DNA of 32,000 nucleotides from Gemmata obscuriglobus. Lineage in GTDB: Bacteria; Planctomycetota; Planctomycetia; Gemmatales; Gemmataceae. Shown piece by piece: positions 1 to 32,000 of this stretch; the stretch's first letter is position 1, and each line of letters opens with the position of its first letter. Where the stretch lies: assembly GCF_008065095.1 (NCBI RefSeq), contig NZ_CP042911.1, forward strand, positions 1,860,001-1,892,000. The letters are read 5' to 3'. A model generated the notes under the pieces. It saw only the letters and a list, made by a program, of their open reading frames with translations. It ran no database searches and had not been told where the DNA came from. Both the position numbers and the translations under genes were made by a program.

Positions 1-41
1 CGCTATAGACCCAGACCCAACTCCCTCTCCGAGGAACGAAC

Positions 42-3000
42 ATGCGGCTGCGTGCCTGGTTGAAGGTGCTCGCTCAGCGCGGCGGTGTCGGCGCACGTGG
101 CCGGCGGACGTGGCGCCAGCGCCTACTGGTGGAAGAGTTCGAGTCGCGGGCGCTCCCGTCCGCCAACCCGGCGTACACCGAAGTTACCGGGGCCGCCAAC
201 CCGTTCAACGGCTTCGACATCGGGACCTATTCCGTCCCAAAACTCGCCGACCTGGACGGCGACGGCGACTTCGACCTCTGTGTCGGGGAGACCAACGGCG
301 CGTTCTTCTACTTCGAGAACACGGGGACGGCGGGCGCCCCCACGTTCGTTCAGCGGACCGGCGCCGCCAACCCGTTCAACGGCTTCGATGTCGGGAGCTA
401 CTCCTCGCCCGCGTTCGGCGATCTGGACGGCGACGGCGACTTGGACCTCGTCTCCGGGACCCAACCCGGGACGCTCCTGTACTACGAGAACACGGGCACG
501 GCCAGTGCCCCCACGTTCGTCCAGCGGACCGGGGGCGCCAACCCGTTCAACGGCTTGGATGTTGGCAACTTCTCGATCCCAGATCTGGGGGACGTGGACG
601 CCGACGGCGACCTCGACATGGTGTCCGGGGACACCGTCGGCAAGTTACATTACTTCGAAAACACGGGCACGACCAGCGCCCCCGCCTTTGTCGAGCGGAC
701 CGGCGCCGCCAACCCGCTCAACGGCTTCGATGTCGGTGCCGCCGGCTCCACCCCGGCGTTGGGGGACGTGGACGCCGACGGGGATCTCGACCTCATCTCC
801 GGGGAGAGCAGCGGAGTTCAGTTCTACTTCAGGAACACGGGTACGACCAGCAGCCCCGCGTTCGCGCAGCAGACCGGGGCCAACAACCCATTCAACGGCT
901 TCGACGTCGGCAGCTTCTCCGCGCCGGCGTTCGGCGATCTGAACGGGGACGGTGCCCTCGATCTCGTCTCCGGGAATTCGTTCGGCTCACTGAATTACTA
1001 CCAGTCCGCCCCCGGCCTCGCGACGAGTGCCTCCTCGCTGAACCTGGGGACAACGACCGCGGGCACGGCGGGCATGCCCCAGACCTTCACTGTGAGCGGT
1101 ATCGCACTGAGCGCCAACATCGTCGTGGCGGCCCCCACCGGCGTGGAACTCTCCACCGACGGAACCACCTGGACTACCTCGGTGATGCTGACACCGACCG
1201 GCGGCAAGGTCGCTAACACCCTCATCTCGGCCCGGATCACCGCCGGTGCTTCGGTGGGCGCGGTCAGTGGTAACATCACCGTGAGCAGTACGAACGCGAC
1301 TACGCAGAACGTGGCCGTCACCGGGACGGTCAACGCGGCCGACTCCACTGCACCCACGGCCACGGTGACGACGCCGGCCCCTTCGATTACCGCGGCCACC
1401 GGCGGCACCAGCACCGTCACCATCACCGTGACATATGCCGACGCCGGCTCCGAGGTCAATACCAGCACCTTCGGCACCGACGACATTACGGTCACCAACG
1501 GGGCCACCGTGACTGGGTTCTTGGCGGCGGGTAACGTGGTCACGTACACCATCACCGCCCCCGCGGCCACCTGGGCCGCCAGCACACAGGGCACCTACAC
1601 CATCGCGCTGGTCGCCGGCGCGGTGACCGACCTGGCCGGCAACCCGGTGGCCGCGAACCCGTCACTCGGCACCTTCGCCGTCGATACCACCGTCCCGACC
1701 GCGGCGGTAACGACGCCGGCCCCGGCCATCACCGCGGCCTCCGGCGGTACCAGCACCGTCGCCATTACCGTAACCTACGCCGACACCGGCTCCGGGGTCG
1801 ACACCAGCACCTTCGGCACCGACGACATTACGGTCACCAACGGGGCTACCGTCACCGGGTTCTTGGCGGCGGGCAACGTGGTCACGTATACGATCACCGC
1901 CCCCGCCGCTACGTGGTCCGCCAGCGCCCAGGGGACGTACACGATTGCGCTGGTCGCCGGCGCGGTGACCGACCTGGCCGGTAACCCGGTGGCCGCGAAC
2001 CCGTCACTCGGCACCTTCGCCGTCGATACCACTGTCCCGACCGCGGCGGTAACGACGCCGGCCCCGGCCATCACCGCGGCCACCGGGGGCACGAATACCG
2101 TCACCGTCACGGTCACCTACGCCGACACCGGCTCCGGGGTCGACACCAGCACCTTCGGCACCGGCGACATTACGGTCACTAACGGGGCCACCGTCACCGG
2201 GTTCTCGGCGGCGGGTAACGTGGTCACCTACACCATCACCGCCCCCGCCGCTACGTGGTCTGCCAGCGCCCAGGGGACGTACACGATTGCGCTGGTCGCC
2301 GGCGCGGTGACCGACCTGGCCGGTAACCCGGTGGCCGCGAACCCGTCACTCGGCACCTTCACCGTCGATACCACCGTCCCCACGGCGGCGGTAACGACGC
2401 CGGCCCCTTCGATTACCGCGGCCTTCGGCGGCACGAATACCGTCACCGTCACGGTCACCTACGCCGACACCGGCTCCGGGGTCGATGCGGCCACCTTCGG
2501 CACCGGCGACATTACCGTCACCAATGGGGCCACCGTCACCGGGTTCTCGGCGGCGGGTAACGTGGTCACCTACACCATCACCGCCCCCGCCGCTACGTGG
2601 TCTGCCAGCGCCCAGGGGACGTACACGATTGCGCTGGCCGCCGGCGCAGTGACCGATCTAGCCGGCAACCCGGTCGCGGCCAACGCGGCCCTCGGCACCT
2701 TCACCGTCGACACGCAGGCGAAGCCGGCCCTGGTCACCAGTGTGCCGACCGGGAACCCGGCGGGCACGGCCGTCCGGATAATTGATCCGGTAACCGGTCA
2801 ACTCATCCGGACCCTGATCCCGTTCGCCGGCTTCGTCGGGTCAGTGGATCTAGCCTCGGGCGACTTCAACCGAGACGGGGTAGCAGACCTTCTGGTCGCG
2901 GCCGGGGCCGGCGGCGGCCCACACATCAAAGTGTTCAACGGTGGCGACGGCGGTGAACTGGCCAGTTTCTTCGCCTACGACGTCCGTTTCGTCGGCGGGG

Positions 3001-3629
3001 TGAGTGTGGCCATCGGGGACGTAAATGGAGACGGCACCCTGGACATCATCACCGGTGCGGGCGCCGGCGCCGGACCGCACGTGAAGGCGTTCGACGGCCG
3101 CACTTTCGCAGAGGTCCGGAGCTTTTTCGCCTACGACACCGGCTTCCGCGGCGGGGTGAGTGTGGCGGCCGGGGACGTGAACGGAGACGGGTTCGACGAC
3201 ATCATCACCGGAACTGGGGCGGGCGGTGCCTCTCACGTCAAGGTGTTCGGCGGCGCGGACGGAGCGGTGCTGCTCAGCTTCTTCGCCTACCCGGCGTTCG
3301 GCGGCGGGGTGAGCGTGGCGGCCGGGGACGTGAACGGGGACGGGTTCGACGACATCATCACCGGCAGCTCACAGGGACCGCACGTGAAGGTGTTCGACGG
3401 CCGCACCGGCCAAACCCGCGCGTCGTTCTTCGGTTTCGACGCGGGGTTCACCGGCGGGGTGCGGGTGGGCACCGCGGACGCCGACGGGGACGGAAAGGCG
3501 GACATCGTCGCGGCGGCCGGGCCGGGCGGCGGCCCGCACCTCACGGTGTTCGACGGGGAGAGCCTTGCGGTGCTCCGCAGCGAGTTCGTCGGCTCCCCCA
3601 CACTCCGGGACGGCTTGATCGTCGGCTGA
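42..3629 (+). CDS. Large secreted FG-GAP/VCBS-repeat protein with central tandem Ig-like repeats (adhesin-like)
   Basis: ATG at 42 and a 1195-aa ORF. The N-terminus 'RQRLLVEEFESRALPS' is typical of planctomycete secreted proteins. There are five 57-58 aa repeats 'GAANPFNGFDVG..P.FGDLDGDGDLDLVSG....G.L.YYENTGT' (171-174 bp period, about 190-1010). Four 114-aa Thr/Ala-rich Ig-like repeats follow, then six C-terminal 'GDVNGDG.DDIITG...GPHVKVFDG' FG-GAP repeats. Confidence 0.85.
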   Translation: MRLRAWLKVLAQRGGVGARGRRTWRQRLLVEEFESRALPSANPAYTEVTGAANPFNGFDIGTYSVPKLADLDGDGDFDLCVGETNGAFFYFENTGTAGAPTFVQRTGAANPFNGFDVGSYSSPAFGDLDGDGDLDLVSGTQPGTLLYYENTGTASAPTFVQRTGGANPFNGLDVGNFSIPDLGDVDADGDLDMVSGDTVGKLHYFENTGTTSAPAFVERTGAANPLNGFDVGAAGSTPALGDVDADGDLDLISGESSGVQFYFRNTGTTSSPAFAQQTGANNPFNGFDVGSFSAPAFGDLNGDGALDLVSGNSFGSLNYYQSAPGLATSASSLNLGTTTAGTAGMPQTFTVSGIALSANIVVAAPTGVELSTDGTTWTTSVMLTPTGGKVANTLISARITAGASVGAVSGNITVSSTNATTQNVAVTGTVNAADSTAPTATVTTPAPSITAATGGTSTVTITVTYADAGSEVNTSTFGTDDITVTNGATVTGFLAAGNVVTYTITAPAATWAASTQGTYTIALVAGAVTDLAGNPVAANPSLGTFAVDTTVPTAAVTTPAPAITAASGGTSTVAITVTYADTGSGVDTSTFGTDDITVTNGATVTGFLAAGNVVTYTITAPAATWSASAQGTYTIALVAGAVTDLAGNPVAANPSLGTFAVDTTVPTAAVTTPAPAITAATGGTNTVTVTVTYADTGSGVDTSTFGTGDITVTNGATVTGFSAAGNVVTYTITAPAATWSASAQGTYTIALVAGAVTDLAGNPVAANPSLGTFTVDTTVPTAAVTTPAPSITAAFGGTNTVTVTVTYADTGSGVDAATFGTGDITVTNGATVTGFSAAGNVVTYTITAPAATWSASAQGTYTIALAAGAVTDLAGNPVAANAALGTFTVDTQAKPALVTSVPTGNPAGTAVRIIDPVTGQLIRTLIPFAGFVGSVDLASGDFNRDGVADLLVAAGAGGGPHIKVFNGGDGGELASFFAYDVRFVGGVSVAIGDVNGDGTLDIITGAGAGAGPHVKAFDGRTFAEVRSFFAYDTGFRGGVSVAAGDVNGDGFDDIITGTGAGGASHVKVFGGADGAVLLSFFAYPAFGGGVSVAAGDVNGDGFDDIITGSSQGPHVKVFDGRTGQTRASFFGFDAGFTGGVRVGTADADGDGKADIVAAAGPGGGPHLTVFDGESLAVLRSEFVGSPTLRDGLIVG
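1338..2705 (+). repeat. Four tandem 342-bp (114-codon) near-identical coding repeats
   Basis: Unit starts at 1338, 1680, 2022 and 2364 (gcc/gtc gac/gat ...). Units 2-4 differ by only a handful of bases. A fifth unit begins at 2706 (gtcgacacg) but then diverges. Confidence 0.85.
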
Positions 3630-3658
3630 TCCCGACGGTGGTGCCGGTGTCTCGGCTT

Positions 3659-3688
3659 GCGAACCGCGTTCGGCCGGAACGCGGTCGC
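3659..3688 (+). terminator. GC-rich hairpin downstream of the FG-GAP gene
   Basis: gcgaaccgcgttc-ggcc-ggaacgcggtcgc is a near-perfect inverted repeat 30 nt after the stop. There is no U-tract. Confidence 0.35.
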
Positions 3689-4193
3689 CGCACCAGCCCG
3701 AGGAGCCACGCGGTGTCGATGTGCGCTCGCGGGGTGCCGCCGGGGTTCATCGCTCGCCCCTGCTCGTGACGTGTGGAGGCTGCCTTCCCGACTTATACCA
3801 CAGCCGACGCCACAAGGGACACAACGCGAACCTCGAAGCGGCAGAAACGCTCTTCACTCGGGCCAAGAGCGACGATCGCGGGCCGGCGCGAAACGAGACG
3901 GCCGCCGCAGTTCCGAATGGATGAAGAGGTACACCGTGAGTCAGAAGCAGCAGGTCCGAGCGGCGTTTCGTCGCGGCACGTTTACCCGCGACAAGTACCG
4001 GTGTGGAGAAGGTGAAGGTATGCCAGATGGTTACGGTGGCTGGGACGGTAGATCACTACGAGGAATAGAAATTGTACATGTGGGACTGCACCGAGTTGCA
4101 ATTAGCCGATACGTAACCGATTATGTGTGAAAGGAAAAAGATGCCCGCCACCGAGCGAACAACCCAGCGGGGAGCACACCAAGAGGGCTGCCT

Positions 4194-4853
4194 ATGACGT
4201 TGCTAAAACGGTGGTGGGTGATTCCTGTCGTAATCGGGGCAATCGTTACTGGCGGGTTAGTGGCAGCTAAGATTGAGGACGAGAAGAACAAGATTGCCGC
4301 TTACGGTGCCATTGTGGCGACAGTGAGTATTTTGCTGAACGCCGAAAAACACATCCGGGACAGGTTAAAAGAAGATCGTGAGCGTGATCAAAAGGAAGAC
4401 GAGAAGAAGGAGAAGTTAAAGGCAACAGTGCAGTACCGTTGTTTCCATGTAACAACGCCTAATATTGGTGTGGAGTTGTACAATGATGGAAAAACACTGG
4501 TTCCTATAAAGGGCGTCTGGCTGGTCGTGGTGCATGAGGGAGAACTTCAGCCGCAAGCAATGGTTTGCACAGATTTTAAAGAACCGTTTACAAGGTACAC
4601 AGGGGGGGGGGCCATACCTACGCCAGTGACCACGCACGAGAGAACTTACAAGAACCGTATTGACCTTCAGCCCAAAGGACACGCCCGGTTTCACGAGATG
4701 ATTATGGGAGACATCGGGGACAAGGTACTCGGGCTAAAGCCGGAAAACGTGTATATCGTAGTGGAGTCGTTTGCGAATGCTGAACTGGTCAAAATACCTG
4801 GCGAAGAGATTCAGGCAGAAATCAAACGTGCGAAAGAAATGGAACTGCGGTAA
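4194..4853 (+). CDS. Hypothetical membrane protein (2 N-terminal TM helices, charged coiled segment, about 130-aa soluble domain); ORFan in a low-GC islet
   Basis: 219-aa ORF in a region visibly lower in GC than its surroundings. TM segments are 'WWVIPVVIGAIVTGGLVAA' and 'IAAYGAIVATVSILLNA', followed by the KE-rich 'RDRLKEDRERDQKEDEKKEKLK'. I recognise no family. Confidence 0.6.
   Translation: MTLLKRWWVIPVVIGAIVTGGLVAAKIEDEKNKIAAYGAIVATVSILLNAEKHIRDRLKEDRERDQKEDEKKEKLKATVQYRCFHVTTPNIGVELYNDGKTLVPIKGVWLVVVHEGELQPQAMVCTDFKEPFTRYTGGGAIPTPVTTHERTYKNRIDLQPKGHARFHEMIMGDIGDKVLGLKPENVYIVVESFANAELVKIPGEEIQAEIKRAKEMELR
4602..4611 (+). repeat. G10 homopolymer inside the 4194-4853 CDS
   Basis: The sequence reads 'aca ggg ggg ggg gcc' (T-G-G-G-A), with ten consecutive G. 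Confidence 0.95.
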
Positions 4854-5077
4854 ACGAAAGAGCCCGACCAGTTTTCCGGAAACGTTCTGGTGCTGGCAGG
4901 GTTCTTTGCTAATATAGCGGCGCGCAAGATACGCATTGAGGCCCGCGGCCAAGCAGCCATTGCCCGTGATCCCCAGCAGTTTTGCCCTGCGTATCTTTCG
5001 CGCCGCCGTAAGATTTCCAGACCGCCCGGGAAGTTCAAGGGTAATTTGGTTCTTTTGCACACTTGTGTTCGGACGTA

Positions 5078-5377
5078 TCAATCCGGCTTACTGGTCAAGT
5101 GTTGGCAGTGAGAGCAGTACCGATTGCCTTCTGCCAGTGCATGCACCACTTCGTTCGTGGGCATGCGGTCACCGCAGAGGCCGCACTCCATTCGGAAGAA
5201 CTCACCCGCAACGTGCCGCTCGAACACCGCCTCTTGTGCCGCAGACAGGCTGCCCCGGCCGTGGCTGAGTACCTGCCTTGTGATTCCCAGTGCGGCCCCG
5301 TCGATGTCCCCGCTTTCGGCCAAGTACTCAAGAACCTCTTGCTGGGCGTTTGCCTCGTAGATCTCTTCGCTTCGCAT
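5078..5377 (-). CDS. Small hypothetical protein with a C-terminal CxxC...CxxC zinc-ribbon-like motif
   Basis: ATG at 5377-5375 is preceded by GAGGGG. The 99-aa product is 'MRSEEIYEANAQQEVLEYL...ECGLCGDRMPTNEVVHALAEGNRYCSHCQHLTSKPD'. It is the credible tail of the otherwise spurious 5078-6334 ORF. Confidence 0.55.
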   Translation of the reverse strand: MRSEEIYEANAQQEVLEYLAESGDIDGAALGITRQVLSHGRGSLSAAQEAVFERHVAGEFFRMECGLCGDRMPTNEVVHALAEGNRYCSHCQHLTSKPD

Positions 5378-5500
5378 GGTGTGCCCCTCACGACTCGGGA
5401 TCGAGCCACCCCCATTCTTGCACGTGCGTGCGAGTTGTCTAGAGGTAAGGCGATTGGCTCTCTTTAGTAAAACGAATTGCACGCCCCGGAGAACCCGCAG

Positions 5501-5914
5501 ATGGCCGAACCGAACCAGCCGTACATCGCCATTCAAGTTCCCATGATGCCGAAAGACACGAACCGGCACGGGACCATCTTCGGGGGCGTGCTGCTCTCGT
5601 ACATCGACCTCGCGGGGGCGATCACCGCGCAGCGCGAGTTGCAGCTCCGCGGCGGCAACCCGAAGGCGTCGTTCGTCACCGTCGCCATCAACCGCGTCGA
5701 GTTCAAGAAGCCGGTGCTGGTCGGGGACGTGGTGCGGTTCGAGACCAACGTGGTGAAGACCGGGCGCACGTCGATGACCGTTCACGTCGAGGTGTTCGCC
5801 GAGCGCGGCGCCGACACCGTCCACGTCACCTCCGCGGAAGGGGTGTTCGTCGGCGTGGACCTCTCCACCCCCGAGCGCAAGCCGGTGGAGCTGTTCCCGG
5901 CGGCCGGAACCTGA
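5501..5914 (+). CDS. Acyl-CoA thioesterase (hotdog fold, YciA-like)
   Basis: 'MPKDTNRHGTIFGGVLLSYIDLAGAI' is the characteristic thioesterase N-terminal motif. ATG at 5501 has GGAG 9 nt upstream. The ORF track's start at 5477 is a TTG. Confidence 0.85.
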   Translation: MAEPNQPYIAIQVPMMPKDTNRHGTIFGGVLLSYIDLAGAITAQRELQLRGGNPKASFVTVAINRVEFKKPVLVGDVVRFETNVVKTGRTSMTVHVEVFAERGADTVHVTSAEGVFVGVDLSTPERKPVELFPAAGT

Positions 5915-6022
5915 CCCCCGCCGCCGGGAAGCGCGCGCCGGCCGGTTCTTCATCTTGTTCTGCCGTCTCGGCGGGCGTATACCAAATTCTGATCGCGCGC
6001 CGCCCGGTAGTGAGACCGTACA

Positions 6023-6535
6023 ATGAGCTTTTCCGCGTTCCACCTGTACTTCGACGACCTGGAAGTGGGCCAGGAGTGGACCTCGGGCGGGCGCACGGTC
6101 ACCGAAGGGGACATCGTCAACTTCGCCGGGTTCAGCGGCGACTTCAACCCGATCCACATCGACCACGAGTTCGCCAAGGGGACGCCGTTCCGGCGGCCGA
6201 TCGCGCACGGGTTCGCGGTGTTCTGCATCGCCAGCGGGCTGAGCCTCATCGCCCCGCCCATGCGCACCATCGCGCTGCTCAAGGTGGTGGACTGGAAGTT
6301 CAGCCAGCCGGTGTTCATCGGCGACACCGTCCACACCCTCAGCCGGGTGAAAGAGAAGATCCTCCGCGGCCGCGGGCGGCGCGGCGAGATCCTCTGGTAC
6401 CGGGCCATCGTCAACCAGGACGGCAAGACGGTGCAGGAGGGCGAGGTGTCCACGCTGGTCGAGTGCCGCACGCCGGCCCGCGAGGCCGCCGACCGCGACG
6501 CCCGCACCGCCCCGAGCAGCAGCGGGACCGTCTGA
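6023..6535 (+). CDS. MaoC-like (R)-hydratase/dehydratase, hotdog fold
   Basis: The signature 'VTEGDIVNFAGFSGDFNPIHIDHEFAKGTPFRRPIAHG' is the MaoC dehydratase motif. Confidence 0.85.
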   Translation: MSFSAFHLYFDDLEVGQEWTSGGRTVTEGDIVNFAGFSGDFNPIHIDHEFAKGTPFRRPIAHGFAVFCIASGLSLIAPPMRTIALLKVVDWKFSQPVFIGDTVHTLSRVKEKILRGRGRRGEILWYRAIVNQDGKTVQEGEVSTLVECRTPAREAADRDARTAPSSSGTV

Positions 6536-6555
6536 TACACGTATCCGGTAATACT

Positions 6556-6642
6556 GTCGCTTGTGTTGACGAGCCGCGACCGCCAGGGAGCGGGATACGT
6601 TGCACCGCTCCCTGGCGGTCGCGGCTCGTCAACACAAGCGAC
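6556..6642. repeat. Perfect 38-bp-stem palindrome (hairpin with an 11-nt loop)
   Basis: 6556-6593 (gtcgcttgtgttgacgagccgcgaccgccagggagcgg) is the exact reverse complement of 6605-6642. It lies between the MaoC gene and gltX. Confidence 0.9.
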
Positions 6643-6786
6643 ACCGCAGACGGGTTCATGTGTGAGGGCGCGCGATTCGGCAGGCGGAATTGAAGGCAGG
6701 AACCCGGGCCGTGCTCGAACCTCGGCCCCGGTTCCCGTATCCTGGCCTTCGGTTCCGCGATCCGAATTCCGAACTCCGCGCTCCCT

Positions 6787-8370
6787 ATGTCCGTTCGCAC
6801 ACGATTCGCGCCCAGCCCCACCGGCTACCTCCACATCGGGGGCGTGCGCACCGCGCTCTTCAACTGGCTCTACGCGCGGCGCCACAACGGGCAGTTCGTC
6901 CTCCGCATCGACGACACCGACGCCGCCCGCAACCGCGCCGAAGCCGTGCAGCCCATCCTCGACGGGTTCGACTGGCTCGGCATGGACTGGGACGAGGGGC
7001 CGACCAAGGACGCCAGCGGCGACAGCTTCGGCCCGCACAAGCCGTACTTCCAGAGCCAGCGGAACGACCGGTACGTCGCCGCGGCGATGGACCTGATCGC
7101 CAGCGGCCACGCCTACCCCGACTACACCACCCAGGCCGAGCAGGACTCCCGCCGCGACATCGCGCAGCGGATGAAGAAGGCGTACGTCCACCGCGGCAGC
7201 AACCGCGACGTGGCGCCCGAGGAGAACCTGCGCCTCTATAAGGAGAAGCCGGCCCCCGTGCTGCTGAAGGTGCCGGACGGGCAGACGGTGGCGTTCGACG
7301 ACCACGTGCGGGGCCGCGTCGAGGTGAGCACCGACACGATCCGCGACCCGGCCATCCTGCGCGCCCCCAACGACAAGGGCGTGTGCGGGGCGCTGTACGC
7401 GTTCGCCACCGTGGTGGACGAGATCGATTTCGGCATCACGCACGTGATCCGCGCCGAGGAGCACCTGTCGAACACGCCGGTCCAGTTGCTCATCTACAAC
7501 GCGCTCCTGCACCAGGCGCCGGGGAAGAAGCCGCCGGAGTTCGGCCACATCCCGCTCGTCTATTACAAGGGCGAGAAGATGAGCAAGCGGAAGCTCCCGC
7601 CGCTCTCCGCGATCGAGATCAACGCCCTGAAGGCGTGCGGGTGGACCGACGACGAGATCAAGGGCCGCGACGACCTGAACATCGCGACCGTCGCGTACTA
7701 CCGGGCGCTGGGGTACCTGCCGGCGGCGCTGGTCAACTACCTGCTGCGCCTGGGCTGGTCGCTGAACGACACCGACGAGTTCATCCCGCTCGACGTGGCG
7801 GTCAAGAACTTCAGCCTGGACCGGGTGACGAAGGCGCCCGGCAACTTCGACGAGAAGAAGCTGATGTGGCTCCAGACGGAGTACATGAAGCTGCTCTCGC
7901 CGGCCGAGAAGCTGGAGCGGTCGCTGCCTTACCTGCGCCGGGCGAAGCTGATCGGCGACCCGCTCCCGGACGCGACCCGCGAGCTGCTGCTGAAGATCGC
8001 CGGGGCGTCCGCGGACCGGATCAAGCTGCTCTCGGACTTCGTGTTCTACGCGGCCCCGCTCGTCAAGGACGCGATCGAGTACAACCCGAAGGCGGTGGCC
8101 GACAAGCTCGCGAAGCCGGGCGCCGGCGAGCGGCTCCGGGCCTACGCCGAGGAGCTGAAGGGCGTCGAGCCGTTCGACGCGCCGACGCTGCTCGCGGGCT
8201 TCATGGCGTTCGCGACGAAGCTCGGGGTGAAGCCCAAGGACCTCGACGGCCCGGTGCGCGTGGCGGTGACCGGCGAGACCACGGGCTTCAGCCTGCCGGA
8301 AACGCTCGCGCTGCTCGGCCGCGAGAAGGTGCTTTCGCGCATTGAGGGCGCGCTGCCCCTGGCACAGTGA
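6787..8370 (+). CDS. gltX: Glutamate--tRNA ligase
   Basis: 'RFAPSPTGYLHIGGVRTALFNW' is the HIGH motif and 'KMSKRK' is the KMSKS motif. The 527-aa length fits. Confidence 0.95.
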   Translation: MSVRTRFAPSPTGYLHIGGVRTALFNWLYARRHNGQFVLRIDDTDAARNRAEAVQPILDGFDWLGMDWDEGPTKDASGDSFGPHKPYFQSQRNDRYVAAAMDLIASGHAYPDYTTQAEQDSRRDIAQRMKKAYVHRGSNRDVAPEENLRLYKEKPAPVLLKVPDGQTVAFDDHVRGRVEVSTDTIRDPAILRAPNDKGVCGALYAFATVVDEIDFGITHVIRAEEHLSNTPVQLLIYNALLHQAPGKKPPEFGHIPLVYYKGEKMSKRKLPPLSAIEINALKACGWTDDEIKGRDDLNIATVAYYRALGYLPAALVNYLLRLGWSLNDTDEFIPLDVAVKNFSLDRVTKAPGNFDEKKLMWLQTEYMKLLSPAEKLERSLPYLRRAKLIGDPLPDATRELLLKIAGASADRIKLLSDFVFYAAPLVKDAIEYNPKAVADKLAKPGAGERLRAYAEELKGVEPFDAPTLLAGFMAFATKLGVKPKDLDGPVRVAVTGETTGFSLPETLALLGREKVLSRIEGALPLAQ

Positions 8371-8388
8371 CGTGTGAGGAACGCCCCC

Positions 8389-8479
8389 CCCTGGGACCGC
8401 GGCCGGGACGGCCGCCACGAGATTTCGAGGCGCAACATCACACGGGTAACAGGCGGCCGGGACGGCCGCGGTCCCAGGG
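8389..8479. repeat. Long imperfect inverted repeat (28-nt arms, 25/28 paired, 35-nt loop) after gltX
   Basis: The arms are ccctgggaccgcggccgggacggccgcc and ggcggccgggacggccgcggtcccaggg. The repeat lies 19 nt after the gltX stop and upstream of the kinase RBS. Confidence 0.7.
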
Positions 8480-8517
8480 AAAACCCGACCCAACGACGCG
8501 ACCAACGAAGGAGTTCC

Positions 8518-9507
8518 ATGCCCCGCGAATTCGACCTCATCGGCCTCGGCAACTCGCTGGTCGACATCCTTGTGGAACTGAGCGAGGAGGAGTTCGGCCC
8601 GCTCGGGTTCGAGCGGGGCACGATGCGCCTCACCGAGCGCGACGAGCAGCAGAAGCTGCTCGGGGCGTTCCGCCAGCGCGAGCCGCGGCTGGTCAGCGGC
8701 GGGAGCGTCGCGAACTCGGTCATCGCGTGCTCGCAACTGGGCGGGCGGGGCGCGTTCATCGGGTGCGTCGGCGACGACCGGTACGGGCTGCACTACAAGG
8801 AAGAGTTCTCCGAACTCGCCATCGACTTCACCAACCCGCCGCTGGTGGGCGAGACGACCGGCACGTGCGTGAGCATCATCACGCCGGACGCCGAGCGCAC
8901 CATGCGCACCTGCCTGGCGGTGTCGAGCCACCTGGCCGACCGGCACGTCCCGGCCGGCAAGATCGCGGCGAGCGAGTGGCTGTTCGTCGAAGGGTACATC
9001 TTCGCGAACCCGGCGACCGGGCAACTCGCCATCCGCGAGGCCCTTCAGGCCGCCAAGGCGAACGGCACCAAGGTCGCGCTCACCTGCTCGGACGCGTTCG
9101 TCCCGCAGGTGTTCGGGGACGCGTTCCGCGCCGCCCTCGCGCAAAGCGACCTGCTGTTCTGCAACGCCACCGAGGCCGTGGCCGTCGCGGGCGGGGGCGA
9201 CGCGGCGGCGGCGTTCGCGAACCTGAAGGCGCTCGTGCCCAACGCGGTCGTCACCGACGGCCCGAACGGGGCTTTTGTGCGGTACCACGGTGCGGAGTAC
9301 CACGTCCCGGCGTTCCTGTGCCAGCCGGCGGACCTGACCGGAGCTGGCGACATGTTCGCGGGCGCGTTCCTGTACGGGGTCACGCACGGCGTGCCGGCGG
9401 AGACGGCGGCGCGGGCGGCGAACTTCCTGGCCATGAAGGTCATCACCCAGATCGGCGCCCGCCTGCACCAGGGGGCGAAACAGTTCTGGGCGGAAGCGTG
9501 TGTGTAA
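8518..9507 (+). CDS. PfkB-family carbohydrate/adenosine kinase
   Basis: ATG at 8518 has AAGGAG 6 nt upstream. Motifs are 'DLIGLGNSLVDIL', 'GGSVANS' and the C-terminal 'DLTGAGDMFAGAFLYG' (PfkB signature 2). The ORF-track start at 8374 is probably too far upstream. Confidence 0.9.
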   Translation: MPREFDLIGLGNSLVDILVELSEEEFGPLGFERGTMRLTERDEQQKLLGAFRQREPRLVSGGSVANSVIACSQLGGRGAFIGCVGDDRYGLHYKEEFSELAIDFTNPPLVGETTGTCVSIITPDAERTMRTCLAVSSHLADRHVPAGKIAASEWLFVEGYIFANPATGQLAIREALQAAKANGTKVALTCSDAFVPQVFGDAFRAALAQSDLLFCNATEAVAVAGGGDAAAAFANLKALVPNAVVTDGPNGAFVRYHGAEYHVPAFLCQPADLTGAGDMFAGAFLYGVTHGVPAETAARAANFLAMKVITQIGARLHQGAKQFWAEACV

Positions 9508-9634
9508 CGGGCGGGCGTCGCGTGCTCGGTGCGAGTGGAGCGGCCCAACACCGGCAGCTAAAGACACGCGGCGAAACGAATCCCGTTCGGAGCGGCGCGT
9601 GCGCCGAAGCTCGATCGAGAAGCCCAGAAGAGTG

Positions 9635-9708
9635 TGACAGGATCAACAGGACCGACAGGATTTCAAACCGATCTGTCTTCATCCGGTCGATCCTGTTGAT
9701 CCTGTCAA
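9635..9708. repeat. Inverted repeat with 21-nt arms (20/21 paired)
   Basis: The arms are tgacaggatcaacaggaccga and tcgatcctgttgatcctgtca. The arms also contain the internal sub-repeat 'gacaggat'. Confidence 0.75.
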
Positions 9709-9807
9709 AACCGGCCTTCGTCAGCACGAGGCCCGCGTGGGCCGGGGCGGGGCCGCGACCGTCCACCCGTTCTCAACACCAACCACCAACGGCTGAATAC
9801 CAAACGT

Positions 9808-10383
9808 ATGGCACGCAGACGGACGTTCATCGGCATCGACATCGGCGACGCGATCCGCGGGAGCGCGAAGGCGCTCCAAAAGGAGCTCGCGAAGGTGGAC
9901 CCGGGGGTGAAGTGGGTGACGCCCGAGAGCATGCACGTCACGCTGCTGTTCCTGGGCGACGTGGACGACCGCGAGCTGCACGCCGTCTGCAAAGCGGTCG
10001 CGGCGGCCGCGCGCGGGGAGCCGTCGTTCTCGCTGCGGGTGTCGGGGCTGGGGGTGTTCCCCAACGCCCGCCGCCCGAAGGTGGTGTGGGCGGGCGTCAC
10101 GGACGGCGCCGACGTTTTGCGGCGGCTGCACACGGCCCTCGAAGAGAAGATGCTGGCGCTGGGCGGCTACCGGTCGGAAGAGCGGGGGTACACGCCGCAC
10201 CTGACGCTGGGGCGGGTCAACACCCCGGAGGCCGCGGTTGCGGTGGCGGCCGAGTTGCCCAAGCGGACTGCGTGGCAGGGCGGTCGGGTGACGGTGGACG
10301 AAGTGCTGGTCTACGACAGCGAGCTGAACTCCGACGGCCCGGTGTACACGGTCGTGGGCCGTGCCCCGCTGGCCGGACAGTGA
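9808..10383 (+). CDS. thpR: RNA 2',3'-cyclic phosphodiesterase (2H phosphoesterase, LigT/ThpR)
   Basis: Two H-x-T-x motifs, 'MHVTLLFLGDV' and 'TPHLTLGRV', at the expected spacing in a 191-aa protein. Confidence 0.85.
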   Translation: MARRRTFIGIDIGDAIRGSAKALQKELAKVDPGVKWVTPESMHVTLLFLGDVDDRELHAVCKAVAAAARGEPSFSLRVSGLGVFPNARRPKVVWAGVTDGADVLRRLHTALEEKMLALGGYRSEERGYTPHLTLGRVNTPEAAVAVAAELPKRTAWQGGRVTVDEVLVYDSELNSDGPVYTVVGRAPLAGQ

Positions 10384-10566
10384 CCCCGGCGCGCAGCGAA
10401 GGTTCGCGCCGGCGCGCCTCGTGTGTTCCGCCACTTCTGCGGCCATCGGCCGAAACCGGGAATCACCCCCCGGTTACCGACCCGTGCGTGTGCCCCTCCG
10501 CCCGCCCAAGCTCGCGCTACAAATTCCGGAACCGTGCGCCAAAACCGGTCATGCTGGGAGCGAACG

Positions 10567-10960
10567 ATGACGGAAGAAAAATGGCTGACGGGCGAAGAGC
10601 CCGAGACGATGTATTGGTTCCTTGAGGACCGAGGCGAGATCAGCATCCGCAAGTTCCGCCTTTTTGGCTGCGAGTGTGTGCGAGATATCTGGGACGACCT
10701 GCCACATGAAGCCCTGCGTCGGGCGGTCGAGACTTGTGAGCGGTTCGCGGACGGACGGGCTACGGTAGAGGAGTTGGAGGTAGCACGTAAGGCCGCCAAC
10801 AGCGTCTACAAGGGTAACGGTGACAGCATCGCCGATCATAGTGCCATCGCTATCACCGAGCTTTGCCATACGATTCCGTCATTCCCAATGGGTGAAGGAT
10901 CGGCAGCCGGCATTTCTGCGGTTGCTGCCGAAGTGAGATTCGATCAGGTTACCCCTATAG
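10567..10960 (+). pseudogene. N-terminal half of a planctomycete/myxobacterial-type hypothetical protein, truncated by the IS insertion
   Basis: ATG at 10567. 'MTEEKWLTGEEPETMYWFLE...IRKFRLFGCECVRDIWDDLPHEALRRAVETCERFADGRATVEELEVARKAA' matches, from memory, the N-terminal pattern of a multi-copy family. The reading frame runs straight into the IS left end. Confidence 0.6.
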
Positions 10961-11020
10961 TGGACCCCGAAAACTGGACCGCCGGTTAAGCTATACCGGA
11001 GGCCCAGGAAAGGGGAACCC

Positions 11021-11308
11021 ATGGCGGGCAAGCGGAAGAGTCACTCGGCGGCGTTCAAGGCCCAGGTCGCGCTGGCGGCCCTCAAGGGCGACAAGACCAT
11101 CAACGAACTGGCGAGTCAGCACGGCGTCCACCCGACCCTGATTCATGGGTGGAAGAAGCAGTTGCTCACCGGGGCCGAGGCCGTGTTCGCCTCGGGGGCG
11201 AAGGGCACCGGCCCCCCGGAAGACAAGACGACCGAGTTGTACGAGCAGATCGGCCGCCTCAAGGTGGAACTCGACTGGGTGAAAAAAAAATCGGCCGCCC
11301 TCGGCTGA
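11021..11308 (+). CDS. IS3-family transposase OrfA (HTH)
   Basis: 'KRKSHSAAFKAQVALAALKGDKTINELASQHGVHPTLIHGWKKQLL' is a typical IS3 OrfA, with a leucine-zipper-like C-terminus. The ORF ends just after the A9 run. Confidence 0.85.
   Translation: MAGKRKSHSAAFKAQVALAALKGDKTINELASQHGVHPTLIHGWKKQLLTGAEAVFASGAKGTGPPEDKTTELYEQIGRLKVELDWVKKKSAALG
11282..11290 (+). promoter_or_regulatory. A9 slippery run at the orfA/orfB junction (recoding site)
   Basis: The sequence is 'gggtg aaaaaaaaa tcgg'. The orfB frame opens at 11283, immediately inside the run. Confidence 0.6.
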
Positions 11309-12149
11309 GGCCAAGCGTGCCCGGATCGAGGCCGAGCACCCGGAGCTGAGCGTCCGGCGCCAGTGCGAGCTGATCGGATTGAACCGCTCGACGGTGTACT
11401 ACGAGCCGACCCCGGAGAGCGCGGAGAACCTGACGCTGATGCGGTTGATCGACGAGCAGTACACGACGTGCCCGTTCTACGGGAGCCGGCGCCTGGCCGC
11501 GTGGCTGGGCACCCAGGGCCACGAGGTGAACCGCAAGCGGGTGCAGCGGCTGTTGCGGATCATGGGGTTGGAGGCCCTGTACCCCAAGCCCAAGCTGTCG
11601 GTCGGGTCCGGGCACAAGGTGTACCCGTACCTGTTGCGGGGCGTGGCCATCGACCGGGTCCATCAGGTGTGGAGCACGGACATCACGTACATCCCGATGC
11701 CCACCGGGTTCATGTACCTGGCCGCAACGATGGACTGGTTCAGCCGGTACGTGGTGGCCTGGCGACTGTCCAACACGTTGGACGGGTCATTCTGCCAGGA
11801 CATGCTGGAGGAGGCCTTGGGCCGGGGCAAGCCGGAGGTGTTCAACACGGACCAGGGAGTCCAGTTCACGGCCGCCGCGTGGGTCGGGCGATTGGAGCGG
11901 GCCGGGGTCGCGGTGAGCATGGACGGGCGGGGCCGGTGCCTGGACAACGTGTTCGTGGAGCGCCTGTGGCGGAGCGTCAAGTACGAGGACGTGTACCTCA
12001 AGGGTTACGAGTCGGTGCCGGCCCTGGAGAGTGGGCTCCGGGCGTACTTCGGGTTCTACAACACCGAGCGGTTACACCAGTCCCTGGACTACCGCACCCC
12101 GGCTCAGGTGTATGGCGTCGGAGCCACGAAGGCCCCGACGAAACAGTAG
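11283..12149 (+). CDS. IS3-family transposase OrfB (DDE/rve integrase core); no ATG of its own
   Basis: The open frame runs from 11283 (the track lists it from TTG 11379). 'HPELSVRRQCELIGLNRSTVYY' is the typical OrfB N-terminus. DDE residues sit in 'VWSTDITYI', 'VFNTDQGVQF' and 'DNVFVERLWRSVKYE'. Confidence 0.85.
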   Translation, partial: KKNRPPSAEAKRARIEAEHPELSVRRQCELIGLNRSTVYYEPTPESAENLTLMRLIDEQYTTCPFYGSRRLAAWLGTQGHEVNRKRVQRLLRIMGLEALYPKPKLSVGSGHKVYPYLLRGVAIDRVHQVWSTDITYIPMPTGFMYLAATMDWFSRYVVAWRLSNTLDGSFCQDMLEEALGRGKPEVFNTDQGVQFTAAAWVGRLERAGVAVSMDGRGRCLDNVFVERLWRSVKYEDVYLKGYESVPALESGLRAYFGFYNTERLHQSLDYRTPAQVYGVGATKAPTKQ

Positions 12150-12188
12150 CGAAGGATAGCAACTTTTTGGTCTAGACAATGGGGTCCA

Positions 12189-12488
12189 CTGTACCCCTGG
12201 CACGTTGCCAGGAGAAAAGCGAAACAGTTGCATTGTCGGCTTCTCCGCGACATCTTCGGAAACCCTTTTCGCCCGGTCACCTTCTCCCCGTCCTGGCGCA
12301 CCGACACCGCCTTATCACTTGCTCAGGGCATGTACGACTCACGCGACTTCGGCGCGATGCCGATCCTCGCGGACGCCCTTCAAGACGCCGGGTGCGACAA
12401 CCACGACATCCTGAGCCACTGCCGCGACCCGAAGGGAGTTCACGTCCGCGGGTGCTGGGTGGTCGATCTCGTCCTGGTGAAAAGCTGA
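12189..12488 (+). pseudogene. C-terminal half of the IS-disrupted gene
   Basis: 'LLRDIFGNPFRPVTFSPSWRTDTALSLAQGMYDSRDFGAMPILADALQDAGCDNHDILSHCRDPKGVHVRGCWVVDLVLVKS' is the conserved C-terminal module of the same family as 10567-10960. The frame is open back to the IS right end and has no credible start. Confidence 0.65.
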
Positions 12489-12553
12489 CCAGTTCCGTAA
12501 TGCTCTCAGAACGGGGGCGGCTGTGAACGAGCGCTTTCCCACGGGCCAAGTTA

Positions 12554-12673
12554 CATCGTGAGTGCGGCGTTCGGGTCGGTGCCGAAGTAGTACAGCTTGC
12601 CGCGAACCTTTTTGGCCCATTGACCGGTCTGGTGGTAGAACAACGGGGAGTCGGGGTACAGCTTTTTCTGCTT
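12554..12673 (-). pseudogene. 40-codon remnant resembling the N-terminus of a planctomycete tyrosine integrase
   Basis: '[40 protein letters not shown]' is bounded by stops on both sides. From memory it matches the '..PLF.H.[11 protein letters not shown].yYFG...dp..AL' integrase N-terminal pattern. Confidence 0.35.
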
Positions 12674-12788
12674 CTACGCCGCGGTGCCCGGTGCGGTTGT
12701 AGTCCGGAGCGTATTCGGTGCCCCGGGTGTAGTGCCATGATAAGGCGATGTCGGAGATGTGTTGAATTCGCCTGGCTTTAAGCCGCTT

Positions 12789-12862
12789 GCGCCCGTAGCT
12801 CAACTGGACAGAGCATCCGCCTTCTAAGCGGAAGCGTGTGGGTTCGACTCCCACCGGGCGTA
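12789..12862 (+). tRNA. tRNA-Arg (anticodon TCT)
   Basis: Hand-folded cloverleaf. Acceptor GCGCCCG/CGGGCGT (G1:U72), D arm GCTC-AACTGGACA-GAGC, anticodon arm TCCGC-CTTCTAA-GCGGA, variable loop AGCGT, T arm GTGGG-TTCGACT-CCCAC, discriminator A. No CCA is encoded. Confidence 0.9.
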
Positions 12863-12874
12863 CTTTCCTCTTCC
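12815..12874 (+). repeat. attL-like copy of a 60-bp perfect direct repeat (tRNA positions 26-73 plus 12 nt)
   Basis: Identical to 31653-31712: atccgccttctaagcggaagcgtgtgggttcgactcccaccgggcgtactttcctcttcc. Confidence 0.9.
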
Positions 12875-12923
12875 CCTCCCGTCTCCTCTCGTTCGTCCTC
12901 TTTGCTTTGTTTTCAAGCATTTT

Positions 12924-12961
12924 GAGCGGCTGAGCGATTTCACTTACTTCCTCAGCCGCTC
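12924..12961 (+). terminator. Hairpin downstream of tRNA-Arg (11-bp stem, 16-nt loop)
   Basis: gagcggctgag...ctcagccgctc. It is homologous in sequence and position to the hairpin after the partial tRNA copy at 31754-31781. Confidence 0.35.
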
Positions 12962-13043
12962 CCGATGGTTTTCGCCCCTTCTCGCCTTCTGCTGCTCCCG
13001 CTGCTGCTCCCTGCTGCTCCCGATGACCGGATGCGCTCGGCCC

Positions 13044-13250
13044 GGGAAGGGCGAAACGAGCCACGGCTGCGGCGGTGTTCTGGAGGTTGACGTGCGCGTA
13101 CCGATCCATCGTCAGCGTAATTGTGGAGTGGCGGGCCAGTTCCTTCGCGTCCTGTGGTGCGACTCCCGCGCTTACCAAGTTGGTAATGAACGTGTGCCGC
13201 AAGGAATGGAAATCGGCTACTTCGTTCTCCCGGTTACGGTAGGCGAGGAA
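13044..13250 (-). pseudogene. Tyrosine recombinase (integrase) C-terminal catalytic fragment
   Basis: 'ADFHSLRHTFITNLVSAGVAPQDAKELARHSTITLTMDRYAHV' carries the box II H-x-x-R ... H ... Y motif. Everything upstream of it is missing. The frame continues without a stop through the antisense tRNA. Confidence 0.65.
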
Positions 13251-13890
13251 ACCGGTTCCGCCCGTCCGGCCCGATCGCCAGCTCGTGCAGCCGCATCTGC
13301 CCGAGCGTGTGCCGCAGTTCCCGGATCGGCCCGACCTCGGCCGGGTGCGCCCTCGCCCGCTCCCGGAACGTCTCGTCGTCGAGCGCCAGGGCGCCGCTCG
13401 GGAGCCGCGGCCACGCGATTCGCTTACGGGACAGGTACGCGGCCCACCGGTCCGCGGAGAACGTGAGCGGGCCGTCCCCGAGCAGCCGGTCCCCGGGGCC
13501 TATGAGGTCGGCGGCCCGGCGGATCACGTCCGGGTGGTGCTTGGGCCGCGGCGCCGGGTCGGGCTCGGCCAGCACCGCCCACAGCTTCGGCGCGTAATCC
13601 GCGTCGACGCCGGCCGGGTCGTACCCCGTCCCGATGCCCAGGTCCGGGAGTTCGCCCGCCAGTTCGCGCGCCCGCACGTCGAGCCCGGGCACGTCCAGGT
13701 GGTCCTTTCCCTCCCCGAGCAGCTTCTGCACCCGGGCCTCGGTCAGCCCGGTGGCCCGGCGCGCGGCCCGGATCGCGGCCAGTCGGTCGGCGGTCGCCTC
13801 GACCTCGAGGCGGTGCAGGTGCCCGGCCCGGTGCTGGGCGATCGCGCTCCTCGGACTGGTCGCGTCCAGTGTGGTCGGCGCGTACTTATA
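13234..13890 (-). pseudogene. Internal fragment of a family-A (PolI-like, phage/plasmid type) DNA polymerase
   Basis: From memory, 'WAAYLSRKRIAWPRLPSGALALDDETFRERARAHPAEVGPIRELRHTLGQMRLHELAIGPDGRNR' matches the region before the '..TGRN.PS' motif of mobile-element PolA proteins. The homology stops abruptly at about 13255, where the integrase fragment starts. Confidence 0.5.
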
Positions 13891-14212
13891 CTACCCGGAC
13901 CGCCGGCAGTGCTTTGAAGACATGAGGGGCGTTCACGCGGAAGCGGTCGTGGGCCCTCGCACGGGCAAGCGGGACGAGGCGATCCGGCACCTGGAGCACT
14001 GCGACCTGCTCACCCGCAAGCTCCAGGTGGGCGTGTACCTCCGCGACCTCTCGATCACCGGGGAGCAGGCGAAGGCGTCCGACGACCTGCGCGAGGAGCT
14101 GGAAGAGGTGCGCGACGCGCTCATCGCCCGCGACGCCGACGGCGCGCGGGCGCGGCTGCCGAAACTGGAGGCGGCGTACCGCGCCTGCCGGGACGCGTAT
14201 GTGACGCCGTAA
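13855..14212 (+). pseudogene. 3' fragment of a membrane-protein gene (TM helix plus helical C-terminal domain), N-terminus missing
   Basis: 'AIALLGLVASSVVGAYLYYPDRRQCFEDMRGVHAEAV...RKLQVGVYLRDL...LEAAYRACRDAYVTP*'. It converges on the PQQ-propeller gene. Upstream sequence belongs to the polymerase fragment on the other strand. Confidence 0.3.
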
Positions 14213-14218
14213 CGGCGG

Positions 14219-15442
14219 TCACTCGCCCAGGCACCACAGGTGCTTGTCGCCGCGGACGAACACGCGGCCGCCCGCCAGCGCGAGCGACGCGGCGGCGTCT
14301 TCGCCGAGCGGGTTCTTCGCGATCACCTCGAACTCGTCGGCCGCTTTCACCACCGTCGTGGTCCCGTCGAGGGCGGTGAAGTAGATCCGCCCGCCGGCCG
14401 CCACCGGCGACGGCCGCATCCGCCCGGCCCCGAGCCGCTCGCGCCACTTCTCCGCGCCGGTCTTCAGGTCCAGGCACGTCGCGGTGCCCTGGTCGTCGCT
14501 CACGAAGTACAGGTCGCCGACGACGACCGCCGAGGGCACGAACGGGCCGGTCTTCTTCGACTGCCAAAGTACCTTCGGTTGCGAGACGGTCAGATCGACC
14601 GCGAGCGTCGCCCCCGCCGGCCCGGACACCGCGAACAGCCGGCCCCCGCGCACGACCGGCGTGCAGGAGCAGAGCCGCTCCAGCCCGTCGAGGCTCCACC
14701 GCTCCTTGCCGGTGGCGAGGTCGTAGCCCTTGATCGTTTTCGTGCCGAGGCACACGGCCTGGCGGTCGCCGCCCACCGTCGCGACGACCGGCGTGGCCCA
14801 GTTGTCGTACACCCCGCGCCGCTCGGCCCTCCACTTGGTCTTTCCCGTCGTGAGGTCCGCCGCGAGCAGGTACGAGCCTTCCAGGTGATCGACCTGCACC
14901 AGCACCACACCGCCCGCGACGATCGGGGACGCGGCGATGCCGTAGTCGTTGCGGATCACGCCGTACTCCTTCGTCAGGGACCGCGCCCACAGCGGCTTGC
15001 CGGCGCGGTCGAGGACCACCAGGTCGCCGGTGCCGAACAGCGCGACCACGGCCTTATCGGTGACGGCCGCGGTACACGCCGCGTGCCCGCGCTCGGGCGG
15101 GAACATGCTGAACGGGGCGTCGGCCGGGGTCGCCGTCAGGTCGGTGCGCCACCGCTCCTGGCCGGTCGCCCGGTCGTAGCACAGGACGTGCAGTTCCGAG
15201 TGGTCGCGGCCGGACGACGCGGTCAGGATCACGTCGTCGCCGACCACGACCGGGCTGCTGTTGCCCGCGCCGGGGAGCTTTGCCTTCCAGCGCACGTTCG
15301 TGCCGGCCTTCCCGTCCCACTCGGTCGGGAACCCGGTTTCGGCGCTCACCCCGTCGGCGGTCGGGCCGCGCCACTGGGGCCAGTCGGCTGCGGCGCTGAG
15401 CGGCAGGAGCATTAGGGCGAGAATGACGAGCGCGCGGTTCAT
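14219..15442 (-). CDS. PQQ-like beta-propeller repeat protein (BamB/YfgL-like), secreted
   Basis: ATG at 15442 overlaps the upstream stop (ATGA). The signal peptide is '[27 protein letters not shown]', followed by repeated 'SSPVV.GD.V' / 'W...L' propeller blades. Confidence 0.85.
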   Translation of the reverse strand: MNRALVILALMLLPLSAAADWPQWRGPTADGVSAETGFPTEWDGKAGTNVRWKAKLPGAGNSSPVVVGDDVILTASSGRDHSELHVLCYDRATGQERWRTDLTATPADAPFSMFPPERGHAACTAAVTDKAVVALFGTGDLVVLDRAGKPLWARSLTKEYGVIRNDYGIAASPIVAGGVVLVQVDHLEGSYLLAADLTTGKTKWRAERRGVYDNWATPVVATVGGDRQAVCLGTKTIKGYDLATGKERWSLDGLERLCSCTPVVRGGRLFAVSGPAGATLAVDLTVSQPKVLWQSKKTGPFVPSAVVVGDLYFVSDDQGTATCLDLKTGAEKWRERLGAGRMRPSPVAAGGRIYFTALDGTTTVVKAADEFEVIAKNPLGEDAAASLALAGGRVFVRGDKHLWCLGE

Positions 15443-16557
15443 TTCTGGTCCCCCTGTTGCGTGAACGCGGCCGCACGGCCGTCCGACCCGACGAGGCGGA
15501 CGAGGAAGTCCCACTTCACCGGGGTGCTCGGCTTGCCGCGCACCTCTTCGGCCTTCGTTTTGGTGAGCTTGACCAGCACCACCGATTCCCCCGCGGGCAG
15601 CTCGACGGTCGCGCGGTACCGGTCCGGGCGGAACATGCTGCGGTACTCGCTCGCTCGCTCAGTCACCTTGTTGCCGTTCACCCAGACCGTGAGGTTGTCG
15701 ACGGCCGACGCCCGCAGTTCGACTTTCGCCGCGGCGGCCAGCTTCACCGTTGCGACGGCGTAAGCGACCGATCCGTCGTCCGGTTTGACGCCGAGCTTCA
15801 CGACATCGAGCCGCGCGTCGGCCGGGTCGTTCGCGGCCGGTTGCCACTTGAGCGTCCCGGCCTTGCCCTCGTAACCGGCCGCGAGGTCGATCTTCGCTTC
15901 CGGCGGGAACCCCTTCGTCAGCCCCTCGTCCGGCGACACCGGGAACGGCCCGACGACGTGCCACCGGCGGACGACGCCGAGGTGCGTGAGTACGTCCGGC
16001 TTGTCGCCGGCCGCGGTCAGCCGCTTCGCCACGAGCAGCGCCTGTTCGAGGTCGGTGGCCGCCGCGAACGTGGCCCGCAGGCTCTTCACCTGCTCCGCGG
16101 GGGCGGTGAGGGCGTCCGCGGCGGCGAGCCGGTCGGCGACCGCGTCCGGGCCGAACTCGGGGTCGCCGAGCCAGCCCGCGAGCCGCTTCGCGGTGGTGCC
16201 GGGTTGGCCCCGCTCGACGGCCGCGAGCGCCACCCGCCGGGCCTTACCGTGCCCCTTCGGATCGGACGCGAACGCGAGCAACTCGTCGGTCGGGAGCTTT
16301 GCGGGGTTCGCTTTGGCGATTTGGTCGAACGCGGTGCGGAGCCAGTTGGCCGCGACCGGGTCGTCGGCGGGCCACGCCTTCAGGAGCGGGAGCAGCGCCG
16401 GCGGCCCGGCCGCGACGACCCGGTCCCACGCGGCGCGGGTGGCCGCCGGGTCGGCGCCCGGCTTCGCGAGTGCCGCGACGTCGTCCGGCAGGGCGGCGCG
16501 CGCCGGCGCGCCGCACAGCAGGAGCAGAATCACACTGGTTCGGTACATGATGGTCAT
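15439..16557 (-). CDS. Secreted hypothetical protein (helical HEAT-like N-terminal half, beta-sandwich C-terminal half)
   Basis: Signal peptide '[18 protein letters not shown]'. The C-terminal 'WHVVGPFP...LKWQP...[11 protein letters not shown]...VVLVKLTK...WDFLVRL' resembles jelly-roll domains common in planctomycetes. There are ATGA overlaps at both ends. Confidence 0.7.
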
Positions 16558-17507
16558 TCCTCGACGTTGGGGAGGCCGTCGGACACGGCCATGAGCCGGT
16601 ACACGGCGTCCATGCTGGCGGACTCGCGGAGGAACCGCACGCTCCCGTCGGCCACGGCGATGTTCGCCCCGCCGCTATGGAAGCTGTACATGTTCACGCC
16701 CGCGTAGTTGGTGCAGTTGATGAGGCAGTTGCCGCCCCGCAGGGTGGCTCCGGTGTTGTCGGTCGGGATCGGGAGCAGCCGCACCCACGCGCCCAGGTGC
16801 CCGAACCCGGCCGCGTTGTTCGGGAACGTCGGGTGCGCGCGCCCGCCGCGGATCAGCCCCTGCCGCCACGCCGAGTTCTCCCCGAACGCGAGCGTGTTGC
16901 TCAGCCCGTCGGTCACGCCCGTCATCGTCACCTTCTCGGCCTGCTGGAGCAGCCCCTTGTCGCGCGGGTCGGACGCGCCCATCGGCGGCCGGGCCACGCT
17001 CAGCACCGGGGCGTACTCGACCAGGCACGCCGGGAACGAGTTGCCGGCCAGCGCGGTCGCGTCCGCCGAGAAGGACGCGGACGGCGGGAGGAACGTCTCC
17101 ACCGGCGCCCCGGTCGAGGACGGGCACTTGTACACCGGGAGCGGGGTCTGGACGAGCGTCCGGTTGGTGCCCTCGGCGTACCCGAGCCCCAGGTTCCACT
17201 GCTTGTACAGGTTGTCCTGTTCGACGTAGGGCAGGATCGCGAGCGTCCACGGCCGCTCGACGAACGTGCGGCCGTCGCTCGGGCGGGTGACGAGCGGGTT
17301 GTTCCGGGGGAACTCGTTGTTGGCGTCGTGGAACCCGTGGAGCGCCAGACCGAGTTGCTTGAGGTTGTTGGAGCACTTCATCCGCGCCGCGGCCTCGCGC
17401 ACCTTCTGGACCGCGGGCAGCAACAGGCCGATGAGGATCGCGATAATGGCGATCACCACCAGCAACTCGATCAGCGTGAAGCCACGGGGGCGATTGGGGT
17501 TCGGCAT
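16554..17507 (-). CDS. DUF1559 / H-X9-DG protein with prepilin-type N-terminal cleavage/methylation domain
   Basis: '[50 protein letters not shown]' at the N-terminus and '[18 protein letters not shown]' (H-x9-DG) at the C-terminus. Confidence 0.9.
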
Positions 17508-17541
17508 CGGTTCTCCATAATGGCAGTGGGGCGTTTGAGGG

Positions 17542-17991
17542 CTACTGGGGGCGCGACGGCCGGGTGACGATCGCGGCCTCGGGGACGGTGATTTCGAACG
17601 GTGGGAGGGCGTTGGCCTTCGGATCGACGCGGACCTTGAACGTGCTCGTCTCGGGCTTCGCGAACTTGCCCCCCAGTTTGTCCCACGCGCCGAGGTCGTT
17701 GCCCGACATCCACTCGAACGTGACCGTGTACTCGCCCGCGACGGCGCCGTCCTTGTCGCCGGTGGTCGATAGGTGAAACGTCCCGGACTCGTCGGTCATG
17801 CCGACCGGCGTTTTCAGGTTCCCGGGCAGCGACTGGTCCGCGTGCCGGAACTGGACGCGGACCAGCGGCGCGGGCTTGCCGTTCACCGTCACGGTCCCGA
17901 TGACAGGAAACTTCTCCGGCCCGGACGACCCGCAGCCGAGAGCGGAACAAGCCCAGACGGCGATCAGAACGTAGGCGAGCCGGACGCGCAT
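17542..17991 (-). CDS. Small lipoprotein with a carboxypeptidase-regulatory-like (Ig-like) domain
   Basis: ATG at 17991. Lipobox 'SALGC', then '[21 protein letters not shown]'. This is the usual partner gene downstream of DUF1559 genes. Confidence 0.75.
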
Positions 17992-18025
17992 GAGGTGCCC
18001 CGTCACTGGATGTTGAAGCGGAACA

Positions 18026-18056
18026 GAACCCGGCGGCCCCGTCGGCCGCCGGGTTC
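18026..18056 (-). terminator. 13-bp-stem hairpin after the DUF1559 gene 18066-18989
   Basis: gaacccggcggcc-ccgtc-ggccgccgggttc. On the minus strand it is followed by a T-containing 'ctgttccgcttc'. Confidence 0.5.
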
Positions 18057-18065
18057 GGACTCGTG

Positions 18066-18989
18066 CTACCAGTTGCCCGGCAGCACCTGCCCGTCGGCCG
18101 GGTTGAGCAGCAACCGCCACGTCGCCTCGGTCACGCCGGTGGACACCATCCGCACGCTCCCGTCGCACAGGCACACCCCGCACCCGCCGTCCTGCATCGC
18201 CTGGGGGCGGAAGAAGTCGCACTGCTGGAGCGTGGGCTTGTTCTGCGGGGGCAACCCGGACCCGTACCCGATGTGCGGCGACGCCGGCGCGTGGATCCCG
18301 AACGAGAAGCTCCACATGTGGATGAACCGGCCCGACTGCACGGCCCCGTTGAACGTCACCGAGCCGTCACCCGGGCACTGCGCGTAGTGCTCCGCGTACA
18401 TGACCGTGTTGGTCGTGCCGTCCGGGATCGAGGCCGTCAGGGTGGCCTTCCCGTCGCACACGGTGTTCACCCCCACCGCGCTGAACCCGCCGTACAGGTA
18501 CGCGGGGTCGGTCGGGTACGCGTACCGGCGGTTGCCGAACACCTGGAAGTTCGGGCCGTAGCTCGCGCCGCCGCCCTTCGTCCCGCCCGCCAGCGTCACG
18601 AACCCGTCCGGACTGGACCGGTCGAGCGGGCTGAAGAACGTCTTGATGAGGAGCTGGTTCAGGACGTAGCTGTTGCCCGCGGCCTGGGCCTGACGGGCCG
18701 CGTTCTCCTGCTCGACGTAGGGCAGGATCGCGTGGTACAGCGAGTAGAACTGGCGCGGGGTCGTGGTCGCGTCGTAGGTGCCCATCGCCGGGAACCGGGT
18801 GCTCGCGTCGTGGTACCCGTGCGTCGCCAGCCCGATCTGCTTCAGGTTGTTCATGCTCTGGGTGCGGGCCGCGGCCTCGCGCACCTTCTGGACCGCGGGG
18901 AGCAGCAGCCCGATGAGGATCGCGATGATCGCGATCACCACCAGCAGCTCGATCAGCGTGAACCCGCGGTGGCGGTCGGGACTCGACAT
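18066..18989 (-). CDS. DUF1559 prepilin-like protein (variant Q-X9-DG)
   Basis: '[50 protein letters not shown]' at the N-terminus. The C-terminal '[17 protein letters not shown]' has Gln where the paralogues have His. Confidence 0.9.
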
Positions 18990-19100
18990 TGCTTCTCCTC
19001 GGAAGGTACGGGTGTTTGGAGCTACTGGTGGCGCGACCGGCCGAGCGCCAATCGCGTCACCCGATTCATTTTATTACCGGGTTATATAATGAATTACTCG

Positions 19101-19129
19101 CGCCCCCGGCGAGACGATCGCCGGGGGCG
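19101..19129 (-). terminator. 12-bp-stem hairpin after the DUF1559 gene 19142-20179
   Basis: cgcccccggcga-gacga-tcgccgggggcg. On the minus strand it is followed by the AT-rich 'gagtaattcattatataac'. Confidence 0.5.
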
Positions 19130-19141
19130 ACCACTTCGCGG

Positions 19142-20179
19142 TCAAAACTCTCCCGGCACCTCACCGCCGGCGCGGGTTGCGAGCGCCCGCCAGGTGTCGA
19201 TCGGGACGGAATCGCGAACGAACCGGACACTCCCGTCGCCCAGGCACACGTTCACCCCGCCCGTGTGGGCGCTCCGGGCGGCGAACCACCCGCGGTTGTG
19301 GGCGAACCCGTCCGGGGTCGCGCTGTTGGGCGGCAGGTAGGCGTTGAACAGCGTGGCGCTCGCCTGCCCCCAGATCCACGGGAACCCGCGGGTGCCGTCC
19401 CAAGAGGTGGCGCCCTGGATGTCGGCCTCGGTGAACATCGGGCTCACCCCGCCGGGGGCTGTCCCGACCCGGCCGCGACCCGCACTCAAGGCGGCGGACA
19501 CGCGGAGCGGCCGCGGCAACCCGGACAGCGGTCCGGTTGCGGCCACCCCGCCGGGGCCGAGCAGCGACTCGGCCAGCAGCATCGTGTTCGACGTGCCGTC
19601 GGTCAGGTCGGTGAACCGCACCTTCGAGTCGAACCAGAACACCCCGTCCGTGGGGAAGGCCGGGTCGTAGTACGCGGAGGTCGAACCGTCGGTCCGCCCG
19701 CTCCCCATGTTCGCCATGTAGCTCGTGCCGGCCAGGCCGGTCCCGAACGACCCGACCGTCCCGGTCGGGGCCTGCCCGTCGCTCGGGCAGAGCAGGAGCG
19801 GCACGACCACCTTGGCCGCCGGGTTGGAGAAGCCGAGCGGGCTGCCGCCGAGGACCGGTTGGGTGAAGTCGATGAGTTTCTGGAGGTTGTCCTGCTCCAC
19901 GAACGGCAGGCACCGGGCCTGGACCGAGAAGGCGTAGGTGCTCGCCATCAGTCCGGCCCCGGCCCCGCCCTGGACACCGGCGGCGGGGAGGCGGCCGTTC
20001 GTGCTCTCGGAGTTGTGTAACGCGAGCCCGAGTTGTTTGAGGTTGTTCTGGCACTTCATGCGGGCCGCCGCTTCGCGCACCTTCTGGACGGCGGGCAGCA
20101 GCAAACCAATTAAGATCGCGATGATCGCGATCACCACCAGTAGCTCGATCAGCGTGAACGCGTTGCGTGGAATCTTCAT
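19142..20179 (-). CDS. DUF1559 / H-X9-DG prepilin-like protein
   Basis: ATG at 20179 gives '[49 protein letters not shown]'. The C-terminus is '[17 protein letters not shown]'. Confidence 0.9.
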
Positions 20180-20255
20180 CAGGGGGCCATGTCCCAAGGG
20201 AGGCGCGCCGGCGGCGCCGGCGCGGGTACGAACACTGCGGGCGACGGGGCTTGGG

Positions 20256-21269
20256 TTACTTGCCCGTTGCGTCGCGGCGGTACTCCATGTAACGGGCGGT
20301 CGTCGCGGCCTCCTCCTTGCCGAGCAACTTTTCGACCACGTGCAGCGCCGCGTCGATCCCGGCCGACACACCGGCGGCGGTCACGACCTTGCCGTTGTCC
20401 ACGAACCGCTTGTTCGCATGAACCTTGACCTTCGTGTACTCCTTCTCGAGCCGTTCGACCGAGGCCCAGTGGGTCGTTGCCTCCTTGCCGTCGAGCAGTC
20501 CGGCCTTACCCAAGATGAACGCTCCGGTGCAAACCGAGAGGGTCACCTCGGCGTCCGCCGCAGCCTTCTTGACCCACTCCACCAGGCGCGGGTCTTTCAG
20601 CGCGTGGCCGGTGTTCCCGCCGGGCAACACGACGATGTCGGGCTTGGGACAGTTGGCGAACGTGTAGTTGGGCGTGACCTTCAGGAAGCCCTGGCTGGTG
20701 ATCGGGCCGGCATCGGCCGCGACGGTGAACACGTTGAACGCCCGGCCCGACTTGGCCGCGGCGAACACCTCCCCCGGGCCAGCGAAGTCGAGCAGTTCCA
20801 CCCCGTCGTGGACGTACACCGCGACGTTCTTGCGCGGCCGGGTGTGCGCGTCGGGCTCCTTGAGGAACCCGGCCCGGCAGTGCTCGCAGAAGAACACGTA
20901 GATCTTCCCCCGATGCACCGCGAAAATGCCCGGGTCGCCTTTGGCGGTCGGCGACACCGCGCAGTGCCCATCGTTCTGAATCTCGAACTTCTCCGGCTCC
21001 TTCTCGAACGCCGCCCGGCCGGCTTCGGTCACGAACCGGTAGCGGAGCCCCTTGCGGACCAGTGCCAGTTTCTCGTCACCCTTGACCTCTTTGCCCTGCA
21101 CGAGTTGCACAGGGTCGAGACCTGTGAGCGCGAGTTCGCCCTCGACCTTGGCGGGCACTTCGGCCGGCGGGTCGGTCGCCGCGGCGCGGCCGGGGGCGAC
21201 CGAATTCGCGGACCAGATGAGGCCCGTCACGAGCAGCACGGACGCGGTTACGATGCGCGAACCGTTCAT
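20256..21269 (-). CDS. Secreted fusion of YHS-like domain(s) with a DJ-1/PfpI (ThiJ) family domain
   Basis: ATG at 21269 has GAGGTGA upstream and is followed by a signal peptide. '[13 protein letters not shown]...[20 protein letters not shown]' and '[21 protein letters not shown]' are YHS-like. 'IVVLPGG...[25 protein letters not shown]' is the DJ-1/PfpI nucleophile elbow. Confidence 0.85.
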
Positions 21270-21309
21270 GGATCACCTCTCAATTCGTGTGTGGGCGAGC
21301 GTTACGGGT

Positions 21310-21753
21310 TCAGTCGATGCGGATCGGCTCCAAGACGTTGTCACCTGCCTTGACCGTGACCTTCCGAACTGGCCGAGTGGGATCGCTGTACCTGCCCTTG
21401 AGGCGGTCCGGTCCGATGTGACTCTTCCCGCCGGGCCAGAAGACGGTCAGGGCGTACTCCCCGGCCGGCGCACCGTCACGCGGGTCGAAGGAGTTGGGCC
21501 GGAACGTACCGTCTGCTTCGACCGTCGCCTGGGGCCTGACGGCGCCAGGGGCCGCGTTTCCAACCGGATGAAATGACACCACGGCACCGACCGCCGGCTT
21601 GCCGTTGACGAGTAACTCCCCGCGAACGGGGTAAACCGGCGGGTGGTCGGGCAGTTTTGCCGTGCAAGCGGCCACGGCCAGTAGCACACACGGCGCGAGA
21701 CATCTCGCCGCGCGGAGGATGTACCGCAGCTTCGGAGTGCGCGTGAGGGTCAT
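21310..21753 (-). CDS. Small lipoprotein with a carboxypeptidase-regulatory-like domain
   Basis: Lipobox 'LAVAAC', then 'YPVRGELLVNGKPAVGAVVSFHP'. It is a paralogue of 17542-17991. Its start overlaps the upstream DUF1559 stop (TGATG). Confidence 0.7.
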   Translation of the reverse strand: MTLTRTPKLRYILRAARCLAPCVLLAVAACTAKLPDHPPVYPVRGELLVNGKPAVGAVVSFHPVGNAAPGAVRPQATVEADGTFRPNSFDPRDGAPAGEYALTVFWPGGKSHIGPDRLKGRYSDPTRPVRKVTVKAGDNVLEPIRID

Positions 21754-22727
21754 CAGTACGTGTCCCCCGCAATGACCTCGCCGCCCGCCTTACTGATGAC
21801 GGCGTACAGGATCTGGCCGCTGAGCGATTCCTTGAGGAAGCGCACGGACCCGTCCAGGAACAGCGCGTTCGCTCCGCCCGTGTGGAAGCCGTAGATGCCA
21901 CTGGAATTGTTGCAGTTCACGGTGCACGGGCCGAACCCGGGCGAAAACGGGGCCTGCCCGTCCGCCGTGTACGGGGTGGCGAAGAAGGCCCCGAAGCCCG
22001 CCCAGGGGGCCAACCAGTCGGTGAACGGGTCCGGGTTGGTGTCGCTCACCTTCCGGCCCTTGATCCACAACTGGGAGCGGGCCGCCTGCTCGGTCACGGT
22101 CATCGTGTTCGAGGTGCCGTCCGTCACCCCGGCCAAGGTCGGCGTCTGGAAGCCCATGATGTCTGCGGTCAGCGGGCAGAGCGCGCCGATGCCGTAGGGG
22201 TCCGAGGCCGGGCCGACCGGCGCGCCGAACGACATGGAGACCATGTAGCTGCCGACCGCCCCGGTGTTGGTCGGGTTCGCGTCCGCCGGCGGCGGACCGC
22301 CCATGACGCCCTGGGTCATCACCCCGACCCGGGTCAGCCGGTCCGGCGAGGACGGGCACTGGTAGGACTTGAGGAACGTGTTGATGACCGGCTGGTTGGC
22401 GTTCGCCCCCCAGTTCTTCGTCCAGTCGTACTGCCTGGCGAGGTGGTCCTGCTCGATGTACGGCAGAATTTTGGTGAAGAAGCTGCCCTCGGTCGGGTCG
22501 CCCGAGTGCTCCGGGCCGTAGGTGGCCTTCGGCAGTTGCTGATTCGCCGTCTCGAAGTTCAGGACGGCGAGGCCGATCTGCTTGAGGTTGTTCGAACAAG
22601 ACATGCGGGCGGCCGCCTCGCGCACCTTCTGCACGGCCGGCAACAGCAGGCCGATCAGGATGGCGATGATCGCGATCACCACCAACAGCTCGATGAGTGT
22701 GAAGCCGGTTCGTCTGGCCTTCGTCAT
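21753..22727 (-). CDS. DUF1559 / H-X9-DG prepilin-like protein
   Basis: ATG at 22727 gives '[50 protein letters not shown]'. The C-terminus is '[18 protein letters not shown]'. Confidence 0.9.
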
Positions 22728-22761
22728 GGGTACTATTCCTTGATGTTGGTGTTCCAGAAGG

Positions 22762-23785
22762 TCAGGCCGCGAGAACGGCGTACATGCCGACTCCGAGGGC
22801 GGTCGCGGCGGCGGCACTGAGGGCGAGGACGAGGCGCCCCGCCTTGCGGGTGGCCTTGATCTGCCACCACATGAGCAGGCCGGATACGCCCCAGAAGCAG
22901 AGGATCAGGGCCATCGCGTCCACGCCCACGGCCCACAGCCACTTCGTCGTGACCTCACCCGGGTAGCCCCGGCTCAGGTGCAGGCGCAGCAGGAAGCCTC
23001 GCGCCGTCAACTCGCTCTGCTCCTGCCCCGCGGCCCCGCTCACGGTCGTGGTGATCGGGTTGTAGGTCGCGGTCCAGAGTTGCCCGTCCGCCTCCACGGG
23101 AAACTTGACGTCCGGCGAGGTCGTCACCGTGACCTCGCCTTTCGGGAATCCCTTCCGCTCCATAATCGTCGGCACGGCGGTCTTGAGCCGCTCGACGATC
23201 GAGTCCTCGACCTTCACGCCGGCGTGGTTCTGCTTCATCGGCCCGCCCATCCCCATCCCGCGCTGTCGCGGGGCGTCTCCGGTCGCCGTGGCGAACGGGG
23301 CTTTCTCGCCCACGGCCCGGGTGGTCGTCTCGCGGATGGTGCCGCTGGCCGTCTTCGGGTCGTACACGACAAAGAAGGTGCGGGCGTCGGCCTTAACGTT
23401 CGCCACGAACGACTCGCGGGTCGCGTAGTGGGCGCTCCCTGTGGCCAGCCTGTATGGTGCGGCGGGTTTCTGCTGGTCGTTCAGCGCGGCCAGTACGGCA
23501 GGTCGCCTGCTCCTGGGGTGTGGGGGCAAACTCAAGCGGGGTGCCGACGACATCGGCCCGGCTGAAGTGCGCGGTCGGGGCGTCCGCGAGTACGGTCGGG
23601 TGGTTGAACAGGAACCCGGTGACGCCGTACAGGATGGCCCACGGGAACAGGAACAGACCGACGTACAGGTGTGTCCGGCGGACCATATGCATGACCCGCC
23701 GCGAGAGTGGTCGGCTCGTCGGCCGCGGGCTCGCGGCGTCGGACGACGGCGTGACGGGCGGGTCGGTAGTTTCCAGGGGGGCCAT
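22762..23785 (-). pseudogene. PepSY-associated TM-helix protein, apparently frameshifted
   Basis: The N-terminal part (ATG 23785, 'RRTHLYVGLFLFPWAILYGVTGFLFNHP') and the C-terminal part ('...FLLRLHLSRGYP...[27 protein letters not shown]') lie in different frames. The switch is near 23500-23512. Confidence 0.7.
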
Positions 23786-23829
23786 GAAGGGTGATCTCGT
23801 CGTGTTGGGTAGTCGGTGTGTGGGGACGA

Positions 23830-23853
23830 GGTCGGCGGGAAGCCCCGCCGACC
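23830..23853 (-). terminator. 10-bp-stem hairpin after the DUF1559 gene 23865-24947
   Basis: ggtcggcggg-aagc-cccgccgacc, 12 nt after the stop. Confidence 0.45.
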
Positions 23854-23864
23854 GACTGTGGACC

Positions 23865-24947
23865 TCAGTTGTCGCTGACGACCTCGCCGCCGCTCCGGCT
23901 GGCGAAGGCCCGCCATGTCGCCAGGGAGATGGAGTCGCGGACGAACCGCACGCTCCCGTCGCAGAAGGCCACGTTCACGCCGCCGGTGTGGTTGCTCCGT
24001 GCGCCGAGAACCCCGTTCCCGCACGTCTGCATGTCGGGGATGGTGCTGTTCGGCGGCAGGTAGTGCTGGTAGGCGGTCCAGTACTCCCGCCCGCTGATCC
24101 ACCCGGCCCCGCGCTGACCGGACCAGCCCCGGTTCAGGGGGCTGGCGAGCGACATGGCGTAGTACCCGTTCGGGTCGTCGGGCAGGACGTACCCGGCGGT
24201 CAGCCCGGCCACGGCCGGCGGCACGGCGGGACTGATCCACGAGCAGGTGATGTTCATCATCACCCGCTTCCGTTCGGCGTCGGTGGTCGGGGCCGGCGGG
24301 GACTGCGCCTGCACCCCGAGTAGGGACTCGCCGAAGGCGGCGGTGTTGCTGGTCCCGTCCGTGATGTCGGTCAGGCGGACGGACGAGTTGTTCCAGGCGA
24401 TCCCGTCCGTGGGGCGGCGGGCGTCGTACAGGGTGCCGACCGCCGTACCGATGTTGACGTGGTAGTTGGTGCCGGCATAGGTGAAGTCCTGCCCGGTCGC
24501 CCCGCCGCTCGCCCCCGAGCGGCTGGTGAACGTGTCCGGGCTGCCGTCGCTCGGGCAGCGGAACAGCGACAGCACGGTGCGGGCGGGGACGACGAATTGC
24601 GGGCGCACGTCGCCGGGGCAGCAGCCGACCGTCAGCGACACGTCGAAGGAGAGCAGGTTCCGCAGGTTGTCCTGCTCGACGTACGGGAGCAGGCGCGCCT
24701 GGACGGAAAAGTTGCCGGCGTTACTCCCGGCGAGACTCGAATACGCGGGCAGCTTCTGCTCGGCACTCTCGAAGTTGTGCATCGCCAGCCCGAGTTGTTT
24801 CATGTTGTTCTGGCACTTCATCCGCGCCGCCGCCTCGCGCACCTTCTGGATGGCCGGCAACAGCAGGCCGATCAGGATGGCGATGATCGCGATCACCACC
24901 AACAGCTCAATCAAGGTAAAGGCGTTACGGGGCGTCACGGCGCGTGC
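23865..24947 (-). CDS. DUF1559 / H-X9-DG prepilin-like protein (putative GTG start)
   Basis: GTG at 24947 gives '(M)[47 protein letters not shown]'. The C-terminus is '[17 protein letters not shown]'. No stop codon separates it from the upstream ORF. Confidence 0.85.
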
Positions 24948-25721
24948 GCCGTTGTGAGGGTCGGTGAAGCCACCCGCGCCGTTGGCATGGTGTGGGCGGG
25001 GCTTAATGGGGAACGGGGCAATCCGCATGGCGATCCGCTTCGAGTACACCGCGACAACGGTCCGACCGAGTCGGGCCGCGACCGCCTCGTCGGTGTCGGT
25101 GCCGAGGAGCATGACGTCCGCGGTCATCCACGGCCGGGGGGCTGTGGCCGGGCGGCGGAACGCCGGGATGTCCCGGCTGCACCGCTGCCACGTGACCGCC
25201 GCGGCGGTGCGCCCTAGTACCGCCGCGACCGCCTCGTCCAGATCGGTCCCGAGCAGTGCCAGTTCGTCGTCCCCCCACTTACGTTTGCCCCACGGTCCGG
25301 TACCCGCGGCCGCCACGGCCGGCGAGCGGCCGGTGCGGGCGCCGGCCCCGACCTTCACACGCGGGCGGCTCTGGAGCGCACGGGTGGCCGGGCTCAGGCG
25401 CTCGGGGCTGCCCACCCCGAACTCCCGCCGCCAGCAGGACACCGGTTTGAGGCTGACCCCGAGCCAGTACGCGACCGCCGCCGCCGCCTCGGTACGGACC
25501 GCCTGCTCCAGGCTGGCATCGACGAGCAGCCCCGGCCGCCCGCGGCCCCCGATCGGCTGGACCCGCGGCCACCGGATCGGGCCGGTGCCCCAACCGGTCA
25601 CCCGGCACCACGCCCGCCGGTACCGGCAGTAGACGCGATCTCCTTCGCGCACGGCCGGCGGTTCGTACCGGCCGACCAGCGGCGGAGCGCCCTCGGGGGC
25701 GTTCTGATGTGGTGTGCTCAC
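24948..25721 (-). CDS. HTH plus 2x SANT/Myb-like repeat protein; the ORF has no stop of its own and runs in frame into the DUF1559 gene
   Basis: GTG at 25721 overlaps the upstream stop (GTGA). There are two repeats, '[32 protein letters not shown]' and '[32 protein letters not shown]'. The N-terminal '[22 protein letters not shown]' is HTH-like. Third codon positions are strongly G/C. Confidence 0.55.
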
Positions 25722-26455
25722 GGCGCCACCGCCTTCCCCGGTGCCGGCAGCCGCTGCTCGCTTAGCGCCAGCTCGTGCAGGAGGGTGGCGGTGTCGGCGA
25801 ACGGCTCGGAGCCGGTGTTCGCCCACCGCACCCGCCGGTCCCGGCCGATCACGAACGTGCCGTGCGCCTGCCACTTCGGCAGGTCACCGGCCGCCGGGCG
25901 GAACACGCCGTACCGGGCCGCGGCGGTCCGGTCGGGGTCGCTCAGCACCGGGAAGTGGAACGCCCCGTACTCGGCGTACCGCTCGCGGGTCTTCGCCGGC
26001 GCGTCCGGGCTCACCGCCACTACCGCGGCGCCCAGCTCGGTGAAGTACCGCAAGTCCTTCTCGATCCCGAACAGTTGGGCCACGCAGTGGTCGCACGAGT
26101 AGCCGTAGTAGAACACCAGCACCACCGGGCCGCGCGCGGCCAGGTCGCCCAGGTCCGTCGGCCGGTCGTCGGTTCCGGTGAGCGCGAACAGCGGGGCGGG
26201 TTGGTTCACGAGCGGGTGGGGCTCGGTCGGCACCGGGGGCTTCGGCGGGGCGGCGAGCAGCGCCTGGAGCGGACCTGACAGCGGCTCGACCTGCTTCGCA
26301 CGCAGGTACTCGGCCGCGTCCCGGGCCACGTTCGGCTCGGGGGCGGGCTCGGAGGGCGGCGCGGCGCGGCCCGCGCACCCGGCGACGAGGGCGGCGCTCA
26401 GGAGCAGGGCCGCACGCCCGGCCGGCGGGGGGGCTTTAATCTGGTTGAGGTTCAC
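25718..26455 (-). CDS. Thioredoxin-fold lipoprotein (AhpC/TSA-redoxin family, CxxC)
   Basis: GTG at 26455 overlaps the upstream stop (GTGA). Lipobox 'LVAGC'. '[18 protein letters not shown]' is the redox-active motif, followed by 'FPVLSDPD'. Confidence 0.8.
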
Positions 26456-27000
26456 GACTGTGTTTCCGAATTCTGGGTTGTTGCCGGCGCCCGCCGCACG
26501 CGCCACCACAGGGCGAGCGCGACCGCGGGGCCGAGAAAAGCGACTGCGCCGGCGAGCGCCAGCCGCACGCCCCACGGCACCGTGGGCGGCGCCGGTGAAG
26601 CGGGCGGGGCGGGGCGGCGCACGGGTTGACAGCACTCGACGGCGCCGAGCACCGGCGCGCGGGCCGGTGTCACTGTGCCGCCGTCCGAAACGGTGAGCGG
26701 GATTGGGGCGGATGCCCCGAACCCGAAGTCGAACACCACCTGACAATCGTCGCGCCCGGCCGGCCGCGGGAACGTCCCCCGCCCGGTCGGCCCGGTCTCC
26801 CCCGTCGCCCACACCGTGGCCCCGACGAGCACGGTCACGCGCGCGTCGGCGACGGGCCGTCCGTTCCGCTCGACGACGAACTCGACCCACCCGCCCGCGA
26901 GCGTGAACGACGCTTCGGGCGGTGCCGGCGCGGCGGGGCCGGCCGCGGAGAGCGGGGCGCAAGCGGCCAGGAGGACGAGCGCGAGTGCGGCGCGGCACAT
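26452..27000 (-). CDS. Hypothetical envelope protein: signal/lipobox, carboxypeptidase-regulatory-like domain, C-terminal TM anchor
   Basis: ATG at 27000 has GGAG upstream. 'LLAAC', then 'VADARVTVLVGATVWATGETGPTGRGTF', then the C-terminal 'WGVRLALAGAVAFLGPAVALALWW'. Confidence 0.65.
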   Translation of the reverse strand: MCRAALALVLLAACAPLSAAGPAAPAPPEASFTLAGGWVEFVVERNGRPVADARVTVLVGATVWATGETGPTGRGTFPRPAGRDDCQVVFDFGFGASAPIPLTVSDGGTVTPARAPVLGAVECCQPVRRPAPPASPAPPTVPWGVRLALAGAVAFLGPAVALALWWRVRRAPATTQNSETQS

Positions 27001-27026
27001 GGGAGGCTCCGGGGGCAGGGGCGCGG

Positions 27027-27899
27027 TCAGGCGGACTTCACTTTGAGGTCGCCGAGGTCGAGCGTCGCGCCCGCCTCGACCGTGATCGGTTGCCCGAACC
27101 GGCCCGCGGTGCCGCCCTTGAACCCGAGCGTCTCCTGCCACACGGCGAGCCGCACCTTGCCGGCCGGCGCCAGCTTGATCTCGAACCGCCCGTCCGGCCC
27201 GGTGAGCGCGAAGTACGGGTGGTCGAACACCCGCAGGTACGCCTTCTCCCACGGGTGCGGGGCACACGAGAACGGCACCGGGATGCGCTCCGCCTTCAGC
27301 TTCTCGAACCGGACCTCCGAGCCCTTCGGCATGGCCCGGTTCCCGTCCCCGTTGTTCTCGCTCGACCAGGCCAGCGAGTGGAAAATCGGGGACGTGTTCT
27401 TGACCACCAGCGTCTGCCCGGCGCGGAGCGCCAGCGCGTGCGGGCGGTAGCCCATCGGCTCCTGGTCCATTACGACCTCGGTCGCCTTCACCTCCTTAAG
27501 GTCGGCATGCACCTGGAGCGGCTCCGGGTCGCGGGCGGTGGAGTCCGGGCGGAGCCAGACGAAGACGTGCTGGAGGGCCTTCGACTTCGGGTCGATGACC
27601 CAGTCCTCGTAGTAGACTTTGCCTTTCGAGGTGAAGAACTTGAGATCGTCGCTCAGGAGCTTGAGCTTCTCGAAGTCCACCTCGCGGCGCTCGGGCGGCT
27701 TCTCCGCGTCGTCCCAGACGACGCGCCCCTTCACGGTGCCCCAGTCGCCCGCGGGGGCCTTCGGGTCGGCGGCGAGTGCCACCCGGTCGGGCCACAGCAC
27801 CTCGTGGGTGAGCAGCGCGCCGAGGGCGGACGCGAGCGCGAGTTCGCGGAGGGCCTGCCGACGGTCGGGGAAGTGGTCCTGCGGTTTCTCGATGTTCAT
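27027..27899 (-). CDS. Tat-signal protein with a cupredoxin-like domain plus a carboxypeptidase-regulatory-like domain (MauL-like architecture)
   Basis: ATG at 27899. The twin-arginine signal is 'DRRQALRELALASALGALL'. 'GQTLVVKNTSPIFHSL...FSCAPHPWEKAYLRVFDHPYFALTGPDGRFEIKLAPAGKVRLAVWQE' follows. Confidence 0.75.
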   Translation of the reverse strand: MNIEKPQDHFPDRRQALRELALASALGALLTHEVLWPDRVALAADPKAPAGDWGTVKGRVVWDDAEKPPERREVDFEKLKLLSDDLKFFTSKGKVYYEDWVIDPKSKALQHVFVWLRPDSTARDPEPLQVHADLKEVKATEVVMDQEPMGYRPHALALRAGQTLVVKNTSPIFHSLAWSSENNGDGNRAMPKGSEVRFEKLKAERIPVPFSCAPHPWEKAYLRVFDHPYFALTGPDGRFEIKLAPAGKVRLAVWQETLGFKGGTAGRFGQPITVEAGATLDLGDLKVKSA

Positions 27900-27908
27900 G
27901 CGTGTTAC

Positions 27909-27952
27909 CGTGTGTGTGTGCGTGCGTGCACCGACGCGCGTGCGTGCGTGTG
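27909..27952. repeat. Two alternating pyrimidine-purine tracts (23 nt and 19 nt), including (TG)5
   Basis: cgtgtgtgtgtgcgtgcgtgcac at 27909-27931 and acgcgcgtgcgtgcgtgtg at 27934-27952, immediately upstream of the 27899 start. Confidence 0.8.
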
Positions 27953-28140
27953 GTGGCAGCGACCGCCGCGTGGGCGGTCGGAGTGATTGGGTGACGGCGC
28001 GGGAACCGACGATCGAACGTGCGCGGGACACTTACGCGGTCTCGGCGCGCGCGGCCCTTGGGGCAACGCGCGGCACGGCGCGGGACGCGCGTGCGCGGAC
28101 CTACGGCACGACGTTCGGGCGCGGGTTCAGCGGGTGGGGA

Positions 28141-28842
28141 TCAGGACGCGCGCGGGGGCGGCGTCGGCGGGACGTGGGGAACGGCAACGGCCCGGTCGGA
28201 GAGTGGGGCCGGGAAGCGGTCGGGCTCCGGCGGGTCGGCGAAAACGGTGGGCGTATCAGGGACGAACGAGGGGTCGTGCAGGAACAGACCGGCGGGTCCC
28301 TGGCCGCGGCACTTCTGGGCGTACACCCCGACCACCCACCGAACACCCGACCGATCCGGTGCCGGGGTTTCGTGGCACGGCTTCGGGCCGCGGTTCACCG
28401 CGGCCGACTTGGTGGGACACGAGGCGCAATCGCGGGCGGCTTCCGCTTCGCACGGTGCCTTCTCGGCGTAGCACGCGGGCGCCGCCTTGAGCTTCGAACA
28501 GCAGGACGGTGCGGGAGCGGGCTCGGGTTCCGAGCAGCACGCCTTCTTCTTTTTCGGCGCAGCGGGCTGCGACTGGCGGGACTCGACCAGCGGACGCACG
28601 TGGGCCGGCGGCTCGACCCCGTTCTCCTCGGCCCACAGGAGCTTCTCCTCAAGGGTGAAGCAGCAACAGTCGCCCTTCCAGCACTCGTCCGACGTGAGGC
28701 ACCCGCACGGGCGGGTCTGGCACGGGTACGGGGTGCCGTCGCCCTTCTTCCGCGGTGTCGGCAGCGGGAAGCCGAACGTGGTCAGCAGGTGGCACACCAG
28801 TGCCGCCGCCGCCAGCCCGCGCCCCCCGAACCCGATCCGCAT
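28141..28842 (-). CDS. Cysteine-rich hypothetical protein with an N-terminal hydrophobic segment
   Basis: ATG at 28842. I count 18 Cys in 233 aa, in clusters: 'PCQTRPCGCLTSDECWKGDCCCF', 'ACCSE', 'SCCSK', 'DCASC'. I recall similar proteins in planctomycetes, but no function. Confidence 0.7.
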   Translation of the reverse strand: MRIGFGGRGLAAAALVCHLLTTFGFPLPTPRKKGDGTPYPCQTRPCGCLTSDECWKGDCCCFTLEEKLLWAEENGVEPPAHVRPLVESRQSQPAAPKKKKACCSEPEPAPAPSCCSKLKAAPACYAEKAPCEAEAARDCASCPTKSAAVNRGPKPCHETPAPDRSGVRWVVGVYAQKCRGQGPAGLFLHDPSFVPDTPTVFADPPEPDRFPAPLSDRAVAVPHVPPTPPPRAS

Positions 28843-28918
28843 CTGTAACGCCCCGCACGGAGTGATTAACGGTATCGTCTTACGCCCTTCGCCCGTTGGT
28901 TGCCAGTGCCACGCCCGC

Positions 28919-29336
28919 TCATCCGGTGCACGGCTTGCCGGGCGGCGCGGGTTCCAGTGCGACCAGCACCGGGCGGTGGTCAGACACTAGCCGCCCATCA
29001 ATCACCGCGGCGCTGCGCACTCGGAACCGTTCGGCGGGCCTGAACAGAACGTAATCGATCTGCTACTTTGACTGTACGCCAGAATCGTGAGAAACCGTTG
29101 CCTATCGCGCCGGCCCGTGTCGCGGTGAGCGCGGCAAACGCCTTGCTGTTCGCAGTGCTGTTCAGATCGCTGGCCAAGATCACCGGGCGATCAACGCCGG
29201 CGAATAACTCGTCCCGTTTCGCCGCCCGCCGCCCGCCGCCCGCCGCCCGCCGCCCGCCGCCCGCGGCGATGTGGGCCAGGTGCGTGGCGATGAGTGATAG
29301 GTTGCGACCATCGTTTTTAATATATTTAAACGACAA
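28919..29336 (-). pseudogene. Endonuclease/exonuclease/phosphatase (EEP) family remnant: N-terminus missing, internal stop or frameshift
   Basis: 'LSLIATHLAH...RPVILASDLNS' is in one frame. 'QIDYVLFRPAERFRVRSAAVIDGRLVSDHRPVLVAL' is in another, preceded by TAG at 29063-29065. The ORF begins abruptly at the AT-rich patch. Confidence 0.6.
29221..29262. repeat. (GCCGCCC)x6 heptanucleotide microsatellite
   Basis: Six exact tandem copies, translated in the EEP remnant as AAGGGRRAAGGGRR. Confidence 0.95.
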
Positions 29337-29548
29337 AGATTTCTTTGAGTCATGATTTTTAATGATCTGCTCGGTCCGAAGTTGACCAGGGTTTATCCTT
29401 GGGCTTACCTTGGGTAGGAGAGGTGCATTCCCACGTGTTGGCTGTAACCGGACTAGTCACGATTCACGATTGATAGGCTTTCATAACTATTAATGTGTTA
29501 ATTTTATTTTAAACTATAATTTATTAATTATAAATTTTAAAGCGGACG
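29337..29548. other. Sharply AT-rich patch in a GC-rich genome
   Basis: Examples are 'ttaatgtgttaattttattttaaactataatttattaattataaattttaaag'. It contains the short direct repeats 'cacgatt cacgatt' (about 29456-29470) and 'ccttggg' x2 (about 29396-29418). It abuts the truncated EEP gene and the 3' end of the 29514-30080 gene. Confidence 0.8.
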
Positions 29549-30080
29549 ATAGCTCGGCGACTAAAGATTGTGCCGTCTTGAGCCTGTGCTCTGCGTTTCC
29601 ACTTCGCTGAACGTATTCGCGCGCCTCGGCGTCGGTGAAACCACAGGCCGTGGCTTCGTCGTCGGCCACTTCGAGCGTCGCGTTCCCGGGCGCGACCGTC
29701 TCGCACACCCCCGGGTCCAACTGCTCGGCCGCACAGAACTGGTCCCACGCTTCGCCGTGAACCCGGACCAGATACCCGTACAGTCGCGCCGCGTCCCGCA
29801 GTCGTGTCGCCAACGGCTCGGTCGCAGAATCGGCCAGCGCGGACGTTTTGAAGAACAGCGCGGCCAGCTCGAGCCGCTCCATCCGGTGCTGACCGAACAC
29901 GGCCAGAAAAGCGAGTGCCCGGCCGAACGTGTCCGGCACGCGCCACGTTTCCCACGGGGCCGCGGCCACCACCCGCGCGTGCTCCACGTCGTCGCCCCGC
30001 GCGCCGGCCGCCATCAGCAGCGACAGCCGTTCGGCCGCAGACAGCGTCGCGTAATGCTTCGAGAGGGATTTGGTGTTCAC
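29514..30080 (-). CDS. Hypothetical protein (right-arm module, gene 4)
   Basis: GTG at 30080 overlaps the upstream stop (GTGA). The 188-aa product has G/C-rich third positions, and its last codons run into the AT-rich patch. I recognise no domain. Confidence 0.6.
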   Translation of the reverse strand: MNTKSLSKHYATLSAAERLSLLMAAGARGDDVEHARVVAAAPWETWRVPDTFGRALAFLAVFGQHRMERLELAALFFKTSALADSATEPLATRLRDAARLYGYLVRVHGEAWDQFCAAEQLDPGVCETVAPGNATLEVADDEATACGFTDAEAREYVQRSGNAEHRLKTAQSLVAELSSALKFIINKL

Positions 30081-30400
30081 GACGTGCTCTCCGCGCGGTG
30101 CTTCAAGGCCGCTTCCAGGGCCTCGAGTCGGGCCGCGACGTTGCCGGCCTCGATCGCCCGCAGCGCCACCCCGGCCAGGAACCCGACCGCTCTTGCCTTC
30201 TCCAACGTGCCCGCCTCCGCATCCGCGCGGACCGCAGTGACCTGCTCTTCCAACAGGTCGATCACGTCTTGCGCGGTCTGGAGCCGGAACGTGATCGGGA
30301 TTGCGGATGTACGCGGGGTTGTACACGTGTCGCCGGCGCGGCGCGTGCGCCGGTACTCGCGCTGGTAATCCCTCGCTCGATCGGGGCTCGAGAACGGCAC
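30077..30400 (-). CDS. Hypothetical small helical protein (right-arm module, gene 3)
   Basis: GTG at 30400. 'RDYQREYRRTRRAG...LEKARAVGFLAGVALRAIEAGNVAARLEALEAAL' is Arg-rich at the N-terminus and coiled-coil-like at the C-terminus. It resembles small proteins I have seen in planctomycete/myxobacterial mobile regions. Confidence 0.6.
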   Translation of the reverse strand: MPFSSPDRARDYQREYRRTRRAGDTCTTPRTSAIPITFRLQTAQDVIDLLEEQVTAVRADAEAGTLEKARAVGFLAGVALRAIEAGNVAARLEALEAALKHRAESTS

Positions 30401-30410
30401 GGTACAGCCC

Positions 30411-31457
30411 TCAGTTCGGTTCAGGGATCGCCCCGGCTGGCGCCAAACCCGGCTGAGACGAGGACCGGGTGCCGGGTACGGGCGCCCGCACCTCGCCGGG
30501 CGCGGCTCCGTTCACGACGGTTTGATTGGCGGCAAGGTTCAGTTGGGCCAGGAGCGCGGGGGCCTTGAGTTGCCGCACCTTTGCCAGTTCGCGGACCGCA
30601 TCGGTGAACCGCTTCTGCCCGCGTGTCAGCATCCGGTCGAGGTGCTCACGGTCCTGCAGACGGGTCGGCGGGCGCACCGCCAGTTCCAGTTCCAGCGCGT
30701 GAACGGTGAGCCACCCGTTTATCACCCGGCGCGCGAGCAGCTCTTCGAGTACGGTCGGGTTGTCGCCCAGCACCTGGGCGCGGAGCGCGACGACCTTTTC
30801 GGTGATCCCGGCTTCCCACACGGGATCGTCGCCCGCGGCTGTGCGGATCAGTTGCACCGTGGCCTGGCGCCCCAGATCCCCGAGCCAGTTGGACCAACCC
30901 CGCGACCGGACCAGCGCCGCCACCTGGGCCTTCGCGCCCGAGTCGCCGGTTCGGGCCTTGGCGAACAACTCGACCGCTTCCGCGTCGTTGTTCGGCGCTC
31001 GGTATTCGATCAGTGGGTTCCGCTTCTCGACGCGCTCCTTCAGATTCGCCAGCGTATCCCGCAGTTCTTGCAACTGCCGTTTCATGCGCCACTCCCCGCG
31101 GTGGTGTCGGTGGAACCCGAGCGCCTCCAGTACCCCATACGCGACCGCACGCAGCACCCCGTTCGCCTCAGCCGTTGCAGTCAACAGCGCCGCAAACCGC
31201 GCCCGGGTCCGGTCCCGTTCCTCGCGCTCCCGCCGGCGCACTTGGGCGGCGGCTTCCGTCTGCTCGACGAGCACGGCGCCCATCGCGTCGCCGAGTCCGA
31301 ACGGGTCCCGACTGGCGACGTACTCCTTGACCGGCTTCCCGTTCACCCGGCGGTTGCGGTACAGGTACCAGCGCCCGCCGTGTCGCAACTCCCACCCCAT
31401 TGATGCGCCTCGGCGTGTACTACGGAACGAACCATTGCCCCGCTCACGGGTGGTCAA
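30411..31457 (-). CDS. Hypothetical protein (right-arm module, gene 2)
   Basis: TTG at 31457 overlaps the upstream stop (TTGA). An alternative ATG at 31400 gives 'MGWELRHGGRWYLYRNRRVNGKPVKEYV'. I recognise no domain. Confidence 0.6.
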   Translation of the reverse strand: MTTRERGNGSFRSTRRGASMGWELRHGGRWYLYRNRRVNGKPVKEYVASRDPFGLGDAMGAVLVEQTEAAAQVRRREREERDRTRARFAALLTATAEANGVLRAVAYGVLEALGFHRHHRGEWRMKRQLQELRDTLANLKERVEKRNPLIEYRAPNNDAEAVELFAKARTGDSGAKAQVAALVRSRGWSNWLGDLGRQATVQLIRTAAGDDPVWEAGITEKVVALRAQVLGDNPTVLEELLARRVINGWLTVHALELELAVRPPTRLQDREHLDRMLTRGQKRFTDAVRELAKVRQLKAPALLAQLNLAANQTVVNGAAPGEVRAPVPGTRSSSQPGLAPAGAIPEPN

Positions 31458-31636
31458 TGCGGTGCGGCTGGGATTTCAGTTGTGGTGCCGACGAGTGCGA
31501 GAATGGCCCGCTTGATCGGGTCGGGCAAGTTCGCCCACGCCGTGACGACCCGAGCGAGTTCAGGATCAGTGGGGTTGCTGCTCCCGGTGCTGCTCCGGAA
31601 GTCGTCCGATGTGCCGATGTCGTTGCTTTTCAACAC
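31454..31636 (-). CDS. Hypothetical 60-aa protein (right-arm module, gene 1)
   Basis: GTG at 31636, 17 nt inside the element from the att core. The motif is 'DPELARVVTAWANLPDPIKRAILALV'. Confidence 0.45.
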   Translation of the reverse strand: MLKSNDIGTSDDFRSSTGSSNPTDPELARVVTAWANLPDPIKRAILALVGTTTEIPAAPH

Positions 31637-31652
31637 GTTGGGAGAATTGGCA

Positions 31653-31712
31653 ATCCGCCTTCTAAGCGGAAGCGTGTGGGTTCGACTCCCACCGGGCGTA
31701 CTTTCCTCTTCC
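31653..31712 (+). repeat. attR-like partial tRNA-Arg copy (3' 48 nt plus 12 nt)
   Basis: It is a perfect 60/60 match to 12815-12874. The 5' half of the tRNA is absent (upstream sequence 'ggagaattggca' is unrelated). Confidence 0.9.
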
Positions 31713-31753
31713 GGCGCCGTCCCCGCTCGTTTGGCTTGGCTTCAACCATTTCG

Positions 31754-31781
31754 AGCGGATGAGCCGCGCCGCTCATCCGCT
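31754..31781 (+). terminator. Hairpin downstream of the partial tRNA copy (11-bp stem, 6-nt loop)
   Basis: agcggatgagc-cgcgcc-gctcatccgct. The flanking 'ttcaaccatttcgagcgg' is homologous to 'ttcaagcattttgagcgg' at 12912-12929. Confidence 0.35.
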
Positions 31782-31807
31782 TACCCGTATCACGCCGCCG
31801 GTGCTTG

Positions 31808-32000
31808 CTACTTTTTCTCCCCAACCGCCGCCGCGACGATGTTGGCGACCTCGCGGCGGAGCGGGCTCGCATTCCCCTTGTCGCTGGGGTGAACGCGGTT
31901 CGTCAGGATGATGATCGCCGTTTTCGACCGGGGATCGACCCACACGCTCGTTCCCGTGAACCCGGTGTGCCCGTACCCCTCGCCCTTTTTGAACCGGTCG
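31808..32000 (-). CDS. Serine hydrolase / beta-lactamase-family protein, 3' end only (runs off the window)
   Basis: Hand translation of the minus strand gives '...[63 protein letters not shown]', with the stop at 31808-31810. It is not in the ORF track because no start lies inside the window. Confidence 0.75.

What the first reader, a model, noticed from the sequence alone, without database searches (positions are those of the whole stretch)
12789..31712. 60-bp perfect direct repeat of the tRNA-Arg(UCU) 3' half brackets about 18.9 kb (attL/attR signature)
The intact tRNA at 12789-12862 and the segment at 31653-31712 share 60 identical bases. These run from tRNA position 26 through the anticodon arm and 3' end, plus 12 nt downstream, in direct orientation. 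This is the classic scar of a tyrosine-integrase element inserted in a tRNA gene. An integrase catalytic fragment sits immediately inside attL. The sequences just outside the core are also about 70% similar in both copies (ttcaagcattttgagcggctgagc versus ttcaaccatttcgagcggatgagc, each forming a hairpin). A simple attP x attB event does not predict that. It suggests the element's attP region itself derives from a homologous tRNA locus, or that a local duplication occurred.
Basis: partly seen in the sequence, partly recalled or inferred. Interest (0 to 1): 0.7.

Follow-up and report, generated by a model that had tools for sequence, protein, structure and literature searches.

The report
Decayed genomic island in tRNA-Arg gene
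An 18.9-kb stretch of the Gemmata obscuriglobus chromosome is the worn-out remnant of a mobile DNA element that inserted into a tRNA-Arg gene, which is a well-known kind of event, though the element family is undescribed and recurs across Gemmata relatives.

Summary
tRNA-Arg(TCT) lies at 12789-12863, and its last 48 nt plus 12 downstream nt (12815-12874) recur exactly at 31653-31712 in direct orientation. There are only two copies.

The integration reading is supported by independent evidence:
- A tyrosine-integrase C-terminal remnant (13092-13250, minus strand) sits just inside attL.
- Beside it is an internal fragment of a family-A DNA polymerase gene.
- G. algarum JC673 has the same tRNA followed by a full-length integrase, and the same right end next to a tRNA-Arg fragment.
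- The right-end gene p329 (30411-31400) belongs to a Gemmataceae-wide family. Close homologues sit about 290-440 nt from 3' fragments of other tRNAs (Pro, Ser and others).
- A 9-mer, TGCTGCTCC, is clustered in both att arms (5 of 6 window copies, 0.17 expected) at offsets conserved in JC673.

The element is a relic. About 70% of the integrase catalytic domain is deleted, and the interior (about 13.9-29.5 kb) is lineage-specific, host-like cargo.

No empty site was found, because both outer flanks are rearranged in relatives. The extra similarity outside the core is real (0 of 2000 shuffles), but its origin is unresolved.

Verdict: an ordinary kind of feature from a new element family. Interest is low to moderate.

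The parts
12789..12863 (+). Intact tRNA-Arg(TCT). It is the regenerated integration target: host 5' part plus element-supplied 3' part.
   Evidence: ARAGORN. The same tRNA is present in G. algarum JC673, L002 2241-2315.
12815..12874 (+). attL copy of the 60-nt identity block: anticodon stem-loop to the 3' end of the tRNA, plus 12 nt.
   Evidence: Exact match to 31653-31712.
12875..12960 (+). Element left arm (P'). A pyrimidine-rich tract is followed by a hairpin at 12923-12958, which lies between the convergent tRNA and integrase genes. It is likely a replacement terminator.
   Evidence: Hairpin -27 kcal/mol, z = -4.85. The sequence is conserved at attL of JC673.
12990..13020 (+). Three tandem copies of TGCTGCTCC (spacing 12 and 10 nt). 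Candidate arm-type recombinase-binding sites in the P' arm.
   Evidence: The window has 6 copies against 0.17 expected, and 5 of them lie in the att arms. JC673 has the same offsets from the core.
13092..13250 (-). Tyrosine integrase pseudogene. Only about the last 57 residues of the catalytic domain remain (HxxR, His, catalytic Tyr). The open frame then continues antisense through the tRNA.
   Evidence: PHROG integrase E = 3.6e-14. Pfam positions 132-169 of 172. Motif coordinates. It is 94% identical at the protein level to the C-terminus of the full-length JC673 integrase, and homology stops at about 13270.
13252..13806 (-). Internal fragment of a family-A DNA polymerase gene, corresponding to about residues 267-455 of a 748-aa homologue. 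It is fused by deletion to the integrase remnant.
   Evidence: 738 homologues were found. The full-length ones (575-750 aa) carry Pfam DNA_pol_A immediately after the matched stretch. tblastx against L015.
13949..29513 (-). Lineage-specific cargo, almost all on the minus strand:
- a PQQ-like beta-propeller;
- p369;
- five DUF1559/N-methyl paralogues with small partner proteins;
- a YHS-DJ-1/PfpI protein;
- a PepSY_TM protein;
- an AhpC/TSA protein;
- p290;
- the Cys-rich p233;
- a lower-GC intergenic region at about 28.9-29.5 kb.
   Evidence: Pfam. p369 has only 43 homologues, and none is named from the other sequenced Gemmata genomes. The sub-cluster DUF1559-p373-PQQ lies in an ordinary chromosomal context in a metagenome contig. 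Homology with L099 ends at 29605.
29514..31400 (-). Conserved right-end module: p188 (29514-30080), p107 (30077-30400) and p329 (30411-31400). All three have unknown function.
   Evidence: p329 has about 150 homologues across Gemmataceae, with several copies per genome. p329-p107-p188 are linked in L024, L031, L034 and L099. No Pfam, NCBIfam, PHROG or structural match was found.
31401..31652 (+). Element right arm (P). It holds two tandem TGCTGCTCC copies at 31576-31596 and the p329 upstream region.
   Evidence: It is 94% identical to JC673 L001 18-396. The architecture is the same in other loci, each with its own tandem repeats.
31653..31712 (+). attR: the displaced 3' fragment of tRNA-Arg(TCT) (48 nt) plus 12 nt.
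   Evidence: ARAGORN does not call it as a tRNA.
31713..31807 (+). Outer flank. Its hairpin at 31752-31783 is about 80% similar to the element's left arm. The flank ends at the stop codon of the convergent serine-hydrolase (beta-lactamase family) gene.
   Evidence: Synteny with JC673 and G. massiliana stops exactly at the stop codon, 31808.

Best explanation
**What it is.** The window comes from Gemmata obscuriglobus. Positions 12815-31712 are a relic genomic island, produced when a tyrosine-integrase element recombined its attP with the 3' half of the tRNA-Arg(TCT) gene.

**How integration worked.** The crossover lay in or near the anticodon stem-loop. The element supplied a new tRNA 3' half plus a terminator-like hairpin, which regenerated a complete tRNA at attL. 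The original 3' half was displaced 18.8 kb away to attR.

**The ancestral element (inferred).** It belonged to a Gemmataceae family. On one side of attP it carried PolA, a small protein, a possible excisionase-like HTH protein and Int. On the other side it carried p329, p107 and p188. Tandem 9-mers in both arms probably served as arm-type binding sites.

**What happened in G. obscuriglobus.**
- A deletion of about 2.6 kb (inferred size) fused mid-PolA to the last third of the Int catalytic domain.
- The rest of the replication module is gone.
- The interior is now about 15 kb of lineage-specific, host-like genes for envelope, redox and metal functions.
- The island can no longer excise by itself.

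**Shown versus inferred.**
- Shown: the repeat, the remnants, the intact orthologue in JC673, the recurrent architecture and the motif clustering.
- Inferred: the crossover position, the function of the arm sites, the terminator role of the hairpin and the order of decay events.
For: - **Repeat and tRNA.** Exact 60-nt direct repeat and a single full tRNA.
- **Integrase.** A remnant lies inside attL. JC673 has the same tRNA followed by a full-length integrase (Pfam positions 3-169 of 172) preceded by a p137 homologue.
- **Polymerase.** The PolA fragment is identified. Contig L015 shows the order PolA, p137, HTH_17-like gene, Int.
- **Right end.** The JC673 right end is 94% identical and abuts a tRNA-Arg fragment. 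A third lineage, L099, has the same right module at a tRNA-Arg fragment with different cargo.
- **Recurrence at other tRNAs.** Close p329 homologues lie 290-440 nt from 3' fragments of other tRNAs. These include tRNA-Ser(CGA), a fragment whose anticodon loop reads as tRNA-Pro, and others. There are 9 strict T-arm hits in 37 kb of upstream sequence against 21 in 925 kb of background.
- **attP-like junction.** L019 reads Int C-terminus, hairpin, tRNA-Ser fragment, repeats, p329. This is either attP or a tandem junction.
- **Arm motif.** TGCTGCTCC is enriched in both arms at offsets conserved in JC673.
- **Cargo.** The cargo gene p369 is absent from the sequenced relatives.
Against: - **No empty site.** None was recovered. 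In JC673 and G. massiliana the serine-hydrolase orthologue is followed by a Ham1p-like gene with no tRNA. Left-flank synteny with JC673 ends about 370 nt upstream of the tRNA, close to an IS3 element.
- **Composition.** It barely differs from the flanks.
- **Cargo genes.** They look like ordinary Gemmataceae chromosomal genes. The interior may not have arrived with the element.
- **Mobility.** No excision or circular-junction data exist.
- **Sampling.** All G. obscuriglobus assemblies found are the same strain, so there is no polymorphism information.
Confidence: 0.85

Rival explanations
1. The island is real, but the flank just outside attR (31713-31807) is not the native DNA downstream of the tRNA. 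It would be the last about 95 nt of the left arm of an older element of the same family. That element was already resident at tRNA-Arg as part of a tandem array. Its remainder was lost in a deletion or rearrangement that ended at the serine-hydrolase stop codon. This would explain the roughly 80% similarity outside the core.
For: - The similarity covers exactly the element's left-arm features, the pyrimidine tract and the hairpin.
- Synteny with relatives breaks at 31808, and no relative has a tRNA there.
- The outer attR flank in JC673 also begins with about 28 nt resembling the element's left arm, then diverges.
- Tandem arrangements exist in this family's neighbourhood. In L012 and L014 a different integrase follows the displaced fragment.
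- The JC673 serine-hydrolase terminator region is an unrelated palindrome.
Against: - Only 95 nt remain, with no integrase or arm-motif trace to identify an element.
- In other loci the displaced fragment is followed by a canonical hairpin plus T-run. That looks like a native tRNA terminator, so a hairpin here is also expected of native DNA.
Confidence: 0.35
2. The flank 31713-31807 is native host DNA, namely the tRNA-Arg terminator. The element's attP carries a homologous copy of the tRNA 3' half plus its downstream terminator. That copy was captured from, or homogenised with, the tRNA-Arg locus of a related Gemmata. The element therefore restores both the tRNA and its terminator on integration.
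For: - The 60-nt block extends 12 nt beyond the tRNA, and similarity decays gradually after it.
- The two hairpin stems differ by a compensated change.
- The left-arm hairpin is element-borne and conserved in JC673.
- Native terminator hairpins follow the displaced fragments in other loci.
Against: - The two supposed native flanks, in G. obscuriglobus and JC673, share only about 17-28 nt. Neighbouring DNA in the two species is 87-94% identical, so at least one flank is not ancestral.
- No unoccupied site is available to test the idea.
Confidence: 0.45
3. There was no integration. The repeat would be left over from a segmental or tandem duplication of the tRNA-Arg region, followed by decay of one copy. 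The integrase-like sequence would be coincidental.
For: - Similarity extends beyond the tRNA on the 3' side.
- There is a marginal resemblance upstream of the core (57 of 2000 shuffles).
- The cargo looks host-like.
Against: - The copy begins precisely at the anticodon stem and lacks the 5' 26 nt.
- An integrase remnant abuts attL, and the orthologue in JC673 is intact.
- The DNA inside attR is a conserved module that sits beside fragments of different tRNAs in other genomes.
- Arm-motif clusters flank both copies.
Confidence: 0.03

Closest known systems
tRNA/tmRNA-gene genomic islands as mapped by Islander/TIGER (PMC4383910; PMC12424338)
   Same: - A tyrosine-integrase element sits in the 3' part of a tRNA gene.
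- The tRNA is regenerated at one end, next to the integrase gene.
- A displaced 3' fragment lies in direct orientation at the other end.
- The identity block runs from the anticodon stem-loop past the 3' end of the tRNA.
   Different: - The integrase is reduced to about 57 residues, so standard detection that requires an integrase gene may miss the island.
- The interior has been replaced by lineage-specific, host-like cargo.
- No unoccupied site is known.
Lambda-type (heterobivalent) integrase attP sites with arm-type binding sites. This comparison rests on my own knowledge of the lambda and P4 literature.
   Same: Short direct repeats are clustered in both arms at fixed distances from the core: three copies in the arm next to the integrase gene and two in the other arm.
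   Different: - Binding has not been shown.
- The three P'-arm copies lie inside the open frame that extends the integrase C-terminus.
- The protein that reads them is unknown. It could be Int, or p329, whose model has an N-terminal three-stranded sheet.
Self-replicating integrative elements that encode their own DNA polymerase, such as pipolins (piPolB plus a tyrosine recombinase, often in tRNA genes). This is recalled from memory and was not tested.
   Same: An integrative element at a tRNA gene, bounded by direct repeats, that carries a DNA polymerase gene beside its recombinase.
   Different: - The polymerase here is family A, not primer-independent family B.
- Only a fragment survives in this window.
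- No homology to pipolin genes was tested or seen.
Temperate phages with a family-A polymerase and tRNA-targeting integrases. This is recalled from memory.
   Same: Int and PolA lie side by side, next to an attP that overlaps a tRNA 3' end.
   Different: No capsid, terminase, portal or tail genes were detected among the ORFs tested here or in the related contigs.

Membership tests
tRNA-integrated genomic island (Islander definition) | A complete tRNA or tmRNA gene at one end | tested here: met
   tRNA-Arg(TCT) at 12789-12863.
tRNA-integrated genomic island (Islander definition) | A displaced 3' fragment of the same tRNA gene, in direct orientation, at the other end | tested here: met
   Exact 60-nt repeat 12815-12874 = 31653-31712. 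It covers 48 nt of tRNA, and the 5' 26 nt are missing.
tRNA-integrated genomic island (Islander definition) | An integrase gene inside the island, near the tRNA end | tested here: inconclusive
   Only a C-terminal pseudogene remnant is present (PHROG E = 3.6e-14; Pfam 19.1 bits, below the 27.1 cut-off). The orthologous position in JC673 holds a full-length integrase. The island therefore qualifies as a relic, not as an active element.
tRNA-integrated genomic island (Islander definition) | Variable presence, meaning an unoccupied target in related genomes | tested here: inconclusive
   No empty site was found, and the outer flanks are not syntenic in JC673 or G. massiliana. The cargo does vary between lineages.
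Active integrative element | A full-length catalytic recombinase (Arg, Lys, His, Arg, His/Trp, Tyr) and detectable excision | tested here: not met
   Homology to the JC673 integrase starts at about residue 423 of its 582-residue ORF, so box I Arg and the Lys are deleted. Excision cannot be tested with these tools.
Heterobivalent integrase attP | Arm-type repeat clusters on both sides of the core | tested here: met
   TGCTGCTCC occurs three times at 12990-13020 and twice at 31576-31596. The window holds 6 copies against 0.17 expected, and the offsets are the same in JC673. Protein binding was not tested.
Prophage | Virion structural and packaging genes | tested here: not met
   PHROG scans of the unannotated ORFs returned only integrase families. 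Pfam assigns the remaining ORFs to cellular families.
Integrative conjugative or mobilisable element | Relaxase, coupling protein or type IV secretion genes | tested here: not met
   None appear among the Pfam results for the ORFs scanned between the repeats.
Family-A DNA polymerase gene | The DNA_pol_A catalytic (palm and fingers) domain | tested here: not met
   The fragment matches only the region just upstream of PF00476 in full-length homologues, so the catalytic domain is deleted.

The most novel reading that the evidence does not exclude
Int, PolA and p329 would define an undescribed, Gemmataceae-wide family of self-replicating, tRNA-targeting integrative elements. In this reading p329 is a new kind of att-arm-binding factor, either a directionality factor or a replication initiator. 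It is a 300-aa protein with no detectable relatives outside the family, and its model has an N-terminal three-stranded sheet. It would read the element-specific tandem repeats that co-vary between elements next to its own gene.
Probability: 0.2. Interest if true: 0.5.

Novelty: new member of a known kind. Interest (0 to 1): 0.3.

Why it matters
Mobile elements of Planctomycetes are poorly catalogued, and genetic tools for Gemmata are scarce.

- **Site-specific integration system.** This locus and its intact counterpart in G. algarum JC673 point to a native system: an integrase, an attP with candidate arm sites, and tRNA-Arg(TCT) as attB.
- **Annotation marker.** The p329 gene could serve to map island ends across Gemmataceae genomes.
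- **Pattern of decay.** The att ends are retained, the integrase is truncated and the interior is swapped. The cluster of DUF1559, redox and metal-related genes is therefore accessory DNA.
- **General biology.** The mechanism is textbook and nothing here challenges it.

Tried and rejected
1. **Genome-collection scan with the 48-nt tRNA 3' half**. It returned only JC673 and did not return G. obscuriglobus itself.
2. **Empty-site search through serine-hydrolase orthologues**. The orthologues in JC673 and G. massiliana have no adjacent tRNA, so the predicted empty site does not exist there.
3. **Function of p329.** Pfam, NCBIfam and PHROGs gave nothing. The AlphaFold model has mean pLDDT 70. Foldseek against PDB and viral models gave no match better than E = 0.04.
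4. **PolA fragment.** Pfam, PHROG, NCBIfam and PDB sequence searches all gave nothing. It was identified only through the exhaustive representative search, followed by Pfam on the full-length hits.
5. **Composition.** GC content and dinucleotide signature separate the island from the flanks only weakly, so this is inconclusive.
6. **False tRNA call.** The ARAGORN 'tRNA-Gly' of 100 nt in L014 lies inside a coding region and was discarded.
7. **Distant p329 homologues (27-40% identity).** These are usually not adjacent to a tRNA fragment, so the p329-at-attR rule holds only for the close, Gemmataceae subfamily. In L064 the gene lies 4 kb inside a 12.4-kb element bounded by a 49-nt tRNA-Pro repeat.
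8. **Terminator and promoter scan around attR.** It found nothing.
9. **Literature search.** No description of this island or element family was found.

Full report
**1. Observation**

ARAGORN finds a single tRNA in the window, tRNA-Arg(TCT) at 12789-12863 on the + strand. The repeat finder and a direct string comparison show that 12815-12874 and 31653-31712 are identical over 60 nt, in direct orientation, with only these two copies in the window. The block covers tRNA positions 27-74, from the anticodon stem-loop to the discriminator base, plus 12 nt downstream.

A scan of one genome per species (185,579 species) for the 48-nt tRNA part returned two loci only, both from Gemmata algarum JC673. 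One is a full tRNA-Arg and one is a fragment. The 60-mer is therefore not a dispersed repeat.

**2. Source and gene map**

Exact protein look-ups place the window in Gemmata obscuriglobus (ABGO01000007.1; CP025958.1 at about 6.12-6.14 Mb).

Left of the tRNA lie:
- GluRS, a PfkB kinase and LigT;
- an IS3-family insertion sequence, with orfA and orfB at 11021-12149 and inverted repeats at 10956-10968 and 12181-12193.

Right of attR, a beta-lactamase-family serine hydrolase converges on the repeat. Its stop codon is at 31808-31810.

Between the repeats nearly all genes are on the minus strand:
- a PQQ-like beta-propeller;
- p369;
- five DUF1559/N-methyl paralogues;
- a YHS-DJ-1/PfpI protein;
- a PepSY_TM protein;
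- an AhpC/TSA protein;
- several proteins with no family assignment.

**3. Mobile-element remnants inside attL**

Reading the minus strand from 13250 down to 13092 gives FLAYRN...HSLRHTF...ARHSTITLTMDRYAH. This is the C-terminal box of a tyrosine recombinase, including the catalytic Tyr. It matches PHROG integrase families at E = 3.6e-14 and Pfam Phage_integrase positions 132-169 of 172.

Directly upstream, in another frame, 13252-13806 encodes an internal piece of a family-A DNA polymerase. The exhaustive representative search found 738 homologues. The full-length ones (575-750 aa) carry PF00476 immediately after the stretch that matches the window.

A metagenomic contig, L015, shows the intact gene order: p376, HTH_17, p212, PolA (748 aa), p137, an HTH_17-like p98, Int.

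**4. The orthologous element in G. algarum JC673**

In JC673 the same tRNA-Arg (L002 2241-2315) is followed, in the same convergent arrangement, by a full-length integrase. The Pfam domain covers positions 3-169 of 172. A p137 homologue precedes it.

Nucleotide homology with the window (87%) runs from about 370 nt upstream of the tRNA to window position about 13270, then stops. I infer that G. obscuriglobus lost roughly 2.6 kb (the PolA C-terminal half, p137, the small HTH gene and the first 70% of Int) in a single deletion.

The JC673 fragment copy (L001 397-444) is preceded by 396 nt that are 94% identical to window 31263-31652. Both element ends are therefore shared between the two species.

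A third lineage, Logan contig L099, also starts in a tRNA-Arg fragment. It is 82% identical to window 31682-29605 (p329, p107, p188) and then diverges into different cargo, a GDPD gene and a DUF1559 gene. The conserved right module thus ends near 29.6 kb.

**5. The right-end gene marks island ends in other genomes**

p329 (30411-31400, minus strand) has about 150 homologues across Gemmata, Frigoriglobus, Urbifossiella and uncultured relatives. There are up to three copies in one genome.

In G. massiliana, Gemmata sp. SH-PL17 and F. tundricola, an alignment of the 400 nt upstream of each homologue revealed a reverse-complemented tRNA T-arm and acceptor end about 290 nt from the start codon. The tRNA differs in each genome. 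In F. tundricola the segment is the 3' part of tRNA-Ser(CGA), starting at the anticodon stem. ARAGORN calls no tRNA at these places, so they are fragments.

A metagenome scan with the p329 alignment gave 80 more loci. A strict T-arm test found 9 hits on the expected strand in 37 kb of upstream sequence, against 21 in 925 kb of background. The positives are among the close homologues (at least 48% identity): L019, L020, L023, L026 and L027. Six close homologues were negative.

Each positive locus has:
- a hairpin just beyond the tRNA 3' end;
- its own pair of tandem 10-12-nt repeats between the fragment and p329.

L019 reads Int C-terminus, hairpin, tRNA-Ser fragment, repeats, p329. This is the arrangement expected of attP or of a tandem junction.

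More distant homologues sit close to an integrase and a full tRNA:
- L051, within 4.1 kb of tRNA-His;
- L090, next to tRNA-Ser;
- L064, inside a 12.4-kb element bounded by a 49-nt tRNA-Pro repeat.

In these loci the gene is not at the element edge.

**6. Candidate arm sites**

TGCTGCTCC occurs six times in the window against 0.17 expected. Five of these lie in the att arms, all on the + strand: 12990, 13002 and 13012 (175-197 nt after the core start), and 31576 and 31588 (77 and 65 nt before it). JC673 has exact copies at the same offsets, although the surrounding DNA is only 87-94% identical. This is the layout of arm-type sites in lambda-like attP (from my own knowledge). Binding is untested.

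**7. Cargo**

p369 has only 43 homologues. None is named from JC673, G. massiliana, SH-PL17 or G18. The best are 67-75% identical, from metagenomes, and Tuwongella reaches 58%.

In a metagenome-assembled contig the DUF1559-p373-PQQ trio lies in an ordinary chromosomal neighbourhood. That neighbourhood holds PepSY_TM, CobW and ribosomal S4 and S18 paralogue genes.

GC content and dinucleotide signature differ little from the flanks. The interior is therefore accessory and lineage-specific, and it comes from a compositionally similar source. Whether it entered with the element or later cannot be decided.

**8. Outer flanks and the empty site**

The serine-hydrolase orthologues in JC673 (94% identical) and G. 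massiliana (80%) are followed by a Ham1p-like gene. In G. massiliana an acyltransferase gene lies between the two. No tRNA is adjacent in either genome.

Alignment with JC673 stops exactly at the stop codon, window 31808. The intergenic DNA in JC673 is an unrelated long palindrome.

On the left, synteny with JC673 ends at 12422, near the IS3. No empty site was obtained, and the block from the tRNA to attR sits between rearrangement breakpoints relative to the nearest genome.

**9. Similarity outside the core**

12879-12935 aligns with 31717-31764. The score is 23.5 against 8.9 +/- 1.5, and 0 of 2000 shuffles reach it. Both segments end in stable hairpins with nearly the same stem. The attL version is element-borne, because JC673 has it at attL.

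Two explanations remain:
- The attR flank is the native tRNA terminator, and attP carries a homologous copy.
- The flank is the stub of an older tandem element of the same family.

The outer attR flank in JC673 shares only about 28 nt with the element arm and has no such hairpin, so at least one of the two flanks is not ancestral. I put the native-flank reading at 0.45 and the tandem-stub reading at 0.35.

**10. Comparison and verdict**

This is the classic anatomy of a genomic island in a tRNA gene: a regenerated target plus a displaced fragment (PMC4383910, seen). It fails the tests for an active element because the integrase is truncated. It also fails the tests for a prophage and for a conjugative element.

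The element family (Int, PolA, p329) did not appear in the literature searched. p329 has no detectable relatives of known function.

I rate it a new member of a known kind, with interest about 0.3.

Noticed in passing
window 12339-13250 (minus strand); L002 578-2326; L051 3418-4953; L019 3-398: The integrase reading frame has no stop after the catalytic Tyr. It runs on for about 85-100 codons, through the arm repeats and the hairpin, and in the window, JC673 and L051 it continues antisense across the tRNA. If translated, the tail would differ between the integrated and the excised form.
   Followed up: partly
L012 8280-9518 and L014 9059-9912: In G. massiliana and F. tundricola a second, different tyrosine integrase lies immediately downstream of the displaced tRNA fragment, in the tRNA's direction. 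This suggests tandem accretion of unrelated islands at the same tRNA genes.
   Followed up: partly
L012 and L013, about 11.0-20.9 kb: G. massiliana and SH-PL17 share the same genes downstream of their p329 homologues (EF-hand peptide, catalase, zinc-type alcohol dehydrogenase). The adjacent tRNA fragments differ. Either the same cargo sits at different targets or the fragments have diverged.
   Followed up: no
window 6555-6643: A perfect 39-nt inverted repeat with an 11-nt spacer lies between the MaoC-like and GluRS genes. Part of it recurs at 85% identity in an unrelated JC673 locus (L001 5369-5415). It may be a dispersed palindromic repeat. JC673 also has a long palindrome after its serine-hydrolase gene (L010 6105-6220).
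   Followed up: no
window 3600-5400: A low-GC patch (0.51-0.56, against about 0.68 around it) contains an ORF at 4194-4853 (219 aa) with no Pfam match. It could be a small foreign insertion.
   Followed up: no
window 42-3629: A 1195-aa ORF is built from tandem repeats of 171/342 nt and about 153 nt at 66-86% identity, which suggests a repetitive surface protein. The JC673 attR flank carries a 1208-aa cadherin/SdrD-type adhesin that is not orthologous.
   Followed up: no
window 10955-12195: An IS3-family insertion sequence (orfA with HTH_Tnp_1, orfB with rve, inverted repeats TATAGTGGACCCC / GGGGTCCACTGTA) lies about 600 nt upstream of the tRNA. It is close to the point where synteny with JC673 ends (12422).
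   Followed up: partly
window about 29249 (L006-L009): Logan contigs from at least 20 sequencing runs all start at window position 29249, in the lower-GC intergenic region upstream of p233, and run into the p233, p290, AhpC and DUF1559 genes. This could be a transcript 5' end, if the runs are RNA-seq, or a recurrent assembly break.
   Followed up: no
window 16554-25874: There are five DUF1559/N-terminal-methylation paralogues, 66-82% identical to the reference copy over a 209-nt repeat at their 5' ends. Three of them are followed by a small gene: p149 (a putative lipoprotein), p147 and p130. They are interleaved with redox and metal-related genes (YHS-DJ-1, PepSY_TM, AhpC/TSA). A related cluster in a metagenome contig (L017) sits with CobW and ribosomal S4 and S18 paralogue genes, which hints at a metal-limitation regulon.
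   Followed up: partly
window 12740-12765 vs 31600-31625: Short shared motifs (CGATGTCG, GATGTG) lie just upstream of the core, in the host left flank and in the element right arm. The similarity is marginal (57 of 2000 shuffles) and may be chance.
   Followed up: partly
L099 400-1056: In the SRR5240885 relative the p329 gene appears interrupted by an in-frame stop after about 45 codons, and the gene is called from a later start (218 aa). This suggests decay of the right-end module in that lineage too.
   Followed up: no

Follow-up and report, generated by a model that had tools for sequence, protein, structure and literature searches.

A decayed tRNA-Arg(TCT) island of Gemmata obscuriglobus and a planctomycete family of integrase genes that probably run across attP

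In the integration-dependent immunity of mycobacteriophages, attP is located within the repressor gene, and integration removes a degradation tag. In Tn916, expression across the joint depends on the circularisation of the element. The integrase of the myxobacterial phage Mx8 reportedly targets a tRNA gene. In Mx8, attP is contained within int, and integration creates a new int 3' end with altered properties (PMC6070905, PMC4383910). The SSV-type 'suicidal' integrases, which are described as restricted to archaea, have an att site that lies inside the ORF and is translated, and their genes are split into two inactive pseudogenes (PMC7253208, PMC8371274). Here, we describe an integrase remnant that reads through its att core in a 32,000-nt stretch of the Gemmata obscuriglobus genome (hereafter, the window), and compare it with its relatives in metagenomes and databases.

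A search with ARAGORN revealed a single tRNA gene in the window, an intact tRNA-Arg (anticodon TCT; 12789–12863, plus strand) that constitutes the integration target. An exact 60-bp direct repeat (two matches, none expected) connects positions 12815–12874, which encompass the 3' 49 nt of the tRNA and 11 nt of its trailer and represent the left copy of the att core (attL), with positions 31653–31712, a displaced tRNA 3' fragment that represents the right copy (attR). The repeat extends imperfectly to 79 nt at 92% identity, and the island between its two copies measures 18.8 kb. The locus displays the features of a tRNA-integrating element, with the intact tRNA and the adjacent int at one end and the directly repeated 3' part of that tRNA at the opposite end. 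Islander-type tRNA islands have the same intact tRNA gene beside int and the same displaced 3' fragment at the far end; in those islands, however, int usually has its own stop and attP is intergenic, unlike in the planctomycete family described below. All genes between the repeats lie on the minus strand. In order from the tRNA, they are the int remnant, an unrelated ORF fragment, approximately 16 kb of host-like genes (five DUF1559/N-methyl paralogues, a BamB-like gene, DJ-1 and AhpC) with a host-like GC3, and four small genes at the right repeat. The window holds the decayed relic of an element that was once integrated into this tRNA-Arg(TCT) gene of Gemmata obscuriglobus. Housekeeping genes occupy the left side of the tRNA, together with an IS3-family element next to it.

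The integrase remnant is read on the minus strand from approximately position 13250 as FLAYRNRENEVADFHSLRHTF...ARHSTITLTMDRYAHV. It comprises the last 51 codons of the catalytic domain (13098–13250, minus strand; HxLRH, ARHSTITLTMDRY), with the Tyr codon at 13100–13098, and matches PF00589 with E=8e-8 and 32.7 bits, against a curated cut-off of 27.1. The remnant retains the conserved H-x-x-R, the second His and the nucleophilic Tyr in HSLRHTF, ARHST and DRY, and is without the box I Arg. Homology of the remnant peptide (FLAYRN...HSLRHTF...ARHSTITLTMDRYAHV) to full-length relatives begins at FLAYR, that is, at approximately 13250. The window Int is without the N-terminal DNA-binding domains found in complete proteins, which reach 485 aa or more in the relative L012 and 528 aa in L114. 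Judged from its sequence, the window int is a 5'-truncated pseudogene from which the N-terminal three quarters are missing. At approximately 13250 the remnant abuts an unrelated ORF fragment (13234–13890, minus strand), which marks a deletion or rearrangement breakpoint. The fragment has no family match in Pfam, PHROGs or NCBIfam, a PDB sequence search returned nothing useful, and tblastn gave no match in phages. A PolA-like identity, considered for this fragment at first, found no confirmation and is dropped. Because int is 5'-truncated and 16 kb of host-like DNA lies between the arms, the window copy cannot excise by its own enzyme, and no switch can operate in it.

The original prediction for this DNA was that the integrase frame runs through the att core without a stop, and that integration consequently changes the end of the protein. 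Both statements are borne out. The remnant frame contains no stop through the core, which it reads as RPVGVEPTRFRLEGG, and in the integrated state it continues through the antisense 5' half of the tRNA and the upstream DNA (12339–12814, minus strand), where its residues are arbitrary, to a stop at 12339. The right copy of the core is read in the same phase, as was also claimed, and yields ...EGGLPILPTC*; the seven codons LPILPTC and the TGA (31630–31652, minus strand; stop at 31632–31630) would end the remnant frame in the joined form. The predicted overlap of this stop with the GTG at 31636, the start of a 60-aa ORF ('gene 1'), exists as GTGTTGA. Integration necessarily alters the Int C-terminus. 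Between the Tyr and the core, the Int tail forms a 74-codon low-complexity linker (12875–13097, minus strand) that is open in the int frame up to the core and constitutes the P arm of attP, with homologous DNA in the tails of the relatives L019 and L093. Taken from the window alone, the open tail is not significant, since 12% of mononucleotide shuffles of the 70-codon tail are open as well.

The relatives give a clearer picture. A protein search with the remnant retrieved many integrases with long C-terminal tails that end in antisense tRNA T-arm peptides (GFEPT, GVEPV, GGIRT, DSNPR and similar). We gathered 80 metagenome loci by two motifs of the catalytic domain alone, which avoids a bias from the tail, and the tested set consisted of the 48 non-redundant loci with an antisense tRNA within 900 nt. 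The int frame is stop-free between Tyr+5 and the tRNA 3' end in 45 of these 48 independent relatives, whereas the other two frames of the same strand are open in 3/48 and 0/48, with means of 2.9 and 4.5 stops (45/48 against 3/96 for the control frames; Fisher p=5e-30). The absence of an int stop before the att core is kept across the family, and an int with its own stop before attP, which the original prediction had named as its counter-example, occurs in just three of the 48.

The family is large: a single scan of metagenomes gave more than 550 matching stretches. Its tRNA targets include Arg, Ser, Met, Cys, Lys, Thr, Leu, Tyr, Val and SeC. The core is located 72–120 codons after the catalytic Tyr, and downstream of it in all loci examined. 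Relative to the tRNA, each of the three possible frames occurs in the family. The exact core of the window was not found next to int among the relatives compared. The tail evolves faster than the catalytic domain (pN/pS of 0.5–1.2 versus 0.2–0.3), and the pair L019/L093 has identical catalytic domains with tails that are 15% different. A tail that is weakly constrained and yet stop-free suggests that something downstream of it must be translated. More distant integrases in viral contigs mostly display tails of 20–35 aa with their own stop; the read-through is therefore a trait of the subfamily and not of all relatives.

What is found downstream in the window is 'gene 1' (31454–31636, minus strand), 60 aa when taken as an ORF, whose frame is open upstream through the whole core. 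Its sole conserved part is the motif DPELARVVTAWANLPDPIKRAILALV (31490–31567, minus strand; consensus DPDLAxVVxAWPxLPxPIKxAIxALV), which is predicted from alignments and AlphaFold2 to form a two-helix hairpin. In the AlphaFold2 model, the N-terminal part of the product is disordered and helices are placed at residues 25–35 and 39–52, with a pLDDT of approximately 86. In 6/6 attP-type junctions of relatives, the motif is the in-frame C-terminal end of Int. The intact 528-aa Int of L114, encoded in the interior of a 49-kb viral contig, ends in the motif. L108 is a 9-kb integrated element that retains both att copies; its Int tail and the ORF at its left end share the core peptide CARSSTGQSAGLRTRR, and joining its ends in a reconstruction gives one ORF that ends in ...DLAQVVERWLGLPEHIKQAIKTLAEK*. 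Further fused Int-core-motif ORFs are those of L011, L001/P0003, L030 and P0117. The fused junctions of L001 and L011 have 5'-truncated ints, and these two may represent hybrids formed within tandem arrays instead of free attP sites. The frame is likewise open from core to motif in the attR-type relics L002, L010, L098, L100, L127 and the window. In L018, Int stops four codons after a partial core and is followed by the int of another element.

A profile of the motif gave 1223 protein matches, many of them small called ORFs that start inside antisense-tRNA peptides (MGFEPT..., MGRTGLEP...). The best 120 of the 1223 matches are all ORFs of 35–125 aa, none of which is fused to Int; such small ORFs are what gene callers would be expected to make of orphaned Int ends, if most copies are integrated, although some may be free-standing genes. 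The 60-aa ORF is itself annotated by NCBI as a protein in Gemmata sp. JC673 (P0241), and 'gene 1' to gene 4 have no family in Pfam, PHROGs or NCBIfam. 'Gene 1' is probably a detached C-terminal module of Int and not a separate gene.

The two sides of the core also share features at the DNA level. The sequence GGAGCAGCA occurs in six copies in the window against 0.23 expected. Three direct copies lie in the Int tail (12990–13020, minus strand), where they are read as GAAxGAAE, and two lie in the P' arm inside 'gene 1' (31576–31596, minus strand), with the same pair in L010 and L127; these five of the six copies are all on the int strand and flank the core on both sides. Equivalent repeats flank the core in relatives, namely GGCGTACC (six copies) and GGTGTACC (two copies) in L011, and GATGTACC (three copies) in L001. 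The GGAGCAGCA repeats are probably arm-type sites for Int binding, and the apparent 'conservation' of GAAxGAAE in the Int tail would be explained by this role. The common 60-bp repeat, together with the GGAGCAGCA repeats on either side of the core, indicates that both arms are of one element type, in line with the earlier statement that they belong to a single element. A strong hairpin 3' of the tRNA (12924–12961, plus strand; fold z = -4.2) lies within the Int tail and is a diverged copy of the hairpin that follows the displaced tRNA fragment, where the host copy of the trailer hairpin is found at 31753–31781. The element therefore carries a tRNA trailer inside its int ORF. A promoter and terminator scan around attR, a type of scan that is uninformative for planctomycetes, found nothing.

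The original prediction went further and joined int and four right-arm genes into one translationally coupled unit in the circular form. Gene 2 (30411–31400, minus strand; 329 aa) belongs to a conserved Gemmataceae family, and is followed by gene 3 (30077–30400, minus strand; 107 aa) and gene 4 (29514–30080, minus strand; 188 aa). The 10-nt gap between genes 2 and 3 and the GTGA overlap of genes 3 and 4 are present. The TTGA at 31457–31454 exists but is not the start of gene 2: the invariant beginning of its product, MGWExRHG..YLYRNRRVNGKPVKEY, places the start at the ATG at 31400, 53 nt past the stop of 'gene 1'. The five-gene unit consequently breaks down at the junction of genes 1 and 2, which are separated by 55–430 nt in relatives. 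The conserved junctions among relatives are just the overlap of genes 3 and 4 and a gap of 10–11 nt between genes 2 and 3.

A comparison of gene order leads to a similar, mixed result. The predicted order int-core-gene 1(-gene 2) recurs in L011, L001, L030, L114 and L108, but the placement of gene 2 is variable. In L012, which looks intact, gene 2 immediately precedes int, whereas it is absent after the motif in L114, L030, L108 and L001. The module core-motif-gene 2-gene 3-gene 4 recurs in L098/L099, L100 and L010, and genes 2–4 alone are found in L005 and L014. Genes 2–4 are a variable module that may be co-transcribed from int across attP. This idea matches Tn916, in which far-arm genes are expressed in the circle; the effect in Tn916 is transcriptional, however, and does not involve a single ORF across the joint, and in the present family genes 2–4 are not consistently located after attP. 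Assembly GCA_000171775.1, which we take to be strain UQM 2246, has an identical gene 2 protein with identical neighbours in its contig ABGO01000007, and gene 2 of Gemmata algarum JC673 is approximately 96% identical to that of the window. A search of PDB sequences with the gene 2 profile gave nothing useful. Its homologues in Frigoriglobus tundricola, Gemmata sp. SH-PL17 and GCA_901538265.1 all sit in decayed surroundings that contain IS elements and lack a cognate int.

Among the known systems, Mx8 IntP/IntX has the same layout as the planctomycete family, in that attP lies in int downstream of the Tyr and the catalytic domain survives integration. In the sequence of Mx8 Int, the Tyr is found near residue 354 and is followed by approximately 60 aa, by the antisense T-loop peptide STGLEPV, and then by 112 aa. 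The equivalent crossing of the core by the ORF is found in L114, L011, L001, L030, P0117 and, as reconstructed, L108; the joined ORF of the window likewise passes the core and terminates seven codons later. The replacement of the C-terminus also has its counterpart, as the int frame of the integrated copy enters the antisense tRNA or passes through it in 45/48 loci. The family represents a new, large group of the Mx8 kind, the design itself being already known from that phage, and a literature search found no description of this integrase family in planctomycetes. Mx8 Int is absent from the tblastn matches of the L012 Int among phages, and a pairwise comparison with Mx8 Int gives E=2e-4 over part of the catalytic domain and nothing significant in the tail. 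As far as these alignments reach, the planctomycete family is not of Mx8 Int descent, and the likeness is one of architecture, with no detectable kinship beyond the recombinase superfamily. The C-terminal tail of Mx8 Int differs from the short two-helix module of the planctomycete family, which is present in more than 1000 database proteins, and the hosts differ as well, Mx8 being a myxobacterial phage, while the elements of this family reside in planctomycetes and many of them are plasmid- or island-type in looks. The SSV-type integrases share with the family an att site inside the integrase ORF. By contrast, integration splits their catalytic domain, whereas in the planctomycete family the core lies at least 72 codons past the Tyr and the domain stays in one piece.

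Based on these comparisons, we consider it probable, with some reserve, that the int gene extends over attP and is deprived of a conserved C-terminal module when the element integrates, and that the window holds a decayed copy with an accidental ending. The integrase belongs to a large family of tyrosine recombinases, found mostly in planctomycetes, in which int crosses attP. The catalytic Tyr is followed by a fast-evolving linker of 70–120 codons, which is the P arm with its direct DNA repeats, and translation enters the att core through this linker, as it has no stop. In the free or attP form, the ORF keeps its frame across the core and across a second, short linker (the P' arm, which holds further repeats) and ends in the conserved two-helix module of approximately 30 aa that appears in the window as 'gene 1'. 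Integration severs the gene between linker and module. The prophage Int retains its whole catalytic domain and acquires an arbitrary end from the antisense tRNA and host DNA, and the module is left as an orphan at attR. The two forms of Int may differ in activity or direction, as in the analogous case of Mx8 IntP/IntX, and free copies may be biased towards integration, or the prophage stabilised. Any function as a switch we infer only from this analogy.

The ending of the frame in the window deviates from that scheme. In the joined sequence, the remnant frame (frame 0) differs from the motif frame (frame 2) by approximately 2 nt; the open stretch of frame 2 starts 16 codons ahead of the core and lasts until 'gene 1' ends. 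At the DNA level, the window tail can be aligned, three repeats included, with those of L019 and L093, and the intact ints of this pair read the core-proximal DNA as EEESTP..SRT, which corresponds to frame 2 of the window; relative to them, the window is longer by a net 2 nt. As the family employs each of the three frames relative to the tRNA, this frame argument is one of parsimony only, and in the sequence as it stands the remnant frame is open throughout the tail. The substitutions that separate the window from L127/L100 give a pN/pS of 0.2–0.4 in the motif frame from the core boundary on, and of at least 1.9 in the remnant frame (small counts of 12–17 changes). In the ancestral element, Int was most likely fused in the usual way, and the seven-codon ending with GTGTTGA is most likely a decay artefact that would have arisen by an indel of approximately 2 nt in an already dead gene. 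Programmed frameshifting between the int and motif frames is not proposed, as no canonical slippery heptamer for a -1 frameshift was seen by eye in the 45-codon stretch in which both frames are open.

The ending can also be read as a lineage-specific fission of the fused Int, in which Int ends seven codons past the core and the 60-aa module is made in the circle by termination-reinitiation at GTGTTGA. The remnant frame is indeed open from the Tyr to that stop, the same TGA and GTG are found in L100 and JC673, and in L127 a TGA at the core edge overlaps an ATG; a fused form in some relatives and a split one in others would mean that Int and module still work together. The position of the start codon, however, is not conserved: the GTG of the window is GTA in L127, and the window has ATT in place of the ATG of L127, which lies five codons upstream and forms ATGA with the TGA at the core edge. 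The stop seven codons after the core and the GTGTTGA overlap, whose conservation the original prediction had named as a check, are confined to the lineage of the window. Overlaps of the ATGA or GTGA type carry little weight, since a start codon arises whenever TGA is preceded by A, G or T, and the chance of a stop within eight codons in an unselected frame is approximately 0.3. Moreover, the attP-type junctions of relatives are fused in all six cases, the wider five-gene coupling fails between genes 1 and 2, and the copies of the lineage are all relics (the window int is truncated, gene 2 of L100 is frameshifted, and L127 and JC673 are without int). We regard such a split as unlikely, although worth keeping in mind.

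Somewhat less probable still is that the two arms derive from two integrations into the same tRNA, in a tandem array with later deletions, in which case joining them would not recreate a real attP and the frame mismatch would reflect two different elements. The truncation of int at approximately 13250 and its fusion to an unrelated ORF are in line with such a history, as are the 16 kb of genes with host-like GC3 between the arms, the IS3-family element beside the tRNA, and the tandem or heterologous junctions among relatives, as in L018. The presence of the same GGAGCAGCA repeats and of an identical 60-bp core on both arms argues that the arms belong at the least to a single type of element. 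This history is compatible with an int gene that spans attP and is not opposed to it.

A read-through without function, in which the real C-terminus of Int would not matter, base composition or attP arm sites would account for the long open tail, and the 60-aa ORF would be a small gene of no relation to int, fits the non-significant open tail of the window (12% of shuffles), the DNA- or RNA-level roles of its repeats and hairpin, and its barely constrained protein sequence, but is very improbable, because composition cannot explain 45/48 against 3/96 on the same strand, and the motif is under purifying selection and repeatedly in frame with Int and core.

If int spans attP as we propose, the two-helix module may act as a built-in directionality device. 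Module-bearing Int made from circles would integrate, while the prophage form would be locked or dependent on a partner for excision; in some lineages, possibly that of the window, the module would be a separate small protein made from the circular form only. We put this forward tentatively and hold it to be rather doubtful at present. The integration-dependent immunity of mycobacteriophages likewise employs an integration-altered C-terminus as a state switch, but there the protein is a repressor instead of an integrase, and Int shows no evident tag-like ending.

Integrases that span attP have been treated as curiosities, represented by Mx8 and the SSV type; here, the arrangement is the rule in a large family with many tRNA targets. 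With respect to annotation, hundreds of planctomycete 'hypothetical proteins' of 35–125 aa are probably orphaned integrase ends, long 'integrase' ORFs that enter tRNA genes are real read-throughs, and island-finding tools that forbid an overlap between a CDS and a tRNA fragment would miss such elements. Integrases of this family might be put to use as vectors, in the way that Mx8 Int is used in myxobacteria. The control of integrase activity by the state of integration becomes a testable hypothesis in a phylum with few genetic tools. If the directionality reading is true, the enzyme itself would record the state of integration, and no separate regulator would be involved.

The DNA that follows each copy of the 60-bp att core bounding the island (12875–12961 after the copy in the tRNA-Arg gene, 31713–31781 after the other) is homologous, with a similar trailer and hairpin in both places. 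The element thus has its own, diverged version of a tRNA-Arg trailer and terminator. This copy is translated on the opposite strand, as part of the integrase (Int) tail.

The second linker, the stretch that connects the core to the conserved two-helix motif of gene 1, evidently tolerates compensated frame changes. The same DNA of GGAGCAGCA repeats is read as GAAPGAAT or as SSTGSSNP in two relatives (locus L010, 9430–9460, versus protein P0344), both of which have the same motif further downstream.

A breakpoint is found at 13234–13260, where the int remnant, whose homology begins at FLAYR, is joined to an unrelated ORF (13234–13890). This ORF is apparently truncated at its C-terminus; family and structure searches gave no match for it. 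An IS3-family element (10960–12200) that encodes orfA (11021–11308; HTH_Tnp_1) and orfB (11379–12149; rve) is located approximately 600 nt upstream of the tRNA gene and could have contributed to rearrangements at this locus.

The island interior looks like host DNA, with five DUF1559 paralogues, genes for BamB-like, DJ-1/YHS and AhpC proteins, and a GC3 of ~0.9. The five paralogues lie within 16554–25874, each combines a prepilin-type N-methylation motif with DUF1559 (PF07596), and all are marked by D1, a family of 209-nt repeats. These interior genes may be either cargo or the product of a rearrangement. Two regions of the window deviate in base composition. The G+C content is 0.49–0.51 at 4000–5000, compared with ~0.68, and this stretch, which may be a further foreign insert, contains a 219-aa ORF (4194–4853) for which a Pfam search returned no match. 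The G+C content also falls to 0.55 at 29200–29500, just past the right-arm gene 4, in a dip that contains short repeats of the CCGCCCG type (29222–29268). Two short-read contigs of the right-arm module (L125 and L126) break at this dip and inside the att core.

A comparison with other relatives reveals further arrangements. In L108 (246–300 and 9253–9339), int and the tRNA gene occupy the same strand, and the int frame continues in sense orientation into the 5' half of the tRNA. The repeat corresponds to this 5' half as far as the anticodon loop, which mirrors the 3'-end arrangement seen in most cases. Tails in L059, L063 and L070 likewise resemble sense-strand tRNA readings. In L018 (5520–6816), a full-length Int ends four codons past a partial tRNA core and is directly followed by the gene for another, distinct tyrosine recombinase. 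This locus probably represents two elements arrayed in tandem within a single tRNA gene.

In L010, a spacer of 430 nt (9575–10000) separates the motif ORF from gene 2 and contains many short repeats similar to GGGACGAT and GGACGATC, together with two copies of a CCCCTAAAGGAGGGAAAA segment. The repeats look like iterons, a resemblance that hints at a possible role of the gene 2 product in replication or regulation. L012 (2792–7023), an intact-looking relative, encodes a primase-polymerase/helicase fusion of 898 aa, followed by a gene 2 homologue immediately upstream of int. Elements of this kind may replicate as plasmids or phage-like episomes.
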